Sequence record: MZ501074
Source: Escherichia phage HildyBeyeler
Strand: one strand, 5' to 3'
Length of the DNA stretch: 64,000 nucleotides
Position numbers and translations under genes: made by a program
The notes under the pieces: generated by a model
Databases searched by the model: none
Seen by the model: the letters and a program-made list of their open reading frames with translations, nothing else
Told to the model about the DNA's origin: nothing
Shown here: piece by piece, positions 1 through 64,000 of the stretch
How the letters are laid out: every line of letters starts with the position of its first letter
Numbering within the stretch: the stretch's first letter is position 1

Positions 1-1220
1 TTAGAGTTATTAACAAAGGCTTTTAATGCCTGTTTTCGACCGTTATTAAAATAATCTTGAATATTACGACTATTATCTTTAGTTGCAATATACTCAGATA
101 AAGCTGGGCGGATCTCCTTCTCTAGCCAACCAAAATCTACACCATCCTCTAACGCTCGGTGATATAGCTTTGGAATAATACGTAGATATACACCATCCTC
201 AGCCTCTTCTAACTCGCTAATGGTTTCTTCTACTTTATCAGAAGCAATCTTTTTGCCTTTAATTTGATCGAGTAAAGAGTAGAATTCCTCTTTAAACTCC
301 CCTCTAGTTGTTTCATAGTCAACCAGATTATTAGGTAAATTTACTTTAGAACCCTTAACAAATACCAGACGTGAAGCACCCTCCGCTTTAAACGGATCAA
401 CTATACCATCAGTAAATAAAGGATCTGCAAAGTAATGGAGCTGTACGGAAGAGTAATAAGCTAAGTCGGCAATATCAAAGCCATACTTTTGTCTACTACT
501 TTCATTGATAGATGTAAATAAGAACTTGATCTGACCCTGTGTAACTTTAACATTAGATTCTAGTATTAAGTGCATTCGGATACCTGGTTTTAGTCCAGCC
601 GAAGACGATGCATGAGCAATAAACCCTGCATCAAGAGGAAACATATCCTCACTAATACTATTCAACATTCTAATAATATGACGCGCCATGCCAACAAGAT
701 CAAACTTGTTACAACCTCCTGTATCTACAATACCATCCACGTCCATTGCAATTATATGACTTGGGTTAGATACATTAAAGTTGTCCTTCTTACGCCGCAC
801 ATTATTTTTAGGTGCAAGACATCGACCTCGTACCGCAACGATATGGGGGTCAGACGTTAAACGTCTCATAAGAGGGAGCATTTCTACTAGGGTTTGAGGA
901 TCAACTTCATCAATTACATCAAACTTGAAGGGCATTGAAGCTGGTTTACCTTCAGGATGCTTTGAGGAAAATCTTTTAGCAAAAAGATAATCTTCTGCTT
1001 TAACTTCTCGCCAATTGCCCGTGGCTAAATCGCGATGAAATCCTGCATGACCTTGTAGGATTGAGAACACAACAATACTCCTGTGTTGGAAATGAAATAA
1101 GTTTTCTTTAGGACTATTCAGAAAGAATAGAACAACTGTTACTGTCAATTTCTCAACAATTAATCGCAAATACTGAAGTGGGGTGGCAACTTCCACTTTC
1201 ACGCTGCGCTGCTGCCTCAT
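1..1220 (-). CDS. hypothetical protein, C-terminal part runs off window start; possible primase/polymerase-like protein
   Basis: Hand translation: ATG at 1220-1218 stays open to position 1 (over 400 codons); absent from ORF track (no stop in window); IIAMDVDG and SAGLKPGIRMH motifs. Confidence 0.5.
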   Translation of the reverse strand, partial: MRQQRSVKVEVATPLQYLRLIVEKLTVTVVLFFLNSPKENLFHFQHRSIVVFSILQGHAGFHRDLATGNWREVKAEDYLFAKRFSSKHPEGKPASMPFKFDVIDEVDPQTLVEMLPLMRRLTSDPHIVAVRGRCLAPKNNVRRKKDNFNVSNPSHIIAMDVDGIVDTGGCNKFDLVGMARHIIRMLNSISEDMFPLDAGFIAHASSSAGLKPGIRMHLILESNVKVTQGQIKFLFTSINESSRQKYGFDIADLAYYSSVQLHYFADPLFTDGIVDPFKAEGASRLVFVKGSKVNLPNNLVDYETTRGEFKEEFYSLLDQIKGKKIASDKVEETISELEEAEDGVYLRIIPKLYHRALEDGVDFGWLEKEIRPALSEYIATKDNSRNIQDYFNNGRKQALKAFVNNS

Positions 1221-1771
1221 TATACCGCACAAATCCTTGAGGATGGCCGCTAAGCCGGATTTGCTCACCTAATGCTTCATATACTAGCTCATACTAGATG
1301 CAATATAACTTACAGAATCACGTCTCGGTAGTTTTTCACTCCTCCCATCTCACTTCACAACCACCTCATACTAGGTTGCTTCGAGGCCTTACCAGGGTTC
1401 CTATGGGACGCAGATCGCTAAGTATTCTATTAACTATTTGTTTAAAAACTAACACGTAACAGTTAAAACAACCCTTAATGGGGCAGCCTAACTGTTCCGT
1501 ATCGCGGATTGTAAACAAGAAAAAACTTTTTCGTAAAGCTCTAGCAACGTACCTTATGCAGCTATTTACGGGTCATCGATTCCTCTCGCCGTAAATCCAT
1601 TGTCAGCTTCACTAAGAAAAATTAGCAAAATCAATTTTTACTAATGTCTCTCAATTCAATATAAATATTATAGCAAGATTTTGAGCATCATGCAAGTAAA
1701 TTTTTAAGGAGAATGCTATCAGTGTCTTTGAGCACAGTGAAAACCGAGCCAAAATGACTCGGTTATGTGGA

Positions 1772-1966
1772 TTAGACACTTAAAATACTTCTAATCTCTT
1801 CTATATACTTATCTACTTTTTTAGCATCTATTTTACTTAGTTTTCCTATATCAAAATCAGGATCAGTCAAATATCTTGCCATAAATTTTACTTGTTTAGC
1901 TGAAAGTTGACCCTTATTCCACTTTTTAATTTTACCATAACATACCCAATATTCTTTATTCATCAT
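1772..1966 (-). CDS. hypothetical small protein
   Basis: ORF track; last gene of compact minus-strand array. Confidence 0.4.
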   Translation of the reverse strand: MMNKEYWVCYGKIKKWNKGQLSAKQVKFMARYLTDPDFDIGKLSKIDAKKVDKYIEEIRSILSV

Positions 1967-2348
1967 TTAGTCCCGAAACATAAATCCCAACACGGTTTAA
2001 TTGTTCTTTGGCTTCTTTGAGAATATCTGGAGTGTACTCCCAAATATCATCTTCCACCTGTAAAAGATGGGGCGAACAACCGTCATCGGGCACACGACAT
2101 ATGGCCAAACCACGTGGATGGAACAAAGAGAAATTTAGTGCAACAATTAAACCCATAGCAGACAACTCATTCCAATCCAATTCCCATTCCCTAGCGTAGC
2201 CTGATAGGAAAACACCAATACAGGGATCGTCTATTTGCTGCTCCGGAAAAGTAAAGGAGGCTTGTCTTACCCCCAACCAACGTTGTAGCAGCTTCTCCGC
2301 ACGCTTCACCAAACTAGGATCAATCTGACGCCAATATACTTGTTCCAT
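1956..2348 (-). CDS. hypothetical protein, paralog of 2358-2786
   Basis: ORF track; shares CIG...MGL(I/V)xALN...LF(H/M)P motifs with neighbour. Confidence 0.55.
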   Translation of the reverse strand: MEQVYWRQIDPSLVKRAEKLLQRWLGVRQASFTFPEQQIDDPCIGVFLSGYAREWELDWNELSAMGLIVALNFSLFHPRGLAICRVPDDGCSPHLLQVEDDIWEYTPDILKEAKEQLNRVGIYVSGLNDE

Positions 2349-2357
2349 TGTGCCACC

Positions 2358-2786
2358 TTAGGCAGTTAAACCAGGAATTTGATAACCAAAACGACGAAGT
2401 TTCTGGATACCATCATTTACTTCTTCCGGTGAGTAAGACCAACCGTAATGTTCATCAACTTGAAAGCCAGGAGATTCACTGGTTTTATAGTTAACAACAA
2501 TACGGTGTTTATTGGGCATAAATAGCTTATAGTTTAATGCAAAAACCAACCCCATTTCATCCAGCTCTTTCCAGCCGACAATCTCTTCCAGACCATCCTC
2601 TACCTGCACAACTAGACCAATACACGGGGCCTCATCAATATCATCTTTAAAAGCAAAGGAGATTTCATTATTTTCACACCATATTTTCAAGGAGTTAATA
2701 GTCTCATTATACAGGCTAGCTGGGAGAGTACGCCAGAAGTTAACCAAAATTGGATTAGCTTCTTTAGAGAATACATTATTGAACAT
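2358..2786 (-). CDS. hypothetical protein, paralog of 1956-2348
   Basis: ORF track; tandem duplicate. Confidence 0.55.
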   Translation of the reverse strand: MFNNVFSKEANPILVNFWRTLPASLYNETINSLKIWCENNEISFAFKDDIDEAPCIGLVVQVEDGLEEIVGWKELDEMGLVFALNYKLFMPNKHRIVVNYKTSESPGFQVDEHYGWSYSPEEVNDGIQKLRRFGYQIPGLTA

Positions 2787-2788
2787 AT

Positions 2789-3295
2789 TTACACCTTAAG
2801 TTGTTGTAGGGCTTTACACATTTCAAGATCTGGACTAAATTCTAGCATATAGCTAACAGCCATTAAATCTTGAAGGTTTATTCCAGTTCTACCGTTGACT
2901 ATAACCGTTGGATACTGGTACATCATAGCACCAGCGTCATCCAGCACACACCAATGTTTGAGCTTATGCTTTTCAACGAAGCGAAGAACAGAATTACCCC
3001 TAGATAGCCCACCACCAGTAAAATCCGTTGTACCAAGAAAACGATCAATAAGATCTAATCTGGTCATAATCTGAACGTTCTCCATCTCATTCCTGACAGA
3101 GAACCATGAAGATACCCCAACAATCATTATTGGAGAAGGACGAATAAAGTCCTGAAAAGCCTTGAGAAGCGGCTTAAAAACCCAGTCACTTCCAAAGAAA
3201 ATCTTTTCATCATCAGGTGCATGATGGTGGGAGATGCTCGAATTAAGCACCCCATCGATGTCTAGAAAAATAATTGGAGTATTACTTATTTCCAT
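2789..3295 (-). CDS. HAD-superfamily phosphatase-like protein
   Basis: N-terminal IIFLDIDGVLN (DxDG HAD motif I). Confidence 0.5.
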   Translation of the reverse strand: MEISNTPIIFLDIDGVLNSSISHHHAPDDEKIFFGSDWVFKPLLKAFQDFIRPSPIMIVGVSSWFSVRNEMENVQIMTRLDLIDRFLGTTDFTGGGLSRGNSVLRFVEKHKLKHWCVLDDAGAMMYQYPTVIVNGRTGINLQDLMAVSYMLEFSPDLEMCKALQQLKV

Positions 3296-3464
3296 TTCTG
3301 TTCCTTTCTAAGAACGTATCATACTCAACCGTATCAACATATATGACACCATAGTCATCGGATTTATAGTCCATTTCCCATAGCTCACATCGATAGCACC
3401 AACTACCATCCGCCCATACAAATATATCATCGGGATGTGTATACACAGATTTAACTATGGACAT
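3282..3464 (-). CDS. hypothetical small protein
   Basis: ORF track; overlaps neighbours by a few nt. Confidence 0.4.
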   Translation of the reverse strand: MSIVKSVYTHPDDIFVWADGSWCYRCELWEMDYKSDDYGVIYVDTVEYDTFLERNRNGNK

Positions 3465-4279
3465 ATTTGTTTTCCCGGCATATAAGGTCTACCCTCTAGA
3501 TGAGCTTCTACACGAGCAATAAAACCAGGATCACTGAAAGCATCTACTGCACCTTTACTCCAGTAAGGAATACCACGATCTTCCAGTTGGTACATATCAC
3601 TACGAGTCATACCTTGATAGCCTGGTTTCGACGCTAGGGCACTATCATAGTAGTTAACTACCATAAGTTTCGCAGCAGTCCGATTAAGAACAGGGAATAG
3701 TTCCCAGTAGAAGTTAATTACTTGGTTAGAGCAACCAACTACAACGATCATATCTTGACTGGTAATACCATCAAAAATATTGTACATTTCTGCGTACGCT
3801 GGAGCATGCTCACCAAAAAAGATTACATTAGGTTTAACCCATTTATAATCATCTGGGTCAATAGAGTTATACCCAACATCAATAACCCGTTTATTACTAC
3901 TATTGTAGCTATCAGCTACAACAACCTCTTTTAAATATCCGTGAATGTGCAGAATATCACTATGTGGAACGCCAGCACGCTCAATAAGGTCATCAACGTT
4001 GGTAGTCAAGTTTACTACTTGACCCGGATATTTCTTATACCATTCACCAATACGCAAGTGTGCAAGATTAGGTTCAACAGTTTCTAACTCTTCACGCCGC
4101 TTGTTGTAAAACATATGGGTTTTATGATAAAAGTTACCACGAAAGGCGTGAATATTACATACTTCTTCTAGATCATAATCATCCCACAGTGCTTTACCAC
4201 TAGCAGTATCGGTACGAAAAGCTCGTACACCACTTTCAACGCTCAAACCTGCACCGCTAATAATAATTAATCTACGCAC
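3455..4279 (-). CDS. Sir2-family NAD-dependent protein (sirtuin-like)
   Basis: GAGLSVESG near N-terminus, TTNVD, HG and VVVGCS motifs in sirtuin order. Confidence 0.65.
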   Translation of the reverse strand: MRRLIIISGAGLSVESGVRAFRTDTASGKALWDDYDLEEVCNIHAFRGNFYHKTHMFYNKRREELETVEPNLAHLRIGEWYKKYPGQVVNLTTNVDDLIERAGVPHSDILHIHGYLKEVVVADSYNSSNKRVIDVGYNSIDPDDYKWVKPNVIFFGEHAPAYAEMYNIFDGITSQDMIVVVGCSNQVINFYWELFPVLNRTAAKLMVVNYYDSALASKPGYQGMTRSDMYQLEDRGIPYWSKGAVDAFSDPGFIARVEAHLEGRPYMPGKQICP

Positions 4280-4473
4280 TATACGATTCCTCGCTTAAAT
4301 CCTTCGATAATATTTCGGAGTAAAATTGCTTCCTCCGGGCGTACCTTCTCTTGCTTAATAAGCATATCCAATCCAGCAATACAACTAGTTACACCAGCAT
4401 TATAACCAGAGTTCCATTGCTCAATGAGCATGTTTTCTAGATTACTTTTTAGATTCTGATTCAAGAAGTCCAT
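4279..4473 (-). CDS. hypothetical protein
   Basis: ORF track; AGGAG 7 nt upstream of ATG. Confidence 0.45.
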   Translation of the reverse strand: MDFLNQNLKSNLENMLIEQWNSGYNAGVTSCIAGLDMLIKQEKVRPEEAILLRNIIEGFKRGIV

Positions 4474-4648
4474 AAAGTTTCTCCTCTAGTCCCATAATAC
4501 GATTTTCATAAGAAGCACGCAACTTTTCAATTGCCAGCGCACGCACTGTAACCTCATTAGAATTAATAGCTAACTGGGCCAGATCTTCTGTTTCCATACG
4601 TCCGTTGTAAATTAAGCGATATTTAAGGTGTTTCACATTCTTGGTCAT
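4442..4648 (-). CDS. hypothetical protein
   Basis: ORF track frame; start moved to internal ATG 4648 preceded by GGAG. Confidence 0.4.
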   Translation of the reverse strand: MTKNVKHLKYRLIYNGRMETEDLAQLAINSNEVTVRALAIEKLRASYENRIMGLEEKLYGLLESESKK

Positions 4649-5021
4649 TATTAAACTCCACTGCAACTGTTTCTAGGTCTTCGTCAAAAAAACTAGAGTA
4701 TGTATCTTTAAGATACTGTTTAATACTCCAAGTAATATCTTCGTATCCATCTGGACTACGTTGGTATACTTTTAACACTCTATTATACACAAATTCAAGA
4801 TTACATTTTACTTCATCTCTGTCTTCATCAAACAAGCAATATGGGTTATATGGCGATACATCTAGATTTGTTTCCACCCAATCACCAATAACGGTGGGGT
4901 ATCCAGCACCATCTATATGAGAGTAATCACCTGTGGCAGCAAAGACAGCCTCAGCAATATCATCCACGCCCAGATGGAAATCACCACATGTAGATTCAAC
5001 TATATAGGGCTTTAATTCCAT
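4623..5021 (-). CDS. hypothetical acidic protein
   Basis: ORF track; immediately downstream of nrdD, no radical-SAM CxxxCxxC so not NrdG. Confidence 0.5.
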   Translation of the reverse strand: MELKPYIVESTCGDFHLGVDDIAEAVFAATGDYSHIDGAGYPTVIGDWVETNLDVSPYNPYCLFDEDRDEVKCNLEFVYNRVLKVYQRSPDGYEDITWSIKQYLKDTYSSFFDEDLETVAVEFNNDQECETP

Positions 5022-5120
5022 ATCTTTCTCCTCTCAAATTTATAAATCTATTATACATAAATTTTTAGCTGAAAGCAAATAAAATAAAAGCCAGGTCGAC
5101 TAGCAACCCGGCTGATTAGC

Positions 5121-6947
5121 TTACTTAAGATTTAAGTGTTTTACTCTACCAAGAACTTCTTTTTGTTTCCCAGAATTGAAAGGCCTACTGCTAGGGGATC
5201 CCAAGTACCCGCAAACCCTACGTGTAACCTCTATTTCTTCAGACCCACAACTCGGACATACAAACCCACGTTCAGAGGCAACAGATTCACCCATATACCC
5301 ACAGTTGAAGCACTCATCAATTGGTATATTAACACCAATATAATGGCTACATTCTAGCCCCTTATCCACCACATACTCAAGAGCTTTGTGGAACTTTTTC
5401 ATTTGAGGTAGTTCCACAAATGATATATTACCACCATTAGCTATTTTGGTAAAATGAGCCTCGTACTCAAATTTAGTATCTGGGGCTACCTTCTCTCTTA
5501 CGTCCAAATGGTGACTATTAGTGAGATAGCCTTTATCTGTTAGCCAAGAATACTCTGGGAATCTACGTTCTAGTAATTTATTAAAACGATTACATAGAGA
5601 CTCACTAGGAGTAGCGTATAAGCTAAATCCAAGATTAGTCTCATTAGCTTTAACTTCGCAACGATTTTTTAGGTGAGTAAGAACTTCTTCTGTAAATTCA
5701 ATACAATCCCTATGGGTTTGTGGTAGACCAAACATTATTTGGCACATCTCATAGACCCCAATGTATCCAAGAGATACAGAAGATCTACCCTCAAAAATAG
5801 GCCATACATACTCTTCCCCATCTAAACGCACACCAAAACCACCGTGCATATAAAGAATAGGGGCTTGTTTAGCCTTAACTTTCTTCAGTCTGTTTAAGAA
5901 GAAGTCATGCGCTTCAAAAGCCTCATCCACATATTTGTCTAGAATATCCCAGAAATCTTCAAAAACCCCATCTGCCTCAGCAGCAACCATAGGTAGATTA
6001 ATAGACACTACACCTAAATTATTGCGCCCTGCAATTTCTCCGGAGGGGATAGCAGATAAAAAGCTACGACAACCCATAGGTGCTTTAAAATCACCAGTAA
6101 CAGCTACAACTTTCTCATAGCTTAAATAGTCCGGGTACATACGGGTAGCAGAACACTCAAGTGCTAGCTGTTTTATATCGTAGTTAGGATCGCCTGGATT
6201 TTTATTTAACCCTTCTTTAACTGAGAATACTAGTTTAGGGAAGATAGGGGTTGACTCAGCAGCACCTAAACCTTTAATACGGTTTTGGAGGATGGCTTTC
6301 TGAATCATCCTTTCCTCCCACTCCTGTCCTAGCCCAAAGCCAAGCGTAACAAAAGGAGTCTGTCCATTAGAGTTAAATAATGAATTAGTTTCATACTCTA
6401 GGGCTTGGAATGCGTCATAACACTCTTTTTCAGTGAGTTCAGTAGCATATACAGCAGCTTTCCTTTCATCCTTGAGCCAACGTAGACCACGACCCAGGTG
6501 CTTATCATAAGACTTTCTGACATAAGGGGCTAAAACCTCATCGATACGATCAATAGAAGTGCCACCATACTGAGCACCAGATACTTGGGCAATAATCTGA
6601 GCAGTGATTGCACATGCAGTAGTTATGGATTTAGGAGTTTCAATATTTGCATTACCAATTTTAGTACCATTCTTCAGCATGCCACCAAGGTCTACTAAAC
6701 AACAGTTAGTGTATCCCTGTGCCCTGTAATCCATATCATGGATGTGTATTTTACCTAGATTATGGGAGTCTAATAGATGTTTAGGTAATTCTTGTGCTAC
6801 TAAATACTTGTTGATTTCTCCAGCTAATAAGTCTCTTTGGGTATGGAACATCTCACTAGGCTTATTAGCATTATTATGTTGTAAGTCCTTATCAGCAGTT
6901 AGAGTGAGCAGGCCTTTGCAATTCTCAATTAATTCATTCTCTGTCAT
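5121..6947 (-). CDS. nrdD: anaerobic ribonucleoside-triphosphate reductase (class III RNR)
   Basis: 608 aa; C-terminal CxxC..CxxC zinc ribbon followed by RVCGY glycyl-radical motif. Confidence 0.9.
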   Translation of the reverse strand: MTENELIENCKGLLTLTADKDLQHNNANKPSEMFHTQRDLLAGEINKYLVAQELPKHLLDSHNLGKIHIHDMDYRAQGYTNCCLVDLGGMLKNGTKIGNANIETPKSITTACAITAQIIAQVSGAQYGGTSIDRIDEVLAPYVRKSYDKHLGRGLRWLKDERKAAVYATELTEKECYDAFQALEYETNSLFNSNGQTPFVTLGFGLGQEWEERMIQKAILQNRIKGLGAAESTPIFPKLVFSVKEGLNKNPGDPNYDIKQLALECSATRMYPDYLSYEKVVAVTGDFKAPMGCRSFLSAIPSGEIAGRNNLGVVSINLPMVAAEADGVFEDFWDILDKYVDEAFEAHDFFLNRLKKVKAKQAPILYMHGGFGVRLDGEEYVWPIFEGRSSVSLGYIGVYEMCQIMFGLPQTHRDCIEFTEEVLTHLKNRCEVKANETNLGFSLYATPSESLCNRFNKLLERRFPEYSWLTDKGYLTNSHHLDVREKVAPDTKFEYEAHFTKIANGGNISFVELPQMKKFHKALEYVVDKGLECSHYIGVNIPIDECFNCGYMGESVASERGFVCPSCGSEEIEVTRRVCGYLGSPSSRPFNSGKQKEVLGRVKHLNLK

Positions 6948-7137
6948 TGATTATTTCCTCAATAAACTTTATAGCTACTTTTGGTTCAATATTGAAGAAT
7001 TCCGTAGCGCCGTCAAAATCTTTGTACTGGCAATTCTGCTCTTTAAAGTAGTTATGGGCTAATTTTTCTATTCGAACTGCACTACTATATTCTCCAATTT
7101 CAAATACTTTAATTTTTTCGGCATTACTCTTCTCCAC
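6934..7137 (-). CDS. hypothetical protein
   Basis: ORF track; first gene of leftward operon. Confidence 0.45.
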   Translation of the reverse strand: MEKSNAEKIKVFEIGEYSSAVRIEKLAHNYFKEQNCQYKDFDGATEFFNIEPKVAIKFIEEIINDRE

Positions 7138-7318
7138 AGAATTTTCACACCTATTATACTAAACATTATCCACTATGTCAATTAAAATTTTCTTTCGCCA
7201 CCTAATACTGTAATATTCCGCGTATAAATAAATGATTATCTAATACCATACATTTCCCGTTAAAAGCAAGCAAATTTTTTATTTAAATGCAATATCATAG
7301 GCTTATTTAAAATTGTAG

Positions 7319-7347
7319 TTGCTTTTTACTGCATATACTGGTATAAT
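7319..7347 (+). promoter_or_regulatory. sigma70-type promoter (TTGCTT-17-TATAAT)
   Basis: Hexamers read directly; upstream A/T tract; precedes phoH. Confidence 0.6.
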
Positions 7348-7423
7348 ATATTTGTAAGTTGATAAACAAGATCTCTTTGTTGATCCTCTGTTAGAAGCGA
7401 AGTACACTATAGGAGTGTTATGT

Positions 7424-8176
7424 ATGGGAAAAGCACGTCAAAAAAGAGAGAACCGCAATGGTTCAAGAAAGCGTGGCAACAAATATGAGAATAACGTAAT
7501 TCAGGCTGATTTTTCTAATGATTACGCTAACCCAGTTGCTAAATCCCTAGTAGGTAAAAACCGAGAGCAAAAATCATATATCAATATGATCAAGAACAAC
7601 ACAGTGACTGTGGGTATCGGTGAGCCAGGTACAGGTAAAACCTTTATCCCGTCTGTTCTTGCAGCTCAGGAACTCGTAGACATTCACTCAGATATTGAGC
7701 AAGTGATCCTCGTACGTCCTAATGAACCTCTAGGTAAGTCTCTTGGTATGCTTCCTGGTGATCTAGCAGAAAAGCTAGAGCCTTGGTTGGAGCCAATAGC
7801 TGATGGTATGAAATGGGCCATCGGTGATCATGCCTATAGGGGATACGTCGAACGTCAGAAAATTAAATTTTTGGCTATCGAACATGCTCGTGGCAGAACT
7901 TTCAACAACTCCTATGTAATTGTCGATGAAGCTCAGAATATTTCCGTTGAGGCAATGATTTGTCTCCTAACTCGTGTAGGACAAGACTGCCGTTTAATTA
8001 TCTGCGGAGATATAGCTCAGAAAGACATTAAAGGTGACTCAGGTCTAGCACTCCTTATGGAAGTCTATGAGAAATACGAAAATGCCCCCTTCTCAATGAT
8101 CGAATTGATTGATAACGTTCGTTCTGCTGAGTCTAAAGCATTCTACGATATTTTTAAAGACATGGGGAAGGTGTAA
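7424..8176 (+). CDS. phoH: PhoH-like ATPase
   Basis: Walker A GEPGTGKTF and VDEAQN; ATG 7424 with AGGAG 8 nt upstream (track start 7415 is GTG). Confidence 0.8.
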   Translation: MGKARQKRENRNGSRKRGNKYENNVIQADFSNDYANPVAKSLVGKNREQKSYINMIKNNTVTVGIGEPGTGKTFIPSVLAAQELVDIHSDIEQVILVRPNEPLGKSLGMLPGDLAEKLEPWLEPIADGMKWAIGDHAYRGYVERQKIKFLAIEHARGRTFNNSYVIVDEAQNISVEAMICLLTRVGQDCRLIICGDIAQKDIKGDSGLALLMEVYEKYENAPFSMIELIDNVRSAESKAFYDIFKDMGKV

Positions 8177-8177
8177 T

Positions 8178-8375
8178 ATGGGAGACGTTGTACATCTACA
8201 CCGAAAAACTAAAATACATCGTACTTCACTGAGTGCTGCTAATATGATTACACGTAAGGAAGGGGAAGAAAGTCCTAAGACTACCCTAGCGTGGAAAATT
8301 GTAACCTCAAATCCAAATCGGCCCTTCAATTATAACGAACTAAGTACCTCAATAGATATTCTGCTGAGAACTTAA
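8178..8375 (+). CDS. hypothetical small protein
   Basis: ATG directly after phoH stop; in frame with track ORF 8109-8375. Confidence 0.3.
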   Translation: MGDVVHLHRKTKIHRTSLSAANMITRKEGEESPKTTLAWKIVTSNPNRPFNYNELSTSIDILLRT

Positions 8376-8519
8376 GTGGCCAAAAACTAGACTGACAACA
8401 CAGAAGGCCTGGGTATGAAAGTACTCGGGCCTTTTCTATCAGAAAATTTTATTTGCCAAATGACTGAGAATAAAGTAAACTATTTCCTAAATCCTGATAA
8501 CTATAAAAAGGAAAGCCAA

Positions 8520-10853
8520 ATGAGCCATCGCATTGAAAAGGTAATTAAACGTGACGGTACTGTAGAAGACTTTGCTCCTGAAAAACTCAATGGTTGGGCA
8601 GAGTATGGTTGCAAAACAGTTGATGTAAGTTGGTCTGCCATTACTATGGCTGCTCAAAAAACTCTGCCTAAAGGGGTTGTAGATTCCGACACTCTGATGG
8701 ATGCGTTAATTAAAGCTGCTGAAAGTCTTATCAAAGATAATCCAGCATACGACGTGCCAGCAAAGGAATTACGTCTTGCGCAGATGCGTAAACGCCTTTA
8801 TGATTCCTTTGAACCACCTTCTCTACGCTTCTTCCACGATCATATGGTTAGTGTAGGTGCATGGGAAGACATGAGTGCATGGATTACCGATGAGCAATTT
8901 GAAGCTCTGAATCAGGTTATCGACCATGATCGTGACCGTCTTTTCACTAGTGGAGGACTGAAACAATTCTTTGATAAGTATTCCCGTCGTAACATAGCCA
9001 CCGGTGAAATTTATGAAACCCCGCAGTTTGCCTACATGGGTATGGCAATGGCGATGCTATCTCAACCTAACTGGACAATTCTCGATGCAATCGACCTATA
9101 CAACGCAATGTCACTCCACAAAATCAACGTTCCTACGCCGCCACTGGTTGGTCTGCGCTCTAGTGATCGTGGATTTGCTAGTTGTTGCCTCGTTGATTCC
9201 ACTGACACATTGGATTCAATCGACACAGCCGAGCACATCGTTTTTAAAATGGTCGCAGCCAGAGCGGGAATCGGGTATCATCTTGAAAGCAGATCAATTG
9301 CTGATCCGGTGCGAAATGGGGCATTCCCGCATTCCGGAAAACTGCCATATTATCGACACATTGACCGCTCAGTAAAGGCCAACACTCAGCAAACTCGTGG
9401 TGGTTCTGCTACAGTGTCTTATCCATACTTTGATCCTGAAATCATTCAGTTGATGCAGGTTAAGCAACAACGTGCTACAGACGAGAATAAAATCGATAAG
9501 ATGGATTATTCTCTGAGCTTCAACAATCTTTTGTTAAAACGTTATCTTAAAAATGAAGATATTACGCTAATGTCATACTTCTATGCTCCGGAAGTTCATG
9601 AAGCGTTTTATAGTGATGACGAGGCTAAATTTGAAGAAATCTATGTGGCAGCGGAGAAACGTGTGGCATCTCTTACAAAGATCGACCACGAAGGAAAAAC
9701 AGTTCCAGCAGCTCCTAAAGTCTCTGCAAAAGAAATCCTAGATACTTGGCTGCGTATCCGAATGGAAACAGGACGTATGTATGCCCACCACATTGGGGAA
9801 TCTAATCGTCACGGTAACTTCCTTGATCCGATCCGTATGACAAACCTTTGTGTTGAAATTACTCAGCCTACACGCCCGTTCCATCATATCACGGAACTGT
9901 ATAAAACGAAAGAGCAGCTTGACCAAATGAAGCCGGAGGATATTGGGGAAGTATCTCTATGTAACTTAGGTGGTGTTGTACTAGGACGCATGGAATCTCT
10001 AGCTGAGTGGGAAAAAACTTGCTACATCCTCCTGAAATTCGTTGATACAATTATTGAAATTCAGGATTATCCGTTCCCAACTATGGAATATACGGCTAAG
10101 AAACGTCGTAATGTTGGTATTGGCCTGATGAACGCAGCAGGTGCAATGGCAGCAGAAGGTCTGGCTTATGAAGGTATTGAAGCCCGTAACTGGATTCACC
10201 GTGAGGCTGAAAAACTGTCTTACTTCCTGCATAAAGCCTCTGTACGCCTAGCTAAAGAACAGGGTGCATGTGAGTGGTTTGATCGTACTAAACCATCTAA
10301 AGGAATTCTGGTAATCGACACATACAAGAAAACTGTTGATGAGCTGGTATCCGTAGGTCTAGAAATGGATTGGGAATCTCTGCGTGCAGATATTCTGAAA
10401 TACGGTATGCGTAACTCTGTTCTGACTGCGCAGATGCCTGGAGAAAGTTCCTCTGTACTATTGGGTGTTACCAACTCAATTGAGCCACCTCGTAGGATTG
10501 TATCTATCAAGGGTAGTGCAGTGAATAAAGTAATTGCAATTGCTCCGGGTGCAACTGATTGGGATACTCTCATGAGCTATAAACTGGCCTATGATATTGA
10601 TCGCACTGAGTGGATCAAATGGAACGCCGTTTACCAAAAATTCTTGAGCCAGTCATCAAGTTTCCAGATGTATTATGATTACTCTAAATTCGAGAATGAA
10701 ATCATTCCTGGCCCAGTAGTAGTTCGTGACTTTATGACTGCGGTTAAGTATGGTATAAAGACCTGGTATTATGCTAACTTTAACACTGCGAATGGTGGAG
10801 GAGCTGGTGAAGAGGCGGCAACAGGTTGTGCATCAGGCGGTTGTCAGTTATAA
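8520..10853 (+). CDS. nrdA: ribonucleotide reductase large subunit (class Ia)
   Basis: ATP-cone KRDGTVEDF, NLCVEI active-site loop, C-terminal CASGGC tail; ATG 8520 has AAGGAAA RBS (track start 8415). Confidence 0.9.
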   Translation: MSHRIEKVIKRDGTVEDFAPEKLNGWAEYGCKTVDVSWSAITMAAQKTLPKGVVDSDTLMDALIKAAESLIKDNPAYDVPAKELRLAQMRKRLYDSFEPPSLRFFHDHMVSVGAWEDMSAWITDEQFEALNQVIDHDRDRLFTSGGLKQFFDKYSRRNIATGEIYETPQFAYMGMAMAMLSQPNWTILDAIDLYNAMSLHKINVPTPPLVGLRSSDRGFASCCLVDSTDTLDSIDTAEHIVFKMVAARAGIGYHLESRSIADPVRNGAFPHSGKLPYYRHIDRSVKANTQQTRGGSATVSYPYFDPEIIQLMQVKQQRATDENKIDKMDYSLSFNNLLLKRYLKNEDITLMSYFYAPEVHEAFYSDDEAKFEEIYVAAEKRVASLTKIDHEGKTVPAAPKVSAKEILDTWLRIRMETGRMYAHHIGESNRHGNFLDPIRMTNLCVEITQPTRPFHHITELYKTKEQLDQMKPEDIGEVSLCNLGGVVLGRMESLAEWEKTCYILLKFVDTIIEIQDYPFPTMEYTAKKRRNVGIGLMNAAGAMAAEGLAYEGIEARNWIHREAEKLSYFLHKASVRLAKEQGACEWFDRTKPSKGILVIDTYKKTVDELVSVGLEMDWESLRADILKYGMRNSVLTAQMPGESSSVLLGVTNSIEPPRRIVSIKGSAVNKVIAIAPGATDWDTLMSYKLAYDIDRTEWIKWNAVYQKFLSQSSSFQMYYDYSKFENEIIPGPVVVRDFMTAVKYGIKTWYYANFNTANGGGAGEEAATGCASGGCQL

Positions 10854-10861
10854 TAAAAACA

Positions 10862-10890
10862 AGGAGATCTTCGGGTCTCCTTTTTCTTTG
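10862..10890 (+). terminator. rho-independent terminator
   Basis: GGAGATCTTCGGGTCTCC hairpin followed by TTTTTCTTT. Confidence 0.6.
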
Positions 10891-10899
10891 AAATTTTAC

Positions 10900-10928
10900 T
10901 TGCTAATCGCTACCAGATTTGCTATAAT
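10900..10928 (+). promoter_or_regulatory. sigma70-type promoter (TTGCTA-17-TATAAT)
   Basis: Hexamers read directly. Confidence 0.6.
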
Positions 10929-10954
10929 ATCTCCATTAGTTAAGGAGATTAGTT

Positions 10955-11470
10955 TTGATAACACAAGATGAATTAAAAAGGATTCTGGAGTATAATCCAG
11001 ATGAAGGAACATTTACTTGGTTAAATAACCAGGAAGTACACAATAAAGTAAGGGGACTACCTGCTGGCTGTTTAAAACCCCACTCAGTAGATCCTAACCG
11101 AAAAGACTTAGTAATACAAATCAAGGGTAAGAAGTATCCCGCACAAAATATTGCTTTCCTGTACATGACAGGAAACTTACCTAAAGTTATGGTTGACCAT
11201 ATAGATGGAGATTCACTAAACTATAAGTGGGCTAATCTAAGAGAAGCAGACTGGCAGTTAAATAGTCAAAATAGAAAAACTAGTAAAAACAATATATTGG
11301 GTACTAAGAATATTCGGAAGAAAGGGTCTGGATTTCAAGTTAGAAAATCCATTAACGGAAAAGAATATGTGAAAACTCTCCCAACTCTAGAAGAGGCGAT
11401 AGAGTATCGAGATTCTTTAATCCTCTCTATAACCAAAGATCCAACACTACTTAGAAACACAGATAAATAG
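10955..11470 (+). CDS. HNH homing endonuclease (free-standing, between nrdA and nrdB)
   Basis: VDHIDGD...N..WANLR HNH motif; TTG start with AAGGAG RBS. Confidence 0.75.
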   Translation: MITQDELKRILEYNPDEGTFTWLNNQEVHNKVRGLPAGCLKPHSVDPNRKDLVIQIKGKKYPAQNIAFLYMTGNLPKVMVDHIDGDSLNYKWANLREADWQLNSQNRKTSKNNILGTKNIRKKGSGFQVRKSINGKEYVKTLPTLEEAIEYRDSLILSITKDPTLLRNTDK

Positions 11471-11478
11471 GAGAACTA

Positions 11479-12624
11479 ATGACAACTTTACTTAACTTAA
11501 ACTGGGATCATACCAATAAAGATCTATTTCTCGGTGATTCTCTTGGTATTGCAGATTATGTACGAGTAGCCCATCCAGAGCTGGAAAGGCTGGCGTTATT
11601 AGCTCGCTCTCAATTCTGGACTGAAACTGAAATCAGTCTGGAAGCAGATAAGAAACAATGGCCTAATCTCCCACGAGAAATTCAGGAAATTACCCTCCTG
11701 AATTTAGCATGGCAGACTCAAACTGATTCCTTTATCAGTCGAGCGCCTGAAGCAGCTATTATGCCACTTGTAAGTCGTCCAGAATTGGAAGGTATGCTAA
11801 AGCAGTGGAGCTACTTCGAAGACCTGCATAGTCGCGCCTATAGCAATATTATTCGTAATGTGCTGACTGATCCAGCAGAATTTATTGATTCTGTAACCAA
11901 AAACCAGGAAGCATTCGCACGCATCGCTGATTCTGTTGAACTGTTCGATGAACTGTATCAGTTAGGTCAGTATTTCCTCGCAGTACGCGATCATCGTGGT
12001 GACAATACATATCCAGAAACTGAGTTCCCTGAAGTTAAACGTGAAACTCAGGCTAAACTATTAGACGCTTACTTTGCGATCTATGGTCTGGAAGCAATGC
12101 AGTTTTACGCATCCTTTGCATGTACTTTTGCTCTAGCAGAGAACGATATTCTGCAAGGTATTGCTAAGAACCTGCAATTAATCGCTAAAGATGAGGCTCT
12201 GCACACCCAGATGTCTAAAGCAATCATCCAGATTATGTTCCAGCAGTTTGACAAAGATCTGGTAGATGAAGCAGTGGCTAAAGCACCAGCACAGCTCCTG
12301 AAAACTCTGAAAACTGAAATTGAATGGGGTCATTTCATTTTCAAAGGTCGTAGTCTGATTGGCTTGAATGCAGAACTTCTAGAAGAATATCTGTACTTTG
12401 TGGGGCGTAATGCATTTATGCACATCGGTGTAGAATGGCCTAGTCATTTACCAGTAATCACTAAGAACCCCATTCCGTGGATCATGAACTGGCTGGATAC
12501 CACTTCTTTACAGCCTGCTCCACAAGAAATCCAGATTGGTGCAGCCTACCGTGTAGGTCAGGTAACTGAGACCTCTACTGATACTCTGAAAGATCTGGGT
12601 AATGAATTTGGAGATTTCTTATGA
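11479..12624 (+). CDS. nrdB: ribonucleotide reductase small subunit
   Basis: 381 aa immediately after nrdA/HNH; ferritin-like E/H-rich helices. Confidence 0.8.
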   Translation: MTTLLNLNWDHTNKDLFLGDSLGIADYVRVAHPELERLALLARSQFWTETEISLEADKKQWPNLPREIQEITLLNLAWQTQTDSFISRAPEAAIMPLVSRPELEGMLKQWSYFEDLHSRAYSNIIRNVLTDPAEFIDSVTKNQEAFARIADSVELFDELYQLGQYFLAVRDHRGDNTYPETEFPEVKRETQAKLLDAYFAIYGLEAMQFYASFACTFALAENDILQGIAKNLQLIAKDEALHTQMSKAIIQIMFQQFDKDLVDEAVAKAPAQLLKTLKTEIEWGHFIFKGRSLIGLNAELLEEYLYFVGRNAFMHIGVEWPSHLPVITKNPIPWIMNWLDTTSLQPAPQEIQIGAAYRVGQVTETSTDTLKDLGNEFGDFL

Positions 12625-13151
12625 TTACAGCAATGTATGCAGTTGGGCCGAATGGAGAGTTCGGCCTCCGAGGTAAACTTCCCTGGGGTTCCTTCAAAGA
12701 AGAGTTAGATGCTTTCTATTCTCAACTGGACGTGTTGAATCCAGATAACATCATCATTGGTGCGGGTACTTATTTAGCACTTCCAGAAGTTGTTAGGCAA
12801 CGTATGATTGGAGAATCCGACCTCTTTATTCGTGCTGACCGACCTCTGGCTGATAGCATCAAAGAAACTTACACTGCCATATCAAGGATAGGTGATACAC
12901 TACCTACTTTCCTAAAAGATCAGCAAACAGTAGTTCTAGGCGGAGCTAATCTTCTCCTAGAAATGTATCAGCATGGGCATATAGAAAGTGCTTTTGTATC
13001 TACAATCTTTAGTGAGCAGAAGCTAGAGGCAGATACATACCTAGATAGTATGATACTGGATTATAACTATGAATCCACTCGATTAGTCTATGCAGTTGGC
13101 GCAAACAGTGATAACAGCCTGCGATTTGTACAGGAATTGGTTACTTATTAA
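12621..13151 (+). CDS. frd: dihydrofolate reductase-like protein
   Basis: 176 aa; GLRGKLPW near N-terminus; positioned between nrdB and thyA. Confidence 0.55.
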   Translation: MITAMYAVGPNGEFGLRGKLPWGSFKEELDAFYSQLDVLNPDNIIIGAGTYLALPEVVRQRMIGESDLFIRADRPLADSIKETYTAISRIGDTLPTFLKDQQTVVLGGANLLLEMYQHGHIESAFVSTIFSEQKLEADTYLDSMILDYNYESTRLVYAVGANSDNSLRFVQELVTY

Positions 13152-13990
13152 TGCAACAATACTTAAAAATTTTGACAGATGTAATTTTACTAGGTGAACC
13201 CCGTAATGACCGTACAGGAACAGGCACAGTTTCAATTTTTGATTCCTATGCTAAGTTCGATCTACGTGAGGGATTCCCTGCCGTAACCACTAAACGTCTA
13301 GCCTGGAAATCAGTAGTAGGAGAACTTTTATGGTTCTTGTCTGGTTCCACAAATCTTCATGATCTACGTGTATTCACATTTGGGCGTGACGAAGGACAGT
13401 GGACCATCTGGACTCCAAATTATGAAGACCAAGCTATAAGTATGGGGTATGATAAGGGTAATCTAGGACCGGTATATGGTAAACAGTGGCGTAACTTTGG
13501 TGGGCGAGATCAGATTCTAGAACTTATTGAAGGACTCAAGAATAATCCTCATGGCCGCAGACATCTAGTTTCTGCATGGAACGTAGCTGAACTTGATAAA
13601 ATGGCATTACCGCCCTGCCACTACGGCTTCCAGTGCTATGTAAGTAACGATGGATACCTAGATCTTAAATGGACACAACGTTCTGTAGATTGTTTCCTCG
13701 GTTTACCCTTCAATATTGCTAGTTATGCTTTATTAACGCATATATTAGCAAAACTGACAGGATTAAAACCTCGTTATCTCATCTTTAGTGGTGGAGATAC
13801 TCATATCTATAATGACCACATGGAACAGGTAGAAGAACAGGTAAAACGCAAGCCACGCCCTCTACCAACTCTAGTAATGCCAGAGTTTGTAGATCTTTAC
13901 GATTTATTAGAAAATAATACGGCAGCTTGGTCCTTCCAGCTTGAAGGATATGATCCGCATCCGGCTCTTAAAGCTAAAATGTCTTCCTAA
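13151..13990 (+). CDS. thyA: thymidylate synthase
   Basis: Active-site LPPCHYGFQCYV motif. Confidence 0.9.
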   Translation: MQQYLKILTDVILLGEPRNDRTGTGTVSIFDSYAKFDLREGFPAVTTKRLAWKSVVGELLWFLSGSTNLHDLRVFTFGRDEGQWTIWTPNYEDQAISMGYDKGNLGPVYGKQWRNFGGRDQILELIEGLKNNPHGRRHLVSAWNVAELDKMALPPCHYGFQCYVSNDGYLDLKWTQRSVDCFLGLPFNIASYALLTHILAKLTGLKPRYLIFSGGDTHIYNDHMEQVEEQVKRKPRPLPTLVMPEFVDLYDLLENNTAAWSFQLEGYDPHPALKAKMSS

Positions 13991-13994
13991 CTCA

Positions 13995-14014
13995 AATAGC
14001 CCTTCGGGGCTATT
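13995..14014 (+). terminator. hairpin terminator
   Basis: AATAGCCCTTCGGGGCTATT palindrome after thyA. Confidence 0.5.
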
Positions 14015-14029
14015 ATATTTAAATTTCAT

Positions 14030-14058
14030 TTGCTTATTTAGTGAAATTTAAATATAAT
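14030..14058 (+). promoter_or_regulatory. sigma70-type promoter
   Basis: TTGCTT-17-TATAAT. Confidence 0.55.
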
Positions 14059-14083
14059 ATATTTTATAAATTGGAGGTATATA

Positions 14084-14365
14084 ATGATTTCAGCCAAAGA
14101 AGCTCAAGAACTTGCAGGATTAACAGAAGTACCCGCATTCCTAAAGTTTATAGAAGAAAAGATTGTAGAAGCTGCTAAGTCTGGAAATACAGAAGTAATT
14201 ATTCGAGATAATCCTTACGCTAGGTGGCTATATAATCCTAGAGAAATGCCAGGAGCAGCTAAATCGGTACTAAAAACCTTATCGGATAAGGGGTATCACC
14301 TCTCACAATACTACCGAGAAGCCGCCTTTGTAGACATGGGTCTTAAAATTAGTTGGGAGGTATAA
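14084..14365 (+). CDS. hypothetical protein
   Basis: ORF track; GGAGG RBS. Confidence 0.5.
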   Translation: MISAKEAQELAGLTEVPAFLKFIEEKIVEAAKSGNTEVIIRDNPYARWLYNPREMPGAAKSVLKTLSDKGYHLSQYYREAAFVDMGLKISWEV

Positions 14366-14841
14366 TGTCGGTTTTCCACATTTACACAGATGGTGCTTGT
14401 AAGTCTAACCCAGGTCCAGGTGCTTGGGGTTTTATTGTCTATAATGATAACGACGATCGTTTAGGTTCTAAATCTGGTTATAATCCTAAAACTACAAATA
14501 ATGAGATGGAACTCACAGCTATTGTAGAAGCTCTACGTTGGTCTGTTAAAAAAGATAATAGACCAATTGCTATCTATACTGATTCTGCTTATTGCAAAAA
14601 TGGCATGGAAAGTTGGATGTTTTCTTGGCAAAGGAAAGGCTGGAAGAAAGCAGATGGTGAAGTTCCCCTTAATCTAGAACTTTGGCAGGAAGCATTTAAA
14701 TTAACACAGCAGTATATCAACTTTCATAATATTAACCCTACTTTTATTAAGGTTAAAGGACATTCTGGTATTAGTGGTAATGAAGCTGTAGACGCCTTAT
14801 GTAACACAGTTATTACTGAGCAAGAACTTGCCGAGATGTGA
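14365..14841 (+). CDS. rnhA: ribonuclease H
   Basis: YTDGAC, MELTA, YTDS and GHSG...NE.D motifs; ATG 14365 with GGGAGG RBS. Confidence 0.8.
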   Translation: MSVFHIYTDGACKSNPGPGAWGFIVYNDNDDRLGSKSGYNPKTTNNEMELTAIVEALRWSVKKDNRPIAIYTDSAYCKNGMESWMFSWQRKGWKKADGEVPLNLELWQEAFKLTQQYINFHNINPTFIKVKGHSGISGNEAVDALCNTVITEQELAEM

Positions 14842-14861
14842 TAAGTAAATTAAAAATTCAA

Positions 14862-14890
14862 TTGCTTAAAGCCCTCTAATTTAGTATAAT
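14862..14890 (+). promoter_or_regulatory. sigma70-type promoter
   Basis: TTGCTT-17-TATAAT. Confidence 0.6.
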
Positions 14891-14917
14891 ATTCGTATTG
14901 AAAGTGAGGAGGGCTTT

Positions 14918-15202
14918 ATGAGAATTTATAACTCAAATTCATTAGGATTTAAACCATTGAGAAAACGTGCACAATCACCTCGTCAAATAAGAAAGGCTAA
15001 TATTGGTGAACCAGAAACACGTCTTCCACCTCCTCCAGAACAACGTTTAGTTTATCTGGACGAAGAATTAGCGGAACGCGAAAGAAAAGCTCAAGAAGAG
15101 ATTAAGCATAAGAAAATGTGTACTGCTCCAGCCTACTCCAAAGGGGCTTATCAATATATCTATACAGCCGAGGAGGCTAAAGATGCGGGGCGTAAAAAAT
15201 GA
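14918..15202 (+). CDS. hypothetical protein
   Basis: ORF track; GAGGAGGG RBS. Confidence 0.45.
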   Translation: MRIYNSNSLGFKPLRKRAQSPRQIRKANIGEPETRLPPPPEQRLVYLDEELAERERKAQEEIKHKKMCTAPAYSKGAYQYIYTAEEAKDAGRKK

Positions 15203-15648
15203 AGATTACTGAATTTAAAGGTACTTATAGTTTTTTATCTAACTTTTATTTATCACCAATTACTTTCGAATATCTAAATGAGATATGGCATGCTGATACT
15301 GTAGAACATGCTTTTCAGGCTATGAAATCCGACCAAAAAGATGATGTAGCTCATGTGCTGCGCTCCCTAAATGCAGGAGTTGCCAAACGTAGAGGACGTA
15401 AATTAACTCTGCGCTCTGACTGGGATAAGGTAAAAGATGATGTAATGTTAGAGCTTTTACGGTTAAAGTTTGCAATCCCTGATTTGAGGGACAAACTGTT
15501 AGCAACAAAAAATGCAACTTTGATCGAAGGAAATACCTGGGGAGATACATACTGGGGTGTTTGCCGAGGCATCGGGGATAATACTTTAGGAGTTCTTTTG
15601 ATGCAGGTAAGGTCTGAAATTAAAAGAAGTTTACAGTTAATAAATTAA
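15199..15648 (+). CDS. NADAR-domain (YbiA-like) protein
   Basis: FLSNFY, EHAFQAMK and WGD..WG motifs typical of NADAR/DUF1768. Confidence 0.55.
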   Translation: MKITEFKGTYSFLSNFYLSPITFEYLNEIWHADTVEHAFQAMKSDQKDDVAHVLRSLNAGVAKRRGRKLTLRSDWDKVKDDVMLELLRLKFAIPDLRDKLLATKNATLIEGNTWGDTYWGVCRGIGDNTLGVLLMQVRSEIKRSLQLIN

Positions 15649-15656
15649 AAATTCAT

Positions 15657-15685
15657 TTGCTAAACGCTTCAAATTCTAGTATAAT
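15657..15685 (+). promoter_or_regulatory. sigma70-type promoter
   Basis: TTGCTA-17-TATAAT. Confidence 0.6.
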
Positions 15686-15723
15686 ATACTTCATAAATTG
15701 ATAAACAAAAAGGAAAATAAATA

Positions 15724-16239
15724 ATGGCTAAGCAGAAAAACGCAAAAACTCAAGCAGCAACTACAGTTAAAACTTTCCCTCAGACTGAGGCTAACCGCAA
15801 AGCTCGTCTGGAACGCCACCTGCGCAAGCATCCTACTGATGCTCAAGCTGCACAGGCACTGAATCGTCCGGCTCCGATTCGTCAAAAGCCGAAGGCTAAG
15901 AATGCTACTCGTTCTGTAACCCGCCTTGTGACCTATGTACAGGGTTATGGCCACAAATCTGTTCCAGTAACACTGAGTTTCAATGCTGGAGCTGAATTGT
16001 TCCCTCGTAATGGCATGGCCATGAAAGATTACGAGAAAGCAGTTAACCAGAAACGCAAGCCAACGGCAGATGTGCTTCGTGACACTCATGGACAGTTTGG
16101 CTCTGTTAAGCCAAATATCTTTGGCGTAGAGTATAGTAAAGATAGTGTTCGTGCTCTGTGTTACGGTGTAGGCATTAAGTTCACTGGTGATTCTGCTCGT
16201 AAATCTGCTAAACCAGCTCGTAAACGTAAAGCGAAGTAA
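15724..16239 (+). CDS. hypothetical basic protein
   Basis: ORF track; promoter and RBS upstream; antisense ORF 15691-16266 rejected. Confidence 0.5.
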   Translation: MAKQKNAKTQAATTVKTFPQTEANRKARLERHLRKHPTDAQAAQALNRPAPIRQKPKAKNATRSVTRLVTYVQGYGHKSVPVTLSFNAGAELFPRNGMAMKDYEKAVNQKRKPTADVLRDTHGQFGSVKPNIFGVEYSKDSVRALCYGVGIKFTGDSARKSAKPARKRKAK

Positions 16240-16280
16240 TAGATAGGAGGGGCGAAAGCCCCTCATATTTTGGAGAAACT

Positions 16281-16517
16281 ATGCGTAATTTTGTAGTAAA
16301 GAATGATTTTAACCGTGCTAGCACCCATAAGTCCGCTAGAGATTATACACGACTTTCTAGTCATGAGGTAATGGATACCTGTTATGAAGAGCTGGAAGAT
16401 AACTGGAATGAATGGCCAGACTTTTCTATGGAAGAAAACTGGGATGTTAGTGAAGATATGCTTCCTGGTTTTAAAGACCCCAAGAAGTGGGAGTCTATTA
16501 AAGAGACAGCTCTTTAA
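16281..16517 (+). CDS. hypothetical acidic protein
   Basis: ORF track. Confidence 0.45.
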   Translation: MRNFVVKNDFNRASTHKSARDYTRLSSHEVMDTCYEELEDNWNEWPDFSMEENWDVSEDMLPGFKDPKKWESIKETAL

Positions 16518-16545
16518 TAGTTTTCTACACAATAAAGGATAAGTT

Positions 16546-17247
16546 ATGAAAGTAAAACCATTTGGTATGCTAGATATTGAATCTCTAGGAACTCCGGGGG
16601 ATTGTGGTACTACTCATATCGCAATGCCTTCTTTCGCTTTTGTGGCTATGCATGGGATTGATAAAGACCCTGACTTAGTATTTGCTACTTTGGATGTGCA
16701 GGATCAGCTTAATTCTGGTGCCAAAGTTACAGCATCTACTCTAGCATTCTGGATGGATCAAGCTAAAAATAGCCCGTCTGCTATTCACATTATGGAAGCT
16801 ATGAAGGAACGTAATCCAAAACTGATTGCCTTCCAAAATGGTAAACATCATTGCACTACTAAATTAGGCTCAAACTATGCTGCCTTCTCTATGGCTCAAA
16901 ATATTATGGAGTTGGCTCTAGGCGAAAATGCTTTGTATTATGGCAATGGCCCAGAGTTTGATATGACTATCTACTCTGCAAACACGTTCCATGCTGGAAC
17001 CAATGAAGAGGTAGTTCCGTGGAAATTCTGGAATTTAGGCAATGTTCGATCTCTTCGTAATCTCTGGATGCAAGCGGGTTATAGTTACAAAGATCTAGAG
17101 GCTGAAGGTATTAGCTGGGCAAAAGCTAAAATGGAGAAGATGGACACCATTCGTTATGGGATCTATCCGGTTAAGCACGACCCAGCATTCGATGCCCTAG
17201 TTGAGGGCTATTGTGTTGCAGCTATGATCGAAAAAATGAAAATTTGA
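16546..17247 (+). CDS. DEDDh-type 3-5 exonuclease-like protein
   Basis: LDIESLG (exo I) and KHDPAFDA (exo III) motifs. Confidence 0.5.
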   Translation: MKVKPFGMLDIESLGTPGDCGTTHIAMPSFAFVAMHGIDKDPDLVFATLDVQDQLNSGAKVTASTLAFWMDQAKNSPSAIHIMEAMKERNPKLIAFQNGKHHCTTKLGSNYAAFSMAQNIMELALGENALYYGNGPEFDMTIYSANTFHAGTNEEVVPWKFWNLGNVRSLRNLWMQAGYSYKDLEAEGISWAKAKMEKMDTIRYGIYPVKHDPAFDALVEGYCVAAMIEKMKI

Positions 17248-17248
17248 T

Positions 17249-17277
17249 TTGCTTCCGGCTCCAAAATTCTGTATAAT
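17249..17277 (+). promoter_or_regulatory. sigma70-type promoter
   Basis: TTGCTT-17-TATAAT. Confidence 0.6.
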
Positions 17278-17318
17278 ATATTTATAAATTTGAGAAAACA
17301 ATAAAAGGAAAAACAAAT

Positions 17319-17501
17319 ATGCCAGTATCTAAAAATGTTCGTAAAAATGGTAAGAAAGCTACTCGTAATCTGGGTATCCGTCGTATGGCCGAACGTCAAT
17401 CAGGTGTCCAGAAAATCTTTGATCTGTTAAATCGTGCTAATCCTAAAATTGATAACAGTAATGATACTGTTCTGCGCACTCTGCTGGCAATTGGTCTGTA
17501 A
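17319..17501 (+). CDS. hypothetical small basic protein
   Basis: ORF track; AAGGAAA RBS. Confidence 0.4.
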   Translation: MPVSKNVRKNGKKATRNLGIRRMAERQSGVQKIFDLLNRANPKIDNSNDTVLRTLLAIGL

Positions 17502-17554
17502 TAGATCAAATTTAAACAAATTCAAATCTCAAACTTCATATAAGGAAGCAAATA

Positions 17555-18193
17555 ATGACTACTCGTATTTCTAAAACTCGCGCTCTGGCAACTATCAAAT
17601 CTCTGGAAGCTAAAATCCGTAAAGCTGCTGAACAGCAGGTTCTGATCGCTGTTGGTGAAGGTAAGGATAAAAATAAGGTTGTAGTTGGCGCTGCAATCGA
17701 AGTAGACGATCTGTCCGCCCGTATTAAGGCAGATTTCCAATCTCTCCTGGATATGATGTCCCAGCGTGATCGTATCAAAGCTGCTCTGATTAAGAGCAAT
17801 GCGGAAACAATCGTTGAGATTGGCTCTCGTAAGATGACTGTTGCGGAAGCAATTGAAGCTAAGCGTTCTATGGAACTTAAAGCCCAACTGCTGGCTAACA
17901 TGCGTAAGCAGTTCCAAGCCGCTACGGCTAAGTTTAATACGCAGAAAGCACAGTTTGATGCTAAATATGAGCGTTTGCAGGATAGCATGGCTACCCGCGA
18001 TAAGAAAACTTCCGAAGATGAAGTTAAAATGCAGCTCAACCTGCTGGAACTCAAGAATACTCCATTCTTGATTGATCCGCTGGAACTGGAGAAGCTGATT
18101 AAGCAGCATGACGAGGAATACCAGGACTTTGCAACAAATGTTGACTTTGTTCTGTCCGAGTCTAACGCCTCTACCTTCATTGAAGTAGAGTAA
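17555..18193 (+). CDS. hypothetical coiled-coil protein
   Basis: ORF track; AAGGAAG RBS; overlapping minus ORFs rejected. Confidence 0.5.
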   Translation: MTTRISKTRALATIKSLEAKIRKAAEQQVLIAVGEGKDKNKVVVGAAIEVDDLSARIKADFQSLLDMMSQRDRIKAALIKSNAETIVEIGSRKMTVAEAIEAKRSMELKAQLLANMRKQFQAATAKFNTQKAQFDAKYERLQDSMATRDKKTSEDEVKMQLNLLELKNTPFLIDPLELEKLIKQHDEEYQDFATNVDFVLSESNASTFIEVE

Positions 18194-18576
18194 TAATTTA
18201 AAAGCTAGTAAATCGGTAGACGAAAGCCCAAGCATCTTACCTCGCAGCAGCGGTTGAAATACGAGGTTAAATAAGACCGCTGACCATACTATAAAGTATA
18301 ATCTATTGGAGATTATGTTTATTACATCAGACATTTAATCTGACACGTAAAAACAAAGCGTCGTTGATATTACCGACACAACTTCAAAGATCAACATTTA
18401 AGTATGAAAGCTGAAAAGTTTAAAGAACTCAAACTTCTAAACTTCTAAAGCTAAAAGATGCAAAGTATTCGTTGATGATTCAAACCCTAGATCAAAGGTA
18501 CATGGCTCATAAGATATGGCCTGTGGCGCCTCTAGGCTGTTTATCGGTTTACTAGTTTCACAATTTAAAAATGTAT

Positions 18577-18605
18577 TTGCTAATTTATTAAGTTATCTGT
18601 ATAAT
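18577..18605 (+). promoter_or_regulatory. sigma70-type promoter
   Basis: TTGCTA-17-TATAAT. Confidence 0.6.
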
Positions 18606-18635
18606 ATATTTTTAAATTGATGAAACGAGGCTATT

Positions 18636-19457
18636 ATGGGTAAATTACAAAAACAAATACTACCATATATAGATTATATCCGAGAAATTATAGAGTATAA
18701 TCCCTATACTGGTAAATTATTCTATAAGCCTAATAAATATAAGAATAAAACTTGGCATACTTTATATGCTGGGAGAGAAATATGTAGTAAGAACTCTGAT
18801 GGGTACATCAGAGTTAGTTTGCTCTTAGATAATAAACCCACAATTATTTATGGACACCGAATAGCGTGGCTCCTTCACTATGGGGAGGAACCACCTGCTA
18901 TGATTGATCATATAAATACTATACCGTGGGATAATAGAATTATTAACCTAAGAGAGACAAATTTTAAGTTAAACAGACTTAATACTAACAAAACGGTAGG
19001 TGTAGAGCTGCTGCCAGAAGGATTTGTGTACAGCATTACATTAGGTGAAAAGTTTTTTGTATCCCCCGGCTTCCCCACTTTCGAACAAGCTAAAGTGGAA
19101 AGAGAAAAACTAGTAAATGGTTTATGTAATGCAGAAATTGGGAAGCAGACCAATATTCTAATAGACGATGTTAGAGATTTACCTGAAATGTCCATTATTT
19201 GTCGTACAGTTATAGGTGCGCTGGAACTATCAGATGTGTTTAGTTTCACAGGATCCTATTTATTTATGGACTCAGATTTAGGAGATTCAGAGGTACAAGG
19301 AAAAGATTTATTAGATCATATACTATTATTAGGTCAAAGACCCCTAAAAGTGATTCTAGTAACATCTAATCCTGTTGACGCAGAGTACATGAGAGGTACT
19401 CTTACGTCTTATGGATACCGAGAAAATCCCAATAGATTAGAATATGATCTATTTTAA
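18636..19457 (+). CDS. HNH homing endonuclease
   Basis: GHRIAWLLHYGEEPPAMIDHIN...NLRETN HNH signature. Confidence 0.7.
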   Translation: MGKLQKQILPYIDYIREIIEYNPYTGKLFYKPNKYKNKTWHTLYAGREICSKNSDGYIRVSLLLDNKPTIIYGHRIAWLLHYGEEPPAMIDHINTIPWDNRIINLRETNFKLNRLNTNKTVGVELLPEGFVYSITLGEKFFVSPGFPTFEQAKVEREKLVNGLCNAEIGKQTNILIDDVRDLPEMSIICRTVIGALELSDVFSFTGSYLFMDSDLGDSEVQGKDLLDHILLLGQRPLKVILVTSNPVDAEYMRGTLTSYGYRENPNRLEYDLF

Positions 19458-19469
19458 GGAGTAAAAAGA

Positions 19470-19919
19470 ATGAAGGCAGCTTTGCTTTTAGTAGCTGCCC
19501 TTACCTTCAGCTTCAATAGTCATGCGACCTACGACTCAAAGCAGATTGATTGCATTGCAAAAAATATCTACTTCGAAGCACGAGGTGAGGGCATAAAGGG
19601 AATGACGGCGATTGCACACGTTACTAAAAACCGTGTTAACTCTGGTACTTTTCCTGATTCTTACTGTAAAGTAGTATATCAGTCTAACCAGTTCTCTTGG
19701 GTATCTAAGAGACCAAAAGTTGATAAAACTGATGAGGCTTGGAAAACCGCCAAGAATTTAGCTAGAGTGATATACTACGTTGATTCACCACAAGATCCTA
19801 CACATGGAGCGTTATACTTCCATAGTGGTAAAGATAAACCGCGCTGGACAAAGAAGTTTAAGAAAACAACTAAGATTGAGGGACATACATTTTATAAGCC
19901 TGTTGTCACTAAAACTTAA
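19470..19919 (+). CDS. secreted SleB/CwlJ-like cell-wall hydrolase
   Basis: Signal peptide then NIYFEARGE...AIAHVTKNR...CKVVYQSNQFSW motif. Confidence 0.5.
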   Translation: MKAALLLVAALTFSFNSHATYDSKQIDCIAKNIYFEARGEGIKGMTAIAHVTKNRVNSGTFPDSYCKVVYQSNQFSWVSKRPKVDKTDEAWKTAKNLARVIYYVDSPQDPTHGALYFHSGKDKPRWTKKFKKTTKIEGHTFYKPVVTKT

Positions 19920-19927
19920 AAATTTAT

Positions 19928-19956
19928 TTGCTTAAATACTTAAACTTCTGTATAAT
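19928..19956 (+). promoter_or_regulatory. sigma70-type promoter
   Basis: TTGCTT-17-TATAAT. Confidence 0.6.
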
Positions 19957-19987
19957 ACTTTCATAAATTAATGAGAGGAAGCGAAAT

Positions 19988-20158
19988 ATGAAAAACTTGA
20001 TCGTCATTGGTGTTAACACTCGCGGTATTCGTACTACGAAAACTGTTAAAACTTCTAACGTTGCTGAGATCACTACGAACCCTAAAAAGTTTGATTTCGC
20101 CAAAGTCTCAGCAGTTATGACAGAACAATCTTTTAACCAAGCGTTAGGAATGAAATAA
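19988..20158 (+). CDS. hypothetical small protein (56 aa)
   Basis: Not in ORF track (under 60 aa); GAGAGGAAG RBS; stop overlaps next ATG as TAATG. Confidence 0.45.
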   Translation: MKNLIVIGVNTRGIRTTKTVKTSNVAEITTNPKKFDFAKVSAVMTEQSFNQALGMK

Positions 20159-20601
20159 TGGGAGAGAATATTTTAGATGTTTTGCGTAGAGCTTTGCAGG
20201 ATTCTAAGTTTAATGGTTCTGATAAAGAAGTCGCTAAAAGCTATCAGACCATAATCGGGGATCTTCAGCGTATTGATAAAGATTTCATCACTTCTGAACA
20301 ATTTGTGTCTTATCTCAAAGCTCAACTAAAAAGCATTAACCAGATGAAAGCTAAACTTCATGGTCAAGATCTTGATAGTTATAGCTTGCAGTCCGCTCAG
20401 TATGAATACATTCTAAATAAGTGGTTGCAGGAGTATCTGCCTCCTCAGTTATCTGATACTGAGATTCGTAAATACTTTGCAGAATTAGTTAAGCTAAACC
20501 CTGGAATTACAAAAGGTATGCTGATGAAAGCGATTAAGGAAGAATTTCCTGGGCGTTATGATGGTGGTACTGCTGCTCAGATTGCTGGCGAATTTAATTA
20601 A
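20158..20601 (+). CDS. hypothetical protein
   Basis: ORF track. Confidence 0.5.
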   Translation: MGENILDVLRRALQDSKFNGSDKEVAKSYQTIIGDLQRIDKDFITSEQFVSYLKAQLKSINQMKAKLHGQDLDSYSLQSAQYEYILNKWLQEYLPPQLSDTEIRKYFAELVKLNPGITKGMLMKAIKEEFPGRYDGGTAAQIAGEFN

Positions 20602-20609
20602 AAATTTAT

Positions 20610-20638
20610 TTGCTAAATGCCTATAAATTCTGTATAAT
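20610..20638 (+). promoter_or_regulatory. sigma70-type promoter
   Basis: TTGCTA-17-TATAAT; drives ORF-free region. Confidence 0.55.
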
Positions 20639-20861
20639 ATATTAATAAATTAGAGAACAGCGGGCCGATTACGCTGAGTGCAGAATCCAAACCGGAGTGC
20701 ATTGAATAGAGTCGGTGGGTTAGTTGTAAAACTAGTACACAGTGGGCGGCAATCCCGGTTAGTGGCTAGAACGTGTAAAATGGGGCGTCTGAAACCTCTC
20801 CCCTAAACTCTTCTCTAGTTTATAAATAGTGGGGTGTGGAAATCACTTATGTAGTAACACT

Positions 20862-20933
20862 GCCGATCTAGTATAAACGGTATTATCAAGCCGTAACTGG
20901 TGGAAGATGTAGGTTCGAATCCTACGATCGGTA
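20862..20933 (+). ncRNA. tRNA-like element (acceptor plus canonical T-arm, poor anticodon arm)
   Basis: GCCGATC/GATCGGT acceptor pairing and GTAGG-TTCGAAT-CCTAC T-arm. Confidence 0.3.
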
Positions 20934-21434
20934 AGAACTGGATAACTGGTGCTTTTAACGTAAAAGCTTCCGAGGTTAGTTGCGCACTGCCTAAACCACG
21001 CGGTAGTTGGTTCCAGACTAACCAACCAGTCTGCTGAATAGTTTTATTACGATTTAACTATGTCCAGGCTAAAGAAGAACTTTAGAAGGTATTCTAGGTG
21101 GTGAAGTTTTTCCTCCATATCGGAGTAGTTTTTCAAGCTACCAACAAAGTGGGAAATGCTGACATGAGAGATGTCACTAATGGTGCACAATAGCACAGGT
21201 AATTCGCGATAACTCCTGTTGAGTAGCAGCAAAAGGCGGGAAGTCATGACCCCAAGCCTAACCGAGTCCTCAATATACCGCAGGACATAACCACTAAGTC
21301 ACCCTGACTTAAACTGGAAAATAATAGACGTTACTGTATTTTGTCTTGAAATACTTAATGAGTGAGACTTATGACTCTCCCGGTATCGTCTGTATTTTTA
21401 AGAGTTTTTACGAGAGTTCTTAAAAATACTTAAA

Positions 21435-21509
21435 CGGGGTGTAGTCTAAGGGAGAGGCAGGAGTCTTCTAAATTCCTTTATGCAGGTTCGAATCCTGTCA
21501 CCTCGGCCA
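21435..21509 (+). tRNA. tRNA-Arg (anticodon TCT)
   Basis: Hand-folded cloverleaf; 7-bp acceptor, loop CTTCTAA, T-loop TTCGAAT, encoded CCA. Confidence 0.7.
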
Positions 21510-21543
21510 ATTTTATTAACTGTAACTAAAACAAAGGAAATAT

Positions 21544-22491
21544 ATGTTTAATACTAAAAATATGAAAGAACTGACTTCTGAGCAAAAAGTAATTCGCACT
21601 ATTAAACGTTGGGGTATTGGTTCTGTAGTTGGTTTAGCAGGTTTAATCCTAGCTTTTAATTCATATACTATTGTTTCTGATGGTACAGTTAAAACCCAAA
21701 CATTTCTGGGTAAAGTAGATCCTAACCCAGTATTACCTGGTTTCCATCTTGTAAACCCATTTGCATCTTTCGATACTTTTAGTACAAAAGATATTGCTGT
21801 AAAATTAGATAAACTTCAGGTTCCTAGCCAGGATAAGTTTAAATCCACTGTTGACCTGACTGTTATGTTGCAGTTTGATGGTTCTAAGGCACCGATCAAC
21901 CGTATTAATGCAGGTACTCAGGATCAGGCGTTAGACAAATATGTTACTGAAAAATTACTGTCTACCATCCGTGAGTTTGGTAAGTCTGTACCTAAAGCAC
22001 AAGATTTGTTTGATGCTAAAATTCAAGCACAATTACAAACTGCAATTCAACAGGAAGTTGAAGAGTATGCACGCCCTTATGGTTACACAGTTAAGCAAGT
22101 GTTCCTTCAGGATATTACATTGCCACCGGTAATTATGGAACAGGTACAGAATACCAAAGTTCGTGAAGAACAAGTTAATGCTGCGAAAGCTGAATTGGCT
22201 CGTGTTGAACAAGAAGCACAGCAGAAGGTTAAACAAGCAGAAGCAGATCGTGAAGCTCGTAACAACCAAGCTATTGCAAACGAACGTGATGCAGATGCTA
22301 AACTGTATGCAGCTAAGAAAGAAGCCGAAGCTAACGCCGCTCTGCAACGTACTATTACTCCTGAGATGATTCGCTGGAAACAACTAGAAGTTGAAATGAC
22401 TCGTGCTCAGAAGTATCAAGGTGGTGTGCCTCAGACTGTAGTAGGTACTGGTTACGATGGTCAAATGATCATGGATATGCGTAACAAGTAA
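21544..22491 (+). CDS. SPFH/Band-7 (prohibitin-like) membrane protein
   Basis: N-terminal TM helix, Band-7-like core, long A/E/Q-rich coiled coil. Confidence 0.6.
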   Translation: MFNTKNMKELTSEQKVIRTIKRWGIGSVVGLAGLILAFNSYTIVSDGTVKTQTFLGKVDPNPVLPGFHLVNPFASFDTFSTKDIAVKLDKLQVPSQDKFKSTVDLTVMLQFDGSKAPINRINAGTQDQALDKYVTEKLLSTIREFGKSVPKAQDLFDAKIQAQLQTAIQQEVEEYARPYGYTVKQVFLQDITLPPVIMEQVQNTKVREEQVNAAKAELARVEQEAQQKVKQAEADREARNNQAIANERDADAKLYAAKKEAEANAALQRTITPEMIRWKQLEVEMTRAQKYQGGVPQTVVGTGYDGQMIMDMRNK

Positions 22492-22515
22492 TAGTTACAC
22501 GTAATCTTCGAAGTA

Positions 22516-22556
22516 AGCCCTGTGTTCCCTGGAGAGCGCAGGGCTTTTCTGTTTTA
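22516..22556 (+). terminator. rho-independent terminator
   Basis: AGCCCTG...CAGGGCT stem followed by TTTTCTGTTTT. Confidence 0.65.
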
Positions 22557-22717
22557 AGGTAGAGGATAAGTGTGTCTCTTTGGTCACTCAGCTATGACAA
22601 ATACTTTACACTATATCACATTGAAAATCAAGTGGGGATAACAATTTTGGGGTCTATCCACTTACCTGCTACCCTTAAGCATCCTGTTATTTTCCTCTAA
22701 AAAGTTAAAAAATTCAA

Positions 22718-22746
22718 TTGCTTGAATGCTAAATTCTCTGTATAAT
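22718..22746 (+). promoter_or_regulatory. sigma70-type promoter
   Basis: TTGCTT-17-TATAAT. Confidence 0.6.
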
Positions 22747-22778
22747 ATACTTATAAATTTGAGAGAGAGGAATCTAGT

Positions 22779-23297
22779 ATGACTGTTGATGAACTAACAG
22801 AACATCTCTTATCTAGAGGGTTTGATACAGATAAGTATCATTGCTGGTTAAGTCCGGAAGGATGGCTAACAGTCCCGTTGTATGACTTCTCTGGGATGTT
22901 GAGAGGCTATCAGACTTATAATCCTTCTGCTCCAAAAGGTCATGGTAAGTGCCCCTTTGAAGCTAAATATTTTACTTATTCAACTACACAGTGTGTATGG
23001 GGATTAGAAACTCTCAATGGAGATGAAAAAGTAGTATTGATTGCTGAATCTGTATTTAAGGCAGTTGCGTTACATAACGCTGGTTATCCAGCCCTGGCAA
23101 TGTTGGGTTCTTCCCCCGGAAAAGCATTGTTAAAGCAATTGAAATTATTACCTTTTAAATTGGTAGCTGTCGGAGATAATGATCCTGCGGGTGAAAAATT
23201 TGCTAGAAAATTAAACGGCTTTGTTTCTCCTGTAGATGTAGATGAGATGTCTACCGAAAACTTGAAAAATTTTCTTGCTATGAAGCTAAATTTCTAA
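22779..23297 (+). CDS. Toprim-domain protein
   Basis: VVLIAES (Glu) and VGDNDPAGE (DxD) Toprim motifs. Confidence 0.45.
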   Translation: MTVDELTEHLLSRGFDTDKYHCWLSPEGWLTVPLYDFSGMLRGYQTYNPSAPKGHGKCPFEAKYFTYSTTQCVWGLETLNGDEKVVLIAESVFKAVALHNAGYPALAMLGSSPGKALLKQLKLLPFKLVAVGDNDPAGEKFARKLNGFVSPVDVDEMSTENLKNFLAMKLNF

Positions 23298-23303
23298 TAT
23301 AAT
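23275..23303 (+). promoter_or_regulatory. sigma70-type promoter embedded in 3-prime end of CDS
   Basis: TTGCTA-17-TATAAT directly upstream of tRNA-Ser. Confidence 0.5.
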
Positions 23304-23317
23304 ATATTTATAAATTC

Positions 23318-23406
23318 GGAAGAATAGCATAACGGTATTGCAGCAGATTGCTAATCTGTCGGTTTGAAATATAGCCTTGTGGGTTCGATTCCCACTTCTT
23401 CCGCCA
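23318..23406 (+). tRNA. tRNA-Ser (anticodon GCT), class II
   Basis: GGAAGAA/TTCTTCC acceptor, loop TTGCTAA, long variable arm, T-loop TTCGATT, CCA. Confidence 0.7.
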
Positions 23407-23412
23407 AATTCT

Positions 23413-23490
23413 GGTTCTCAAGCTCATATGGTATGAGCACCCAGCTCATAACTGGAAGGTACGTAGGTTCGAATCCTCGGGGAGCCACCA
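23413..23490 (+). tRNA. tRNA with CAT anticodon (Met or Ile2)
   Basis: Acceptor with two GU pairs, D-arm GCTC/GAGC, loop CTCATAA, CCA. Confidence 0.5.
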
Positions 23491-23509
23491 AATTAAATAA
23501 GGACAACTA

Positions 23510-23698
23510 ATGGAATTATTCATAGTTTCTGTTAAATTTGCACAAGATAGAGAACGTTCGGATGAGTTTAAACAAGGGTACAGACTAGTAAAGGCTACAT
23601 CTGAACTCCATGCTATGGACAAAGTAGTAGACTATATGTATAATGTAGAAGATGTTTACTACGTCAATGCTTTAGAAGCCTCAAAAGTAATTGACTAA
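23510..23698 (+). CDS. hypothetical small protein
   Basis: ORF track; AAGGA RBS. Confidence 0.4.
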   Translation: MELFIVSVKFAQDRERSDEFKQGYRLVKATSELHAMDKVVDYMYNVEDVYYVNALEASKVID

Positions 23699-23707
23699 GG
23701 AGACTAT

Positions 23708-23893
23708 ATGTCTAAGTTTCAAGAACTCAAGCAAGAGCTAGAAGAATGTGCCTGCCCTGAGTGTAGAGGAATTGGTGAAAGTTCTGATGCAGAAGCAGTG
23801 GATACTTTTTGCAATATCTGGGTTTGCCCAAATTGCAAGGGTACAGGTATTAATCCTAACTGTGGTATTTCTCTAGATATTGAAAGAGGATAA
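23708..23893 (+). CDS. small zinc-finger protein with two DnaJ-type CxxCxGxG motifs
   Basis: CPECRGIG and CPNCKGTG in 61 aa. Confidence 0.45.
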   Translation: MSKFQELKQELEECACPECRGIGESSDAEAVDTFCNIWVCPNCKGTGINPNCGISLDIERG

Positions 23894-23993
23894 TACCTGT
23901 GAAACTAAAAGATTATTATATTGGTTGGTTTGTGGGACTAGTAGTAGGATTTTCACTAGGCTATAATATGTATCAACTAATAAACTGATTACA

Positions 23994-24070
23994 TGGGGGT
24001 GTAATCGAATTGGCATAGGTACTGTACTTAAAATTCAGGTTTTGTGGGTTCGAATCCCACCACCCCTACC
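23994..24070 (+). tRNA. tRNA, anticodon read as TAA (Leu-like) but class I architecture
   Basis: Acceptor GGGGGTG/CACCCCT, T-arm GTGGG-TTCGAAT-CCCAC, CCA; loop CTTAAAA. Confidence 0.45.
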
Positions 24071-24246
24071 AAATTAAGGAAATAAGATGTATAGACATCC
24101 ACCTCCGCCAACACGTCGTTCTAGAGAAGTTATTCTCATGGAATTGACGAAAAACTTCAAGGCAACCCTTGAGGATAGAGACTTAGGTACAGATGAAGAC
24201 GTTGATTTTATCTGTAAACTATTAAAAATGAAACTGGAGAAGCAAC

Positions 24247-24453
24247 ATGGCTAATCCTGAAATTACCATGCAACGACTCATGACTAAAGGTATGATATCC
24301 GAGGCAGGCATTGAACAAGAAGTAAAAAGTTATTACGAACAGATTAAGGGTATTATAGACTCTGCTAAAAACACAGGAGAAAAAGAACACGGTGCAGCAA
24401 TTATGGCTATAACTCTTATTAGTCTAGACTTGGCAGAAGAATCTGGAGTTTAG
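24247..24453 (+). CDS. hypothetical protein
   Basis: ORF track. Confidence 0.4.
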   Translation: MANPEITMQRLMTKGMISEAGIEQEVKSYYEQIKGIIDSAKNTGEKEHGAAIMAITLISLDLAEESGV

Positions 24454-24543
24454 CTCCTCCAAACAGAATTTTTAAAAATGTACTTGCCTTTTGCTTTAAA
24501 TTTCTGGTATAATAGTTATATAAATTGATGAAGGAGTTAACGA

Positions 24544-24819
24544 ATGCAAAATCGTGTTATAGCAACTGGTATTGAAAGTGCAATCTGTAAATCCTGGGAA
24601 GGCTGGGAAGGTGAGATTGAATGGCTTTATTTCTACGATGTAGAACTTCTGCCGGAAATTAAAGCTAAATGTGTTGAAGCTGGCATGGCTCCAGATGCAA
24701 AAGCTGATATTGATATTTCAATGTCTGAACTTAAAGGTCGTGTAGTTACCGTTAGTAATGAGGGCGAAGAAGTTTTTGAACTTCCGTTCTCCTTAGCTGT
24801 CACTCCTAAGTTCGACTAA
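24544..24819 (+). CDS. hypothetical protein
   Basis: ORF track; AAGGAG RBS. Confidence 0.45.
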   Translation: MQNRVIATGIESAICKSWEGWEGEIEWLYFYDVELLPEIKAKCVEAGMAPDAKADIDISMSELKGRVVTVSNEGEEVFELPFSLAVTPKFD

Positions 24820-24828
24820 CTAATACAG

Positions 24829-24866
24829 CACTGAGCAAGTCCTTTAAAATTTGACTTGCTCAGTGC
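24829..24866 (+). terminator. perfect 14-bp hairpin overlapping next promoter
   Basis: GCACTGAGCAAGTC...GACTTGCTCAGTGC; downstream TTGCTC-17-TATAAT. Confidence 0.5.
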
Positions 24867-25018
24867 CTTAAAACTTGGTATAATAGTTATCTAATTTGGA
24901 AAGTTCTTTTTAAGGTAGTTCTTACTTTAGCAGAGTAAACTTTCGGCAGATGGTGGCAGCCACTTTACCGATATTCCATAGTCAGTGCCGCAAACACTGG
25001 CTACCTTAAAGAGAATTT

Positions 25019-25106
25019 GGGCGTTTATTCCGTAAGTGGTAGCGGAGGGGATTGTAAATCCCTGGTCATTGCGACTCGAGTGGTTCGACTCCATTAACGC
25101 CCACCA
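25019..25106 (+). tRNA. tRNA-Tyr (anticodon GTA), class II
   Basis: GGGCGTT/AACGCCC acceptor, loop TTGTAAA, long variable arm, CCA. Confidence 0.65.
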
Positions 25107-25114
25107 AATTTAAT

Positions 25115-25189
25115 GCACCTATCGTCTAATGGCTAGGACATCAGGATTTCAATCTGAGAATCGGAGTTCAATTCTCCGTGGGTGTACCA
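25115..25189 (+). tRNA. tRNA-Glu (anticodon TTC)
   Basis: Loop ATTTCAA, T-arm CGGAG-TTCAATT-CTCCG, CCA. Confidence 0.6.
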
Positions 25190-25198
25190 ATTTCTGCA

Positions 25199-25274
25199 TT
25201 CCTAGAGTGTTACTGGACAGCATGTCGGTCTCCAAAACCGTACGGTCTAGGTTCGAGTCCTAGTAGGTTTGCCA
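25199..25274 (+). tRNA. possible tRNA-Trp (CCA anticodon loop CTCCAAA); acceptor pairing unresolved
   Basis: T-arm CTAGG-TTCGAGT-CCTAG and 3-prime GCCA; 5-prime acceptor not found by hand. Confidence 0.3.
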
Positions 25275-25280
25275 AAATTT

Positions 25281-25355
25281 GCACCTTTAGCTGAGATGGA
25301 TTAGCGCTTGCCTGAAGAGCTTGAGAGGTTGGATCGTTACCAACGGGGTGCACCA
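25281..25355 (+). tRNA. tRNA, anticodon uncertain (GAA or CTG)
   Basis: GCACCTT/GGGGTGC acceptor, unusual T-loop ATCGTTA, CCA. Confidence 0.45.
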
Positions 25356-25372
25356 AATTGAAGGAGCTGCTG

Positions 25373-25645
25373 ATGCATCCTGAAAACTTCTTTATTTACT
25401 GCGCGGATAAGTCGCTGAAACGTAGAATTAACAAAGTCTATCATTATCGTGCTAGTCAACAGCCTTATGTATACGCTTTTGACGGTGATCACATTCCACT
25501 AGAACAATTATCTTGTGATTACATGATATTGAAGAACTTTGACGAGACGAAGATCTCAAGCGTTTATAATCGACAGAATCCATTAACGTGGAAATATAAG
25601 AAGAAAAAGAAAGGCATCAAATTCTTAAAAAATATAGTTGCTTAG
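25373..25645 (+). CDS. hypothetical protein
   Basis: ATG 25373 with AAGGAG RBS (track start 25358 is TTG). Confidence 0.4.
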   Translation: MHPENFFIYCADKSLKRRINKVYHYRASQQPYVYAFDGDHIPLEQLSCDYMILKNFDETKISSVYNRQNPLTWKYKKKKKGIKFLKNIVA

Positions 25646-25666
25646 TTTCCAAAAGTTCTGTATAAT
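25638..25666 (+). promoter_or_regulatory. sigma70-type promoter
   Basis: TTGCTT-17-TATAAT. Confidence 0.6.
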
Positions 25667-25714
25667 AATTACATAAATTGAACTGGAGAAGCAACATGAT
25701 AGAACAAGATAAAT

Positions 25715-25790
25715 CGACCGTTGGCTGAATGGCTTAGGCGAAGGATTGCAAATCCTTTTTATGTGAGTTCAAATCTCATGCGGTCGTCCA
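25715..25790 (+). tRNA. tRNA-Cys (anticodon GCA)
   Basis: CGACCGT/GCGGTCG acceptor, anticodon stem AAGGA/TCCTT, loop TTGCAAA, CCA. Confidence 0.7.
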
Positions 25791-25792
25791 AT

Positions 25793-25933
25793 TTGCTGAA
25801 AGAATTGTTAAATCAATTCAGGCACGCGTAGGAACACTGTCTCCGTAATTGAAAGATGAGGCACGGTTTGGAGAGGTATGCCGCTACACGCTACGGTGCT
25901 AACTCCGTCTAGGTGAAAATCCTAGTCAGCAAT
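25793..25933 (+). ncRNA. 141-nt tRNA-like structured RNA candidate
   Basis: Perfect 7-bp terminal pairing TTGCTGA/TCAGCAA, 6-bp hairpin GAATTG/CAATTC, T-arm-like CTAGG-TGAAAAT-CCTAG. Confidence 0.35.
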
Positions 25934-25942
25934 GTAAATTTA

Positions 25943-26028
25943 GGGTCGTTGGCTGAACGGTTTAAGCGCCGGACTGTTAATCCGTATCCGCAAGGATAAA
26001 GTAGGTTCAACTCCTACACGGCCCGCCA
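25943..26028 (+). tRNA. class II tRNA, anticodon loop reads GTT (identity uncertain)
   Basis: GGGTCGT/ACGGCCC acceptor, variable-arm hairpin TATCC-GCAA-GGATA, T-loop TTCAACT, CCA. Confidence 0.5.
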
Positions 26029-26130
26029 AATTCTGTGTAGAGTTAAGTAAACCGGTAGCCAACCAGCTATCATTGCTGACATCGAATTCAGCCACAGATA
26101 CCATTTTCATTAATAACTAAGGAAACAAGC

Positions 26131-26316
26131 ATGTCCAAGAATGTGATTGCGCAGCTAGAAGTTCATCGTGATAGCACTATCAACAATATTAAGTGCCGAC
26201 AAAAAGATATTGAAGCTCAAAAGGCTGATCTTTTAATGAGTATTCGAGAGCTTAATGTACGAAAAGAGTTTCTTAAAGAACTTAATGCAGCTATTGAAAA
26301 ACTCAAAGCTGAGTAA
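26131..26316 (+). CDS. hypothetical small protein
   Basis: ORF track; AAGGAAA RBS. Confidence 0.4.
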   Translation: MSKNVIAQLEVHRDSTINNIKCRQKDIEAQKADLLMSIRELNVRKEFLKELNAAIEKLKAE

Positions 26317-26325
26317 ATGAATTAT

Positions 26326-26402
26326 GCGACCGGGGCTGGCTTGGTAATGGTACTCCCCTGTCACGGGAGGGAATGTGGGTTCAAATCCCATCGGTCGCGC
26401 CA
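26326..26402 (+). tRNA. tRNA-Asp (anticodon GTC)
   Basis: GCGACCG/CGGTCGC acceptor, stem CTCCC/GGGAG, loop CTGTCAC, CCA. Confidence 0.7.
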
Positions 26403-26419
26403 GATAAGGTAGGTTAGCT

Positions 26420-26578
26420 ATGGAACGTAGGGAGTTTACTCCAGAAGAGATAGAGCAGATAAAAGAATCTGCTATGAAAAATGCTAGAATATCTCTGTCA
26501 CTGGAAGGTATCATTATTAGTGATGTAAACTTTGAAAAAATCAAAGCCATAGCTGATGAACTGGAAAAAGTAATTTAA
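26420..26578 (+). CDS. hypothetical small protein (52 aa)
   Basis: Not in ORF track; AAGGTAGG RBS; fills gap between two tRNAs. Confidence 0.35.
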   Translation: MERREFTPEEIEQIKESAMKNARISLSLEGIIISDVNFEKIKAIADELEKVI

Positions 26579-26579
26579 T

Positions 26580-26655
26580 ACATCCATAGCTCAATGGTTA
26601 GAGCTACCGCCTCTTAAGCGGAGGGTTCTAGGTTCAAGTCCTAGTGGGTGTACCA
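26580..26655 (+). tRNA. tRNA-Lys (anticodon CTT)
   Basis: D-arm GCTC-AATGGTTA-GAGC, loop CTCTTAA, T-loop TTCAAGT, CCA. Confidence 0.6.
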
Positions 26656-26685
26656 AACAAACTAAACTAGCACGAGAAATATGCT

Positions 26686-27033
26686 ATGATTAATGCTAAA
26701 GAAGAATTGTTACTTGCCCTAAAGAATACTAATTCTGAAGTTAAGTGTATTAAGATAGAATTCGGTTATTATGGGGACAAAGAAGTTTTGGTATTACCCA
26801 TAGGTTACACAGAAAAAGATATTGAAGATTTTCTAAATAATCTAGACTTTAAATATGATTCTGGTTTCGGTGGACAATTGCTTTATGGTAACGTATGGTT
26901 TACTGATGGAACTTGGTTAGAACGTGGTGAATATGATGGTTCTGAATGGTGGGAATATAAGACTACACCAGCAATTCCAGAGGAATGCCGAACAATTAAT
27001 GGTGAAGTAGATCGTACTTTACTATTAAATTAA
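26686..27033 (+). CDS. hypothetical protein
   Basis: ORF track. Confidence 0.45.
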   Translation: MINAKEELLLALKNTNSEVKCIKIEFGYYGDKEVLVLPIGYTEKDIEDFLNNLDFKYDSGFGGQLLYGNVWFTDGTWLERGEYDGSEWWEYKTTPAIPEECRTINGEVDRTLLLN

Positions 27034-27155
27034 CAAAATCTCAGTGCAGAACACGGAGCTAGCAATTCGGAAATGCTGACTCATGATAAGCTGCCTATGT
27101 ACTTGCGAAGCGGTCGTGTCCAAGACTCGGACTCTTGCACTGAAAACAATCAAAC

Positions 27156-27276
27156 ATTCTAGCGTGGTTGATGGGGAAACCAGCTTGGCTAGGGCAGAAG
27201 CTCGTTCGATTCGAGTGAAAGAATGGTTCTCGTAAGTCCGCACAAGTGATAACAGGTTCGAGTCCTGTCTAGAATG
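27156..27276 (+). ncRNA. 121-nt tRNA-like structured RNA candidate
   Basis: Perfect 7-bp terminal pairing ATTCTAG/CTAGAAT, T-arm ACAGG-TTCGAGT-CCTGT, internal TTCGATT loop. Confidence 0.35.
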
Positions 27277-27425
27277 ACACTATAAAGTTTACTTATTATG
27301 TAGGTTCCGATAGACCGGCGGGTCTATTCTGGCATTTAAGAGAGGTCTCGCAAACTTCTTTGTCAGCCGTGGGGTTGATAGCCCCCAGGTGGCCTACACA
27401 ATAAGTAAATTTATGAAAAATGTAG

Positions 27426-27454
27426 TTGCTATTTAGCTTAATTCTCTGTATAAT
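27426..27454 (+). promoter_or_regulatory. sigma70-type promoter
   Basis: TTGCTA-17-TATAAT. Confidence 0.6.
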
Positions 27455-27486
27455 ATATTCTATAAAGTGAAGAGAAGGAAAGCAAA

Positions 27487-28062
27487 ATGGAAGGATTTAA
27501 ACCAATACCCGAGTATCCAGAATACTTAGTATCTGAGAAGGGAGAAATATACTCCACTATCAGTAATAAATATTTAAAACCTACCATAAACGGGAGCGGC
27601 TATTACCACTTTGCAGTACGTGAAGATACTAATGAGTATAGATGGCTTCTGCTGCACAGAGTTATATGCAGGGTTTATGGTAATCTCCCCTCTTTAGATA
27701 GTGAAATGGAAGTAGATCATAATGATTGTAATAGGCTTAATATACTCCCTAGTAATTTAGTTGCCAGAGAGAAGAAAGATCATTACGATAAAACTACACT
27801 GGAGAGAGGAAAAACTATAGGGGGCACTAGATGTATAGTCTGTAATAAGAGGATACACTCTGGTCGAGAATACTGCATAAATTGCAGTCCAGTTAAACAG
27901 ACTAAATCCCCAGAGATTACCGCAGAACAGATAGAATATTGGGTATCAAAGTATTCCTGGACTAGAGCTGCAAAAGAGTTAAATTTATCTGATAATGGTC
28001 TACGAAAACGGTATACTAAATTAACAGGTAAATCCCCAAAAGAAATTAAAAAATCAGGGTAA
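27487..28062 (+). CDS. HNH endonuclease inside tRNA cluster
   Basis: EVDHNDCNRLN...N HNH motif plus C-terminal Cys cluster; 3-prime end overlaps tRNA-Pro. Confidence 0.6.
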   Translation: MEGFKPIPEYPEYLVSEKGEIYSTISNKYLKPTINGSGYYHFAVREDTNEYRWLLLHRVICRVYGNLPSLDSEMEVDHNDCNRLNILPSNLVAREKKDHYDKTTLERGKTIGGTRCIVCNKRIHSGREYCINCSPVKQTKSPEITAEQIEYWVSKYSWTRAAKELNLSDNGLRKRYTKLTGKSPKEIKKSG

Positions 28063-28132
28063 GGGCGATAAGGTACGCCACCTCGTTTGGGGCGAGGAAA
28101 TCTTTAGAGTTCGAATCTCTATACCCTGACCA
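28055..28132 (+). tRNA. tRNA-Pro (anticodon TGG)
   Basis: D-stem GGCG/CGCC, stem CCTCG/CGAGG, loop TTTGGGG, CCA. Confidence 0.65.
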
Positions 28133-28138
28133 AACAAT

Positions 28139-28214
28139 TGCGGGTGGGAGGCATAGAGTTCTTCTTAGTCTCATAAGCTAAGTAAGTCCAGGGCAGTACT
28201 GGAACCCGCTACCA
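28139..28214 (+). tRNA. tRNA with CAT anticodon, atypical (1-72 mismatch, non-standard T-loop)
   Basis: Loop CTCATAA; T-arm TCCAG-GGCAGTA-CTGGA; CCA encoded. Confidence 0.4.
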
Positions 28215-28232
28215 ATTTCAAGAAAAACGCAG

Positions 28233-28261
28233 TTGCTTAATGCTTAATTTCTTGTTATAAT
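28233..28261 (+). promoter_or_regulatory. sigma70-type promoter
   Basis: TTGCTT-17-TATAAT; no ORF for 330 bp downstream. Confidence 0.6.
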
Positions 28262-28264
28262 ATT

Positions 28265-28597
28265 TATATAAATTGATGCGAAAATAGCTGCCTAGATACC
28301 AGGTGTATGACGTCTACACTAGCAGAGCTACCGAAAAAGAGATCCCCAGGATAAACGTCGTAGCAAAATTAGTCTGGTATCCATCAATTTAGTTCACTAA
28401 GGTATTAGCTCGACCTAGGACTGGCTGCCAAAAAGCACGATCCCTACGATTCGGGAGAAGTTCTAGATTAGTCCACTAGATTCAGCGGCAACTGAATAGT
28501 GTATTGGGTTTGCGAGATGACGCAGTTCCTTCCGCTCGAAGCGAAGGTGCTGTAGTTACGCCGAGCTAATAGCCTTAGTAAACTAGAAGGAATATCT
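28265..28597 (+). ncRNA. candidate promoter-driven non-coding RNA region
   Basis: ORF-free (longest ORF 15 codons), several imperfect hairpins, no tRNA T-loop. Confidence 0.35.
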
Positions 28598-28861
28598 ATG
28601 TTTGATCTGAAAGATATGGCTAAAAAGTTAATGTCGCAACGCTATCAACAAAGAACACTCCATAAACGAGTTTCCGATATGAAAAAACGTTGCAATAATG
28701 CTAAATATTATAATAGTCTTAATAAACTATCTGATGCAGATCTTGTTAAAACTGAAGCAATATATAATCACTTAGCAGTAGAGTATGATATAGTGAATAA
28801 AGATATTGCTAGGCTAGAAGCTCAGATTGTAGCAACTGTACTTGACATGTACAGGGAATAA
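28598..28861 (+). CDS. hypothetical protein
   Basis: ORF track; GAAGGAA RBS. Confidence 0.45.
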   Translation: MFDLKDMAKKLMSQRYQQRTLHKRVSDMKKRCNNAKYYNSLNKLSDADLVKTEAIYNHLAVEYDIVNKDIARLEAQIVATVLDMYRE

Positions 28862-28872
28862 ATAAAGAATTT

Positions 28873-28951
28873 GGGGGATGGGTCTGCTGGGAGTGGACAC
28901 CTCGCTTGCACCGAGGACATCAGAACGATTCGAATTCGTTATCCTCCACCA
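28873..28951 (+). tRNA. tRNA-Ala (anticodon TGC)
   Basis: GGGGGAT/ATCCTCC acceptor, stem CCTCG/CGAGG, loop CTTGCAC, CCA. Confidence 0.65.
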
Positions 28952-28956
28952 AATAC

Positions 28957-29033
28957 GCGTGATTGATGGAATTGGCATACATACCGTCCTTAGAAGTCGG
29001 GTTTTGAGGGTTCGAATCCCTTGTCACGCACCA
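28957..29033 (+). tRNA. tRNA, anticodon read as TAG (Leu-like) but class I architecture
   Basis: GCGTGAT/GTCACGC acceptor, loop CTTAGAA, T-arm GAGGG-TTCGAAT-CCCTT, CCA. Confidence 0.45.
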
Positions 29034-29157
29034 AATTTGATGGTCAGAGTAAATTAAACCTACTATCTCGGTTGAGCTGTTTTAATGGGTTCGAATCCCA
29101 GCGAGGCGTAACTGCCTGGTGTGATAGAGGCATCATTCCACTAATATTGGAAAACTA

Positions 29158-29388
29158 ATGAAACGAAAATTAAAAAAATCTTATATAATTAAGATAAATA
29201 AGCTAAGAAGTAGGGCAAAAGGATGGCCACTTCGGATATTAATTGCGGATAACCATATTAGATACCATGCGGAACAACGTCATTATAAACAGTGGGAGTC
29301 ATACTGCCGCTCAAAAGCAGGTCGTTTAGATGGATCTTATGAGTTTCTATTTGGTAAGAAGCCTACTAGAGTAGCTTTAGGTAATTAA
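29158..29388 (+). CDS. hypothetical basic protein
   Basis: ORF track. Confidence 0.4.
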   Translation: MKRKLKKSYIIKINKLRSRAKGWPLRILIADNHIRYHAEQRHYKQWESYCRSKAGRLDGSYEFLFGKKPTRVALGN

Positions 29389-29393
29389 TACTT

Positions 29394-29484
29394 GGAAGAG
29401 CAAATCGAATTGGCGACGAAAACCGCTTGGAAAGTGGCTGACCGGTAAAACGGCTTGAGAGTTCAAATCTCTCCTCTTCCGCCA
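29394..29484 (+). tRNA. tRNA-Ser (anticodon GGA), class II
   Basis: Perfect GGAAGAG/CTCTTCC acceptor, loop TTGGAAA, long variable arm, CCA. Confidence 0.65.
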
Positions 29485-29496
29485 AACAATTTATAT

Positions 29497-29591
29497 GGTA
29501 GGTCAATCCAACGGCTGGCGCTGGACTCCGACTTGAAATCGGTTGATCGTAGTGATACGGTGTAAGGGTTCGATCCCCTTACCTACCTCCA
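29497..29591 (+). tRNA. tRNA-Ser (anticodon TGA), class II
   Basis: Perfect GGTAGGT/ACCTACC acceptor, loop CTTGAAA, long variable arm, CCA. Confidence 0.65.
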
Positions 29592-29957
29592 AATCTTGAA
29601 GTATGCCGGAATCGGTAGACGGGGCTGCCTAAAAGGTTTATAGGGAACATCCACTCCCTGCAACATACCTCATAAAGCGGCTGAGATAAATGGTCTATCT
29701 CGTGAAGGTTCAAGTCCTTCTGCTTCTTGATACATCTATGGCTCAAAGTGTAACGGTGCTATTTGATGCTCTTGGTAAGACTTCCCCGACATGCGTTCGG
29801 GAGTAAGCTGCTAAGACTAGAGTAGAAGAGTTTCTGAGAGCCGCCACAATTGAAAATTCGTACTCGTCTTGAGCTGCGTGCAATAGGAGATAACTTGATT
29901 AGTATTCTAGAACATGCTAATTGAGGATGGTTTCGCTAACCCTGCGAGTTTTCAATT

Positions 29958-30034
29958 GTGGCTATATCATAATTGGTTAATGATCCTGATTGTGAATCAG
30001 GCCTATGTGGATTCGAATTCCACTAGCCACCCCA
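29958..30034 (+). tRNA. tRNA-His (anticodon GTG)
   Basis: Perfect GTGGCTA/TAGCCAC acceptor, stem CCTGA/TCAGG, loop TTGTGAA, CCA. Confidence 0.7.
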
Positions 30035-30059
30035 AATTAACTTAAATAGGAAATAAAAT

Positions 30060-30257
30060 ATGGCTGATTTCTGCAAACAATGCTCCATTGATATGTGGGG
30101 CAGAGATACTGGTGATCTTTCTGGTTTGATTACAGAAGCCGAAGTCAAAGAAGGTTATGGTGCAGTTGTGGTTTGCGAAGGATGCGGAGTTATTCGAGTA
30201 GATCATGAAGGCAAACGTTTAGAAGAACCGGAAAATTTAGGAGAAACAAATGAGTAA
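30060..30257 (+). CDS. hypothetical small zinc-ribbon protein
   Basis: CxxC...CxxC spacing; GGAAA RBS. Confidence 0.4.
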   Translation: MADFCKQCSIDMWGRDTGDLSGLITEAEVKEGYGAVVVCEGCGVIRVDHEGKRLEEPENLGETNE

Positions 30258-30486
30258 TGCTTTAATTAGTGAAATTATGTTAACACGTCTTGCAGAACTG
30301 CAAACTCTTCGAGATGAATCTCAGAATAACTTATCCTACCATAAACAGATGGTAGATACTCTTACTACTCGTATTGAAACTTACGAGCGTGATATTGCAG
30401 CATTACAAGCTCTTTTCTCCGTATCAGCACCAGATACGTTAGAACAGCCTGCTGTATCTCAGCCAGTAGAGACAGCATCTAGTTAA
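30250..30486 (+). CDS. hypothetical protein
   Basis: ORF track; translationally coupled to upstream ORF. Confidence 0.4.
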   Translation: MSNALISEIMLTRLAELQTLRDESQNNLSYHKQMVDTLTTRIETYERDIAALQALFSVSAPDTLEQPAVSQPVETASS

Positions 30487-30495
30487 TAGCATTTT

Positions 30496-30571
30496 TGGAG
30501 TGTAGATCAATTGGCAGATCGTCGGCCTCTGACTCCGAAGGTTCCTGGTTCGATCCCAGGCACTCCAGCCA
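30496..30571 (+). tRNA. tRNA-Gln (anticodon CTG)
   Basis: TGGAGTG/CACTCCA acceptor, D-stem GATC/GATC, loop CTCTGAC, CCA. Confidence 0.6.
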
Positions 30572-30577
30572 AATAAT

Positions 30578-30653
30578 TGGAGAGTAGTGTAACGGTTAGC
30601 ACAACGGCCTTTGACTCCGTTAATGGTAGGTTCGATTCCTCCTTCTCCAGCCA
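30578..30653 (+). tRNA. tRNA-Gln (anticodon TTG)
   Basis: TGGAGAG/TTCTCCA acceptor, loop CTTTGAC, T-loop TTCGATT, CCA. Confidence 0.6.
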
Positions 30654-30660
30654 AAATAAT

Positions 30661-30735
30661 GCGTGATTAGTTCAGTGGCTAGAACAACTGGCTTCCAACC
30701 AGTAGACACGAGTTCGACTCTCGTATCCCGCACCA
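30661..30735 (+). tRNA. tRNA-Gly (anticodon TCC)
   Basis: D-arm GTTC-AGTGGCTA-GAAC, stem ACTGG/CCAGT, loop CTTCCAA, CCA. Confidence 0.7.
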
Positions 30736-30749
30736 AATAAGGAATCTCT

Positions 30750-31001
30750 ATGCACGTTTTTGAGTTTCGTAATAAAAGTACCAATAAACGAGTTATTGTT
30801 ATTGGGGAAACATATCGAGCATATGAACAAACTGACGGCTCTGTTATCTTGAATGATGAGAAAGGGGGTTTTAGCTTTTATCCAGAAGAACCTTATGAAG
30901 AGTTTCGAAAACAATTTAACCTAGACTGGAGAAAGCATTTAAACACTGTTGCTTCATCTGTAGTACTGCCAACTACCAGTACTGTACTATCTAATGGCTG
31001 A
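30750..31001 (+). CDS. hypothetical protein
   Basis: ORF track; AAGGAA RBS. Confidence 0.4.
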   Translation: MHVFEFRNKSTNKRVIVIGETYRAYEQTDGSVILNDEKGGFSFYPEEPYEEFRKQFNLDWRKHLNTVASSVVLPTTSTVLSNG

Positions 31002-31158
31002 TAACCTAAAAGTCAAGATCGACAAACAAAAGAAACGTGTAGAAGTAGAGATTGGTGAAGAACGTGTAGCCTTCACCTTTGAATTTCTACAACAAATGGC
31101 AATGACAGTTATGACTGATAAGTCTCCTGTTATTGAAAAAGAAATCCCGTTGAAATAA
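30994..31158 (+). CDS. hypothetical small protein (54 aa)
   Basis: Not in ORF track; ATG overlaps upstream stop (ATGGCTGA); followed by hairpin. Confidence 0.3.
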   Translation: MADNLKVKIDKQKKRVEVEIGEERVAFTFEFLQQMAMTVMTDKSPVIEKEIPLK

Positions 31159-31166
31159 CGGGTTCT

Positions 31167-31253
31167 GCTGGGTTGGCAGAATGGTTGAATGCACCTGATT
31201 TGTAATCAGGAGGAGTAATCCCGTTGCAGGTTCGAATCCTGTGCCCAGCACCA
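31167..31253 (+). tRNA. tRNA with 15-nt variable region, anticodon loop reads TGT (identity uncertain)
   Basis: GCTGGGT/GCCCAGC acceptor, perfect stem CCTGA/TCAGG, loop TTTGTAA, CCA. Confidence 0.5.
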
Positions 31254-31267
31254 ATTTAAGGACTATT

Positions 31268-31435
31268 ATGTTTAAACTGTTAGTAGTTATCTGGTATAGT
31301 CAATCAAATAGAGCGAATACCTCCCACGTTATAGACTTTACTACTAAAAATGAAGCTGAAAAAGCATATGCTAATTTAATAGAACGCAATAAAGAATCTC
31401 GTAGTATAGTTTATGAAGTGACTAAACTTTATTAA
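31268..31435 (+). CDS. hypothetical small protein
   Basis: ATG 31268 after tRNA; AAGGAC RBS. Confidence 0.35.
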   Translation: MFKLLVVIWYSQSNRANTSHVIDFTTKNEAEKAYANLIERNKESRSIVYEVTKLY

Positions 31436-31443
31436 AAATTCAT

Positions 31444-31472
31444 TTGCTTTCCCTCTTATTTATTGTTATAAT
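31444..31472 (+). promoter_or_regulatory. sigma70-type promoter
   Basis: TTGCTT-17-TATAAT. Confidence 0.6.
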
Positions 31473-31502
31473 ATTTATATAAATTAATGAGAGGGAAACC
31501 AA

Positions 31503-31793
31503 ATGAAACGTTATCTTTCTGTTATGTTCCAAACCGGCGGCCAAAGATACACCTATGAATTTCCACCTTCCTGGAAAATCAGGGAAGGTGATCAAATAGT
31601 TGTGTTGACACCGCGTGAAGAATATAAAGTAGTGACGGTTAAACAAGTATTTCCAAAAGATCATGAACCAGCTATAGGCATCCGATATAAGATGATTCAT
31701 GGCGTGGTTCGTCAAGTACCACGAACTGAGGTAGAAGTAGATAATACTGGAGAAACTAAATTCCATTATACTTCTTACTTAGACAGTGTGTGA
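31503..31793 (+). CDS. hypothetical protein
   Basis: ORF track; GAGAGGGAAA RBS. Confidence 0.45.
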   Translation: MKRYLSVMFQTGGQRYTYEFPPSWKIREGDQIVVLTPREEYKVVTVKQVFPKDHEPAIGIRYKMIHGVVRQVPRTEVEVDNTGETKFHYTSYLDSV

Positions 31794-31807
31794 TGTAAAT
31801 ATTTTAA

Positions 31808-31884
31808 TGCTTCGGTAGCTTAGCGATCTAAAGCACTCGGCTGATAACCGAGAGATCAGGGGTTTAAATCCCTCCCGGAGTACC
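31808..31884 (+). tRNA. tRNA-Ile (anticodon GAT)
   Basis: D-stem GCTT/AAGC, perfect stem CTCGG/CCGAG, loop CTGATAA, CCA. Confidence 0.65.
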
Positions 31885-31981
31885 AAATCTAGGAATTAAG
31901 ACTATGCGTCCAGGAAAGTTTAAAAAAGCTAGTTGGTCTAAAGAGTACAAAGAATACTTACTTAGCCTAGTAAAACGTAAT

Positions 31982-32057
31982 AGTTAGTTGGCAGAGTGGT
32001 TATGCGCCTCCTTCATACGGAGCGACTACAGTGGTTCAAATCCACTACTAACTACCA
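31982..32057 (+). tRNA. tRNA with CAT anticodon (Met or Ile2)
   Basis: Perfect AGTTAGT/ACTAACT acceptor, loop TTCATAC, T-arm AGTGG-TTCAAAT-CCACT, CCA. Confidence 0.6.
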
Positions 32058-32070
32058 AACAGGAGATCTA

Positions 32071-32439
32071 ATGAAAGCGTATCAAAATCTTAAATCTGGC
32101 GTAATTAATATTGTTCATAATAATCAGATTATTCAACTGTACTCTAAAGATGGTGAACTTAAACAAAAGGTTCTAGTTGAAGATCTAGATGGTATCACAC
32201 CTCATTTTGACCCAGAATCCTTTCGTGAAGTCAAAGTGGAAGTCGCCCCTCAAATTGAAGGTGGTCAACACCTAAATGTCAATGTGTTAAGTCGTGATCA
32301 GCTTTTGGATGCGCAGAAACATCCTGAAAAATACCCTCAATTAACTATCCGTGTTTCAGGGTACGCTGTGCGTTTTAACGCACTGACGCGTGAACAGCAG
32401 AACGACGTTATTAGTCGTACATTTACTCAGGCGATGTAA
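32071..32439 (+). CDS. grcA: autonomous glycyl-radical cofactor (GrcA/YfiD-like)
   Basis: C-terminus [11 protein letters not shown]...[20 protein letters not shown] matches the PFL/YfiD glycyl-radical signature; ATG 32071 after AGGAG. Confidence 0.8.
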
Positions 32440-32520
32440 TGGGGCTTGGATACGGTTTCTACGAACTACGTAAGGTAGTCGAGCAAACTCCATTTATCTC
32501 CCAAGTTTTAGGAGAAATGT

Positions 32521-32835
32521 GTGGATCGAGCATTAAGACGTCATCACCGGCAACGTGTAAAGAACAACCGCAAGAAGTATTGGACAGTCTTCCCACATGA
32601 AGAAAGCCCTAAACGGTTAGGTATTATCACTACTACTCCTTGTATCTGTTCTTGTTGGATGTGCGGGAACCCTCGCAAACACTTTAAGAATAGTAAAGCA
32701 GGGATGAAAACCTCGGAGATTAGGAAAATGGAAGCAATGATTACGGATATTTCAAATGATGAATTTGATGGCTTCGTAGGATTCGGGGAAGATATTAGCT
32801 CGGACTGTTTCGAAGATGAGCTCCCAGGTCTATGA
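32521..32835 (+). CDS. hypothetical protein
   Basis: ORF track (GTG start after AGGAG). Confidence 0.4.
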   Translation: MDRALRRHHRQRVKNNRKKYWTVFPHEESPKRLGIITTTPCICSCWMCGNPRKHFKNSKAGMKTSEIRKMEAMITDISNDEFDGFVGFGEDISSDCFEDELPGL

Positions 32836-32843
32836 TTAATAAC

Positions 32844-32881
32844 AAACCCCAGCTATTGAATAAGTAGTCTGGGGTTTTTCT
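32844..32881 (+). terminator. rho-independent terminator
   Basis: AAACCCCAG...CTGGGGTTT stem followed by TTCTG. Confidence 0.6.
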
Positions 32882-32956
32882 GTATACAGGTAGATAATTT
32901 ATGTATAATAAAATTCATCCACATTAGGTTAATTCAAAAGACTTAATGGAGGTAAT

Positions 32957-33304
32957 ATGAGCCGTACTTATCGTAGACAAACTGGTGATCAGTGGTGGAA
33001 GTCTAAAGCTAATTACACCCAGGGATATACTTTCCTCAAAGCAAGTGACTACTACATTCGTGTTACTTATGCTAAATCCTGGGATGAGGTAGAACAGGAA
33101 ATGGAAGAAGCAACCATTCGTAATGAGAAAAAGGATGGTTATAGCTGGAATTCTGTTAGTAAGAATGTTAAGTGGCATTCTAATAAAATGGTTCGTCAAG
33201 GAAATCGTCAAGAACTCCACCGCGTGATGAAAGACCCAGAAAATTACGACTATAATCGCGATCATGACATGCGTAAGCGTGGGTTACGGTGGTGCTATGA
33301 CTAA
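32957..33304 (+). CDS. hypothetical protein
   Basis: ORF track; GGAGG RBS. Confidence 0.45.
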   Translation: MSRTYRRQTGDQWWKSKANYTQGYTFLKASDYYIRVTYAKSWDEVEQEMEEATIRNEKKDGYSWNSVSKNVKWHSNKMVRQGNRQELHRVMKDPENYDYNRDHDMRKRGLRWCYD

Positions 33305-33321
33305 ATTCTGAAATAATTCAT

Positions 33322-33350
33322 TTGCTAAACCTCTCTTTTCTTGCTATAAT
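33322..33350 (+). promoter_or_regulatory. sigma70-type promoter
   Basis: TTGCTA-17-TATAAT. Confidence 0.6.
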
Positions 33351-33380
33351 ATATTTATAAATTGATGAGAGAGGTTTGAA

Positions 33381-33662
33381 ATGAAAACTCGTCTAGACTG
33401 TGCTGTTCATGTTCTTGAACATGATGTTGTGGGAACCTGTATGTCTTATCACGAAGCAGGTCGTTTAATTAAAGAACGTGTGGCAGATGTATGTGGGTTG
33501 AAGATTACTGCTGAGGAAGCTGATGATCTTCTAGACCAGGCACTGGGGAAAACAGAAATATTCCTCTGCGATTCCTGCTCCTGGTGGTGTGAAGCTCACG
33601 AACATTCCTTCAACGATTATGATGTATGCCGTGACTGTAATGAGGGGGACCATGATGAATAA
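33381..33662 (+). CDS. hypothetical Cys-rich protein
   Basis: ORF track; C-terminal CDSCSWWC...CRDC cluster. Confidence 0.45.
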   Translation: MKTRLDCAVHVLEHDVVGTCMSYHEAGRLIKERVADVCGLKITAEEADDLLDQALGKTEIFLCDSCSWWCEAHEHSFNDYDVCRDCNEGDHDE

Positions 33663-33954
33663 GTTTATTGTTGCACTGATGGTTTCAGCAGTTAGTTTCG
33701 GTTCTCTAGCATCTACCAAAGTTTTTATGAAAAACGGTAATGTTAGGGTACAACAGAATGGTATTATTACCGAGTATGGTAAAGTGCGTGATATTAAAGA
33801 ACGTAATGGCAAAGTAGAAATATATACTAATAAAAACTTCTCTACTCCAGCCGTTACTGTTAGCAAACGCGGTGAAATAACCACTCAACGTACTAATAGC
33901 TCTAGTTCTTTTACTTGTCGTTATGATTGCGACTTTGAAGGTGAAGATGAATAA
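33652..33954 (+). CDS. hypothetical secreted protein
   Basis: Start moved to ATG 33652 (MMNKFIVALMVSAVSFGSLAS signal peptide). Confidence 0.45.
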   Translation: MMNKFIVALMVSAVSFGSLASTKVFMKNGNVRVQQNGIITEYGKVRDIKERNGKVEIYTNKNFSTPAVTVSKRGEITTQRTNSSSSFTCRYDCDFEGEDE

Positions 33955-34297
33955 TTTAGATCCTAGAATTAAATTTGCAATTACAGAAATCCAAGATCAA
34001 ATTGATGAAGACTTCACTGTTTGGTCAAGGTCCGGTAACGGGGAATACTGCCAGCTTTATAGCATGAAAATGGGTATCTCAATTGAGCTTAATATCAACT
34101 CTGAAGGTAGAGTAGAAGCCCAACCCATGTTCAGTGTTCCAGGCTTCTCTGGATTTGTTGCAGGTATGAAATTGTGTCTACCAAATAACCATCTTCATCG
34201 AGTTATTTGTCAACTAGAGACTATTAAACACTTCTTGCCAGAAGGTAATATTAATGACTACTACCATGAAGTTGTAGCAGCTCATATGATGAAATAA
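33947..34297 (+). CDS. hypothetical protein
   Basis: In-frame ATG 33947 after GGTGA RBS; track ORF 33923-34297. Confidence 0.4.
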   Translation: MNNLDPRIKFAITEIQDQIDEDFTVWSRSGNGEYCQLYSMKMGISIELNINSEGRVEAQPMFSVPGFSGFVAGMKLCLPNNHLHRVICQLETIKHFLPEGNINDYYHEVVAAHMMK

Positions 34298-34319
34298 TGC
34301 AAACGTCGGAGAGAAGAAC

Positions 34320-34616
34320 GTGAAAAGACTAAACATCAACAGCACAGTGCAGATTCCAGCAACTAAGGATATTTTAACCTTCCTACGGAGTGAAAACGCT
34401 CAGTTTTGGCATGATCATGTTGTAAAGAACGGTAGTACTCCAGATGTAGTTGCCTTTGCTAAAAAACGTATCGAGGAGTACAAAGATCCAGAGATTAAAG
34501 ATGGTATGATTACTATGCAGTTGTGGGTAGCTATGCAAACCTTTGGCCCCACCATGTGTTTAGGAAATACTCCATTATTTACAAATATTTTAATTAATGA
34601 AAAGGATTTGAAATGA
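34320..34616 (+). CDS. hypothetical protein
   Basis: ORF track. Confidence 0.45.
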   Translation: MKRLNINSTVQIPATKDILTFLRSENAQFWHDHVVKNGSTPDVVAFAKKRIEEYKDPEIKDGMITMQLWVAMQTFGPTMCLGNTPLFTNILINEKDLK

Positions 34617-34897
34617 TTGTTTCTCCATTTGCTCTTTGGTTCGTCATTGGGTCTATAGTTGCTATTTATAGTCTAATAGATGATTTATTCATCTCCAAGA
34701 ATAAAGATGTGTTCTTATATGTTGCACACAAAACACGCCCATCAGACCTAGCACCTCTTGATGATAAAACGCTACTAAGATGTGCTAGAGCTGCAATATT
34801 TATTATGGATATTCTGCTAGGACCAGCATCTGTATTTTTCTATTACCGAAAAACTCGTAATATGAAAAAATTTAAAGCAGAAATGCAGAATAACTAA
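34613..34897 (+). CDS. hypothetical membrane protein
   Basis: ORF track; two hydrophobic segments; ATGA overlap. Confidence 0.45.
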   Translation: MIVSPFALWFVIGSIVAIYSLIDDLFISKNKDVFLYVAHKTRPSDLAPLDDKTLLRCARAAIFIMDILLGPASVFFYYRKTRNMKKFKAEMQNN

Positions 34898-35007
34898 AGA
34901 ACTCGCGTAGGACCGAGTTGCGTCACCTGCAACTGTTACGGATAAGGGAGTCGTGCCCCTTAGTGCGGTAAGTGGTGAGTTGGTCGCTGACCCTAACTGG
35001 AGATGAT

Positions 35008-35352
35008 ATGACTATATTACTAATTCTTGTTACTACCTGGTTTTTAATCGGTGCTGGATATGCAATAGCTATTATTAGACATTTGGATGAACATTCTGCT
35101 GAATGGTTTGTTAAATATCTACGTATAGACAACAAGGATCACGAGTTTAAAGATGAAAAGCAGAAAAAAGCAGTTGAAGAAATGACAGGCGAAGAATGTT
35201 TATTCTATATGCGTGCAATAGGATTCTTAGGATTATTTAGTGCTGGCCCACTAGGTTTTACCATAGCTCCTTATAAAGAAACAGTAGACGATATTAAGTT
35301 ATGGAGAAATGCAGGGGTACTACGCAAAGCTAGAGAAACTAATATTACATAA
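35008..35352 (+). CDS. hypothetical membrane protein
   Basis: ATG 35008 after GGAG; N-terminal TM helix. Confidence 0.45.
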   Translation: MTILLILVTTWFLIGAGYAIAIIRHLDEHSAEWFVKYLRIDNKDHEFKDEKQKKAVEEMTGEECLFYMRAIGFLGLFSAGPLGFTIAPYKETVDDIKLWRNAGVLRKARETNIT

Positions 35353-35446
35353 GATTGACACTAAGTCAGCTTACTAGCAAAAGCAAATAATGACAAAGCC
35401 CAGCCTGCACTTTTGCAACTGGGCTATTTTTATAATAAAATTTTAG

Positions 35447-35475
35447 TTGCTTAGATGCCCAAACTTTTGTATAAT
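35447..35475 (+). promoter_or_regulatory. sigma70-type promoter
   Basis: TTGCTT-17-TATAAT. Confidence 0.6.
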
Positions 35476-35506
35476 ATGTTTATAGATTGAGGCAAGAGGA
35501 TTAAAT

Positions 35507-36187
35507 ATGAGGATTATTTCTAAGTTCGCCGATGTGTATGATCTGCAGAACAGTTTGTTTGACCCAGATCGTGTGTGGGAACGTAAAACTGAAGAGCTAA
35601 CAATAAAAGCCCCAGATGATGACAACTATACGATCATGCAAGAACGTAGGATTGCTCGTATTGAGGGAAAGATTGGTTACTTTAAAATTTTGCCTTTCTT
35701 CCTAGCTGGGGAGATTTACTGGTTATACCACATTGATGTACTGGATACCCAAGTAAAAACCTTCAGTTTGGACGAGGCGTTAGAAATTTTGGAGGAGAAG
35801 GGATGGTCAACAGGGTTTTCTTTGCTAGACATAAATAGGGGGAAGCCAAAAGAGTCTATCTTAGCATGGCAAGAAGAAGTTACCCCCAAAGCTAAAGAAG
35901 CCTTAACTGAGTTAAGAGTACCCTTAGCAATTCTAGACTCAGTAGTTCCAAATGATAAAGATAACAATAAATACTTCAAGGTTATAACTAATCCACGCCT
36001 ACACCTATCAGGAATACCGTGGCAGAGTGTGGAACCTAACTTATATCGACTGCACCAAAGAATCGAGCAGTATATTTGGGGTGTACTAGGAACTGGTGAG
36101 CCTGATATGATTACTGTGTCAGATAAAGACCGCCTAGCAGCACATGGATTTGATACGGTTACGTCATTCAGGAATATGAAAAGATGA
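35507..36187 (+). CDS. hypothetical protein
   Basis: ORF track; AAGAGGA RBS. Confidence 0.5.
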   Translation: MRIISKFADVYDLQNSLFDPDRVWERKTEELTIKAPDDDNYTIMQERRIARIEGKIGYFKILPFFLAGEIYWLYHIDVLDTQVKTFSLDEALEILEEKGWSTGFSLLDINRGKPKESILAWQEEVTPKAKEALTELRVPLAILDSVVPNDKDNNKYFKVITNPRLHLSGIPWQSVEPNLYRLHQRIEQYIWGVLGTGEPDMITVSDKDRLAAHGFDTVTSFRNMKR

Positions 36188-36627
36188 TAAAAAACTTTAT
36201 TAGTTCTCTATGGCAAGGTAAATGGTATATCCTGGGAGCAGGTCTAGCGATAGGCATCGGATTCGGTGCTTATCACTTAGTAGATAAAGTGGAGACTTTA
36301 GCAGGAGATCTTGCGGTAGCTACTAAAAAGATTTCTTCCCTAGAAACTTCCCTCAATAAGGTGAAAGCTGAAAGCGAACTTCGTGAGACTAGAATGAATC
36401 AGTATTTCACAATGAATAATATTTCGCAAGCAGATCTAGACAAAAAGATTAAGCAGTTAGATAAAGCTCTTAGTCGCCAAGATATTATAGCTGCAAAGCC
36501 TGGATTGGTAACATTAATTGCTAAAAAGCAGAGTAAAGAATTTGAGGAGAGATTAGCATGTCTTTCTGGAAGTGTGGAATACTGCTCGCAGCCGCAATCA
36601 CAATCACAGGCTGTGCACAAGAAATAA
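36184..36627 (+). CDS. i-spanin-like protein (N-terminal TM plus coiled coil)
   Basis: ILGAGLAIGIGFGAY TM helix then coiled coil; overlaps downstream lipoprotein gene. Confidence 0.4.
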   Translation: MIKNFISSLWQGKWYILGAGLAIGIGFGAYHLVDKVETLAGDLAVATKKISSLETSLNKVKAESELRETRMNQYFTMNNISQADLDKKIKQLDKALSRQDIIAAKPGLVTLIAKKQSKEFEERLACLSGSVEYCSQPQSQSQAVHKK

Positions 36628-36911
36628 AGCCAGAGCCCTCTCATGAGCTACCAACAGCTCACGTAGATTGGCCTAAAGGACTTCAACCTTGTAGCTTTGA
36701 CTTTAAGTTTGAAAAGAAAGTAGCTACAAATGGAGAAGAGGGCGTAGTAGTTGTTGTACCATATAAAGATTGGAATATGTTGGCAAAATGCCGTGAGGCA
36801 GAATATTCCTTTATTTCACGACTGACTAGTATGGTTTGCTTCTATCGCCAAGATTTACAAGAAAAACGTTGCTTAATTTACTATCCACCCATTAACAGTA
36901 GGAAAGATTAA
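36558..36911 (+). CDS. o-spanin-like lipoprotein
   Basis: Signal peptide with lipobox ITGC; start embedded in 3-prime end of 36184-36627. Confidence 0.4.
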   Translation: MSFWKCGILLAAAITITGCAQEIKPEPSHELPTAHVDWPKGLQPCSFDFKFEKKVATNGEEGVVVVVPYKDWNMLAKCREAEYSFISRLTSMVCFYRQDLQEKRCLIYYPPINSRKD

Positions 36912-37663
36912 TGTCAGTATTAGTAGGTTTACATGGCGAGGCAGGTGCAGGAAAAGATACCGTTGCAAAATTAATTATCGATTGGTGTAATGACACGTAT
37001 CCAACGTGTTTACCACGTCGTTACAGTTTTGCTAAACCAGTTTATGAGCTTGCATCCGTAATCCTCGGGGTAACTCCAGAGTTTCTAGGAGAGCGCAGGG
37101 GAAAAGAAATTGACCAATGGTTTACGGTCACACAATCTCAATTGGAGCGAGCTAGAGACGTATGGTTTAAATATGGTATCGATAAGTTTGAAGACTTCTC
37201 GTACGTTTGGCCGATTTTTGAGGAAAAATATCTTAATCCTCAACAACTTATCTCAGAGAATAAAGAAGACGGACTTTATAGTTTATTTATTTCTCCGAGA
37301 AAAATGTTACAGCTCGTAGGAACAGAGCTAGGAAGGCAGCTGGTACATGAACGCATTTGGCTCATAATTCTGGAGCAATCCATCGCTAAAGACGACCCAG
37401 ATGTCGCCGTAATAACAGATGTGAGATTCCCCAATGAAGGAGAGTTACTCAGAGAAACGAACCATTTAGATATGGATTCTTTACTAATAAATGTAGTGCC
37501 CGCTGAGCAGAAGTTCACTATTAAATCAGATCATCCATCTGAAAGTGGTATTCCTACAAAATATATCACTCACGAATTAGTTAATAAATTCGATGGTATC
37601 AATAACCTTAAACTAGAAGTGTATAACTTCTGTGACTTAGAGCTAGAACCACTAGTTGGATAA
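36911..37663 (+). CDS. deoxynucleoside monophosphate kinase-like P-loop kinase
   Basis: GLHGEAGAGKDT P-loop at N-terminus; 250 aa. Confidence 0.5.
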   Translation: MSVLVGLHGEAGAGKDTVAKLIIDWCNDTYPTCLPRRYSFAKPVYELASVILGVTPEFLGERRGKEIDQWFTVTQSQLERARDVWFKYGIDKFEDFSYVWPIFEEKYLNPQQLISENKEDGLYSLFISPRKMLQLVGTELGRQLVHERIWLIILEQSIAKDDPDVAVITDVRFPNEGELLRETNHLDMDSLLINVVPAEQKFTIKSDHPSESGIPTKYITHELVNKFDGINNLKLEVYNFCDLELEPLVG

Positions 37664-37675
37664 TCAAGGATTGCT

Positions 37676-38269
37676 ATGGCTAATAAAAAAGAAGAAAAGA
37701 CTAACCTGTTTCACTCCATTCGCCAATCTAACGAGTATACCTTTTTCTTTGATGAAGAACTTGGTCCGCCTGATGAATACCGTGATTTATCAATGGTACT
37801 TATGCAGGCAAATGAGGACGACGAAATTAATCTGATGATTAATGGCCCTGGTGGCTATGTTGATACCGCTGCACAGTTATCTAACTTAATTGCCAATTGC
37901 CGTGGAACAGTTATAGGACATCTGATTGGTCCTAGTGCTTCTGCTTATTGCACAATTTTCCTATCCTGTCATAGATGGGTAGTACATCCACATGCTACGC
38001 TAATGGGACACACGTTCTCTGGCGGATTCTGTGAGAAAGGTCAAGAAATCAAGAAAGCCTATGAATCTTACAACAAGTTTGTAGAAGATATGATGCTAGA
38101 TGTCTACTATCCGTTCTTCTCAATAGATGAAATCGACGAGATGGTAAAAGACAACAAAAATATCTATCTAGATAGCAAGGAAATTCATAAGCGTATTGAA
38201 ATCTTGGCAAAATATCGATCTGAGCAATATAATAAAGCCCAGTTACCTCAATCCTGGGGGCACAACTAA
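37676..38269 (+). CDS. ClpP-family serine peptidase-like protein
   Basis: INGPGGYV, GPSASAY (Ser) and HPHATLMGH (His) in ClpP order. Confidence 0.45.
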   Translation: MANKKEEKTNLFHSIRQSNEYTFFFDEELGPPDEYRDLSMVLMQANEDDEINLMINGPGGYVDTAAQLSNLIANCRGTVIGHLIGPSASAYCTIFLSCHRWVVHPHATLMGHTFSGGFCEKGQEIKKAYESYNKFVEDMMLDVYYPFFSIDEIDEMVKDNKNIYLDSKEIHKRIEILAKYRSEQYNKAQLPQSWGHN

Positions 38270-38285
38270 GAGTAAGTAGTTTTAA

Positions 38286-38316
38286 GCCAGGGTTTAACGA
38301 CCCTGGCCTTTCTTTT
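38286..38316 (+). terminator. rho-independent terminator
   Basis: GCCAGGGT...ACCCTGGC stem followed by CTTTCTTTT. Confidence 0.65.
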
Positions 38317-38378
38317 ATCTAAAATTCTTCTTGACAACGACATAATTTTGTGCTCCAAGTGTAACGTTTAAAAACCAA

Positions 38379-38407
38379 TTGAAATTTTCCTCCAAAATTA
38401 GTATAAT
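38379..38407 (+). promoter_or_regulatory. sigma70-type promoter
   Basis: TTGAAA-17-TATAAT; also TTGACA at 38329. Confidence 0.55.
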
Positions 38408-38432
38408 GGTACTGGTTAGAGGAGGTTACAAA

Positions 38433-39089
38433 TTGGAAAAGTTCTTACAATTATTAACAGTACTGCTCCAAGAAGCGAAAGACCCAGCATCGCTTCTTAA
38501 ACGTCTGCTAACTATCTTAGTTGCTGTCATTATTTTCTTATTTGTTAGTAATACTAGTGAGGTGATGTCATTCTTAAAGACTTTCTCCACGTCTGCGGTT
38601 CTACAGGATGTTCAAACTCAAAGGATAAGTAATTTTCCTAACGTAGCTAGAGAAAAGAGCATGGTGCTTTTTTCCCAAACGGGTGCGGATGCTGTTTTTG
38701 TAGTCAAGTATAAACCCGATGCCATTAATGATTATTCTAACATTATTGCATGGGAAAGCAATGCGCAATTAGATAGGGCTGACTTGGCTGATAAAGCGGT
38801 AAATAAGACGTCTGAGCTATATAGACGTCACTTAGACGGCTTTAACTACGCATCGGATTTAAGTGTAAAAGTAAATAAATACATGGGGTTAAATATACCT
38901 GCGTTTAAGAACGTTACTTTTAATTACATATACACTTGTCCGTATTTCAATCTAAACAATATCTATGCTGGATATATTGGTATTGCTTGGAAAGATAATC
39001 CTGTAGATACAGCTGATTCTGAACAGTTCAAGGAATATTTAGCAAAGCTCTGTTCCCCACAACAGAGATCTTTAGGTAGGTCAATATGA
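38433..39089 (+). CDS. holin-like membrane protein
   Basis: TTG 38433 after GAGGAGG (218 codons); TM segment; immediately upstream of endolysin with ATGA overlap. Confidence 0.5.
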   Translation: MEKFLQLLTVLLQEAKDPASLLKRLLTILVAVIIFLFVSNTSEVMSFLKTFSTSAVLQDVQTQRISNFPNVAREKSMVLFSQTGADAVFVVKYKPDAINDYSNIIAWESNAQLDRADLADKAVNKTSELYRRHLDGFNYASDLSVKVNKYMGLNIPAFKNVTFNYIYTCPYFNLNNIYAGYIGIAWKDNPVDTADSEQFKEYLAKLCSPQQRSLGRSI

Positions 39090-39499
39090 GTTTTAAATTT
39101 AGTAAAAGAAGTTTAGATAGATTAAAGGGTGTTCATCCAGATTTAGTAAAAGTAACTCATAGAGCTTTAGAATTAAGCCCATATGATTTTACTATTACAG
39201 AAGGATTACGTTCCTTAGAACAAAGCGCCCAAAATATTAAGAATGGAACCTCGTTTTTAAAAGACCCGAGCAAGTCAAAACACGTACAAGGGCTGGCTGT
39301 TGACTTTGCTCCTCTTAAAAATGGGGAGATTGATTGGAATGATTTAGAATCATTCAAATTAGTGGCAGATGCCTTCTTTAAGGCAGCAGAAGAGCTAGGA
39401 GTAAAGATTAGATGGGGTGGTGATTGGAACCAGAACGGAAGTTATAAGGATGAAATCCAACGTGGTACTTTTGATGGCCCACATATAGAATTGATTTAA
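39086..39499 (+). CDS. lys: endolysin, L-alanyl-D-glutamate peptidase (M15-type)
   Basis: 137 aa; SKSKHVQGLAVDFAP...GGDWN...DGPHIEL zinc-peptidase motifs. Confidence 0.85.
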   Translation: MSFKFSKRSLDRLKGVHPDLVKVTHRALELSPYDFTITEGLRSLEQSAQNIKNGTSFLKDPSKSKHVQGLAVDFAPLKNGEIDWNDLESFKLVADAFFKAAEELGVKIRWGGDWNQNGSYKDEIQRGTFDGPHIELI

Positions 39500-39508
39500 G
39501 TAAAATAC

Positions 39509-39531
39509 GGCGGGAATACTCCCGCCTTTTT
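39509..39531 (+). terminator. rho-independent terminator
   Basis: GGCGGGA-ATAC-TCCCGCC followed by TTTTT. Confidence 0.7.
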
Positions 39532-39574
39532 AGGCAAAGGGGGCTTTAATAACTTTTGAAGATAGGAGAAAGCC

Positions 39575-39991
39575 ATGTTTGCAGAACTATTCACTACGAT
39601 GCTGCTAGGTATCTGGAAAATAAGTCTAGTAGTATTCGTTTTAATAATAGTCTTTACTATCCTTGCACTAACTACCAGAAATATCTTATTAATAAAGATT
39701 ACTCATGGACTAGAGTATATAATTATGGGTTCATTCGGCGTTTGTAAATGCAATTGCCATAGAGATACGAAATATTGTTGGTTATGGATGGAACTAGAGA
39801 ATCCTATATCCATAGCTTTGGCTGTTTCATTCGGTATGATTCTTATGGCCCTTACTCTAGCATTAATACCTTTGATGTTAGCTGGGGGAGTTACAGCGTA
39901 TTTCACCCTTTTATCCCCGATACTTATGTACTCAATTTACCCAATAACTATGTATCTAGTTAGGAAAAGATTTATACATGCAGTAGATTAA
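39575..39991 (+). CDS. hypothetical multi-pass membrane protein
   Basis: ORF track; AGGAGAAAG RBS; several hydrophobic helices. Confidence 0.45.
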   Translation: MFAELFTTMLLGIWKISLVVFVLIIVFTILALTTRNILLIKITHGLEYIIMGSFGVCKCNCHRDTKYCWLWMELENPISIALAVSFGMILMALTLALIPLMLAGGVTAYFTLLSPILMYSIYPITMYLVRKRFIHAVD

Positions 39992-40004
39992 GATAAAAAA
40001 GTAG

Positions 40005-40033
40005 TTGACTTTTAGCCCTAGTTATTATATAAT
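40005..40033 (+). promoter_or_regulatory. sigma70-type promoter
   Basis: TTGACT-17-TATAAT. Confidence 0.6.
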
Positions 40034-40066
40034 ATATACATAAATTAGTTAAGAGAGGTATATATT

Positions 40067-40474
40067 ATGTCTGATCGTTTCTATACTCAAATGGCGGAAC
40101 ATTATAACATGGCTCCATATGAGTTGAACATCGCATTACGTGACCTCGATTCACCAGAGCGTAAAAAACTTGAGAAGAAGGCAGGAACTACTATGTCTAA
40201 AGGCAAAAAGTTAACTCGTCTTGATCTTAATAAAATTTTAACTGAACTTTTGGGTACTGATATTGAAGGTGCTAAATTACCGCTTCTTGTACTAGAGACT
40301 ATGATTAAAAAGGTCAAAAATAAAGAATATAAGAAGGTAGAAGTCCCAGAAGGCAGATTAAAGGCTCCTTATCAGGAAGCATTAACCGAGTGTTTGGGTG
40401 TAAATCTTGATCTGAGCACCGCAACCGTAAAAACTATGAAAAACTTCTTAGAGGCCATTAATAACTATGAGTAA
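40067..40474 (+). CDS. hypothetical protein
   Basis: ORF track; GAGAGG RBS. Confidence 0.45.
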   Translation: MSDRFYTQMAEHYNMAPYELNIALRDLDSPERKKLEKKAGTTMSKGKKLTRLDLNKILTELLGTDIEGAKLPLLVLETMIKKVKNKEYKKVEVPEGRLKAPYQEALTECLGVNLDLSTATVKTMKNFLEAINNYE

Positions 40475-40757
40475 ATTAGTATATCTATTAAAAGGTTCCA
40501 CGTGTCGTCCTTGTGCTCTTTTCGAGCCAGTATTTGATAAAGTAGTCAATGAGTATAATTTGGAAGTCCATAAAGAGACTGATAATACAGAATTAATGCA
40601 GAAATTTGGCGTACGCCAAGTTCCTGTAGTAGTTCTGGCGGATCGCTTACCTAATGGTCGAGTAGAAGCTAATCATATTTTGATTGGACGTCAGCTTCGT
40701 AAAGAAACTATGCACGAAGCTATTAAAAATTTCCTGGATGATAATCCAGAAGGTTAA
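40467..40757 (+). CDS. thioredoxin/glutaredoxin-like protein
   Basis: CRPC CxxC motif in thioredoxin-fold context (VPVVVL). Confidence 0.5.
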   Translation: MSKLVYLLKGSTCRPCALFEPVFDKVVNEYNLEVHKETDNTELMQKFGVRQVPVVVLADRLPNGRVEANHILIGRQLRKETMHEAIKNFLDDNPEG

Positions 40758-40763
40758 TAAACC

Positions 40764-40796
40764 AAGCCTGATCTTAGCGGATCAGGCTTTTATTTT
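40764..40796 (+). terminator. rho-independent terminator
   Basis: AGCCTGAT...ATCAGGCT stem followed by TTTTATTTT. Confidence 0.65.
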
Positions 40797-40798
40797 AC

Positions 40799-40827
40799 TT
40801 GCTTTTTGCTAAAAATTTTGGTATAAT
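40799..40827 (+). promoter_or_regulatory. sigma70-type promoter
   Basis: TTGCTT-17-TATAAT. Confidence 0.55.
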
Positions 40828-40884
40828 ACTTATATAAATTGATAAGAAGGCTATCTACGCACTACAAAAAATAGGAGTATTCCA

Positions 40885-41262
40885 ATGAACTATGCATATC
40901 TAATTATTAATAATAACGTAGTTTGTGGTACTCGCGCTGTTGAGATGGGTATTACAGAAGAAGAGTATAAGTCACTTCCAGAAAAGGAACAACAATATTA
41001 TGTTGAAGAAGCTGCTTGGGAGTATGCTGAGGTTTATCCCGAACAACGTGAAGATCGCGTTACTATTGTTGTTTCTTTGGGGCTGGTTGGCTGTGATACC
41101 GAAGTTGATACAGACCTAGAGACTTTAGAGGAGTGGGAAGAGTTAGATATTTCAGCTAAAAACTCCTTAATCCGTGAAGCCTTTTGGGAAGCTGTAGATT
41201 GCCACGTAGTATTTGAGCCTAATGATGAAGAGGCTGAAAAACATACTAACCATTGGAGATAA
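40885..41262 (+). CDS. hypothetical acidic protein
   Basis: ORF track; GGAG RBS. Confidence 0.45.
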   Translation: MNYAYLIINNNVVCGTRAVEMGITEEEYKSLPEKEQQYYVEEAAWEYAEVYPEQREDRVTIVVSLGLVGCDTEVDTDLETLEEWEELDISAKNSLIREAFWEAVDCHVVFEPNDEEAEKHTNHWR

Positions 41263-41266
41263 TTAA

Positions 41267-41512
41267 ATGTTAGCAGAGCGAGCAAAACGTTTAGCTAGGG
41301 TTAATAGAGCTGCTCTTCTCAAGAGCAGGAAGAAATCATATAAGTATGTTAAAAGACGGATTATAGCTTCTGTAGAGGCTGGAGGTTCTTATGTGCAGTT
41401 TAACCGTGACGAAATTAGTTATGAAGCTATAAAAGCCCTCAATAAAGATGGTTATACTCTCAAACTATCTAATGAGTATGGCACAACTATTTTAACTGTT
41501 ATTTGGGAATAA
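41267..41512 (+). CDS. hypothetical protein
   Basis: ORF track. Confidence 0.4.
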   Translation: MLAERAKRLARVNRAALLKSRKKSYKYVKRRIIASVEAGGSYVQFNRDEISYEAIKALNKDGYTLKLSNEYGTTILTVIWE

Positions 41513-42366
41513 TTATGAAAAAAGAATTTAATGTACATAAAACTCTAGTAGTGCCAGATGATGCCAACTTGTTTTTCGTTGGTGATATTCATGGGTGCAA
41601 CGATTTGCTAGAAGATGCACTACAATTAGCTGGCTATAACGGCAAGAAAGATTGCGTTGTATGCGTAGGGGATTTAATTGACCGAGGCACGCAGAACCTA
41701 CAAGTTTTAGCCAAATTCCTGTATAATCCACGCTTTATCAGTGTCCGTGGTAATCATGACCAATTTATGATTGTGGGAGATTGGGCTAACTGGATGTATA
41801 ACGGTGGTATGTGGGCTATGAATGAACTAGATGCAGATACCATTAAAAATATTGCCGAAGACATGGCTGAAAAAATGCCAGTATTCCTAACTGTTAAACA
41901 TCGTGGCAAGAAGTATGGTGTTGTTCACGGTGCGGTTCCCTACAGGCATAAAGGGGATAATAACATATCTAAAATCCCAAATTGGGACACTCTTATTCTG
42001 GAGGCAGAGCAGGCCAAAGGGCTTGATTTAGCAGATATTATAGACGATGCTCTATGGGATAGGGATGTGATCCAAGATGTATTTTCCCATATGTCTGAGG
42101 ATGCTGACCACCCGTATTTTCAAAGATATGCTGGACTTCCAGAAAACTTAATTAATCACATTCCTAAGGTAGAAGGAGTAGAATTCGTATTTCACGGGCA
42201 TACTGGAGTTCCTTACCCAATATTATATAAGAACCGTGTCTATCTTGATACTGGCGGTGTTTTCAACGGGCAGTTGACGGTTGCGCAGGTTAATGATGAA
42301 ACTGGCAAAATCACCACATTTACCACAGACAAAAATGATAGCTGCGGTGTACAGAGGGTTCTTTAA
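41503..42366 (+). CDS. Ser/Thr protein phosphatase (calcineurin-like metallophosphoesterase)
   Basis: GDIHG, GDLIDRG and GNHD motifs in order. Confidence 0.7.
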   Translation: MGIIMKKEFNVHKTLVVPDDANLFFVGDIHGCNDLLEDALQLAGYNGKKDCVVCVGDLIDRGTQNLQVLAKFLYNPRFISVRGNHDQFMIVGDWANWMYNGGMWAMNELDADTIKNIAEDMAEKMPVFLTVKHRGKKYGVVHGAVPYRHKGDNNISKIPNWDTLILEAEQAKGLDLADIIDDALWDRDVIQDVFSHMSEDADHPYFQRYAGLPENLINHIPKVEGVEFVFHGHTGVPYPILYKNRVYLDTGGVFNGQLTVAQVNDETGKITTFTTDKNDSCGVQRVL

Positions 42367-42653
42367 TGAATGATAGAATGAAAGAAGTACAAGAAGAGTT
42401 ACGAGCAATGCGTATTGATGCCCTTCGTTGGAGGGCATTAGTTAATGCTTTCGTAAAAGGAGATACCGGAGTAATATATTCTGGAATAGCAGTCAATTTT
42501 TGTTTTAATTCTCCTGCTGAAATAGAGATAGAAACAAGGCTTACTACCTTCCTTAATGAGGTAGACCTTAAGGAAGGAGAGACTCCCGAGGAGTTTAAAA
42601 CTAGAGTATTAACTACCTGGGTTGATAATTTAATACAAAAAAGGAGTAAGTGA
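42366..42653 (+). CDS. hypothetical protein
   Basis: ORF track; ATGA overlap. Confidence 0.4.
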   Translation: MNDRMKEVQEELRAMRIDALRWRALVNAFVKGDTGVIYSGIAVNFCFNSPAEIEIETRLTTFLNEVDLKEGETPEEFKTRVLTTWVDNLIQKRSK

Positions 42654-43243
42654 TGAGGGTTAAATTCTGGTCAGACTTGCACTTAGACCACCCTGGAGCA
42701 CTACGTTTCCGTCCGTGGTTTAAGAACATGAAAGAGCACGATGAGTATATTCTAGATACTTTGTCCAAGCATATTGGTAAACGAACAAAACTTATTTTGC
42801 TAGGAGATATTGCAGTAGGTCGTGAAGGTCTGGCCAAATTAAAGTCGGTTATCCACAATGTCCCTAATCAACTCATTATGGGTAATCATGATGCGGAGCG
42901 TCAAGGACTGAGTATTAGGGACTTAGCGGAAGTTTATGACGATATTCAAGCTCTAGGCAAACAGACTGGAGGTGGCAAAAAGTTTTGGCTATCTCATTGC
43001 CCTTTGCACCCCAATGAGCTTCGGGGCAAATTAAATATTCACGGACACGTACATGCTACTTCTATACGTGACCCTCGTTACATCAATGTCTCATTTGAAA
43101 TGAGCAAAACTCCTATTCCTCTAGAAGATATTGTATCAGGTAAGTTTACTAGCTATGATAGAGTAGTTAATTGTACTACTGGCGAAGTATTACAAATAGG
43201 GGAAGATGTAGCTGCTGTATTACGTGGCGATATAAATGTCTAA
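42650..43243 (+). CDS. metallophosphoesterase
   Basis: SDLHLD, GD, GNHD and HGHVH motifs. Confidence 0.6.
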   Translation: MMRVKFWSDLHLDHPGALRFRPWFKNMKEHDEYILDTLSKHIGKRTKLILLGDIAVGREGLAKLKSVIHNVPNQLIMGNHDAERQGLSIRDLAEVYDDIQALGKQTGGGKKFWLSHCPLHPNELRGKLNIHGHVHATSIRDPRYINVSFEMSKTPIPLEDIVSGKFTSYDRVVNCTTGEVLQIGEDVAAVLRGDINV

Positions 43244-43351
43244 GTATATAGCTGGGGCTATAATTAAACGAGTCATACAAGCAGTAGCAATACTTATAAT
43301 CATTTGTATTGCTATTGGTACAGGACTAGGCATTTTAATTAAAAGTTTTAT

Positions 43352-43380
43352 TTGCTAAAATGCCTAAGTTTCTGTATAAT
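43352..43380 (+). promoter_or_regulatory. sigma70-type promoter
   Basis: TTGCTA-17-TATAAT. Confidence 0.6.
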
Positions 43381-43410
43381 TACTTTATAAATTGATGAGA
43401 GGGAAACAAA

Positions 43411-43842
43411 ATGAACAAAGTAGATAAAGCTCTAGTTTTTGCAGCAGCAGATAAGTTTGAACAAGTTAAAGCTACTTTCCGAACCCTGTTCCAGTCTTAC
43501 GTTCAGGATAAGTCTAATCCTATTTCTGAACGCTTGATGGTTTGGGAGTGTCATGCTTGCAATGCCTTGCTAATTGCTGATTACCGTAGTGATATAGATA
43601 AAGATCTTTGTGAAATCCTTATCCCCGAGGAAGCAGAACGTTATCAGTTAATCTCTTTTCAAGATTTAGCAGAACAGATCATCCCTGATGATCTTTGGGA
43701 CAAGTATTATGGTGATCCTGAAGACGAAGGAATGACTCCAGAAGCATGTATTGAACTGATCTGCAAAGATCATCCTGAAATTGCAGAAAAATTTGAGAAA
43801 GTTTTTGTTTCTGAGTTCTCCGGTGTTGTTAACGATTGGTAA
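43411..43842 (+). CDS. hypothetical protein
   Basis: ORF track; GAGAGGGAAA RBS. Confidence 0.45.
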   Translation: MNKVDKALVFAAADKFEQVKATFRTLFQSYVQDKSNPISERLMVWECHACNALLIADYRSDIDKDLCEILIPEEAERYQLISFQDLAEQIIPDDLWDKYYGDPEDEGMTPEACIELICKDHPEIAEKFEKVFVSEFSGVVNDW

Positions 43843-43859
43843 GTAATTAAAAAATTCAG

Positions 43860-43888
43860 TTGCTTCAAGCCTTAAAATTCTGTATAAT
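43860..43888 (+). promoter_or_regulatory. sigma70-type promoter
   Basis: TTGCTT-17-TATAAT. Confidence 0.6.
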
Positions 43889-43920
43889 AAGTTCATAAAT
43901 TAATGAGAGAGGAAATTCTA

Positions 43921-44199
43921 ATGGAAAACATGACTAAAGACTTCGACGCCTCTAACCTTACCAAGACTGAAATGGCCAATGTATTAGCAATTCTCCTCGA
44001 CATGCAAGGATTTGAGGGGCAACTGATGAAAATGTCTATTCCGGCGATGAAGAAGATGTATGATTCTCTTAACAAGAACGCCATGGCCTTTAACTTAGCA
44101 AAACAAGAGGCACGCTTTGCTAAGGAGCACCAAGCAGTGGCAGAACGCCGAGCAGCTAGCTTTGAGCGTGAAGTTAAGCAATTAAAGAAAAAATGCTAA
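43921..44199 (+). CDS. hypothetical protein
   Basis: ATG 43921 after GAGAGAGG (track start 43903 lies in promoter-proximal sequence). Confidence 0.45.
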   Translation: MENMTKDFDASNLTKTEMANVLAILLDMQGFEGQLMKMSIPAMKKMYDSLNKNAMAFNLAKQEARFAKEHQAVAERRAASFEREVKQLKKKC

Positions 44200-44729
44200 C
44201 ACAAGAAAGATTAAAAGAGCTATTTGAATACCGCCCGGAAACGGGCGAGTTTATTAGATTAGTAAGTATAGGTAATCAAAAAGCTGGTAGTACTGCTGGC
44301 TGTCTAAGAAAGACTGGGTATATAGAAATAAGAGTAGATAAAGTAGGCTACAAAGCACATCGACTAGCCTTCCTCTATATGGAAGGTTATATTCCCGAAG
44401 TAATAGACCACGTAAATCGTATACGGAGTGATAATAGGTGGGCTAACCTTAGAGAATCTAATAACCAAGAAAATTCTAGAAATAGAACAGCAAGGAGCAA
44501 ATCATGGTATTTGGGAATCTTTTGGCATAAACAAAAGCAAAAATGGGAAGTAAGGGTTGTAGATTCGTACAAAAAGTTAGTGCATGGTGGGTATTTTGAT
44601 TTTCTAGATCTAGAATTAGCGGTTCAAAGAGCTAATGAACTACGTTTAGAACTACATGGGCCTAACGCTGTTATAGAAACTTTTGATCATACAAAACCCT
44701 TACCTACTTTAGAGGAATTAAATAAATGA
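44193..44729 (+). CDS. HNH homing endonuclease
   Basis: HRLAFLYMEGYIPEVIDHVN...NRWANLRESN HNH signature. Confidence 0.65.
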   Translation: MLTQERLKELFEYRPETGEFIRLVSIGNQKAGSTAGCLRKTGYIEIRVDKVGYKAHRLAFLYMEGYIPEVIDHVNRIRSDNRWANLRESNNQENSRNRTARSKSWYLGIFWHKQKQKWEVRVVDSYKKLVHGGYFDFLDLELAVQRANELRLELHGPNAVIETFDHTKPLPTLEELNK

Positions 44730-45007
44730 TTACAGAAATTCTTATTGGGTTACTAGTTCTTACTACACTAGTAGCGATTGGCGGAGTTATTGGGATTGTG
44801 AATGCACGAAAAAACATGGAAAATATGCTCATTACTAATGATGGGCTACACCACCGCTTGCTAGAGCAAGAGCAGGATATTGAACTAGCACAGAGACGCT
44901 CAGATATTCTTAAAGAAAAATTAAATAATATAGAAGCAATAGTTGGGAATAATAAATTACCTGCTAAAGTAATGCGTACACAGATAATTACGGAGATTAA
45001 AAAATGA
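44726..45007 (+). CDS. hypothetical membrane protein
   Basis: ORF track; N-terminal TM helix. Confidence 0.4.
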   Translation: MITEILIGLLVLTTLVAIGGVIGIVNARKNMENMLITNDGLHHRLLEQEQDIELAQRRSDILKEKLNNIEAIVGNNKLPAKVMRTQIITEIKK

Positions 45008-45246
45008 TGTTTATTCTAGCGTTTTATTTGATTGTGGTAGGAGTTCTGGTTACTAAGTACCATACATGGGCACCAAAGAATGTAGCTAAGGTAGCACTAT
45101 TTGTTATCCCAGTTCCACTTATTATACTTTCTATGTTACTGGTGATGTTAATCGGTAAAGTGACGAAGACCGATATTAAGCGCATTGCTGACGAATTGCA
45201 ACAGTCCTGTGATATGATTGAGGATATTATTAAAGATGAAACTTAA
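45004..45246 (+). CDS. hypothetical membrane protein
   Basis: ORF track; two TM helices. Confidence 0.4.
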   Translation: MMFILAFYLIVVGVLVTKYHTWAPKNVAKVALFVIPVPLIILSMLLVMLIGKVTKTDIKRIADELQQSCDMIEDIIKDET

Positions 45247-45562
45247 TTTCAATGAGTTAAATACCTTGCATGAGCTGTTACAGTTTGTAAATAATAATAT
45301 TAGTATTCCAGCTGACACACTAGAAGTTCTCACGGTAATCGAGAAAAAGGTAGGAATTGAAATTGAGGACTCTTGGAAACCACTTTCTGTATTAACGCCA
45401 CTCAATATGAAAGTGATTGTTAAAAATATCAATACCGGAGAAGAACGTGAGATGGTTCGTACAGAACTGGCTGATAGTTACTCTCCAACGTCTGTAGTGA
45501 TGCAACATGATGGTGTTTCTGAAGTTCTACAGACAGCTAATTACGTATGGCGTCTCCCATGA
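45236..45562 (+). CDS. hypothetical protein
   Basis: In-frame ATG 45236; track ORF 45218-45562. Confidence 0.4.
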   Translation: MKLNFNELNTLHELLQFVNNNISIPADTLEVLTVIEKKVGIEIEDSWKPLSVLTPLNMKVIVKNINTGEEREMVRTELADSYSPTSVVMQHDGVSEVLQTANYVWRLP

Positions 45563-45661
45563 TTGATCTAGTACCAATTACTGCGGGACTAATAGCACTA
45601 TTAGTGCTCGCAGTTTTCATTATTGTGGAGCAGGCCAAAGTAATAAGGAGACTTAAAAACA

Positions 45662-45862
45662 ATGATAAAACGTCTTGTTTATCAGACACCAAAGATTGTA
45701 ACTGAGTATTTTGTATTACTGCCTCAAATTGTATTTCTAACAGCATTATTTAATATACTTTTTCGACATCTAGGAATAACAGAAAATATATTCTATACTT
45801 CTGGGTTACTTCCTTTTATGTACGAAGGCATCATTATGGCGATTAACGGGGTTCGTAAATGA
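45662..45862 (+). CDS. hypothetical membrane protein
   Basis: ORF track; AAGGAG RBS. Confidence 0.4.
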   Translation: MIKRLVYQTPKIVTEYFVLLPQIVFLTALFNILFRHLGITENIFYTSGLLPFMYEGIIMAINGVRK

Positions 45863-46326
45863 CAGCGCTACAACAACTACAGAATTACTGGTTTGATAAC
45901 CAATTTAACGATCTTTTCATCCAGTTGTTTGTCGAAACGAACGGACGCTTCAACTACCGATTCTTTAATAAGTTTCATGAAACAAAATTCTCACATACAG
46001 AAATTAATGCAGCGATCCAAGACCTAACTGGTTCTAAAGTAATTCAATATCGCGAAGTAGACTTTACACCAGATTGTTTTGGGTTTGAATTGTTTAAGAA
46101 AGCATATAAGTTTGGTAAGTTTGAAGATGCTCGTCAATGGGTTCACGATTTTTGGTATAACACCGATATTGTTCCTAGTCGCGTGCTGATTCTTAACTGG
46201 ATTGCTAAGCAACATCCACCTAAAATGCAATCATCCTTCTTACCGACTGCCACAGGAAACCTCTACCATGACAGAAAAGAAGAATCCATTATTGGAGCAG
46301 ATGAAGGAGTGGGAGAGCAATATTGA
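45859..46326 (+). CDS. hypothetical protein
   Basis: ORF track; ATGA overlap. Confidence 0.45.
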   Translation: MTALQQLQNYWFDNQFNDLFIQLFVETNGRFNYRFFNKFHETKFSHTEINAAIQDLTGSKVIQYREVDFTPDCFGFELFKKAYKFGKFEDARQWVHDFWYNTDIVPSRVLILNWIAKQHPPKMQSSFLPTATGNLYHDRKEESIIGADEGVGEQY

Positions 46327-46639
46327 ATCTGGTCTAATAGACGGTGAAGATATTGTTAATTCCATGTTAGAAGTAACAGTAGATAATATTAATCCTATTT
46401 TGGAGGGAGAAACCTCAGATCTTATAGGACTCTCTAGCACATTTGATTCTTTGGCTAAATTAGCTTTAGACGATGAAGAGATAACCAAAGAAGATCTCGC
46501 TACAGCTATGAATATGGCTATTAATGCTTACATCGGTAAACGTACTGATGAACTTGGTAAACAGATCAAAAAGCGTGATGCTACGCTAGGTCTTATGGAA
46601 ACGGCCACTATGTTACGAAGTGGTAAACAACTTCATTAA
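46268..46639 (+). CDS. hypothetical acidic protein
   Basis: In-frame ATG 46268 after AGGAAA; track ORF 46202-46639. Confidence 0.4.
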   Translation: MTEKKNPLLEQMKEWESNIESGLIDGEDIVNSMLEVTVDNINPILEGETSDLIGLSSTFDSLAKLALDDEEITKEDLATAMNMAINAYIGKRTDELGKQIKKRDATLGLMETATMLRSGKQLH

Positions 46640-46695
46640 TTTTAGGGGGCCAGGGCTTAACTGTTCTGGCCTTTTATGTTTTCAAGGAAATTCAA

Positions 46696-46899
46696 ATGCA
46701 AGTATATGTCCTTACTAGAGATATAAATGAGTATAATCAGGATGGTGAGTATTTTGTAAAAGTATTCGCTGAAAAGCCAAGTAAACAACAATTATTAGAT
46801 GTTGGAGTACCGGAAGACCAGGCTAAGTGTTTATTACAGGATAAAGAGTTTACTGGAGATGCTTACGAATGTTTCCACCTTAGCTGTGAGACTATTTAG
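46696..46899 (+). CDS. hypothetical small protein
   Basis: ORF track. Confidence 0.4.
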   Translation: MQVYVLTRDINEYNQDGEYFVKVFAEKPSKQQLLDVGVPEDQAKCLLQDKEFTGDAYECFHLSCETI

Positions 46900-46900
46900 T

Positions 46901-47347
46901 ATGAGAGAAAAAGTAAATGAATTATTAATCGAGGAAGCTAACAACTTTCCAATAAATAGGTTCGTCAAATCAGATGGGTCTATTAATAGAACTAAGATTA
47001 AGCAGCTACACCCCGACTTCCAGCAAGAAGCGCTAAACCTTATCTTTATCAAGAAAGCCATTGCAGCTCACGGGGCTTTCTTTGGGTATGAGCGTGTAAA
47101 TTATAAAACAATGCAGCAGCAAGTCGAGATCTATTGTCCAGACCATGATGGTTATTACTGGCAAACTGCTAGATCTCATTTAGAAGGGCATGGATGTCGA
47201 CTGTGCGCACACAAGGTTGTGCAGCGTGTCACGGATTATGGAACTTATACCGTACCAGCATGTTACCATAAATTTGTAATTGACGATAATCACATAGTTT
47301 GGTATAATAAGTTTTCAAAGTTAAGAATGGAGATAAGTAGTGAGTAG
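46901..47347 (+). CDS. hypothetical protein with CxxH...CxxC zinc-binding-like motif
   Basis: ATG 46901 directly after upstream stop; CPDHDGYYW...HGCRLCAH. Confidence 0.45.
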   Translation: MREKVNELLIEEANNFPINRFVKSDGSINRTKIKQLHPDFQQEALNLIFIKKAIAAHGAFFGYERVNYKTMQQQVEIYCPDHDGYYWQTARSHLEGHGCRLCAHKVVQRVTDYGTYTVPACYHKFVIDDNHIVWYNKFSKLRMEISSE

Positions 47348-47630
47348 CTATATTGTATGGTCAAACCCACTAGCAGCACTTAGTAACAAACTATTTAAAA
47401 CAACGTGGGGGTATAATGAAATAGACTTAGGTAGTCACCCAATACCAAACAAACATCCCTTAGTTCCAGAGCTGTATAGGGTAGTGATAAATGGCGCGGA
47501 GTATTTGGTTGATAAATTTGACAGAAAACGTTTACTAGAGGGTATCTACGATAATTCTACATCAATAAATGAATTAGTAGAACATGCCCAAATATATGAT
47601 AAAAGCTGGATGTTAATATGGAGATCATAG
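47340..47630 (+). CDS. hypothetical protein
   Basis: ORF track. Confidence 0.4.
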   Translation: MSSYIVWSNPLAALSNKLFKTTWGYNEIDLGSHPIPNKHPLVPELYRVVINGAEYLVDKFDRKRLLEGIYDNSTSINELVEHAQIYDKSWMLIWRS

Positions 47631-47842
47631 TAATTATTTTAGCAGTTATGTTGTTTATTGTAACATTTGTATCATTTGCTATTATGCGCAGAGCTAGAGA
47701 ACTAGCGGAAGATATAACAAAATTACGTGGTGAGTTGGCTGCCCTTAAACTACAGCGCGAGGCTTTAAAGTTATTTGTGGTTCAAGTAGCGTGGAGCATA
47801 CAACAGAAGACTTCATCACGTATCTCAAACATTACATGGTAA
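47618..47842 (+). CDS. hypothetical membrane protein
   Basis: ORF track; TM helix. Confidence 0.35.
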   Translation: MEIIVIILAVMLFIVTFVSFAIMRRARELAEDITKLRGELAALKLQREALKLFVVQVAWSIQQKTSSRISNITW

Positions 47843-47849
47843 TTAAATA

Positions 47850-48035
47850 ATGGAAACTCTTTTTCTTTTAATGCTTGTAGGTTCCCTGCTAGTCATATTA
47901 GCACTTCTACTAATCTGCAATATTCTTAATAATAAGAATTTAGAGTTAAAGTGTGAGAACCAAATCCTTAATCGTGAACTTAAACAATATAATCTAGCAG
48001 CTCATAAACTGCTAGACAAACTGGAGAATAAATAA
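47850..48035 (+). CDS. hypothetical membrane protein
   Basis: ORF track; TM helix. Confidence 0.35.
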   Translation: METLFLLMLVGSLLVILALLLICNILNNKNLELKCENQILNRELKQYNLAAHKLLDKLENK

Positions 48036-48643
48036 TGTTTACACAACAACCTATTCAAGTAGTACCAGATCATGAACTGAATACATGGGATTATAGCTTT
48101 AAAGATTTAACTGCTACTGTACAATTCAAATCTATGAAGCTAACCTTTGCACACACTAATATTAAAGCATGTAAAGATTTTGAAGGTAGGCTCAACAACG
48201 CTCGTAAGATTTTTGGTACGGCTCGGATTCCAGCTGATAACCTTATTAACGCATTAATAGATGCGGGCTATAAACTCGTGAAGGCTGAGGTGAACCGCCC
48301 TAGTACTCCAGTAACTGTTAGTGATCCGTGGCAGTCAGGGCCAATTATAAGGTGGAACAGTCCTAAAATAACGTCGGATTTGCACAATGTTCCATGCGGT
48401 GGTGCGCTGTCGTCTAATCAGTCCTATCGAGTTGGGGAAGATTATGGGCCTTCTGCACAGTTGAAACATACTCAAGAAGCTTTTGAATCTGACATGAAAA
48501 GCGTAGCACCTGCAGATGCTGGAGTTTCTAGGAGTTCTGTTTGTACTATTCATTTTAATAATCCTAGTAAACATGGAAGTCTAGAAGATGCTATTATGGG
48601 GGCGTTGGGAGCTGCTCTTAATGAAGATAAGAGAGGTAATTAA
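48035..48643 (+). CDS. hypothetical protein
   Basis: ORF track; ATGA overlaps. Confidence 0.45.
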   Translation: MFTQQPIQVVPDHELNTWDYSFKDLTATVQFKSMKLTFAHTNIKACKDFEGRLNNARKIFGTARIPADNLINALIDAGYKLVKAEVNRPSTPVTVSDPWQSGPIIRWNSPKITSDLHNVPCGGALSSNQSYRVGEDYGPSAQLKHTQEAFESDMKSVAPADAGVSRSSVCTIHFNNPSKHGSLEDAIMGALGAALNEDKRGN

Positions 48644-49368
48644 TGAGTATTAAAAAGAATTTAGCAGAGATTATTAAATTAGCTAGAGCTTGTAATGGAA
48701 AATGTGTTTCTCAACTTAATGAACTAGAGGCACATGCAGTAGCGTTTTGTGCAGAGTTTTATCCTGCATATATTAACGCTAGTGGACAGCCGAAATATAA
48801 TAAAGATGCAGAAGAAGTTACGTTAGCTCCTTCGTATATTAGTATACGTCGTCTGATTCAAACTGTTGACCCTAATATTAAAGGATTTTCAGCAGATTCA
48901 TTCCATGTTTTTGCGGATAAAGAACTCCCACATTTTAAAGAAGGAAGTGCAAAGACAGCCCTAGAATGTTATCCTAATATTTTGATGATTCCACCTAAGC
49001 AATGTAAGTATGATCATCTTCCTAGACTTACAAAGAAAGTAGAACCACCTTATTCTTCTCTATCTGAATTAAAGCTAGGAATTGTATCTACACTTGCGCA
49101 GGTTCATCTAAGTATAGTTGACGACTCAACAACATCTAATCCAGTCTTAGATGCTGCACATTATGAAATTTTACGTGACCCTGAACAGGCTAGAAAAGTT
49201 GCGAAGTCTGTTAAGTTTGACATCTCAACAATTCTTGATACGATGCAAGATACGAGACCTAGAGGAAGTGTAGATTATTCTGCGCTAAATTCCGAGTCAT
49301 CTTACCTAGCAACATTCCTTTTCATGGCATCGAAGGGAATCATACTCAAAGTCAATCACGATGTATAA
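48643..49368 (+). CDS. hypothetical protein
   Basis: ORF track; last gene before repeat region. Confidence 0.45.
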   Translation: MSIKKNLAEIIKLARACNGKCVSQLNELEAHAVAFCAEFYPAYINASGQPKYNKDAEEVTLAPSYISIRRLIQTVDPNIKGFSADSFHVFADKELPHFKEGSAKTALECYPNILMIPPKQCKYDHLPRLTKKVEPPYSSLSELKLGIVSTLAQVHLSIVDDSTTSNPVLDAAHYEILRDPEQARKVAKSVKFDISTILDTMQDTRPRGSVDYSALNSESSYLATFLFMASKGIILKVNHDV

Positions 49369-49385
49369 ACGTTAACAAAATCTTC

Positions 49386-49414
49386 TTGACATTATTTGAG
49401 CTGTATGTTATAAT
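49386..49414 (+). promoter_or_regulatory. consensus sigma70 promoter TTGACA-17-TATAAT
   Basis: Both hexamers perfect, 17-bp spacer; no ORF downstream. Confidence 0.7.
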
Positions 49415-49767
49415 AATCTCATAGATTAAAAACATCAACTTGTTTTTACCTCTAGGCCGTAGATTTACATCATTCCTCGTAGGAAAACACTTGATGACGG
49501 TTCTGTTCGCAGGTTCTCGTCAATTGTTCTTCCTCCCCGAGACTCAGGAGGATGTATCAAATCGCACGCGCCTAGAGGGGCTAACTCTCATGAAATGGGG
49601 GTATATTAACTTTTAAATAACTGATAAATATTTAAAGGCAATATCTGTGTTCAAGATGATACACCTGTTGCCGCTCATCTGCTAGGATGGCACAACACTT
49701 TCTTCTAGACTCCTAAGTTTCTAGGAAATTGATAAGCACAAATTCTAGAGATCGCACAAAAATATTC

Positions 49768-50546
49768 ATCGGATTTGCACATATTCTAGGAAATTGATAA
49801 GTACAAAAATATTCATCGGATTTGCACATATTCTAGGGCAGTTTCTCTCAAACGTTACACATACTAGGCGGTTAATATAGGGCGGTTATAGGGAGGGCGG
49901 TTATTTCTAGGAGACATTTTTTGAAAACACATTTCTGGATTTTACTGTCGGATTTGCACACTGCATTTCTAGAAATTTATGGTCGGATTTGCACAAACGC
50001 CTAAGTTTTTAGGAACATATAATCTCTTGAAAATGGCAGCATTATTTCGGGCCGAAGGCCCATGATTGCCTGAGTTTTTAGAGCCACAGGAATTTTCACT
50101 TGTCAAGCTATTTTGCCCCATTTTGCTAATAAAATTTTACTTTTTCTGCACCTATCTCAAATTTCCCCAAATTATCTCAACTCTTCCCCAAAACCCCGCA
50201 AATCAGGTGCTCCGCACCAATCCTGCGCCCACACCATTCTAGCCTCCCAAATTTCTCTCGCTCTCTCATCTTCTCCTCAAACCTATACAATCACACACCC
50301 TCTCATCGAAGTCACAAAAATTTCATCGGATTCGCACAAATAAACCCATGTCGGATTTGCACATATTCTAGCTAATTCCACAGGATTGATGCGCAGCATC
50401 GGATTGCTGGAGTTTTTGGGAAAATTCGTCGTCGGATTCGCACATCACAAAAGTTTTTAGGGTCGGATTTGCACACTACCAAAAATTGTCGGATTCGCAC
50501 ATACACGCCCGCACGTAACACCCGTGGAGCAATGTCGGATTTGCAC
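49768..50546 (+). repeat. ten direct copies of 13-bp iteron TCGGATT(T/C)GCACA
   Basis: Copies start at 49768, 49815, 49947, 49982, 50325, 50350, 50431, 50462, 50488, 50534, all same orientation. Confidence 0.85.
49866..49902 (+). repeat. three direct copies of GGCGGTTA at 14-15 bp spacing
   Basis: Copies at 49866, 49880, 49895. Confidence 0.7.
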
Positions 50547-50575
50547 AAAAGCGCAGGGCAATTGCCCTGCGACTT

Positions 50576-50800
50576 TGAATGAGAATCATTATCATTTAAG
50601 AAGTGGAATGCAAATGATAATTATTCTCATTTAAGAAGTGGAATGATTCTCATTTAATAAGTGGAATGCAAATGATAATTATTCTCATTTAAGAAGTGGA
50701 ATGAGAACTATTCAAGAAGTGAAACGATTCTCATTAAAGAAGCGAAACGATTCTCATCCTAGAAAGGGAATGCAAATGATAATGATTCTCATTTAAAAAC
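50576..50800 (+). repeat. tandem array of about 24-bp units (GATTCTCATTTAAGAAGTGGAATG and variants)
   Basis: About eight degenerate contiguous units read directly. Confidence 0.8.
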
Positions 50801-50822
50801 GGAAGTGAGAAACACTGTTATT

Positions 50823-50936
50823 TAAGTTATCCACAGACTTATTAACAGCACGATTTGACTTGACAGAATCCTAGCCATTTTGAGGCGTTATCCACAGACT
50901 TATCCACAGCTTATTCTACTGTATAAATATACAGTA
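50823..50936 (+). promoter_or_regulatory. left inverted repeat with three perfect DnaA boxes and 20-bp palindrome
   Basis: TTATCCACA at 50827, 50888, 50900; TACTGTATAAATATACAGTA at 50917-50936. Confidence 0.8.
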
Positions 50937-51191
50937 TTCCTACGCAGTGAATAATTCTAATATAGGCCTAAAACGTCCTGAATCGCATTCTAGCGCGTTT
51001 TATTTTGGCGGGGATACTAAAACAAGGGCAAAACTGGAGGAGGCTTAGAAATTAGTTAGCTCGCTAACGATCACACAAGGCGACACGTAACACCCTAATC
51101 ATTAGCAGGCTAACCATCGCGGGCGCGGTCAAATGAGAATCATTCTCATTTGAGGATTGGGGGCACTTCCTGATAATTGCCCCCGTGATTA

Positions 51192-51386
51192 TTAGTCCGG
51201 TAATTGATGCGTGATCTTCTCCTCTTCCCCGTAGGAATCGACTAAATGCTGATAATAACCATCATGATCATAAATGACTTTATCATATTCGCCCAGCTCG
51301 ACCGCTTGCCGGTTTTCCGGAGTATCGGGCACATAAAAAACGTCAACCATTGTGGTAGTTTTGGTCACAATAATTTTATCGCTCAT
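51192..51386 (-). CDS. hypothetical protein
   Basis: ORF track; last gene of leftward operon. Confidence 0.4.
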   Translation of the reverse strand: MSDKIIVTKTTTMVDVFYVPDTPENRQAVELGEYDKVIYDHDGYYQHLVDSYGEEEKITHQLPD

Positions 51387-51401
51387 AATAACGCCCCGTT
51401 A

Positions 51402-51683
51402 TTAGTTGACTATCTCAAAGATAGCGTTCTCAAGTGTCGCCCTTAGGATCCCATCGCGCCCTACTACGGAATACTTGAGATCAGGTATTTTGTAACGCTC
51501 AATTGCTTTGAGTAATTGATCTTTTTGGGCTTTATATTTTTGCCCTTCTCGCGCTATCGTGTCGCCTTCGGCTTTAATGCAAATCAGTGTAACCATAATA
51601 ATCCCCCTAGTAAATATATTTTTGCCAATAGCGGCGAACGTTATCGCCACCAGCGGAATCATTAGCTGCCTTACTATTACCAA
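51402..51683 (-). CDS. hypothetical protein (start uncertain)
   Basis: ORF track; possible internal start at MVTLICIK. Confidence 0.4.
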   Translation of the reverse strand: MVIVRQLMIPLVAITFAAIGKNIFTRGIIMVTLICIKAEGDTIAREGQKYKAQKDQLLKAIERYKIPDLKYSVVGRDGILRATLENAIFEIVN

Positions 51684-51707
51684 CGAAAATATATAATCTC
51701 ATTAGTA

Positions 51708-51869
51708 TTATTTTCCCCGCATTAATTTATACATAACTAACATCCCGCAAAACTGACCTAAGATAGTGCAGACAACAAGGGATAACACAATATTGCCTAT
51801 GGTGTTATAAGTAACCACACCAACAATAAGGGATAATGCATACCCTAGCAGGGCAATATAAACAGCCAT
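51708..51869 (-). CDS. hypothetical mini membrane protein (53 aa)
   Basis: Hand translation MAVYIALLGYALSLIVGVV...; not in ORF track. Confidence 0.35.
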   Translation of the reverse strand: MAVYIALLGYALSLIVGVVTYNTIGNIVLSLVVCTILGQFCGMLVMYKLMRGK

Positions 51870-51878
51870 ATTATTTAC

Positions 51879-52214
51879 CTATTTTCGAAACGCTGTTTCA
51901 ATACTATCAGCCGTGGATTGAATATACGCGCCTTTCATTATCAGGCGCTCGGTGCATACTTTGCGAAAAATATTAATAAAATCATCTTCATTTTCTGCGA
52001 TTAACGCCTCCCCCATGACCTGAATATCACACGATGCAAAGGTCAAAAATTGAAACGCTAGTTCACGGGCGACGACCGCATTAATTTTATAATGCGCCTT
52101 TCCATCGTAAATATTAACAACGCCCTTATATTCAGGCGAAAGCTGATTTAAGTAGTTTGCTAATAATCCCGGGCGGCAATTAGTAACAAAGCGATTCCCT
52201 TCATAAATTACCAT
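51879..52214 (-). CDS. hypothetical protein
   Basis: ATG 52214 (MVIYEGNRF) preceded by GGGAGG; track ORF 51879-52229. Confidence 0.45.
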   Translation of the reverse strand: MVIYEGNRFVTNCRPGLLANYLNQLSPEYKGVVNIYDGKAHYKINAVVARELAFQFLTFASCDIQVMGEALIAENEDDFINIFRKVCTERLIMKGAYIQSTADSIETAFRK

Positions 52215-52215
52215 T

Positions 52216-52341
52216 TTATAACCTCCCAATCAGATAGCCAGATAAAAGCATAAAAATCCCCAGCGAACTAGGGTCATTCTTAAACAAGGTGGCGGTAAAA
52301 CCGCCAACCATTGCAAGGATAACAACAATAACGCTTTTCAT
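52216..52341 (-). CDS. hypothetical mini membrane protein (41 aa)
   Basis: Hand translation MKSVIVVILAMVGGFTATLF...; ATGA-coupled to upstream gene; not in ORF track. Confidence 0.35.
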   Translation of the reverse strand: MKSVIVVILAMVGGFTATLFKNDPSSLGIFMLLSGYLIGRL

Positions 52342-52550
52342 AGTACCCCACGAAACGCAGCGTAAAAGGTGGCAAAGTGTCTAACCGTTTCAGCTATCAC
52401 GTTGCCGCGCTTATCGAATTTTTTCTCGGTAACACGAAAGGCGTTTTTATTCCGTGCTACATATTCGATTTTACAATCTTCCCGCTCGAACGTGTTAACG
52501 TCCACCAGCTTAAAGCCTTTGGAACGAGCAAGGGAAACATTACGAATCAT
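52338..52550 (-). CDS. hypothetical protein
   Basis: ORF track. Confidence 0.4.
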   Translation of the reverse strand: MIRNVSLARSKGFKLVDVNTFEREDCKIEYVARNKNAFRVTEKKFDKRGNVIAETVRHFATFYAAFRGVL

Positions 52551-52552
52551 TT

Positions 52553-52741
52553 TTATTCTCCTTTACTATTCATGCAGCCCAGCAGATAAGAAAATACAGC
52601 GACACCCGCGCCAATAATAACCATAGGTTTAGTATTTGCTAAACTGCAATAAGAATCCTGAATACCATAAGCGGTGGCGAAAAGAGTCAAAATAGCGCCC
52701 AAGATACCTGCTAAAAAAGCCCGAAAAATAACCATTTTCAT
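52553..52741 (-). CDS. hypothetical two-helix membrane protein
   Basis: ORF track; two hydrophobic stretches. Confidence 0.4.
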   Translation of the reverse strand: MKMVIFRAFLAGILGAILTLFATAYGIQDSYCSLANTKPMVIIGAGVAVFSYLLGCMNSKGE

Positions 52742-52781
52742 TCTCCTAGTTAGTGGGGCGAAAGTAGCGCCCCGTTATTAC

Positions 52782-53012
52782 TTACATTAAAACGATTTTG
52801 GCGGCTTGTTTTTTGGTGCAATGTTCTGCTTTCAGGGTATCCAGCAAAAAGCCCGCCGTTTGCTGATCGATTTGATCATTATCATAAAGCGCCTGAATGG
52901 TAGTGTAAGTTTTAGCAATGCCGTATTCTTGCACCATTTCTTGAATGATCCAGCGATTTGATACCCAGCCTTTTCCAGTGAAAAGATGACTAGCAGAAGA
53001 ATAAGCAACCAT
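52782..53012 (-). CDS. hypothetical protein
   Basis: ORF track. Confidence 0.4.
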   Translation of the reverse strand: MVAYSSASHLFTGKGWVSNRWIIQEMVQEYGIAKTYTTIQALYDNDQIDQQTAGFLLDTLKAEHCTKKQAAKIVLM

Positions 53013-53130
53013 TATAAGCCTCCAAAATTTTTTGGGAAATTTTCAACCGTCCTCAAACGGTGTAAGGGCATTATAACAAAAAGGCCGCCATAATCGGCGA
53101 CCTTTACAAAACTTTACATTAGATTATTTA

Positions 53131-54123
53131 TTACTCGTTTTCGGTGTTAGTGGTAAAAGTAGAAATATCGATACCTTTTACCATTTCATCAATCATCTCA
53201 GCGATGTTAAAACTTTGCACCATTTCCAACATTGCCGCTTCCATAGCCGCTCCTGCTACCGCTTTCGCTTTCTGGTTATTCGGGGCGTACTGGTCAACCG
53301 CTACACTCAGCAGGTTAGCGATCACTACTCGACCGATCGGCGTATCAATATAGCCTTTAATCATAAATGGCGCTTTTTTAGCCGCTACTTTCGTGATTTG
53401 AGTTAGTGCAATTTTACCCGCTTCCAGTTTTGCAGCATTTACAACAGCGGATTTATTAGCGGCAACGATGTTAGCGATCTTAGTCATGGTATTTTTTCCT
53501 TTGTTTTCAGTGGTTTGAGTGTTAACGCTTTGAGTGTTAGAATTTACAGCATGTTTTTCTATATTGTCAATAGGCTGATCTTCATCTTTCCAGAAAGAAA
53601 AGCCCGCGCTTTCTATATCCCCATCGTATACGTATGGGTATACTTCCGACGGTAGCAAAAAATTGCCATCATCATCAAAGGCCATTACAGCCGCCAGACG
53701 ATACCCGTCACCGATTGACCGATTCCAGCCAACTGATAAATAACGCCAAAATGAATCAAGAAAGTTTTCAACGTCATAAAGATCCTTATCATAAGGCTCA
53801 TAATTTTCTATTGAAAAAACTTCTAAGCCCGCCCCAGCATCATAGGCTTTTACTGTGCTACCTTTTACGATTATGAAATCAGTGTCCGGCCCCCTACTAG
53901 TAAGCAGGTGATTATCCCTATTATATAAGATAATAGTTGCCCCTTGCTTATATAATGGTAGAAAACTACTCATATCATAGGCGTCGAAATCATCAAAAAA
54001 ATTCTGGTGAATATCTTCGGCCTTGTTAACAAAGTGCTTAATGCTGGTTGTTCTGCTACCGTCCAGCAGGTTGCGCAGCGCACCTTTTAAGACGGTTGCG
54101 TTATCTGGTTTATATAGCCTCAT
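53131..54123 (-). CDS. hypothetical two-domain protein (330 aa)
   Basis: ORF track; acidic N-terminal domain, N/T/Q-rich linker, A/K-rich C-terminal domain; no motif recognised. Confidence 0.55.
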   Translation of the reverse strand: MRLYKPDNATVLKGALRNLLDGSRTTSIKHFVNKAEDIHQNFFDDFDAYDMSSFLPLYKQGATIILYNRDNHLLTSRGPDTDFIIVKGSTVKAYDAGAGLEVFSIENYEPYDKDLYDVENFLDSFWRYLSVGWNRSIGDGYRLAAVMAFDDDGNFLLPSEVYPYVYDGDIESAGFSFWKDEDQPIDNIEKHAVNSNTQSVNTQTTENKGKNTMTKIANIVAANKSAVVNAAKLEAGKIALTQITKVAAKKAPFMIKGYIDTPIGRVVIANLLSVAVDQYAPNNQKAKAVAGAAMEAAMLEMVQSFNIAEMIDEMVKGIDISTFTTNTENE

Positions 54124-54389
54124 TTGTTGGCCTCCCTCGTTAATCGGTGAGTGAATGATAAAGGCAATTTTCTAGCATAGGCAAATATTATTTTACCTTT
54201 TTATTTTCCTTGCCTAGCGCCTAGTTTTATGCTAACCGCGCAGCGGTACAGTAAAGAGCAAAACACGGTGAAGCCACCAGGCCGACGCGTTGAGGCTTTA
54301 CTTTAATATTACCCCACTGCGTTTAGCTCGTTAGAAAGCGATTTAGGCCGCTTAAAATTGATTGCAGTTGTTAACACTACCTTTTTACC

Positions 54390-54497
54390 CTGTATATTTA
54401 TACAGTAGGATAACCTGTGGATAAGTCTGTGGATAAGCCCTTATATCGCCGCCTATTGTGTCAAATCATTTTGTGCTGTGATTAAGTCTGTGGATAA
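54390..54497 (-). promoter_or_regulatory. right inverted repeat with three DnaA boxes (reverse orientation) and palindrome
   Basis: TGTGGATAA at 54416, 54428, 54489; CTGTATATTTATACAG at 54390-54405; mirrors 50823-50936. Confidence 0.8.
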
Positions 54498-54538
54498 CTT
54501 AAATGATAGTTTTTCTCACTTAGGCCGATAGTTTCTTA

Positions 54539-54580
54539 TAGTGATTATTTTTATAGTGATTATTTTTATAGTTATTATTT
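54539..54580 (+). repeat. tandem 15-bp AT-rich repeats (ATAGTGATTATTTTT)
   Basis: Two perfect units plus one degenerate, read directly. Confidence 0.6.
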
Positions 54581-55247
54581 CTCATTAATTTATATGTATA
54601 TTATATAATATGAAATAGTTAGTTGGCTAATGAGATTTTACGGGATTAGTAGTCTGCTAATGGTTCAGGCTGTTACAATCCACCAGCACGATTATCATTC
54701 TAGTAATTATTAGTCTGCTATCTTTCTAATACACAACAACAAATAAAAGTCAATTAATTAATTTTATAAAATAACTCATTTAGTCTTGATTTTTAAAAGT
54801 CAATACCTTTTACAACTATTTTTCAATTTTGCTTTTATTAAATATTTGTTAAGTCGAAAATAAGCCGCCTAAAACGCCCTAGAAAGCGGTAAAATTTTCA
54901 GGTATCCCATCATAAGGGGATAGCCCGTTTATCGTCACCTGATGGATTCTAGAAAAATCAAGTAGGGCAAGGCAAATATAAGTGAAAAAATTACTTGCCT
55001 ATCTGCTATGTTTTGTGGTATCCGCGCGCCCGTTTCCTTTAAACTTGGGCAATCGCCGGACACCTTGCTTTCTTTACATTTCTTTACAAAAATAAGGTTG
55101 CGCCATTTTTGGTATTTGCTATTATTTACCTCGTAGGGCGGCAATGACGAACTACACGGCGGGAAGTTTACCGCCGCGCTCTTTAAAAATTGGGTATATC
55201 TTAAAGTCTATCGGCGGCAAACTTATACATTATAAGGAATCGCAGAT

Positions 55248-55451
55248 ATGAAACAAACTTTATTGATCACTGGCAAGCCAGCTAAAAAACTGGATGGCAA
55301 TACTAGAAAGCTGTTGACAGTAGCGCAAAGATCAGTAAAATATCGATTTAAGCAGTACAAGAAAGGCCGCCAGCAAGGTCTAGAAATGATCTGGCGAAAT
55401 ATTATGATCGACCTAAAGGAAAATCATAAAAAACTGCAAAAAATTGTTTGA
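55248..55451 (+). CDS. hypothetical basic protein
   Basis: ORF track; AAGGAA RBS. Confidence 0.4.
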   Translation: MKQTLLITGKPAKKLDGNTRKLLTVAQRSVKYRFKQYKKGRQQGLEMIWRNIMIDLKENHKKLQKIV

Positions 55452-55679
55452 CAACCTAGCCGATAGGCTTTAAGATGTACCCAGTTCGATAAGAGCGATA
55501 ACTTGATACAATTTGACGGCCGGTACTTGCCATAATGTGCCCCGCCCCCTAACTGGGATATAGCGGCCCGCGTGGAGTTCTTTAAATTGATTATATTGGC
55601 AAGCGGATTTTTTCTTATTACCTGCTAGAAAGTAGCAGGTAATGCGGAACAATCCACTAAATAAACTGGAGTTTATACT

Positions 55680-55931
55680 ATGCAAAACATTACTAATGCG
55701 CCGAAAGTTGGTCAATCCGTTTTTATCCCTTTCGTTACTAAAACGGACGAGGCAACCGGAAAGGCCGAACGCATCAAAGGCGCGGCGCTTATGCCGTTTG
55801 ATGTGATTGATGCGGTATACGCTGAAACGGAACAGAGTAACAACGGGAAAACCGTTTTTAGCGTTCGCGTTAAATCCGGCGACGTTGTAAAGGTTGCCCA
55901 GCGTAACGAAAAATGGGAAGCTGTAGCGTAA
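55680..55931 (+). CDS. hypothetical protein
   Basis: ORF track; followed by CCCCCAG...CGGGGGG hairpin. Confidence 0.45.
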   Translation: MQNITNAPKVGQSVFIPFVTKTDEATGKAERIKGAALMPFDVIDAVYAETEQSNNGKTVFSVRVKSGDVVKVAQRNEKWEAVA

Positions 55932-56034
55932 TATAGTGTTAACTTTATATTCCCCCAGTAGTTCGGGGGGAATATAACGATTAACATTATGTTAATCATT
56001 TAATCCCTTAAATTAAATCGATAGGAGCTATATC

Positions 56035-56451
56035 ATGACTAACGTTAAAGCCGAAAAATCCGCAAAATTTGCTTGGAATGAAGAAAACACCCAGCAGGCG
56101 GTTACTATGTATCAGCAGTTAATTAATGAAAACGGATTAGATTTTGCAAATAGCGACGGTTTAAAAGAGATTGCGAAAGCAGTTGGCGCGGCTTCTCCCG
56201 TGTCCGTTCGGTCAAAATTGACCAGCGCGAAAGCCTATCAAAAAAGCGATAAGCCGCGCAAAGTTGGCGGCGGCAGTTCAATCCGCAAAGCGCATTACGT
56301 GCGCGTTATTGCAAAACATGCCATCGATTCCGGCATTATCAAGGACGCCGATGATCTGGCATCACTGGAAAGCGCAAAATTAGAAACGTTGGACGTCGTG
56401 GCGCAGATGTTAGGCGTTGCCGATGAAGTAAAACAAGCCGCAGGCGAATAA
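56035..56451 (+). CDS. hypothetical protein
   Basis: ORF track; GGAG RBS. Confidence 0.45.
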   Translation: MTNVKAEKSAKFAWNEENTQQAVTMYQQLINENGLDFANSDGLKEIAKAVGAASPVSVRSKLTSAKAYQKSDKPRKVGGGSSIRKAHYVRVIAKHAIDSGIIKDADDLASLESAKLETLDVVAQMLGVADEVKQAAGE

Positions 56452-56540
56452 TAGTTATATCTTGCCCCTTCTAGCGAGGGGGCAATAATATAACTGTTTA
56501 GCGATAGTTATTTTCTTCCCCTAAATCAGGAGTTTTAAAA

Positions 56541-56738
56541 ATGATCTTTTACCCTACTGAATCGCTCATTCTAGGATTATTTATTATGGCGGCCTCATTA
56601 TTGTTTGCTTATTTCCAAAATGATCTGGATTCGTATTATTTTAAGCGCAAAGCTAAATTAGCAAAGCGGTTGGGCTTACTTTGCTTAATTGCCGCCGTTG
56701 CTTGTGGTGTTAGTTCTAGCCTGATGCCGATTAGTTAA
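56541..56738 (+). CDS. hypothetical membrane protein
   Basis: ORF track; two TM helices; hairpin ATAACGCC...GGCGTTAT downstream. Confidence 0.4.
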   Translation: MIFYPTESLILGLFIMAASLLFAYFQNDLDSYYFKRKAKLAKRLGLLCLIAAVACGVSSSLMPIS

Positions 56739-56835
56739 ATATCGCAAGTTATAACGCCTATTATTTAAGGCGTTATATCTGGCAATATTGCCAATAACAA
56801 ACGTTTTTTAATCCCTTTAATGGAGTTTTATTATT

Positions 56836-58506
56836 ATGGTTATTTCCGCAGAAAAACAAACCCAGATCCTCAACCTTGCCGCTGATTTCAATTTCTATGG
56901 TAAACGTCTGCGCGCTACTAAGCTGGAAGTTTGTGACGATATTTCAAAAGCTGTTTATGATACGCCGAAACATTCCACCGCTATTTGTGACTGGTTGGAA
57001 GCAAATAAACCAGCGAAACCGAAAGCGGCGAAAGTAGCAAAAGCCATAAAAAACGATGACCGCCCTGAAGCCGCTGGAGTTATTTCTAGCACGGTGGAGC
57101 AATGGGAAGTAAAACAAGGCAAACGCTTTATCATTACATCGATTCAGAATAATACTTTCCCGCATAAAAACTTTTTGGCCGCGCTTGAACAATATGCCCA
57201 ATTTATTGGAGCTGATTTGCTGGTTAGCAAGTATATTTATAATAAAAACGGTTTTCAAAATGGGGAAGGGGCAGACGGAATCAAATATGATTCTGCATTT
57301 GACAAATATATTTGCAGCAAAAACGTGTTTTTAAATAACCGCCGCTTTGCTTTCATGGCTGAAATTAATGTTTTGCCAACCGCAGATTATCCGCTATCTG
57401 GATTTGCTGAAACTGCAACCGCGCTTAATCTGGAAGGTCTGGCAATTGGTCACGCTAAAATCACCGCCGAAAGCGTGCCAGCTTTAAAAGGTGAAGTAGT
57501 GCGCCGCATGTATTCAACCGGAACGGCAACGCTAAAAAATTACATTCAGCAGAAGGCAGGGCAAAAAGCGGAAGCGTTACATAATTTTGGTGCGCTGATT
57601 GTCGAGTTCGACGAGGACGGAGAATTTTTTGTTCGCCAGCTTGAAACGATGGACGAAAGCGGCGTTTTTTACGATTTGAATATTTGCGCCACTCCCACCG
57701 GATGCTATGAAACAACGGGGCACGTTTTAGGTTTACAGTATGGTGACATCCACGCTGAAAAATTAGATGAAGAGTGCGCCGCTGCATCATGGGGGCATGG
57801 TGATACCTATGGGCTTGTGGATATTCTCAAACCAAAATATCAATTCGTCCATGACGTGCATGATTTTACATCACGCAACCATCACAACCGCGCCTCCGGT
57901 GTATTCCTAGCAAAACAGTACGCCGCCGGACGTGATAAGGTTCTGGATGATCTTATCGATACGGGGCGCGTACTGGAAGCAATGGAGCGTGATTTCTCTC
58001 AAACAATCATTGTTGAATCGAATCACGATCTGGCGTTATCCCGCTGGCTTGATGATCGTAATGCTAACATTAAAGACGACCCAGCAAACGCGGAACTATA
58101 TCACCGCCTGAATGCCGCGATTTACGGAGCTATCGCAGAAAAAGACGAAACCTTCAACGTGCTTGATTATGCGTTGCGCAAGGTTGCAGGTTGCGAGTTT
58201 AACGCCATTTTCCTAACGACTGACCAATCTTTCAAGATTGCAGGCATTGAATGCGGCGTACACGGTCACAATGGCATTAACGGGAGTCGTGGCAATCCTA
58301 AACAGTTTAAGAAATTGGGCAAATTAAACACGGGGCATACTCATACGGCAAGCATTTACGGCGGTGTATATACCGCTGGCGTTGCTGGTAGTCTGGACAT
58401 GGGTTACAACGTTGGCGCGTCAAGCTGGACGCAAACGCATATTATTACCTATGTAAACGGTCAGCGCACTTTGATTGACTTTAAGAATGGTAAATTTTTC
58501 GCATAA
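56836..58506 (+). CDS. A1: A1-like pre-early protein, metallophosphoesterase-type nuclease
   Basis: 556 aa; GDIH, ESNHD and GVHGHNG phosphoesterase motifs; size and context recalled to match T5 A1. Confidence 0.5.
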   Translation: MVISAEKQTQILNLAADFNFYGKRLRATKLEVCDDISKAVYDTPKHSTAICDWLEANKPAKPKAAKVAKAIKNDDRPEAAGVISSTVEQWEVKQGKRFIITSIQNNTFPHKNFLAALEQYAQFIGADLLVSKYIYNKNGFQNGEGADGIKYDSAFDKYICSKNVFLNNRRFAFMAEINVLPTADYPLSGFAETATALNLEGLAIGHAKITAESVPALKGEVVRRMYSTGTATLKNYIQQKAGQKAEALHNFGALIVEFDEDGEFFVRQLETMDESGVFYDLNICATPTGCYETTGHVLGLQYGDIHAEKLDEECAAASWGHGDTYGLVDILKPKYQFVHDVHDFTSRNHHNRASGVFLAKQYAAGRDKVLDDLIDTGRVLEAMERDFSQTIIVESNHDLALSRWLDDRNANIKDDPANAELYHRLNAAIYGAIAEKDETFNVLDYALRKVAGCEFNAIFLTTDQSFKIAGIECGVHGHNGINGSRGNPKQFKKLGKLNTGHTHTASIYGGVYTAGVAGSLDMGYNVGASSWTQTHIITYVNGQRTLIDFKNGKFFA

Positions 58507-58561
58507 TTAAATTATTCCCTAGCGGCTTGAAATATAGCCGCTATTACAGGAGCCACAAAAA

Positions 58562-58852
58562 ATGAAAATTAATTTACCTAGCAATGAATTTTCCCCTAAA
58601 ACTTCTTTACTAGATGATATTTCTTATCAAGATGCTTATATAAATGAGGAAGTATATCGCGCTTGTTCTGACCTCCTAGAATATCCCGATTATCCAATCT
58701 ATAAAGGTGATTTCATTATACCCGTTTATAATGGTGTGCTAGTAGTAGGCAAAGCTGGGGTTATTGTTATAGATAGTTGTACATTGTCACAAGAAACGTT
58801 TAAAGTGCCACTAGAGTTAACTAATTATTCTCCTAGTATTACAGTACAATAA
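58562..58852 (+). CDS. hypothetical protein
   Basis: ORF track. Confidence 0.4.
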   Translation: MKINLPSNEFSPKTSLLDDISYQDAYINEEVYRACSDLLEYPDYPIYKGDFIIPVYNGVLVVGKAGVIVIDSCTLSQETFKVPLELTNYSPSITVQ

Positions 58853-58889
58853 ATTAAGTCCCTTATTAAACTAATTGGAGTTTATAAAT

Positions 58890-59282
58890 ATGAAAAAGCA
58901 AAATATCCCATTCGATCGCGCTCAGTCTTCTATCGTTCTGGTTTATTCTAATGGTGCGCGGTATCACGTCGAGGCCGGTCACGTTGTCGATGACTTAATC
59001 GAGTTTAATGACGTTTTGCAGGTTACTACTTTCGCCTATACCACGGGCAAGCTATCCAGCCGCATCAAGGCGAAAGGCGTTCACATTGACACGATGAAAC
59101 AAGAAACCATCATTATTGACGCGGTAAAATCCGGCCTAGCCTTTGCAGTTGTCGCGCCTTGCCCCGCTTGCCTTGATGATCAGCTAATGAGCGCAAAAGT
59201 ATTTACTTGTGCGGGGATTCGTTCCGATGTATCAGGTGAAGATATTAGTTTTATCGCTGATGCGCTGGCTTATGGTCTTTGA
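58890..59282 (+). CDS. A2-like pre-early protein (about 15 kDa)
   Basis: ATG 58890 after GGAG; position between A1-like and dmp-like genes. Confidence 0.35.
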   Translation: MKKQNIPFDRAQSSIVLVYSNGARYHVEAGHVVDDLIEFNDVLQVTTFAYTTGKLSSRIKAKGVHIDTMKQETIIIDAVKSGLAFAVVAPCPACLDDQLMSAKVFTCAGIRSDVSGEDISFIADALAYGL

Positions 59283-59320
59283 TAGTTGATTTATTATTGC
59301 CCGCTGATAAATAGCGGGCA

Positions 59321-60097
59321 ATGCTGGATAAACTAAATCCCTTTAATGGAGAACGTAACAAAATGAATCAAGTTAAAACGAATATTACCCGTAATTTCCC
59401 GCATGTTTCCCGCGTCATGATCTGGGATCTGGATGGCACTATCGTTAACTCATTCCATCGCGTAGCGCCTTGCTTTGATAGTGATGGTAATCTAGATCTG
59501 AATAAGTATAAAAATGAAGCGTGCAAACATGATTTAATAATGCAAGATACTTTATTGCCGCTTGTTACATATATGCGCCAATGCATGAATGACGCAAATA
59601 CTTTAAACATTATTTGTACCGCTCGACTGATGAGCAAGTCGGACTATTATTATTTGCGCAAACAAGGCTTGCGAGGGCGTGGGAATAGCAATATCCGTGT
59701 ATTTTCCCGCGATACACTGCATAAGTATTTTGAAGCTGATAAAGTTAGCGAAATATACCACAGTAAGGACGCAGTTTATAAAAGCCACTACTTTGAGTTA
59801 TTTAAGCAGTTATATCCGAACGCTGATTTCACGATGATAGACGATCATAAAGGTGTGCTAGCAGCGGCGGCATCATACGGATTTAAAACGTTGGACGCGC
59901 AAGCCGTTAACGATATTCTATCAATCGGTGTTACATTGATAGGCGAAACCTTTATCGACGAATCTCTTGAGGATGATAATGATTATCAGTTCCTAGTCGA
60001 TCGCTTGCAATTATGTTGGGAAAGTATGACCGAGGAAGAACGCGCAGAATATAGTTGCAGCCCGCAACAATATATCGAGAAACTAAAAGTTGCATAG
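59321..60097 (+). CDS. dmp: HAD-superfamily 5-prime deoxyribonucleotidase-like protein
   Basis: MIWDLDGTIVNS HAD motif I; 258 aa; pre-early context. Confidence 0.55.
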   Translation: MLDKLNPFNGERNKMNQVKTNITRNFPHVSRVMIWDLDGTIVNSFHRVAPCFDSDGNLDLNKYKNEACKHDLIMQDTLLPLVTYMRQCMNDANTLNIICTARLMSKSDYYYLRKQGLRGRGNSNIRVFSRDTLHKYFEADKVSEIYHSKDAVYKSHYFELFKQLYPNADFTMIDDHKGVLAAAASYGFKTLDAQAVNDILSIGVTLIGETFIDESLEDDNDYQFLVDRLQLCWESMTEEERAEYSCSPQQYIEKLKVA

Positions 60098-60103
60098 TAA
60101 TTA

Positions 60104-60140
60104 AAGTTGATATTGTTTCACCTTGCAATTAAAATGGTTG
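60104..60140. terminator. bidirectional terminator, perfect 14-bp hairpin
   Basis: GTTTCACCTTGCAA-TTAAAATGG-TTGCAAGGTGAAAC between convergent genes. Confidence 0.7.
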
Positions 60141-60272
60141 CAAGGTGAAACAGTTAGCATGATAATAGTAACGGGGGTGGCGGTTAGCAGACTAAGTATT
60201 TTCGCCCAGCCCACTGCACCCACCCACGCGTACGTAATCCAAAGAATTTGGCAAAAGTCATTTTAGCGCTAA

Positions 60273-60812
60273 TTACCTGTTTAATTGGGCAACGTCTGGT
60301 ATACTTCCTTTGAACATCTCCTGTATTGCAAAGTCACCATGAAATGTCCTTCTTAGTAAATTTGCATAATTTACGGCATCTTCTAATTCGCTATAGGGAA
60401 AGTACTTAGTAGTGCCCCTTATCAGCCCCTGTTTATCGTGTAATCTTACCATCCACTTCTGAAGTTCTTTATGCCATGTAACATTTAGATAGCCTGATGA
60501 TGCTCTTGAGATTCTGCCATTATGATTATTCTCTGTAATTGAAGCCTCTCTTAAATTTGACCATCTATTATTTAGTTTATTCCTATCTATGTGGTCTACA
60601 CATTCCTCTGGCCATCTATTCTCCATAATAACAAAAGCTACTTGATGTGCATAAGCTTTAAACCCTCGATACTTGAGCTGCCTATATCCCCTATTTAAAG
60701 TACCTGCTTCTTTACCCTTACGATTGCCGCTTTTCCAGGTAAAAACTCCAGTTTCGGGGTCATAAGCAAATACTTCTTGTATTTCCTGTATATTTAGATT
60801 ATTCTTCACCAT
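60273..60812 (-). CDS. HNH homing endonuclease
   Basis: HQVAFVIMENRWPEECVDHIDRN...NRWSNLREAS HNH signature. Confidence 0.65.
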   Translation of the reverse strand: MVKNNLNIQEIQEVFAYDPETGVFTWKSGNRKGKEAGTLNRGYRQLKYRGFKAYAHQVAFVIMENRWPEECVDHIDRNKLNNRWSNLREASITENNHNGRISRASSGYLNVTWHKELQKWMVRLHDKQGLIRGTTKYFPYSELEDAVNYANLLRRTFHGDFAIQEMFKGSIPDVAQLNR

Positions 60813-60854
60813 GAACCTCCATGTGTAATCTTATGAAATTTGGCAAAAGTCAAA

Positions 60855-61100
60855 TTAGTGCATAGAAGGGTCATCAAACCTGTGTTCTGGTCTAAACTCA
60901 CGGAATCTCTTCCGCGACGCCCGAGAACCATCATTCCACTCCCGTTCAAACTCCGCACGTTTCTCATCGAACTTCCGCTCCCTTTCCGCAATCTCCCGCG
61001 ATACTTCCGCAATATATTTACGATGCCTGTCGATAGCCGCAGTCATCCCGAAAACTCCCGCAAGTACCCCGATAATAAAAGCAATTATAATACTAAACAT
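60855..61100 (-). CDS. mini membrane protein (array member a)
   Basis: ORF track; N-terminal TM IIIAFIIGVLAGVFG then charged tail. Confidence 0.45.
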   Translation of the reverse strand: MFSIIIAFIIGVLAGVFGMTAAIDRHRKYIAEVSREIAERERKFDEKRAEFEREWNDGSRASRKRFREFRPEHRFDDPSMH

Positions 61101-61287
61101 CTAATTCCCTCTCAATTTGCAGAATACGGGTGCTACCACAACGTTGCAGTAGTACTAGCTTTTCTAGAGCAACTTGTTGTTGTTTTACTTGAGCTTCTAG
61201 AGTTTTTAGGCGAACATACGCGTTATAAGAAACAATGAAAGTTGCCCAGACTAGTATTACTATTAGTGTAGCTACTATTTCCATCAT
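61093..61287 (-). CDS. mini membrane protein (array member b)
   Basis: ORF track; TM helix then coiled coil. Confidence 0.45.
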   Translation of the reverse strand: MMEIVATLIVILVWATFIVSYNAYVRLKTLEAQVKQQQVALEKLVLLQRCGSTRILQIERELDV

Positions 61288-61391
61288 TTACGCTTCTCCG
61301 TTAATAAGGTTTCAATTCTAGCTAAGTGATTATCTAAAATACATTGCCCGATAATCACAATCCCTAGTAGTGCAATAATTACCCATTCCAT
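61284..61391 (-). CDS. mini membrane protein (array member c, 35 aa)
   Basis: Hand translation MEWVIIALLGIVIIG...RIETLLTEKRK; ATGA/TAATG coupling; not in ORF track. Confidence 0.4.
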   Translation of the reverse strand: MEWVIIALLGIVIIGQCILDNHLARIETLLTEKRK

Positions 61392-61546
61392 TATTTACGC
61401 TCCTCTAATAAAGTTTCAATTCTAGATAATCTATTGCTCAACTGCATTAATTTAACCTCTACTTGGGTTACAGAGGTATCTATTACACGTAAGCCTACAA
61501 AGAGAAGTATTAGTAAGACGAATATGCCAATAATTACCCATTCCAT
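61391..61546 (-). CDS. mini membrane protein (array member d, paralog of c)
   Basis: Start MEWVIIGIFVLL at internal ATG of track ORF; C-terminus RIETLLEERK. Confidence 0.45.
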   Translation of the reverse strand: MEWVIIGIFVLLILLFVGLRVIDTSVTQVEVKLMQLSNRLSRIETLLEERK

Positions 61547-61683
61547 TAAATCCACCCCGCCATAGCTGCTAACCAAAAACCTACGAAAATAAAGAATAGA
61601 ATAGTTCCGAATCCAAAGCTATTAATCCAGCTATCGTACACTTCCCCACGTCTACTTTTTCTTCTGTTTGACATATCTTTCAT
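61546..61683 (-). CDS. mini membrane protein (array member e, C-terminal TM)
   Basis: Hand translation MKDMSNRRKSRRGEV...TILFFIFVGFWLAAMAGWI; TAATG coupling to d; not in ORF track. Confidence 0.4.
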   Translation of the reverse strand: MKDMSNRRKSRRGEVYDSWINSFGFGTILFFIFVGFWLAAMAGWI

Positions 61684-61850
61684 GCTCCTATAAGTGCGGT
61701 ATTTGAAATATTCTATAACTTGTGCACAACCAACCGTGCCTATGAACTCCTAGAAGGACTTCTACTTTTCCTACCTAGTGGTTTCTGCCAGTACACCATC
61801 CGAGAAATAAAAAATTTAGTTTACTTGGATGTCTTTTTGCTTTATACTAA

Positions 61851-62117
61851 TTACAGGTAGTTAGATTGCTCTAGTTTAAATTTACAATCACCGTATTTAA
61901 GATCAAACTGACTGAGATCCCACCACCCAAACTTAGTACGGAGCTGTACTACTGGAAAGCGATCTCCCTTAATACGAACTTTTTGAACCTTGAGGCCGTA
62001 ATGCTCCTCCCCAGCACCGCCAAAAGATTTTACAAATCCCGTACAAAATGGTTTGGGAGCAGGTGCACAACCAGATAACATAGCTGCGGCAACTAGTGCA
62101 ATTACAAACTTTTTCAT
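61851..62117 (-). CDS. llp: Llp-like lipoprotein (candidate receptor-blocking superinfection exclusion protein)
   Basis: Signal peptide with lipobox LSGC; divergent from receptor-binding-protein gene as in T5. Confidence 0.5.
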   Translation of the reverse strand: MKKFVIALVAAAMLSGCAPAPKPFCTGFVKSFGGAGEEHYGLKVQKVRIKGDRFPVVQLRTKFGWWDLSQFDLKYGDCKFKLEQSNYL

Positions 62118-62202
62118 ATTTATCTCTCCATTTCTAATTTATGAATCTATTATAGCAAAATAGAGGGATGAAAGCAAATACATTTTTATAATAGGAGATT
62201 AT

Positions 62203-63990
62203 ATGGGTTTTTTCGCTGGAAAATATAGTGATGGTAAAACTGTATTATCACTAAACAAGGTGAATGGGGGGGATATTAATGCTCACAAAACTCCTAACGC
62301 CAATACTATATTTCATTCTGACATGCCATTTGTTCTAGTTGAGAGTACGTATGAGAGTGCGTTAAGTAGTGCTGGTAATGGGTTCTTTGTATGTCAAATG
62401 CCTTCTGATATAGCTAATTTAAAGAGCAACGACCCTGGTAGAGTTATACTAACCGCTGTTGAGATAAACGGTACACATAGAGCTTTTCTTAATGGTACTC
62501 AATCCCAGGTTGGGCAGTTCTCAGCATTTTTCGAGGATTTTGCTAGTGGTAGGGCTGGTGCTGAATTATCTGTAACATCTGCTTTTGCGATCGGTGATAG
62601 TTTAGCACACGGTACTTATACTTATAACTCTGGTTTAGGCCATGAGGAATCTATTGCTCGACAAGGTTCTGGGGGCAGTTTACTACAGGCCTCTGGGTTC
62701 CTGATCTATAGACCTGGTGGTGTTTCTGCTGGTGAAGCCATTTCCAGAGCCTGGAATCTTATGGGTTTTCCAGCGGGTGTCTCTACTGTTCCTTTAGATA
62801 GTAATCACGCAGATTATTGGGAGCCTAACTGGCAGGCACCTATTGGGTCTGCTGGTAGAGGTCACAATTGGTTTTATGTTTGTAACTCCAATATTCGTGG
62901 CTTTGCAGGTAAGAAAGGTGTATTACCAAATAACGTAAACGTTATTTATAAATCCCCCGCATACCCAGAAAAAATCTATGTTTGTAGAGGTTCTACCTCT
63001 AACTTAGCGAATCAAAGTGCTAAAAAAATGATTGTACAAGATAATTTTAATGTAACTCCAACTAAGGTTATTTGGTACGTATTGAATCTTAAGTACTCTA
63101 ATGGGGGTATGAGTGTTGCTAGTAATCCCTTTACTGGATCCGATATTCATATAAGTCCATCTAACTTTACTATAAAAGGTGTTAGTCTTCCAAACACTAG
63201 CTACAAATTCATTAATCAGAATGCTTTTGGTAATTTAGCGTCTAGACCTGATATGGAGTATGTTGGTAATAACGCTGCGTATACCGGAGTTTTTGGTGAT
63301 AATACTGCAAGATGTGAAATTGTAGGTTCTAATAAAGGCTCTTTATGGTCTCCAGTAGATTATGGTGGTTCTAAGTCTCAGATAAGTATTTACAAATTCT
63401 CTGCTGGTAAGCAATGGTATGTTAATTCCAACAATAATACTATAGGTAATGAGCATGGAGTTGTTTGGGGACCCTCTTCAGTACCTTTACGATTACTACC
63501 AAATAACGTAGCCAGTACTTATATAGGTGATGACATAAACCCTTCTTACCCGGGTACAGGTAACAAGTATGTAGCCTTATCCACAGTAAGTCTTGGACTA
63601 CCAAATGCAAACTCTACAGTAATCCTAACTACTGAAGTAGTTGCTGGAAATCTTAATACTGCTGGAATGCCTGTGCGTACTTACAGTGGTAGCGCTTGGC
63701 AGGTACAAGGTAGACGTAAACAAAGTTACACAGCTGGTGATGGCATATTCCATCAAATATTAACTTTACCACCCAACCATCTAGTACCATTCCATACTAC
63801 AGCTTCCTATAGCTATGCACAAACTCAGGCTAGTAGGCCTGATGATTTAACATTTACTAGAAATGGGTTTATTTATACTATTAAAAATTTGGGTAACGGT
63901 AACGTTGAGTTGGGTGTAGTTATACATGCTGCGGAAGCGGCAGCTGTTTTCTTACCAAGACTACGTGTAACAGTTCAACGCCTTACCTAA
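62203..63990 (+). CDS. receptor-binding tail protein candidate (pb5/Oad-like)
   Basis: 595 aa Gly/Asn/Ser-rich protein adjacent and divergent to llp-like gene; AGGAG RBS; no sequence motif recognised. Confidence 0.4.
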   Translation: MGFFAGKYSDGKTVLSLNKVNGGDINAHKTPNANTIFHSDMPFVLVESTYESALSSAGNGFFVCQMPSDIANLKSNDPGRVILTAVEINGTHRAFLNGTQSQVGQFSAFFEDFASGRAGAELSVTSAFAIGDSLAHGTYTYNSGLGHEESIARQGSGGSLLQASGFLIYRPGGVSAGEAISRAWNLMGFPAGVSTVPLDSNHADYWEPNWQAPIGSAGRGHNWFYVCNSNIRGFAGKKGVLPNNVNVIYKSPAYPEKIYVCRGSTSNLANQSAKKMIVQDNFNVTPTKVIWYVLNLKYSNGGMSVASNPFTGSDIHISPSNFTIKGVSLPNTSYKFINQNAFGNLASRPDMEYVGNNAAYTGVFGDNTARCEIVGSNKGSLWSPVDYGGSKSQISIYKFSAGKQWYVNSNNNTIGNEHGVVWGPSSVPLRLLPNNVASTYIGDDINPSYPGTGNKYVALSTVSLGLPNANSTVILTTEVVAGNLNTAGMPVRTYSGSAWQVQGRRKQSYTAGDGIFHQILTLPPNHLVPFHTTASYSYAQTQASRPDDLTFTRNGFIYTIKNLGNGNVELGVVIHAAEAAAVFLPRLRVTVQRLT

Positions 63991-64000
63991 AGGAGGAAAT

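What the first reader, a model, noticed from the sequence alone, without database searches (positions are those of the whole stretch)
5121..6947. Class III RNR (nrdD) with no recognisable nrdG activase beside it
The nrdD gene carries the RVCGY glycyl-radical motif, yet the downstream gene (4623-5021) and the rest of the window show no radical-SAM CxxxCxxC protein. The phage may depend on the host activase or encode an unrecognisable one.
Basis: partly seen in the sequence, partly recalled or inferred. Interest (0 to 1): 0.55.

Follow-up and report, generated by a model that had tools for sequence, protein, structure and literature searches.

The report
Phage anaerobic reductase lacking its activase
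A T5-like phage carries an intact oxygen-sensitive ribonucleotide reductase gene (nrdD) but no gene for the enzyme that switches it on, so it most likely borrows the host's activase; this gap is real but already documented for T5-type phages.

Summary
ORF 5121-6947(-) is a bona fide class III ribonucleotide reductase: Pfam NRDD E=6e-158, NCBIfam equivalog above cut-off, and 52% identity to E. coli NrdD. The thiyl cysteine, the zinc ribbon and the RVCGY glycine (G580) are all intact. No NrdG or radical-SAM homologue exists in any frame of the window. None exists in the complete genome of the closest relative either (Salmonella phage Tennessee, a T5-like Demerecviridae). The only CxxxCxxC string sits in a 104-aa T5-specific ORF whose first cysteine is not conserved. 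The 132-aa downstream gene has a single invariant cysteine.

The pattern is family-wide. All 33 T5-like NrdD loci examined lack nrdG within 10 kb, while 37 of 47 other viral loci have it just downstream. It is also already published (Dwivedi 2013; RNRdb 2009).

nrdD is under strong purifying selection (dN/dS 0.01-0.03). Its glycyl-radical loop is unusually host-like, 26/32 identical to E. coli against about 17 expected. nrdG is present in 5426/5426 complete E. coli genomes. Trans-activation by host NrdG is therefore the best explanation, but it is inferred, not shown.

The phage also encodes a second orphan glycyl-radical protein (GrcA-like, 32071-32439). Ordinary and known; low interest.

The parts
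5121..6947 (-). nrdD, class III (anaerobic) ribonucleoside-triphosphate reductase, 608 aa, no N-terminal ATP-cone
   Evidence: ORF. Pfam NRDD 5.9e-158. NCBIfam equivalogs above cut-off. 52% identity to E. coli NrdD residues 98-706. dN/dS 0.012-0.032 against 8 close alleles.
5205..5219 (-). RVCGY glycyl-radical motif (R577-Y581); G580 codon at 5208-5210, aligned with E. coli G681
   Evidence: The 12-mer VTRRVCGYLGSP is identical to E. coli NrdD.
5247..5312 (-). C-terminal zinc-ribbon cysteines C546, C549, C564, C567 (CxxC...CxxC)
   Evidence: Invariant in the alignment with T5-type and E. coli NrdD. Weak zinc-ribbon Pfam hits at 545-587.
6069..6071 (-). C293 in PMGCRSFL, aligned with E. coli C384 (active-site thiyl-radical cysteine)
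   Evidence: Alignment; invariant column. The role of E. coli C384 / T4 C290 is from established knowledge.
6702..6704 (-). C82 in NCCLVDL, aligned with E. coli C175 (second active-site cysteine)
7153..7181 (-). Promoter-like site with perfect sigma-70 consensus (TTGACA-17 nt-TATAAT) upstream of nrdD
   Evidence: 12/12 match; sequence read. No FNR-box-like site between 6900 and 7450 even with 2 mismatches.
6934..7137 (-). 67-aa ORF, a C-terminal fragment of a T5orf172/MUG113-type homing endonuclease, overlapping the nrdD start by 14 nt
   Evidence: Pfam MUG113 4.6e-6 and T5orf172 1e-4. phrog_681 endonuclease positions 479-540 of 576. Full-length endonucleases are annotated at this position in relatives.
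5079..5113 (-). Intrinsic-terminator-like hairpin (10-bp stem, 6 GC pairs) plus T-run, 8 nt after the nrdD stop
4623..5021 (-). 132-aa acidic protein of unknown function (phrog_11748), restricted to T5-like phages; not an activase candidate
   Evidence: No Pfam or NCBIfam family. 24 homologue clusters, all on roughly 100-120 kb T5-like contigs. Only C12 is invariant. AF2 pLDDT 55.
32071..32439 (+). GrcA/YfiD-like autonomous glycyl-radical ('spare part') protein, 122 aa; a second orphan glycyl-radical protein
   Evidence: Pfam Gly_radical 3.6e-18. 74% identity to the E. coli GrcA C-terminal half, with [14 protein letters not shown] identical. NCBIfam TIGR04365 at 121.5 bits, below the 170 cut-off. 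Start placed after tRNA-Met 31982-32057 and by the PHROG match from residue 26.
32521..32835 (+). 104-aa basic/acidic small protein (T5 ORF053/T5.055 family, phrog_4499) holding the window's only CxxxCxxC string (nt 32641-32664)
   Evidence: Only CxCxxC is invariant. AF2 model is all-helical at pLDDT 57. No family match.
7415..8176 (+). phoH, divergent from nrdD
   Evidence: Pfam PhoH 2.5e-61.
8415..10853 (+). nrdA, class Ia RNR large subunit
   Evidence: Pfam Ribonuc_red_lgC 4.5e-117.
11479..12624 (+). nrdB, class Ia RNR small subunit
   Evidence: Pfam Ribonuc_red_sm 2.4e-36.

Best explanation
The window comes from a T5-like (Demerecviridae) phage of Salmonella/E. coli. It encodes a complete, selectively maintained class III ribonucleotide reductase (NrdD) but no activase. 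The consensus promoter-like site and terminator-like hairpin suggest it is transcribed as its own early unit. The proposed mechanism is as follows. In anaerobically growing hosts, NrdG is already present. NrdG is a radical-SAM [4Fe-4S] enzyme, encoded in the host nrdDG operon, and it works with flavodoxin and S-adenosylmethionine. Host NrdG recognises the phage NrdD C-terminal glycyl-radical domain, whose core VTRRVCGYLGSP is identical to the host's. It abstracts the H atom from G580. The activated phage NrdD then reduces NTPs to dNTPs, using formate as reductant, to feed phage DNA synthesis when the phage class Ia enzyme (NrdAB) cannot work. The phage's GrcA-like protein is expected to be activated in the same way by host PflA. 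It would keep pyruvate formate-lyase, the formate source, running after oxygen damage. Shown here: gene identity, intact catalytic residues, purifying selection, absence of any phage activase, the host-like loop, and universal host nrdG. Inferred: that host NrdG performs the activation, and the GrcA-formate link.
For: nrdD identity and intact motifs. No NrdG/PflA homologue in any frame of the window or of the whole Tennessee genome, with the T4 positive control at 5e-48. Family-wide pattern: all 33 IMG/VR loci whose NrdD is at least 57% identical to this one lack NrdG within +-10 kb, whereas 37 of 47 more distant viral NrdD loci have nrdG, typically immediately downstream. tblastn counts give NrdD in 2917 phage records against NrdG in 2273. 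About 460 records carry a T5-type NrdD (at least 60% identity), and the Salmonella-named records show 399 against 126. Function is retained without nrdG: dN/dS 0.012-0.032. Two alleles only 60% identical both keep all catalytic residues. The loop is host-like: 26/32 identical to E. coli (T5-type allele 25/32), against 18/32 for T4, which carries its own NrdG although its NrdD is overall closer to E. coli. A regression on 23 NrdG-positive viral NrdDs predicts 17-19/32, so the T5-like residuals are +4.7 to +8.9 with a residual SD of 1.95. Host supply: nrdG is in 5426/5426 complete E. coli genomes. Precedent: T4 Y06I, a phage glycyl-radical protein, receives its radical from host PFL-AE (PMC8683613). 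Formate as the class III reductant: PMC3267527. Literature already records nrdD-only phages including T5 (PMC3653736).
Against: There is no experimental evidence for activation of a T5-type NrdD by host NrdG, and I found none in the searchable literature. T4-like and most other phages keep their own nrdG. This suggests host NrdG is not always sufficient. From memory, Young et al. 1994 showed that T4 gene 55.9 is required for T4 NrdD activity, but that paper could not be retrieved. T5 shuts off host expression and degrades host DNA early (established knowledge), so only pre-existing NrdG would be available. The nrdD promoter-like site is constitutive-looking, with no FNR box, so expression is not visibly tied to anaerobiosis. 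The loop-similarity argument rests on few independent lineages: T5-like alleles against T4-like and assorted viruses of unknown hosts. It could therefore partly reflect phylogeny. The remainder of this particular phage's genome was not seen, only that of a 98%-identical relative.
Confidence: 0.8

Rival explanations
1. A nrdG gene lies in the part of this phage's genome outside the 64-kb window.
For: The window covers only about 58% of a roughly 110-kb genome (mapping). T5-like genomes are mosaic, with variable insertions.
Against: The complete genome of the closest relative has none in any frame. The part not covered by the window holds replication and structural genes. Phage-database counts indicate that the roughly 460 T5-type genomes lack NrdG. 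Published surveys list T5, SPC35 and EPS7 as nrdD-only.
Confidence: 0.03
2. The phage encodes a cryptic, non-canonical activase among its many unknown-function ORFs, for example the 132-aa gene after nrdD or the 104-aa Cys-rich ORF after the GrcA-like gene.
For: More than half of the window's ORFs have no family assignment. ORF 32521-32835 carries a CxxxCxxC string and sits next to a glycyl-radical gene.
Against: The 132-aa protein has one invariant Cys, so it cannot ligate a [4Fe-4S] cluster in the radical-SAM manner. In the 104-aa family only CxCxxC is invariant. That protein is 91-104 aa with a disordered acidic tail and an all-helical low-confidence model, with no beta/alpha core. No other open frame of at least 40 codons that matches a plausible gene has CxxxCxxC, in the window or in the relative's genome. 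nrdD is flanked by its own promoter-like and terminator-like sites. All known glycyl-radical activases are radical-SAM enzymes (established knowledge).
Confidence: 0.03
3. Phage NrdD is activated by a different host glycyl-radical activase (PflA or one of its paralogues) rather than by NrdG.
For: The phage also carries a PFL-type glycyl-radical protein that must use PflA. A few T5-like NrdD alleles have RVSGY, the PFL-type motif, instead of RVCGY (L020 and L034).
Against: The loop around G580 is NrdD-type and nearly identical to the host NrdD, which is the NrdG substrate. It is unlike the PFL/GrcA loop [11 protein letters not shown]. NrdG is described as the specific activase of NrdD (PMC2795772).
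Confidence: 0.05
4. nrdD is a non-functional or decaying relic that is never activated, because the phage relies on its class Ia NrdAB.
For: There is no activase. nrdD sits in a recombination and homing-endonuclease hot spot. NrdAB is present.
Against: dN/dS is 0.012-0.032 with dS up to 0.75. The ORF is full length in all 33 T5-like loci. All catalytic, zinc and radical residues are invariant between alleles only 60% identical. The gene has a strong consensus promoter-like site and a good ribosome-binding site.
Confidence: 0.04

Closest known systems
Bacteriophage T5 / T5-like NrdD (Demerecviridae: T5, SPC35, EPS7, H8, Gostya9, S124 and others)
   Same: Same gene at the same position: divergent from phoH, then nrdA-nrdB. 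The protein is 98-99% identical in about 49 database records. The lack of nrdG is the same and is already noted in Dwivedi 2013.
   Different: This window carries the rarer of at least three nrdD alleles. It is only about 60% aa identical to the T5-type allele and about 71% to the Klebsiella T5-like allele, although the flanks are about 98% identical to a phage carrying the T5-type allele.
Bacteriophage T4 NrdD-NrdG
   Same: About 605-aa NrdD without an ATP-cone, the radical glycine at position 580, the same Zn-ribbon, about 50% identity. T4 also encodes a GrcA-like spare-part protein, Y06I.
   Different: T4 has its own nrdG 47% identical to E. coli NrdG, separated from nrdD only by the mobC endonuclease gene. 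Its Gly loop has diverged from the host's (TIRRTCGYLGNP, 18/32). The T5-like loop stays host-like at 26/32.
E. coli / Salmonella NrdD-NrdG (host class III RNR)
   Same: 52% identity over the catalytic core. C175, C384 and G681 equivalents and the VTRRVCGYLGSP segment are identical.
   Different: The host enzyme has an N-terminal ATP-cone (residues 1 to about 97), which the phage lacks, and is encoded in an operon with nrdG. From established knowledge, the host operon is FNR-regulated. The phage gene has a consensus sigma-70 promoter-like site and no FNR box.
GrcA (YfiD) of E. coli and Y06I of T4, activated by host PFL-AE
   Same: The phage ORF 32071-32439 has the same C-terminal glycyl-radical domain, 74% identical to GrcA. 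There is a documented precedent for a phage-encoded glycyl-radical protein that depends on a host activase (PMC8683613).
   Different: The N-terminal half is divergent, so the NCBIfam GrcA equivalog score is below cut-off at 121.5 against 170. Its function in T5-like phages is untested.

Membership tests
Class III ribonucleotide reductase, NrdD | Full-length match to NrdD profile HMMs above curated thresholds | tested here: met
   Pfam PF13597 at 527 bits (GA 26.2). NCBIfam NF006732 at 794.9 bits (cut-off 657) and TIGR02487 at 537 bits (cut-off 326).
Class III ribonucleotide reductase, NrdD | C-terminal glycyl-radical motif RVCGY with the radical glycine | tested here: met
   R577-V-C-G580-Y581, aligned with E. 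coli G681.
Class III ribonucleotide reductase, NrdD | Active-site cysteines (E. coli C175 and C384; T4 C79 and C290) | tested here: met
   C82 and C293 align with them and are invariant.
Class III ribonucleotide reductase, NrdD | C-terminal four-cysteine zinc ribbon preceding the Gly loop | tested here: met
   C546, C549, C564 and C567 are invariant.
Class III ribonucleotide reductase, NrdD | Cognate nrdG activase gene in the same genome (typical of the system, not of the protein family) | tested here: not met
   None in the window, none in the relative's whole genome, none within +-10 kb in 33 T5-like loci.
Class III ribonucleotide reductase, NrdD | Oxygen-sensitive glycyl radical and NTP reduction activity | not testable with these tools
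   Needs EPR, O2-cleavage and enzyme assays.
NrdG / glycyl-radical activating enzymes (radical SAM) | Sequence homology to NrdG or PflA in any ORF | tested here: not met
   Best E 0.25-2 at under 6 bits in 543 (window) and 926 (Tennessee genome) open frames; control at 5e-48. No radical-SAM Pfam family in any ORF scanned.
NrdG / glycyl-radical activating enzymes (radical SAM) | Conserved CxxxCxxC [4Fe-4S]/SAM motif | tested here: not met
   A single occurrence at nt 32641-32664. Its first Cys is not conserved in homologues, and the protein is 104 aa.
GrcA/YfiD autonomous glycyl-radical cofactor (for ORF 32071-32439) | C-terminal PFL-type glycyl-radical domain with RVSGYAV | tested here: met
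   Pfam PF01228 3.6e-18. 74% identity to E. coli GrcA residues 54-127, and 58% to the PflB C-terminus.
GrcA/YfiD autonomous glycyl-radical cofactor (for ORF 32071-32439) | Full-length equivalog score (NCBIfam TIGR04365) | tested here: not met
   121.5 bits against a cut-off of 170. Only residues 50-122 match.

The most novel reading that the evidence does not exclude
T5-like phages install the glycyl radical on their NrdD, and perhaps on their GrcA-like protein, with a phage-encoded factor that is not a recognisable radical-SAM enzyme, hidden among the unknown-function early ORFs. That would be a new class of glycyl-radical activator. A milder version is that the phage NrdD has been shaped as a molecular mimic of the host NrdD radical domain, making host nrdG a specific dependency factor for anaerobic (gut) infection.
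Probability: 0.03. Interest if true: 0.85.

Novelty: already known. Interest (0 to 1): 0.22.

Why it matters
T5-like phages are common in the gut and are used as biocontrol and therapy candidates against Salmonella and E. coli. If their anaerobic dNTP supply depends on host NrdG, then host nrdG becomes a host-dependency factor in anoxic niches. Host PflA would matter too, through formate and the GrcA-like protein. Resistance or reduced burst size could then arise from their loss. The host-like glycyl-radical loop of an activase-less phage NrdD, set against the diverged loop of T4, which brings its own NrdG, offers a simple natural experiment on activase-substrate recognition. None of this changes the basic picture. 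The gene, its family and the missing activase are already documented, and host activation is the default expectation.

Tried and rejected
1. Variant cysteine motifs were scanned in six frames: Cx4Cx2C, Cx5Cx2C, Cx2Cx4C and Cx2Cx5C. They gave only short or antisense frames and were not pursued.
2. Two Cys-rich ORFs on the opposite strand, 15691-16266(-) and 17522-18334(-), are Leu/Ser/Phe-rich, have no family match and lie antisense to the gene block. I judged them spurious.
3. AlphaFold2 models of the 104-aa and 132-aa ORFs had low confidence (pLDDT 57 and 55). No fold search was run because matches to such models would be meaningless.
4. An FNR-box search found 63 matches against 60 expected by chance, none near nrdD, so there is no evidence for anaerobic regulation.
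5. Literature searches for T5 nrdD function, or for cross-species NrdG activation, found nothing usable. Young et al. 1994 and Torrents et al. 2001 are not held.
6. My first attempt to read loci L002-L004 in Python failed because each file holds several records. This was later resolved, and the whole Tennessee genome was scanned.

Full report
**What the window is.** Megablast places the window in the T5-like phages (Demerecviridae) of Salmonella and Escherichia. The nrdD region is 92-95% identical to phages H8, Gostya9, phC11 and S124. A 24-kb central segment is 97.9% identical to Salmonella phage Tennessee (OZ075147.1, 109,999 bp). Mapping shows the window is collinear, in reverse orientation, with Tennessee 1-58,512 plus its right end. 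The window therefore holds roughly 58% of the genome.

**Checking the observation.** ORF 5121-6947(-) is exactly as described: 608 aa with an ATG start.
- It matches Pfam NRDD (E=5.9e-158) and Gly_radical.
- It passes two NCBIfam NrdD equivalog cut-offs.
- It is 52% identical to E. coli NrdD residues 98-706, so it lacks the N-terminal ATP-cone.
- The functional residues are all present: C82 and C293 (equivalent to E. coli C175 and C384), the four zinc-ribbon cysteines, and RVCGY with G580 (equivalent to E. coli G681).

The downstream ORF 4623-5021(-) is real. It belongs to an unknown-function family (phrog_11748) found only on T5-like contigs.

**Is there an activase?**
- A six-frame scan found a single CxxxCxxC in an open frame of at least 60 codons, at nt 32641.
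- phmmer and hmmsearch were run with all filters off, using E. coli NrdG, T4 NrdG and E. coli PflA as queries.
- They found nothing in the 543 open frames of the window, with best E 0.25-1.6 at under 6 bits.
- They also found nothing in the 926 open frames of the whole Tennessee genome.
- The same query detects T4 nrdG at 5e-48.
- Pfam scans of the nrdD neighbours and of every plausible ORF with three or more cysteines gave no radical-SAM family.

**Candidate 'unrecognisable' activases.**
- The 132-aa neighbour has only one invariant cysteine among ten diverse homologues. It cannot carry a three-cysteine [4Fe-4S] site.
- The CxxxCxxC-bearing ORF (32521-32835, 104 aa; T5 ORF053/T5.055 family) keeps only CxCxxC invariant. 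Its first cysteine is replaced by Ala in distant members.
- That ORF also has a disordered acidic tail and a low-confidence all-helical model.
- The AlphaFold2 model of the 132-aa protein was likewise low confidence, so no fold search was done.
- nrdD sits between a perfect sigma-70 consensus promoter-like site (TTGACA-17-TATAAT, 7181-7153) and a terminator-like hairpin 8 nt after its stop codon (5113-5089 plus a T-run).
- The next gene has its own -10-like element and ribosome-binding site. nrdD thus appears to have no operon partner.

**How general is the pattern?**
- In 80 IMG/VR loci encoding NrdD relatives with up to 10-kb flanks, all 33 loci whose NrdD is at least 57% identical to this one lack NrdG.
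- By contrast, 37 of the 47 more distant viral loci have nrdG, usually immediately downstream. Several of the ten exceptions end at a contig edge.
- In the GenBank phage collection, NrdD is found in 2917 records and NrdG in 2273.
- About 460 records carry a T5-type NrdD (at least 60% identity). The shortfall is concentrated in the host names typical of T5-like phages: Salmonella 399 against 126, Escherichia 1055 against 928, Klebsiella 346 against 265.

This is already in the literature. Dwivedi et al. [quoted passage not shown] They describe the T5/SPC35/EPS7 arrangement with phoH between the two RNR classes (PMC3653736). RNRdb counted 30 phage NrdD against 21 NrdG in 2009 (PMC2795772).

**Is the orphan nrdD functional?**
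- Against eight close alleles, dN/dS is 0.012-0.032 with dS up to 0.75.
- T5-like phages carry at least three divergent alleles: this one, a roughly 71% Klebsiella-phage allele, and the roughly 60% T5-type allele.
- The alleles compared (this one and the T5 type, aligned with E. coli) retain every catalytic, zinc and radical residue.

The gene is clearly maintained by selection, which implies that it is activated by something.

**Who activates it?** The 32-residue segment around the radical glycine is VTRRVCGYLGSPSSRPFNSGKQKEVLGRVKHL. This is 26/32 identical to E. coli NrdD, with the first 12 residues identical. The T5-type allele scores 25/32.

T4 brings its own NrdG, and its NrdD is overall slightly closer to E. 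coli, yet its loop is TIRRTCGYLGNPNERGFNLGKNKEIMHRVKHQ, only 18/32.

I regressed loop identity on identity over the rest of the protein for 23 distinct NrdG-positive viral NrdDs. This predicts 17-19/32 for proteins as diverged as the T5-like ones. They show 23-26/32, which is 2.4-4.6 residual SDs above expectation. This is suggestive rather than conclusive, because few lineages are independent.

Host nrdG is present in all 5426 complete E. coli genomes. There is also a biochemical precedent: T4 Y06I, a phage glycyl-radical protein, receives its radical from host PFL-AE (PMC8683613).

**Related feature.** The window also encodes a GrcA/YfiD-like spare-part protein (32071-32439), directly after the tRNA block.
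- It is 74% identical to the GrcA radical domain, with an identical [14 protein letters not shown] segment. There is no PflA homologue in the phage.
- Class III RNRs of this type use formate as reductant (PMC3267527).
- Formate comes from pyruvate formate-lyase, so a PFL-repair protein plausibly supports NrdD function. This link is inference.

**Verdict.** The case is an ordinary, previously reported property of T5-like phages rather than a new system. The alternatives are nrdG elsewhere in the genome, a cryptic activase, another host activase, or a dead gene. Each is given a few percent. Direct proof needs the genetic and biochemical tests listed under next steps.

Noticed in passing
window 32071-32439 (+): GrcA/YfiD-like autonomous glycyl-radical 'spare part' protein, immediately after tRNA-Met. 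It is a second glycyl-radical protein with no phage activase. It is annotated as 'pyruvate formate-lyase' in phage Tennessee and has unknown function in PHROGs (phrog_1209). It may sustain formate supply for NrdD.
   Followed up: partly
window 5027-7230, compared with OZ075147.1 (L002/L003) and L009: nrdD is an allele-replacement hot spot. The flanks are about 98% nt identical to phage Tennessee, but the nrdD segment does not align at high identity. This NrdD is only about 60% aa identical to the T5-type allele and about 71% to a Klebsiella T5-like allele. About 49 database records carry this allele, against about 411 with the others.
   Followed up: partly
window 6934-7137 (-): A 67-aa ORF that is a C-terminal fragment of a T5orf172/MUG113-type homing endonuclease. 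It overlaps the nrdD start by 14 nt. Relatives carry full-length endonucleases here. It is probably the footprint of the element that drives the allele exchange.
   Followed up: partly
window 10955-11470 (+): HNH endonuclease gene inserted between nrdA and nrdB. It is absent at this position in phage Tennessee. Further HNH genes lie at 18636-19457, 27487-28062, 44193-44729 and 60273-60812(-).
   Followed up: partly
window 7153-7181 (-) and 5079-5113 (-): A perfect sigma-70 consensus promoter-like site (12/12) upstream of nrdD and a terminator-like hairpin right after it. No FNR-like box is nearby, so nrdD looks constitutively early rather than anaerobically induced.
   Followed up: partly
window 32521-32835 (+): A small T5-family protein (T5 ORF053/T5.055) with a basic N-terminal helix (RALRRHHRQRVKNNRK), an invariant CSCxMC..P motif and an acidic tail. 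Its function is unknown. It is probably a small metal-binding or nucleic-acid-binding protein.
   Followed up: partly
L020 and L034 (IMG/VR T5-like loci), NrdD C-terminus: Some T5-like NrdD alleles have RVSGY (the PFL-type residue before the glycine) instead of RVCGY.
   Followed up: no
window 20861-32057 (+): A block of 21 tRNA genes interspersed with small ORFs, typical of T5-like phages.
   Followed up: no
window 3455-4279 (-), 2789-3295 (-), 18636-19457 (+): A Sir2-family protein and a HAD_SAK_2 (RNA-repair-type HAD) protein lie downstream of the nrdD block. There is also an HNH protein fused to a cREC_REC (cyclic-phosphate-processing receiver) domain.
   Followed up: no
L049, L050, L055, L067 (IMG/VR loci): A few non-T5-like viral contigs also have NrdD without NrdG within the available flank: the full 10 kb for L049, L050 and L055, and about 6.8 kb downstream for L067. 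Orphan nrdD is therefore not confined to T5-like phages. This agrees with the Aeromonas-phage nrdBAD cluster described by Dwivedi 2013.
   Followed up: no

What the first reader, a model, noticed from the sequence alone, without database searches (positions are those of the whole stretch)
7319..43888. Family of more than 20 near-identical promoters with extended -10 and A/T-rich upstream elements
Most early transcription units start with AAAAATT(C/T)ATTTGCT(T/A)A...(C)TGTATAATAT, that is TTGCTT/TTGCTA, a 17-bp spacer and TATAAT, often with TG at -15/-14. This near-clonal promoter set implies extremely strong host-RNAP promoters. Some are embedded in coding 3-prime ends (23275) or overlap a terminator hairpin (24829-24884).
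Basis: partly seen in the sequence, partly recalled or inferred. Interest (0 to 1): 0.4.

Follow-up and report, generated by a model that had tools for sequence, protein, structure and literature searches.

The report
T5-type early promoter family
The repeated motif is real, but it is the long-known set of strong host-polymerase promoters that phage T5 and its relatives place in front of their early genes and tRNAs, so the finding is correct and ordinary.

Summary
TTGCTW-N17-TATAAT occurs 22 times in the window against 0.10 expected; 20 hits lie on the + strand within 7319-43888. A profile scan adds 24484, 24856, 40005 and 1695(-).

The window is a T5-like phage (Demerecviridae), 98% identical to Salmonella phage Tennessee and inverted relative to the T5 map. 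Twenty window sites are positional orthologues of the 'putative early promoters' annotated in T5 record AY587007: 19 by alignment (T5P8-P31), and 1695(-) to T5P32 by sequence and order only. 62177(-) matches T5P41 (llp).

The same consensus is published for the T5-like phage AKFV33: TTGCTw, 17-18 bp, TATAATA, AAAAATT near -43, TAAATT at +1.

- The set is not clonal. Paralogues are 57% identical; window-T5 orthologues are 93%.
- Only 10 of 25 sites carry TG in the canonical extended -10 register. Eleven carry it one base closer to the -10.
- A conserved transcribed block was missed: ATAAATT at +1..+7, then a Shine-Dalgarno sequence. It is as constrained as the -10.
- The hairpin at 24828-24866 is selected but lacks a U-tract.

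A test of the promoters as recombination hot spots was negative. Side observation: promoter 28233 drives a conserved, structured, ORF-less RNA with no Rfam match.

Novelty: already known.

The parts
7307..7370 (+). Family promoter cassette (-47..+17); -35 at 7319; orthologue of T5P30; canonical TGn
10888..10951 (+). Family promoter; -35 at 10900; orthologue of T5P28; terminator hairpin 10861-10882 directly upstream
14018..14081 (+). Family promoter; -35 at 14030; orthologue of T5P27; homology to T5 breaks at +1
14850..14913 (+). Family promoter; -35 at 14862; orthologue of T5P26
15645..15708 (+). Family promoter; -35 at 15657; orthologue of T5P25; upstream gene's TAA at -46, inside the A-tract
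17237..17300 (+). Family promoter; -35 at 17249; T5 annotates only 'repeat c copy 4' in the corresponding area (correspondence inferred, not mapped)
18565..18628 (+). Family promoter; -35 at 18577; orthologue of T5P23
19916..19979 (+). Family promoter; -35 at 19928; orthologue of T5P22 (highest profile score, 61.9)
20598..20661 (+). Family promoter; -35 at 20610; heads the tRNA-rich region (tRNA-Ser at +217)
22706..22769 (+). Family promoter; -35 at 22718; drives the 172-aa ORF 22779-23297
23263..23326 (+). Family promoter embedded in the 3' end of ORF 22779-23297 (TAA at -15); tRNA-Ser starts at +9
24472..24536 (+). Family variant TTGCCT, spacer 18; orthologue of T5P20; drives the 91-aa ORF 24544-24819
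24844..24907 (+). Family variant TTGCTC; orthologue of T5P19; -35 lies in the 3' arm of the hairpin; tRNA-Tyr at +129
24828..24866 (+). Conserved inverted repeat (14-bp stem, 11-nt loop that holds the A/T-rich upstream block); no U-tract after it
25626..25689 (+). Family promoter; -35 at 25638; orthologue of T5P18; tRNA-Cys at +43
27414..27477 (+). Family promoter; -35 at 27426; orthologue of T5P17
28221..28284 (+). Family promoter; -35 at 28233; drives an ORF-less structured RNA (28268-28597)
31432..31495 (+). Family promoter; -35 at 31444; orthologue of T5P16
33310..33373 (+). Family promoter; -35 at 33322; orthologue of T5P14
35435..35498 (+). Family promoter; -35 at 35447; orthologue of T5P13
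39993..40056 (+). Weaker relative (TTGACT-17-TATAAT plus ATAAATT); orthologue of T5P11
40787..40850 (+). Family promoter fused to terminator 40764-40789 (its T-run replaces the A-tract); orthologue of T5P10
43340..43403 (+). Family promoter; -35 at 43352; orthologue of T5P9
43848..43911 (+). Family promoter; -35 at 43860; orthologue of T5P8
5027..5090 (-). Family promoter outside the stated range; terminator-fused; orthologue of T5P31
1644..1707 (-). Family variant TTGCAT outside the stated range; probable orthologue of T5P32 (by sequence and order; not covered by a blast alignment)
62126..62189 (-). Family promoter outside the early block; matches T5P41, the early promoter of llp, divergent from the pb5 homologue (62203-63990). 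Correspondence inferred from the T5 right-end annotation; not aligned.

Best explanation
These are the sigma-70-dependent early promoters of a T5-like phage. T5-like phages use the host RNA polymerase for all gene classes (PMC7472727) and scatter about 25 copies of a near-optimal promoter through the early region, roughly one every 1.6 kb.

Anatomy of one cassette:
- An A/T-rich block at -47..-37 (tTAAAAATTyAt). It resembles a proximal UP subsite, which would be read by the polymerase alpha C-terminal domain (inferred).
- The -35 hexamer TTGCTW.
- A 17-bp spacer with a conserved AAATTT stretch.
- A perfect -10, TATAAT, followed by A.
- An A/T-rich discriminator with consensus ATATT.
- A start at A, with initial transcribed sequence AUAAAUU.
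- For protein genes, a GAGAGG Shine-Dalgarno sequence at about +11..+17. The start codon lies 19-35 nt after +1 in 16 of the 25 strong members, and 19-27 nt in 14 of them.

The cassette therefore delivers both transcription and translation initiation directly in front of a gene. At tRNA-driving copies only the AUAAAUU part is kept.

Shown here: the enrichment, the anatomy, the co-orientation with genes, the positional orthology to T5's annotated promoters, and the pattern of constraint. Inferred from published T5 work, not tested on this sequence: polymerase binding, promoter strength and early timing.
For: - Enrichment: 22 matches against 0.10 expected; profile scores 39-62 bits against a shuffle maximum of 9.7.
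- Column conservation from -47 to +17.
- All sites are co-directional with the genes. In 16 of 25 strong members a Shine-Dalgarno sequence and start codon follow within 19-35 nt. Three sites lie directly before tRNAs.
- One-to-one positional mapping of 19 window sites to T5P8-P31, and of 1695(-) to T5P32 by sequence and order. T5P33 carries the classic N25 promoter sequence (identification from memory).
- 62177(-) matches T5P41, the early promoter of llp.
- Constraint between orthologues: 0/240 substitutions in the -10, 2/240 in the -35 and 1/280 at +1..+7, against 40/320 in spacer positions -29..-22.
- The same motif is present in T5 (30 sites), Tennessee (24), Eps7 (23) and the distant Pectobacterium phage My1 (13).
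- Literature: identical consensus in AKFV33 (PMC3326045); AKFV33 record note citing Wang et al. 2005; early-class discriminator ATATT and primer-extension support for T5 promoters (PMC7472727); N25 architecture (PMC12464699).
Against: - No transcription data exist for this particular phage. Start sites and strength are inferred from orthology.
- A generic sigma-70 consensus scan is not enriched over shuffles (51 against 53.3; 48 against 59.2). Support therefore rests on the family-specific pattern and its context.
- In T5, primer extension detected products for only 11 of 19 promoters tested (PMC7472727), so not every predicted site need be active in vivo.
- The discriminator is fairly variable between orthologues (9.2% substitutions), so 'ATATT' is only a loose consensus.
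Confidence: 0.93

Rival explanations
1. The repeats are mainly mobile or recombinogenic regulatory cassettes, like the promoter-early stem-loops of T4-type phages. Their mutual homology would drive gene-module shuffling, and that role, rather than promoter function alone, would explain their uniformity.
For: Of 99 unique structural breakpoints against five relatives, 17 fall within -60..+40 of a family start site, against 5.8 expected under a uniform model (p = 6e-5). Several lie inside the conserved core: 10930, 14066, 20652, 24902, 27470, 40847, 23288, 31432.
Against: - Promoter-bearing gene junctions are no more breakpoint-prone than promoter-less ones: 15/22 against 43/70 (odds ratio 1.35, p = 0.62). 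Size-matched: 14/21 against 11/17 (odds ratio 1.09, p = 1.0).
- Paralogues share only 34% identity at free spacer positions, while window-T5 orthologues share 91%. For 16 of 17 sites the best T5 match is the positional orthologue. There is therefore no sign of homogenisation or exchange between copies.
Confidence: 0.05
2. The conserved +1..+17 block is not there for the polymerase. It would be a shared RNA-level or operator-level control site: a common 5' leader recognised by a phage translational repressor or nuclease, or a DNA site for a phage factor that shuts off the whole early class together.
For: - +1..+7 is as constrained as the -10 hexamer (1/280 substitutions).
- The motif is class-specific. 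Only one weak hit (54629, 29.5 bits) lies in the pre-early terminal-repeat region 49650-60206.
- Klimuk et al. propose that the early-specific discriminator underlies the differential action of gpT5.026 (PMC7472727).
Against: - ATAAATT is retained at copies that drive tRNAs, where no translation occurs: 23275, with the tRNA at +9, and 25638. This argues against a purely translational role.
- For N25 the initial transcribed sequence is already known to set promoter-escape efficiency (PMC12464699), which explains the constraint without an extra factor.
Confidence: 0.12
3. The pattern is a compositional artefact of an A/T-rich genome and has no function.
For: The genome is about 39% G+C, and generic promoter-like hexamer pairs are as common as in shuffles.
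Against: - 22 matches against 0.10 expected, with no shuffle above 1.
- Strict strand agreement with the genes and fixed distance to start codons.
- Conservation at orthologous positions across subfamilies.
Confidence: 0.01

Closest known systems
Bacteriophage T5 early promoters (T5P6-P38 and T5P41 in AY587007; classic P25, P26, P28 and N25 of Gentz & Bujard 1985; consensus TTGCTT-N17-18-TATAATA of Wang et al. 2005)
   Same: Same -35, spacer and -10. Same A-rich block near -43, ATATT-type discriminator and ATAAATT start region. Twenty window sites are positional orthologues, at 93% identity over the 17 pairs measured.
   Different: Nothing of kind. Individual sites differ by a few substitutions. 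Five sites (17249, 20610, 22718, 23275, 28233) have no T5 promoter mapped to them; T5 annotates 'repeat b/c' copies in several of the corresponding areas.
Promoter set of the T5-like phage AKFV33 (Niu et al. 2012, PMC3326045)
   Same: The published description is word-for-word the present observation: 32 promoters, TTGCTw, 17-18 bp, TATAATA, AAAAATT at -43, TAAATT at +1. The AKFV33 record annotates the orthologue of 24856 as a promoter.
   Different: A different phage isolate; no difference in the element.
Extended -10 (TGn) sigma-70 promoters
   Same: Ten of 25 members have TG at -15/-14 (TTGnTATAAT). In My1 most detected members have TGATATAAT.
   Different: Eleven members have TCTG abutting TATAAT (TG at -14/-13), which is not the canonical register, and four have no TG. 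All keep a good -35, so none depends on the extension.
UP-element promoters such as rrnB P1 (proximal subsite AAAAAARNR, from established knowledge of Estrem et al. 1999)
   Same: An A-tract at about -45..-41 directly upstream of the -35. An UP element is also described for N25 (PMC12464699).
   Different: Only a proximal-type block is conserved. In terminator-fused copies (5078, 40799) a T-run takes its place. Dependence on the alpha C-terminal domain was not tested.
T4-type promoter-early stem-loop cassettes (mobile regulatory cassettes; from memory of Arbiol et al. 2010)
   Same: Repeated early promoters, often next to hairpins, lying between small gene modules in a variable region.
   Different: No excess of rearrangement junctions beyond ordinary gene boundaries, and no homogenisation among copies.

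Membership tests
T5-type early promoters | -35 TTGCTW, 17-18 bp spacer, -10 TATAAT(A) | tested here: met
   22 strict matches against 0.10 expected; A at -6 in 21/22; variants with spacer 18 or one -35 change found by the profile.
T5-type early promoters | A/T-rich block around -43 (AAAAATT) | tested here: met
   A at -45..-42 in 18-21 of 22 sites; upstream pattern 22 matches against 1.09 expected.
T5-type early promoters | Conserved start region (A)TAAATT at +1 | tested here: met
   +1..+7 information 0.7-1.3 bits per column; 1/280 substitutions between orthologues.
T5-type early promoters | Early-class discriminator consensus ATATT (Klimuk et al. 2020) | tested here: met
   The consensus at -6..-2 is A-t-a-T-T, but it is loose: 9.2% substitutions between orthologues.
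T5-type early promoters | Position in the early region, co-directional with early genes and tRNAs, orthologous to T5 promoters | tested here: met
   Synteny map. Nineteen sites map by alignment to T5P8-P31 and 1695(-) to T5P32 by sequence and order. Fixed leader lengths. Near-absence from the pre-early repeat region.
T5-type early promoters | Recognised by E. coli sigma-70 holoenzyme; transcript starts at the predicted +1; early timing | not testable with these tools
   Known for T5 orthologues from the literature (PMC7472727; PMC12464699). No data for this phage.
Extended -10 promoters | TG at -15/-14, one base upstream of the -10 hexamer | tested here: not met
   Met by 10 of 25 members. Eleven have TG at -14/-13 and four have none. 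It is not a property of the family as a whole.
Intrinsic (rho-independent) terminator, for the hairpin 24828-24866 | Stable G+C-containing stem-loop | tested here: met
   14-bp stem, dG -26.9 kcal/mol, z -6.6. Pairing kept in 95.7% of cells, with two double-sided changes and one paired insertion.
Intrinsic (rho-independent) terminator, for the hairpin 24828-24866 | U-rich tract directly after the stem | tested here: not met
   The stem is followed by CTTAAAACTTGG. It is not reported by the terminator scan and not annotated as a terminator in T5.
Mobile regulatory cassettes (T4 promoter-early stem-loop type) | Rearrangement junctions concentrated at the cassettes beyond what gene boundaries explain | tested here: not met
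   Odds ratio 1.35 (p = 0.62); size-matched 1.09 (p = 1.0).

The most novel reading that the evidence does not exclude
The family may be more than a set of strong promoters. The invariant +1..+7 block, as constrained as the -10, could be a class-wide switch read by a phage factor, either on the polymerase or on the nascent 5' end, that turns all early units off together. At one member (24856) the -35 is built into an RNA hairpin kept by compensatory changes, which could couple 3'-end formation of the upstream transcript with initiation at the next unit. One member (28233) also drives an undescribed structured RNA.
Probability: 0.15. Interest if true: 0.45.

Novelty: already known. Interest (0 to 1): 0.1.

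Why it matters
The result confirms that a reader working from sequence alone correctly recognised a real regulatory family. That family has been known since the 1980s, is annotated in the T5 and AKFV33 records, and is the source of the 'T5 promoter' used in expression vectors (the last point from general knowledge, not checked here).

Practical value:
- It supplies a promoter map for an under-annotated T5-like genome. The closest record, Salmonella phage Tennessee, lists no promoters in the region examined.
- It gives a cleaner description of the element: the transcribed ATAAATT block is as constrained as the -10, and the TG dinucleotide falls into two registers.
- It yields two small leads: a selected hairpin that contains a -35, and a promoter-driven structured RNA in the tRNA region.

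Tried and rejected
- **Generic sigma-70 scans** were no better than shuffles and miss TTGCTT sites, so they were not used as evidence.
- **Promoters as recombination or module-shuffling hot spots:** tested with 99 breakpoints against five relatives. The apparent enrichment disappears when compared with promoter-less gene junctions. Rejected.
- **'Clonal' or recently duplicated promoters:** rejected by the orthologue-versus-paralogue comparison.
- **Hairpin 24828-24866 as a canonical terminator:** rejected for lack of a U-tract. A palindromic protein operator is less likely than an RNA structure, because phage RA40 carries a paired single-base insertion in both arms.
- **Rfam** at gathering threshold over the whole window, and at E <= 1 on 28240-28640, found only tRNAs.
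- **Gentz & Bujard 1985** (PMC214212) is not held in the library. Statements about it come from secondary citations and memory.
- **Literature searches** for T5 transcriptome or start-site maps and for stable RNAs in the T5 tRNA region found nothing usable.


Full report
**Observation**

The strict pattern TTGCTW-N17-TATAAT occurs 22 times in the 64-kb window. Dinucleotide-preserving shuffles give 0.10 on average and never more than 1. Two are on the - strand (5078, 62177). The upstream block AAAAATTYATTTGCTW, with up to 2 mismatches, gives 22 matches against 1.09 expected.

I built a two-block profile from the strict sites and scanned with spacers of 16-18. Members score 39-62 bits; the best score in shuffled sequence is 9.7. 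The scan recovered sites that were not in the training set: 24484 (TTGCCT, spacer 18), 24856 (TTGCTC) and 1695(-) (TTGCAT). It also found a weaker site at 40005 (TTGACT). A generic TTGACA/TATAAT scan is no better than shuffles (51 against 53.3; 48 against 59.2). The signal is therefore specific to this family.

**Anatomy**

Column statistics show conservation from -47 to +17:
- tTAAAAATTyAt at -47..-36;
- TTGCTW as the -35;
- a spacer with a free part (-29..-22) and a conserved A/T part (AAATTTCTG);
- TATAAT followed by A;
- a discriminator with consensus ATATT;
- A at +1, then TAAATT;
- a purine-rich GAGAGG around +11..+17.

In 16 of the 25 strong members a start codon with a Shine-Dalgarno sequence follows 19-35 nt after the predicted +1. 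Three sites sit in front of tRNAs: 23275 (tRNA-Ser at +9), 25638 (tRNA-Cys at +43) and 24856 (tRNA-Tyr at +129). Site 23275 keeps ATAAATT and has no room for a Shine-Dalgarno sequence, and 25638 also keeps it. This separates a transcription-level block (+1..+7) from a translation-level block.

Every site points the same way as the genes around it.

The upstream gene's stop codon lies inside -60..-1 for about 11 sites. In four cases it is the TAA inside the A-tract, at -46.

The TG dinucleotide falls into two registers. Ten of 25 strong members have TTGnTATAAT, the canonical extended -10 with TG at -15/-14. Eleven have TCTGTATAAT, with TG at -14/-13. Four have none.

**Source and orthology**

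The window is a T5-like phage of the Demerecviridae. Its best match is Salmonella phage Tennessee at 98.2%.
- Against T5 (AY587007) the window is inverted. Window 1-49000 matches the T5 early region.
- Window 49650-60206 matches the T5 terminal repeat, which carries the pre-early genes.
- The remainder corresponds to the llp/pb5 end of the T5 map, inferred from the T5 right-end annotation.

The T5 record annotates a numbered series of 'putative early promoters'. Nineteen window sites map one-to-one onto T5P8-P31 by alignment. 1695(-) matches T5P32 by sequence and order only, because no blast alignment covers it. 62177(-) matches T5P41, the early promoter of llp. T5P33, just outside the window, carries the classic N25 promoter sequence; that identification is from memory.

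The pre-early repeat region contains only one weak profile hit (54629, 29.5 bits), so the motif is class-specific.

The window-derived profile also finds 30 sites in T5 (1-80 kb), 24 in Tennessee, 23 in Eps7, and 13 in Pectobacterium phage My1, which belongs to a different subfamily.

**Constraint, not cloning**

Orthologous promoters (window against T5) are 93% identical overall and 91% identical at the free spacer positions. Paralogues within the window are 57% identical (maximum 79%) and 34% at those positions, which is about background. For 16 of 17 sites the best-matching T5 promoter is the positional orthologue.

Across 40 orthologous pairs with T5, Eps7, GEC_vB_N7 and Stokescottia, substitutions per element were:

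| Element | Substitutions |
|---|---|
| -10 hexamer | 0/240 |
| -35 hexamer | 2/240 |
| +1..+7 | 1/280 |
| spacer -29..-22 | 40/320 |
| discriminator | 22/240 |

The family is therefore a set of old, vertically inherited promoters held to one consensus by function. It is not a product of recent duplication or homogenisation.

**Literature**

- Niu et al. 2012 (PMC3326045) describe 32 promoters in the T5-like phage AKFV33: TTGCTw, 17-18 bp, TATAATA, AAAAATT upstream of -43 and TAAATT at +1. They call T5-type promoters among the most efficient known.
- The AKFV33 record labels the orthologue of 24856 as a promoter, citing the T5 consensus of Wang et al. 2005.
- Klimuk et al. 2020 (PMC7472727) state that all T5 gene classes use the host sigma-70 polymerase. 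They note that early promoters share ATATT in the discriminator, that primer extension detects many of the classic promoters, and that gpT5.026 binds the polymerase and shifts the balance between early and late transcripts.
- The Hsu laboratory (PMC12464699) describes N25 as TTGctt/17/TATAAT with an UP element and an UP-like A/T spacer. N25 is limited at promoter escape, and its initial transcribed sequence tunes productive output.

Together these explain each conserved block found here.

**Mechanism**

Shown here: motif, context, orthology and constraint.

Inferred from the T5 literature and from established knowledge of sigma-70 promoters: the A-tract is read by the alpha C-terminal domain, the hexamers by sigma regions 4.2 and 2.4, and TGn, where present, by region 3.0. 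The A/T-rich discriminator and the AUAAAUU start set open-complex and escape behaviour. The short leader with GAGAGG gives immediate translation. A high density of near-optimal promoters lets a phage without its own polymerase capture the host enzyme for its early genes and tRNAs.

**Hairpin at 24828-24866**

This is a 14-bp stem with an 11-nt loop (dG -26.9 kcal/mol, z -6.6). The loop carries the A/T-rich upstream block, and the 3' arm carries the -35 of promoter 24856.

It is conserved in 12 relatives. Stokescottia and KPP2018 carry two double-sided compensatory changes, one of which turns the -35 into TTGCCC. RA40 has a paired one-base insertion in both arms. Overall, 95.7% of cells are paired, and only 6 of 500 shuffles reach the observed number of double changes.

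No U-tract follows the stem, so it is not a canonical intrinsic terminator. A selected RNA structure at the 3' end of the upstream 91-aa gene is the most likely reading. Its function is open.

True terminator-promoter fusions do exist at 10861-10882/10900, at 40764-40789/40799 and at 5078(-).

**Novel idea tested and rejected**

Many homology breaks with relatives fall at the cassettes, so I tested whether the cassettes act as recombination junctions. Of 99 unique breakpoints, 17 lie within -60..+40 of a family start site, against 5.8 expected (p = 6e-5). However, promoter-bearing gene junctions are no more often broken than promoter-less ones (15/22 against 43/70, p = 0.62; size-matched 14/21 against 11/17, p = 1.0). 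The enrichment simply reflects promoters sitting at gene boundaries.

**Side observation**

Promoter 28233 is followed by about 330 nt with no ORF of 30 aa or more. The 3' 205 nt form a discrete block conserved in T5 (97%), Tennessee, Eps7, GEC_vB_N7 and Stokescottia. In most of these the promoter lies directly upstream of the block.

RNAalifold predicts a 22-bp closing helix around three hairpins. One hairpin is replaced in Eps7 and GEC_vB_N7, with eight pairs changed on both sides and kept. The single-sequence fold has z = -3.4. Rfam has no match, and the T5 record annotates nothing there. I did not find it in the literature searched. This deserves its own follow-up.

**Verdict**

The element is already known. 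Interest is low.

Noticed in passing
window 28268-28597 (conserved block about 28381-28585): An ORF-less transcript driven by family promoter 28233. The block is conserved (97% to T5 31718-31919) in all Markadamsvirinae relatives examined. The predicted structure is multi-branched with a 22-bp closing helix. One hairpin is swapped in Eps7 and GEC_vB_N7 with eight compensatory pairs. No Rfam match, not annotated in T5. Candidate undescribed phage non-coding RNA in the tRNA region.
   Followed up: partly
window 24828-24866: A hairpin containing the -35 of promoter 24856 is maintained by two double substitutions (Stokescottia, KPP2018) and a paired one-base insertion (RA40). One compensatory change alters the -35 hexamer itself.
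   Followed up: yes
window 7153-7181 (- strand): A perfect sigma-70 consensus, TTGACA-17-TATAAT (12/12), faces the nrdD-like 608-aa ORF (5121-6947). It lies back-to-back with family promoter 7319(+), forming a divergent promoter region. It is not of the TTGCTW family.
   Followed up: no
window 10955-11470: A 171-aa ORF, homologous to a T5 'putative endonuclease', sits immediately after promoter 10900. It is present in T5. The whole 523-bp segment is absent from Tennessee, GEC_vB_N7 and Stokescottia, with the junction at -5 of the promoter. This is typical of a homing-endonuclease insertion.
   Followed up: partly
window 23413-23487 and 25281-25352: Rfam's tRNA model reports two further tRNA-like sequences (38.2 and 33.4 bits) that ARAGORN did not call. 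They may be additional or degenerate phage tRNAs.
   Followed up: no
window 49650-60206 and 60206-64000: The window runs from the early region through a single copy of the terminal-repeat (pre-early) region straight into the llp/pb5 locus. The source assembly is therefore a permuted or collapsed-repeat version of a T5-type genome. Family promoter 62177(-) heads the llp homologue.
   Followed up: partly
window 54565-54629 (- strand): A half-member in the pre-early region. The -10 and start region match the family (TATAATatacatATAAATTAATGAGAAA, 25.4 bits), but the -35 half does not (TAGCCA, spacer 18). No ORF was found downstream.
   Followed up: no

What the first reader, a model, noticed from the sequence alone, without database searches (positions are those of the whole stretch)
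10955..60812. Five free-standing HNH homing endonuclease genes, one between nrdA and nrdB and one inside the tRNA cluster
HNH motifs are read at 10955-11470, 18636-19457, 27487-28062 (its 3-prime end overlaps tRNA-Pro), 44193-44729 and 60273-60812 (minus strand). This is a heavy load of selfish endonucleases at positions typical for intronless homing.
Basis: partly seen in the sequence, partly recalled or inferred. Interest (0 to 1): 0.45.

Follow-up and report, generated by a model that had tools for sequence, protein, structure and literature searches.

The report
Five HNH homing endonucleases, T5-like phage
The window comes from a T5-like phage and does carry five intact HNH "selfish" nuclease genes at the stated positions, which is a well-documented feature of this phage family; the one twist is that one of them is fused in frame to a neighbouring phage gene instead of standing alone.

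Summary
Observation confirmed. All five ORFs exist at the given coordinates. Each matches Pfam HNH_3 above its curated cut-off and keeps the catalytic Asp-His...Asn...Asn/His of I-HmuI. They are the only HNH_3 ORFs among 122 scanned.

The window is a T5-like phage (Demerecviridae). Its closest relative is Salmonella phage Tennessee, and one protein is identical to a protein of Escherichia phage HildyBeyeler.

Each gene occurs in only 3-17% of related genomes that share the flanks. Tennessee has a ~98% identical backbone, lacks all five, and carries four other HNH genes at other sites. Flanks next to H1 and H4 show short divergent, co-conversion-like tracts. This is the classic homing pattern.

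The genes are already annotated in public records: H1 is T5p093/F-TflVIII (99% aa) and H3 is hegB/F-TflIII (96% aa, same 8-nt overlap with tRNA-Pro).

Two corrections:
- The 18636-19457 ORF is not free-standing. It is an in-frame HNH-cREC fusion that replaces the stand-alone cREC gene, it is not an intein, and both halves are under purifying selection.
- A sixth, decayed endonuclease gene (T5orf172 type, 6937-7137, minus strand) lies beside nrdD.

Verdict: real, correctly read in the main, ordinary for T5-like phages.

The parts
10955..11470 (+). H1: HNH_3/AP2-type homing endonuclease gene (171 aa, TTG start) between nrdA and nrdB. It is the ortholog of T5 T5p093, annotated in DT571/2 as 'nicking homing endonuclease F-TflVIII'.
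   Evidence: Pfam HNH_3 31.9 bits. 99.4% aa identity to T5p093 and 98.8% to DT571/2 F-TflVIII. Absent from SelmaRatti, Tennessee and most relatives.
10900..10928 (+). T5-type early promoter-like site (TTGCTA-N17-TATAAT). It drives nrdB in HNH-less phages and is followed by H1 and then nrdB here.
   Evidence: The sequence is identical in occupied and empty alleles. The insertion lies between the -10 hexamer and the nrdB ATG (alignment A2; coordinates).
11471..11655 (+). Divergent, co-conversion-like tract covering the start of nrdB, next to H1.
   Evidence: 75-85% identity to Tennessee here, against 99-100% in the surrounding backbone. The haplotype is shared with the H1-carrying phage DT571/2.
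18636..19457 (+). H2: single 273-aa ORF. An HNH_3 + AP2-like module (aa 1 to ~165; nt 18636 to ~19130) is fused in frame to a cREC_REC domain (aa ~173-257). It replaces the 105-aa stand-alone cREC gene of most T5-like phages.
   Evidence: Pfam HNH_3 42.4 bits and cREC_REC 48.6 bits. Alignment with the empty allele (Elw) and with the separate-HNH allele (bobsandoy). The cREC half is 51% identical to the Elw cREC. pN/pS is about 0.18 in both halves against a 77%-identical homolog. It is the only cREC copy in the window. The AF2 model of aa 1-165 has pLDDT >90, and the top PDB match is I-HmuI.
18577..18605 (+). Promoter-like site of the cREC gene, now driving the HNH-cREC fusion.
   Evidence: Promoter, RBS and ATG are the same as in the stand-alone cREC allele. 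Divergence starts right after the ATG (coordinates).
27487..28062 (+). H3: NUMOD4 + HNH_3 + Cys4 + HTH-like endonuclease gene (191 aa) in the tRNA cluster. It is the ortholog of hegB / F-TflIII of Salmonella phage 5.
   Evidence: Pfam NUMOD4 29.9 bits and HNH_3 28.1 bits. 96.3% aa identity to hegB and 57% to T5p059. Locus alignment; annotation of AJ604531.
28055..28132 (+). tRNA-Pro(UGG) allele linked to H3. Its first 8 nt are the last 8 nt of the H3 ORF, stop codon included.
   Evidence: ARAGORN and sequence. The same overlap is annotated in phage 5. The allele is very different from the tRNA-Pro of Tennessee and of GSP044/T5 at the same site.
27426..27454 (+). Promoter-like site, homolog of the annotated promoter P13a, upstream of H3.
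   Evidence: Annotated as promoter P13a in AJ604531. Shared with HNH-less phages, where it precedes a 52-aa ORF. Coordinates.
44193..44729 (+). H4: HNH_3/AP2-type homing endonuclease gene (178 aa) embedded in an early operon. Its start overlaps the upstream stop by 7 nt, and its end shares ATGA with the downstream start.
   Evidence: Pfam HNH_3 54.4 bits. Empty sites in DT57C and Es2. Tennessee has a 165-bp ORF there instead. 61% aa identity to T5p050.
43893..44192 (+). Divergent, co-conversion-like tract upstream of H4, in the homolog of T5 'protein 2C'. It includes a 27-bp in-frame insertion.
   Evidence: 67-94% identity to Tennessee, against 98-100% further out. Alignment A4.
60273..60812 (-). 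H5: HNH_3/AP2-type homing endonuclease gene (179 aa) with its own GGAGG ribosome-binding site. It lies just downstream of the T5p158 homolog and about 60 bp from the position of T5's right terminal-repeat boundary.
   Evidence: Pfam HNH_3 45.2 bits. 98.3% aa identity to the SHSML-45 'homing endonuclease'. Empty in T5 and Tennessee; SP01 has a different HNH at the site.
60226..60272 (.). Left copy of an imperfect direct repeat of about 47 bp flanking H5. The right copy is at about 60815-60862.
   Evidence: A single copy in Tennessee (L018 4330-4376) matches both sides of the insertion. Sequences.
6937..7137 (-). Remnant of a T5orf172-type (GIY-YIG superfamily) endonuclease gene beside nrdD. An internal 662-bp deletion has left about 19 N-terminal codons in another frame plus the C-terminal 61 aa.
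   Evidence: Pfam MUG113 27.5 bits and T5orf172 23.2 bits, C-terminal half of the profile only. Comparison with the intact 301-aa gene of phage RUS_R2.

Best explanation
The window is from a T5-like phage (Demerecviridae). It carries five intact genes for I-HmuI-like His-Me-finger (HNH_3) endonucleases.

Domain make-up:
- H1, H2, H4 and H5 combine the nuclease with an AP2-type DNA-binding module.
- H3 combines it with NUMOD4, a Cys4 motif and an HTH-like tail.

Proposed mechanism (inferred by analogy with I-HmuI, T4 Seg/Mob enzymes and T5 F-Tfl enzymes):
1. During mixed infection with a relative that lacks the gene, the enzyme nicks or cuts that relative's DNA close to the empty site.
2. Recombinational repair from the HNH-bearing genome copies in the nuclease gene together with some flanking sequence.
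3. The donor's own flank is diverged and presumably not cut.

Expression is parasitic on resident signals. This part is shown by sequence.
- H1 sits between the nrdB promoter and the nrdB start codon.
- H3 uses the P13a promoter, RBS and ATG that otherwise serve a 52-aa ORF. It runs 8 nt into tRNA-Pro, so 5' processing of that tRNA would remove its stop codon. That effect is inferred; such down-regulation has been proposed for the T5 tRNA-region HEGs (PMC2330249).
- H4 is translationally coupled inside an operon.
- H5 has its own RBS behind the T5p158 homolog.
- H2 has gone one step further. The nuclease module is fused after the start codon of the cREC gene, giving a single HNH-AP2-cREC protein that is the phage's only cREC copy. 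The whole coding sequence behaves as a replacement cassette for the stand-alone cREC allele.
For: Family assignment:
- Pfam HNH_3 is above its cut-off for all five, plus NUMOD4 in H3 and cREC_REC in H2.
- A family profile hits I-HmuI 1u3e (E=1.2e-10) and AP2/ERF domains (E=6.8e-11) in the PDB.
- The catalytic D-H...N...N/H is kept in all five.
- The top Foldseek hit of the AF2 model of H2 is I-HmuI.

Mobility signature:
- The share of related records covering at least 80% of gene plus flanks is 73/439, 27/440, 12/445, 50/334 and 11/283.
- Base-level empty sites are seen.
- Tennessee (97-99% identical over 8.5-44 kb) lacks all five and has four other HNH genes. The HNH cassettes account for most of the large (~0.5 kb) differences in that span.
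- Divergent tracts lie only next to the insertions.
- Other HNH alleles occupy the same sites in Spc35, bobsandoy and SP01.

Identity with known genes: H1 is 99.4% identical to T5p093, H3 96.3% to hegB/F-TflIII, and H5 98.3% to the SHSML-45 homing endonuclease.

Literature:
- F-Tfl HNH endonucleases are named as the main source of differences among T5-like genomes (PMC10644984).
- T5 is predicted to have nine, and nrdA-nrdB is a hotspot as for T4 mobE (PMC3326045).

H2 fusion:
- Alignment.
- It is the only full-length architecture match among 1.84e9 representative proteins.
- pS is 0.73 against pN 0.13, with no indels, compared with a 77%-identical homolog in the same locus context.
Against: No enzymatic activity, target site or biased inheritance was measured. 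Homing is inferred only from comparative patterns.

The megablast counts detect only alleles of roughly 80% or higher nucleotide identity, so they understate site occupancy by other HNH alleles.

Co-conversion-like tracts are clear for H1 and H4 but weak for H2 (88-96% over ~400 bp downstream) and H3 (97-98% upstream, 100% downstream).

Cassette boundaries at conserved promoter/RBS sequences would also fit ordinary homologous exchange without any nuclease.

Some T5 HNH proteins may have roles beyond homing. HegG is toxic and damages DNA when expressed in E. coli, and the contribution of the nine T5 HNH enzymes to infection is called unclear.
Confidence: 0.88

Rival explanations
1. H2 (18636-19457) is an intein-containing cREC protein. 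The HNH module would be the homing-endonuclease part of an intein that splices out of the protein. This is how the identical protein is named in GenBank for phages HildyBeyeler and SelmaRatti ('intein-containing hypothetical protein').
For: The HNH module is inserted in frame in a conserved host gene. Source names for identical or near-identical proteins say 'intein-containing'. HNH_3-type nucleases do occur in some inteins (PMC5714182).
Against: No Hint or intein-splicing family matches, even at E<=10. The inserted ~170 aa are filled by the HNH and AP2-like folds, which leaves no room for a Hint domain. The insert starts with Gly (M|GKLQ...) and ends ...GKQT|N. There is therefore no Cys/Ser/Thr at position 1, no terminal His-Asn, and no Cys/Ser/Thr at +1. 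The 'N-extein' would be Met1 alone.
Confidence: 0.03
2. The HNH genes are kept mainly because they serve the phage, and homing is secondary. Possible services are excluding or out-competing co-infecting relatives, damaging host DNA, introducing T5-type nicks, or promoting amplification of nearby loci such as the tRNA cluster.
For: T5 HegG expression causes DNA damage phenotypes in E. coli. T4 SegB secures inheritance of the tRNA region (PMC2330249) and is reported to amplify anti-defence loci (PMC13096335, abstract seen). Both halves of H2 are under purifying selection. H5 lies ~60 bp from the terminal-repeat boundary position, and in T5 a major nick is annotated at the inner end of the left terminal repeat.
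Against: Each gene is missing from 83-97% of related genomes and from the nearest relative, so none is needed for the T5 life cycle. Different alleles replace one another at the same sites. Nicks and terminal repeats are features of all T5-like phages, whereas these genes are sporadic.
Confidence: 0.2
3. The five ORFs are inactive relics: domain remnants that no longer cut DNA and are merely drifting.
For: Homing endonuclease genes commonly decay after fixation. The window does contain one decayed example, the T5orf172 remnant. One member of the H2 cluster is truncated to 185 aa in another phage.
Against: All five are full length compared with their homologs: 171 aa against 171 in DT571/2 (174 in T5p093), 191/191, 179/179, 273/273. 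All keep the catalytic residues. H2 shows strong purifying selection. Absence from a 98%-identical genome points to recent movement.
Confidence: 0.07
4. H5 is a packaging-associated HNH that works with terminase at the genome ends, not a homing element.
For: It lies within a few kb of the terminase and receptor-binding-protein genes and ~60 bp from the T5 right terminal-repeat boundary position. HNH proteins next to cos sites and terminase genes are known (PMC3592412, abstract seen).
Against: It belongs to the HNH_3/AP2 family like H1 and H4 (40% identical to H4), not the zinc-ribbon HNH type next to terminase. It is present in only 11 of 283 related records, and T5 itself has an empty site. 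A ~47-bp duplication flanks it as an insertion.
Confidence: 0.03

Closest known systems
T5 F-Tfl / heg HNH endonucleases (F-TflI, II, IV of T5, Akulenko et al. 2004, PMID 15456135; hegB/F-TflIII of Salmonella phage 5, AJ604531; T5p093, annotated F-TflVIII)
   Same: Same phage family, same loci and near-identical proteins. H1 is 99.4% identical to T5p093. H3 is 96.3% identical to hegB, with the same promoter and the same 8-nt overlap with tRNA-Pro. In T5 two HNH ORFs likewise run into tRNA genes: T5p059 into tRNA-Gln and T5p062 into tRNA-Ser.
   Different: The set of occupied sites differs from T5. Only the nrdA/nrdB site is shared. H2, H4 and H5 sit at sites that are empty in T5 st0.
I-HmuI (PDB 1u3e), the intron-encoded nicking HNH homing endonuclease of Bacillus phage SPO1
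   Same: Same His-Me-finger core with equivalent D74/H75/N87/N96 positions. It is the top structural match of the H2 model. H3 also has an N-terminal NUMOD4 module.
   Different: I-HmuI is encoded inside a group I intron. No intron is detected here. Four of the five proteins use an AP2-type DNA-binding domain instead of the I-HmuI C-terminal modules.
T4-type free-standing endonucleases MobE (between nrdA and nrdB) and SegB (inside the tRNA cluster)
   Same: Same genomic niches and the same logic: intron-less homing with co-conversion of flanks. nrdA-nrdB is a recognised hotspot (PMC3326045). SegB targets tRNA genes and drags neighbouring tRNA genes along (PMC2330249). H3 likewise comes with its own tRNA-Pro allele.
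   Different: Unrelated phage lineage. SegB is GIY-YIG, not HNH. MobE belongs to a different HNH group (group 1 in PMC5714182, against group 2 for HNH_3).
HNH-AP2 homing endonuclease genes ('IPA-HNH' of Vibrio phage ICP1; Barth et al. 2023, PMC10448857)
   Same: N-terminal HNH plus C-terminal AP2 architecture, located at boundaries of genetic exchange between closely related phages.
   Different: Different phage group. That paper lists T5-like phages as rich in T5orf172 genes, not in IPA-HNH genes. The window has five HNH_3 genes and only a T5orf172 remnant.
Stand-alone cREC (cyclic-phosphate-processing receiver) proteins of phages (Iyer et al. 2021, PMC7824862), e.g. T5p082 and Elw_00107
   Same: The C-terminal 100 aa of H2 are a full-length cREC_REC domain at the same locus, under the same promoter, in front of the same cell-wall hydrolase gene.
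   Different: Only 51% identical to the stand-alone version in otherwise 94-100% identical surroundings. It is preceded by a 165-aa nuclease module in the same polypeptide. No other HNH-cREC architecture was seen among the best matches in 1.84e9 representative proteins.

Membership tests
HNH_3 / I-HmuI-like His-Me-finger endonucleases | Sequence match to the family profile above the curated threshold | tested here: met
   PF13392 scores 28.1-54.4 bits against a cut-off of 24.8 for all five. The family profile hits 1u3e at E=1.2e-10.
HNH_3 / I-HmuI-like His-Me-finger endonucleases | Catalytic residues: Asp-His (general base His75 in I-HmuI), structural Asn87, metal-ligand Asn96 (the roles are from my knowledge of Shen et al. 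2004) | tested here: met
   The pattern D-H-x11-N-x8-(N/H) is present in all five. D and H are invariant, and the last position is His in H3 and Asn in the others.
HNH_3 / I-HmuI-like His-Me-finger endonucleases | Beta-beta-alpha-metal fold | tested here: met
   Tested for H2 only. The AF2 model has pLDDT >90 over aa 11-110, and the top Foldseek PDB hit is 1u3e (E=8e-4, prob 1.0), followed by I-PpoI. Not modelled for the other four.
HNH_3 / I-HmuI-like His-Me-finger endonucleases | Attached sequence-specific DNA-binding module (AP2, NUMOD, HTH) | tested here: met
   The C-terminal part of the family profile hits the AP2/ERF structures 7wq5, 7et4 and 1gcc. H3 has NUMOD4.
HNH_3 / I-HmuI-like His-Me-finger endonucleases | Site-specific nicking or cleavage of DNA | not testable with these tools
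   Needs purified protein and substrate DNA.
Free-standing homing endonuclease gene (intron-less homing) | ORF stands alone between genes, not inside an intron, an intein or another gene | tested here: inconclusive
   Met for H1, H3, H4 and H5: they are intergenic or operon-embedded, and Rfam finds no intron. Not met for H2, which is fused in frame to cREC.
Free-standing homing endonuclease gene (intron-less homing) | Sporadic presence among close relatives, with precise empty sites | tested here: met
   3-17% of related records carry each allele. All five are absent from the 98%-identical Tennessee genome.
Free-standing homing endonuclease gene (intron-less homing) | Co-conversion of flanking sequence | tested here: met
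   Identity to Tennessee falls to 75-85% (H1, ~200 bp) and 67-94% (H4, ~300 bp) only next to the insertions. The effect is weaker for H2 and H3.
Free-standing homing endonuclease gene (intron-less homing) | Cleavage of the HEG-less allele and above-Mendelian inheritance in crosses | not testable with these tools
   Requires phage crosses.
Intein (considered for H2 because GenBank names the identical protein 'intein-containing') | Hint-domain splicing blocks | tested here: not met
   No Hint or intein family matches at E<=10. The insert is fully accounted for by the HNH and AP2-like folds.
Intein (considered for H2 because GenBank names the identical protein 'intein-containing') | Cys/Ser/Thr at intein position 1, terminal His-Asn, Cys/Ser/Thr at +1, and a real N-extein | tested here: not met
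   The insert begins with G2 and ends ...K-Q-T, followed by N. Only Met1 precedes it.
Group I/II intron-encoded endonuclease | ORF embedded in a recognisable self-splicing intron | tested here: not met
   An Rfam gathering-threshold scan of the whole window returns only tRNAs.
T5orf172 (GIY-YIG superfamily) homing endonuclease, for the 6937-7137 ORF | Complete T5orf172 domain in an intact ORF | tested here: not met
   Only profile positions 43-100 of 101 are matched. A 662-bp internal deletion is seen relative to the intact 301-aa homolog. It is a remnant.

The most novel reading that the evidence does not exclude
The HNH-AP2-cREC protein (18636-19457) may be more than a selfish nuclease that happens to read through into its neighbour. 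It may be a stable bifunctional enzyme. In this reading a sequence-specific DNA-nicking module and a predicted cyclic-phosphate/ADP-ribose-processing receiver domain work together, for example in a counter-defence or nucleic-acid-repair role. At the least, the nuclease has made itself non-deletable by becoming the sole carrier of the phage's cREC function. The evidence does not exclude this. The architecture is unique among the best matches in 1.84e9 representative proteins. It has been kept without indels across a divergence at which synonymous sites are saturated. Both halves are under purifying selection.
Probability: 0.12. Interest if true: 0.5.

Novelty: already known. Interest (0 to 1): 0.17.

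Why it matters
It matters little for discovery. HNH homing endonuclease genes are a textbook source of mosaicism in T5-like phages, and these particular genes are already deposited and mostly annotated.

The practical value is threefold:
1. It gives a clean natural pair for homing experiments. This phage and Tennessee are ~98% identical, and all of their HNH genes found here (five in this window, four in Tennessee) lie at different sites.
2. It corrects an annotation. The 'intein-containing' cREC protein is an in-frame HNH-cREC fusion, not an intein.
3. It documents how such elements plug into resident promoters, start codons and tRNA genes.

If the fusion proved to be functionally integrated, it would be an example of a selfish nuclease being captured by, or capturing, a host-interaction gene.

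Tried and rejected
- **phmmer of H4 alone against PDB sequences:** found nothing relevant. A 69-sequence family profile was needed to reach I-HmuI and AP2.
- **NCBIfam:** no model matches any of the five.
- **The search for homologous proteins with H2:** returned only two clusters, because E-values are scaled to 5.8e9 sequences. The exhaustive HMMER search was needed to see HNH-only and cREC-only relatives.
- **AF2 model:** the cREC half of H2 is unreliable (pLDDT 35-45 for aa 171-220) because only four sequences cover it. I draw no conclusion from it about contacts between the domains.
- **Looking for other endonuclease families:** this took several Pfam scans and yielded only the T5orf172 remnant. 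No GIY-YIG or LAGLIDADG family appears in any returned Pfam table.
- **Rejected readings:** intein, intron-encoded, terminase-associated HNH and pseudogene (see rivals).
- **dS:** synonymous sites are saturated, so I rely on pN/pS and not on the dN/dS values.
- **Rfam tRNA model:** it does not recognise the H3-linked tRNA-Pro even at E<=1, although ARAGORN does and the cloverleaf can be drawn by eye. I did not resolve whether this tRNA is functional.

Full report
**What the window is.** Megablast of three large pieces of the window against the phage collection returns hundreds of T5-like phages (Demerecviridae, Markadamsvirinae). The best match is Salmonella phage Tennessee (OZ075147.1) at about 97.7% identity. 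Gene order corresponds to T5 read in reverse: nrdD, phoH, nrdA, nrdB, DHFR, thyA, RNase H, then the tRNA cluster, early genes, the pre-early terminal-repeat genes A1/A2/dmp, and finally the end of the late region. The protein of ORF 18636-19457 is identical to QXV80087.1 of Escherichia phage HildyBeyeler. The window is therefore that phage or a near-identical one.

**Checking the observation.** The five ORFs exist exactly as listed and translate cleanly.
- All five match Pfam HNH_3 above its gathering score of 24.8 bits. The scores are 31.9, 42.4, 28.1, 54.4 and 45.2 bits.
- An HMM built from the five recovers only these five in the six-frame translation.
- A Pfam scan of 122 non-overlapping ORFs reports HNH_3 in five members.
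- A profile built from the five plus 64 homologs hits the solved structure of I-HmuI (1u3e, E=1.2e-10) over the nuclease core. It hits plant AP2/ERF DNA-binding domains (7wq5, E=6.8e-11) over the C-terminal part.
- In that alignment the invariant D-H and the conserved Asn residues correspond to D74, H75, N87 and N96 of I-HmuI. All five window proteins have D-H-x11-N-x8-(N/H), with His at the last position only in H3.
- An AlphaFold model of H2 is confident over the nuclease and AP2-like part, and I-HmuI is its best PDB match.
- H1 lies between nrdA and nrdB. H3 lies inside the tRNA cluster, and its last 8 nt are the first 8 nt of tRNA-Pro.

**Are they mobile?** I queried each gene with 400-bp flanks. 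The table gives the number of related records that cover at least 80% of the query, out of all records with any match.

| Gene | Records covering >=80% / records with a match |
|---|---|
| H1 | 73 / 439 |
| H2 | 27 / 440 |
| H3 | 12 / 445 |
| H4 | 50 / 334 |
| H5 | 11 / 283 |

- Most other records match only the two flanks, joined together.
- Base-level alignments show clean empty sites.
- At three sites other phages carry a different HNH gene: Spc35 at nrdA/nrdB (42% aa identity to H1), bobsandoy upstream of cREC, and SP01 behind the T5p158 homolog.

The most telling comparison is with Tennessee.
- Over window 8.5-44 kb the two genomes are 97-99% identical.
- The window-specific blocks there of about 0.5 kb or more are H1, the HNH-cREC ORF, H3 with its tRNA-Pro, H4, and one NADAR-domain ORF. 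Two shorter unmatched stretches (175 and 266 bp) remain.
- The Tennessee-specific blocks of about 0.5 kb are three other HNH genes. Four shorter Tennessee-specific stretches include the resident sequences that the window's cassettes replace, such as the stand-alone cREC gene and the small ORF with its tRNA-Pro.
- H5 is also absent from Tennessee, which has a 40%-identical HNH at a different late-region site.
- Identity to Tennessee is 99-100% around the insertions. It falls to 75-85% in the first ~200 bp of nrdB next to H1, and to 67-94% in the ~300 bp upstream of H4. That is the pattern expected from co-conversion with a donor flank.
- Rfam finds no intron in the window.

**How each gene is plugged in.**
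- **H1** lies between the -10 hexamer of the nrdB promoter and the nrdB start codon. It brings its own ribosome-binding site and supplies one for nrdB.
- **H3** starts at the ATG that serves a 52-aa ORF in HNH-less phages, behind the promoter annotated as P13a in phage 5. The cassette includes a tRNA-Pro(UGG) allele quite unlike those of Tennessee or of GSP044/T5, while the sequence on both sides is nearly identical. By analogy with T4 SegB, which cuts in tRNA genes (PMC2330249), the resident tRNA-Pro region is a plausible target. This is inference. Processing at the 5' end of tRNA-Pro would remove the H3 stop codon. That paper mentions such down-regulation as proposed for the T5 tRNA-region endonucleases.
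- **H4** overlaps the upstream stop codon by 7 nt and shares ATGA with the downstream start.
- **H5**, on the minus strand, has a GGAGG site. It is flanked by an imperfect ~47-bp duplication of a sequence that is single-copy in Tennessee. It lies about 60 bp from the position of T5's right terminal-repeat boundary.

**The exception: H2.**
- The 273-aa ORF also contains a complete cREC_REC domain (PF20274, 48.6 bits).
- In most T5-like phages the locus holds a 105-aa stand-alone cREC gene (T5p082; Elw_00107, annotated 'cyclic-phosphate processing receiver domain-containing protein'). In bobsandoy a separate HNH gene sits upstream of its promoter.
- In the window the promoter, ribosome-binding site and ATG are those of cREC. 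The nuclease module follows directly, and the reading frame continues into a cREC domain only 51% identical to the stand-alone one. Sequence similarity to the stand-alone allele returns at the 3' end of the coding sequence.
- There is no in-frame start codon at the junction and no second cREC copy in the window.
- In an exhaustive HMMER search of 1.84e9 representative proteins, the only full-length match is this protein's own cluster. All other listed hits contain HNH alone or cREC alone.
- A 77%-identical, equally long homolog from a metagenome contig sits in the same gene context. Against it, pS is 0.73 and pN is 0.13, with similar values in both halves and no indels. The fusion is therefore old and both halves are constrained.
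- GenBank names the identical protein 'intein-containing hypothetical protein'. This is not supported. No Hint domain matches even at E<=10. The insert begins with Gly and ends Thr|Asn. Only Met1 precedes it.
- cREC domains have been proposed, on genomic-context grounds, to process cyclic phosphate or ADP-ribose-derived linkages in NAD+-centred and RNA-repair conflict systems (PMC7824862).

**A sixth, decayed element.** The ORF at 6937-7137 (minus strand) overlaps the start of nrdD. It matches only the C-terminal half of the T5orf172/MUG113 domain. It is what remains of a 301-aa endonuclease gene that is intact in phage RUS_R2, after a 662-bp internal deletion. T5orf172 genes are reported as abundant homing elements in T5-like phages (PMC10448857).

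**Comparison with what is known.**
- H1 is 99.4% identical to T5p093, which is annotated in DT571/2 as nicking homing endonuclease F-TflVIII.
- H3 is 96.3% identical to hegB/F-TflIII of Salmonella phage 5, where the same overlap with tRNA-Pro is annotated.
- H5 is 98.3% identical to the 'homing endonuclease' of SHSML-45.
- H4 is 61% identical to T5p050.
- T5 st0 has five annotated HNH genes in the equivalent span, two of them running into tRNA genes.
- The literature states that T5 has nine HNH enzymes (PMC3326045; bioRxiv 10.64898/2026.04.02.716235).
- It also states that F-Tfl endonuclease genes are the main contributors to differences among T5-like genomes (PMC10644984), and that nrdA-nrdB is a homing hotspot comparable to that of T4 mobE.
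- The Tennessee phage paper likewise lists HNH genes among its unique genes relative to HildyBeyeler (PMC12639943).

**Verdict.** The load is at the high end of normal for T5-like phages, not exceptional. The corrections are the fused, non-intein nature of H2 and the additional T5orf172 remnant. Nuclease activity, target sites and biased inheritance are inferred, not shown.

Noticed in passing
window 6937-7137 (-), remnant extends to about 7166: Deleted T5orf172-type endonuclease gene beside nrdD. An internal 662-bp deletion is seen relative to the intact 301-aa gene of Salmonella phage RUS_R2. T5 st0 has no match to this stretch.
   Followed up: yes
window 28055-28132; L017 31544-31619; L008 864-941: Three very different tRNA-Pro(UGG) alleles occupy the same position in otherwise ~100% identical surroundings. 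The H3-linked allele is called by ARAGORN but is not found by the Rfam tRNA model even at E<=1.
   Followed up: partly
window 28139-28214 (+): tRNA-like sequence with anticodon loop CTCATAA (CAU), an acceptor stem and a non-canonical T-loop (GGCAGTA). It sits where other T5-like phages have tRNA-fMet, a small ORF and tRNA-Lys. Neither ARAGORN nor Rfam calls it. The stretch from 28126 onward also aligns to Tennessee.
   Followed up: no
window 15199-15648 (+): NADAR-domain ORF (79 bits) absent from both T5 st0 and Tennessee, where other sequence sits in its place. It is the one large window-specific block relative to Tennessee in this span that is not an endonuclease gene.
   Followed up: partly
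window 2789-3295 (-), 3455-4279 (-), 15199-15648 (+), 19131-19454 (+): Several genes with NAD+/ADP-ribose or RNA-repair associations lie within 20 kb: HAD_SAK_2 'Swiss army knife' HAD, SIR2, NADAR and cREC. They may be worth examining together as counter-defence functions.
   Followed up: no
window 60110-60272 and T5 AY692264 around 103490: H5 is inserted about 60 bp from the position of T5's right terminal-repeat boundary, next to a strong hairpin (60110-60150). In T5 a 'major single-chain interruption' is annotated at the inner end of the left repeat. No link to the HNH gene was established.
   Followed up: partly
window 10900-10928, 18577-18605, 27426-27454, 43860-43888: Very similar T5 early promoter sequences (TTGCT-N17/18-TATAAT with similar surroundings) lie just upstream of H1, H2 and H3 and of the operon holding H4. 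Cassette boundaries coincide with them, so they could serve as short homology patches for exchange.
   Followed up: no
window 21544-22491 (+) and 22779-23297 (+): A Band_7/SPFH-domain ORF and a Toprim-domain ORF sit inside the tRNA cluster.
   Followed up: no
window 23413-23487, 25281-25352 (+); 25019-25106, 28873-28951 (+): The two tRNA finders disagree. Rfam reports two tRNAs that ARAGORN does not. ARAGORN reports tRNA-Tyr, tRNA-Pro and tRNA-Ala that Rfam does not report at its gathering score.
   Followed up: no
L001 2460-5762 (RUS_R2) and L005 (SelmaRatti): In some relatives nrdA is about 1100 aa and is annotated as intein-containing. In the window nrdA is 812 aa with no such insertion. 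This is another mobile-element polymorphism at the same locus.
   Followed up: no
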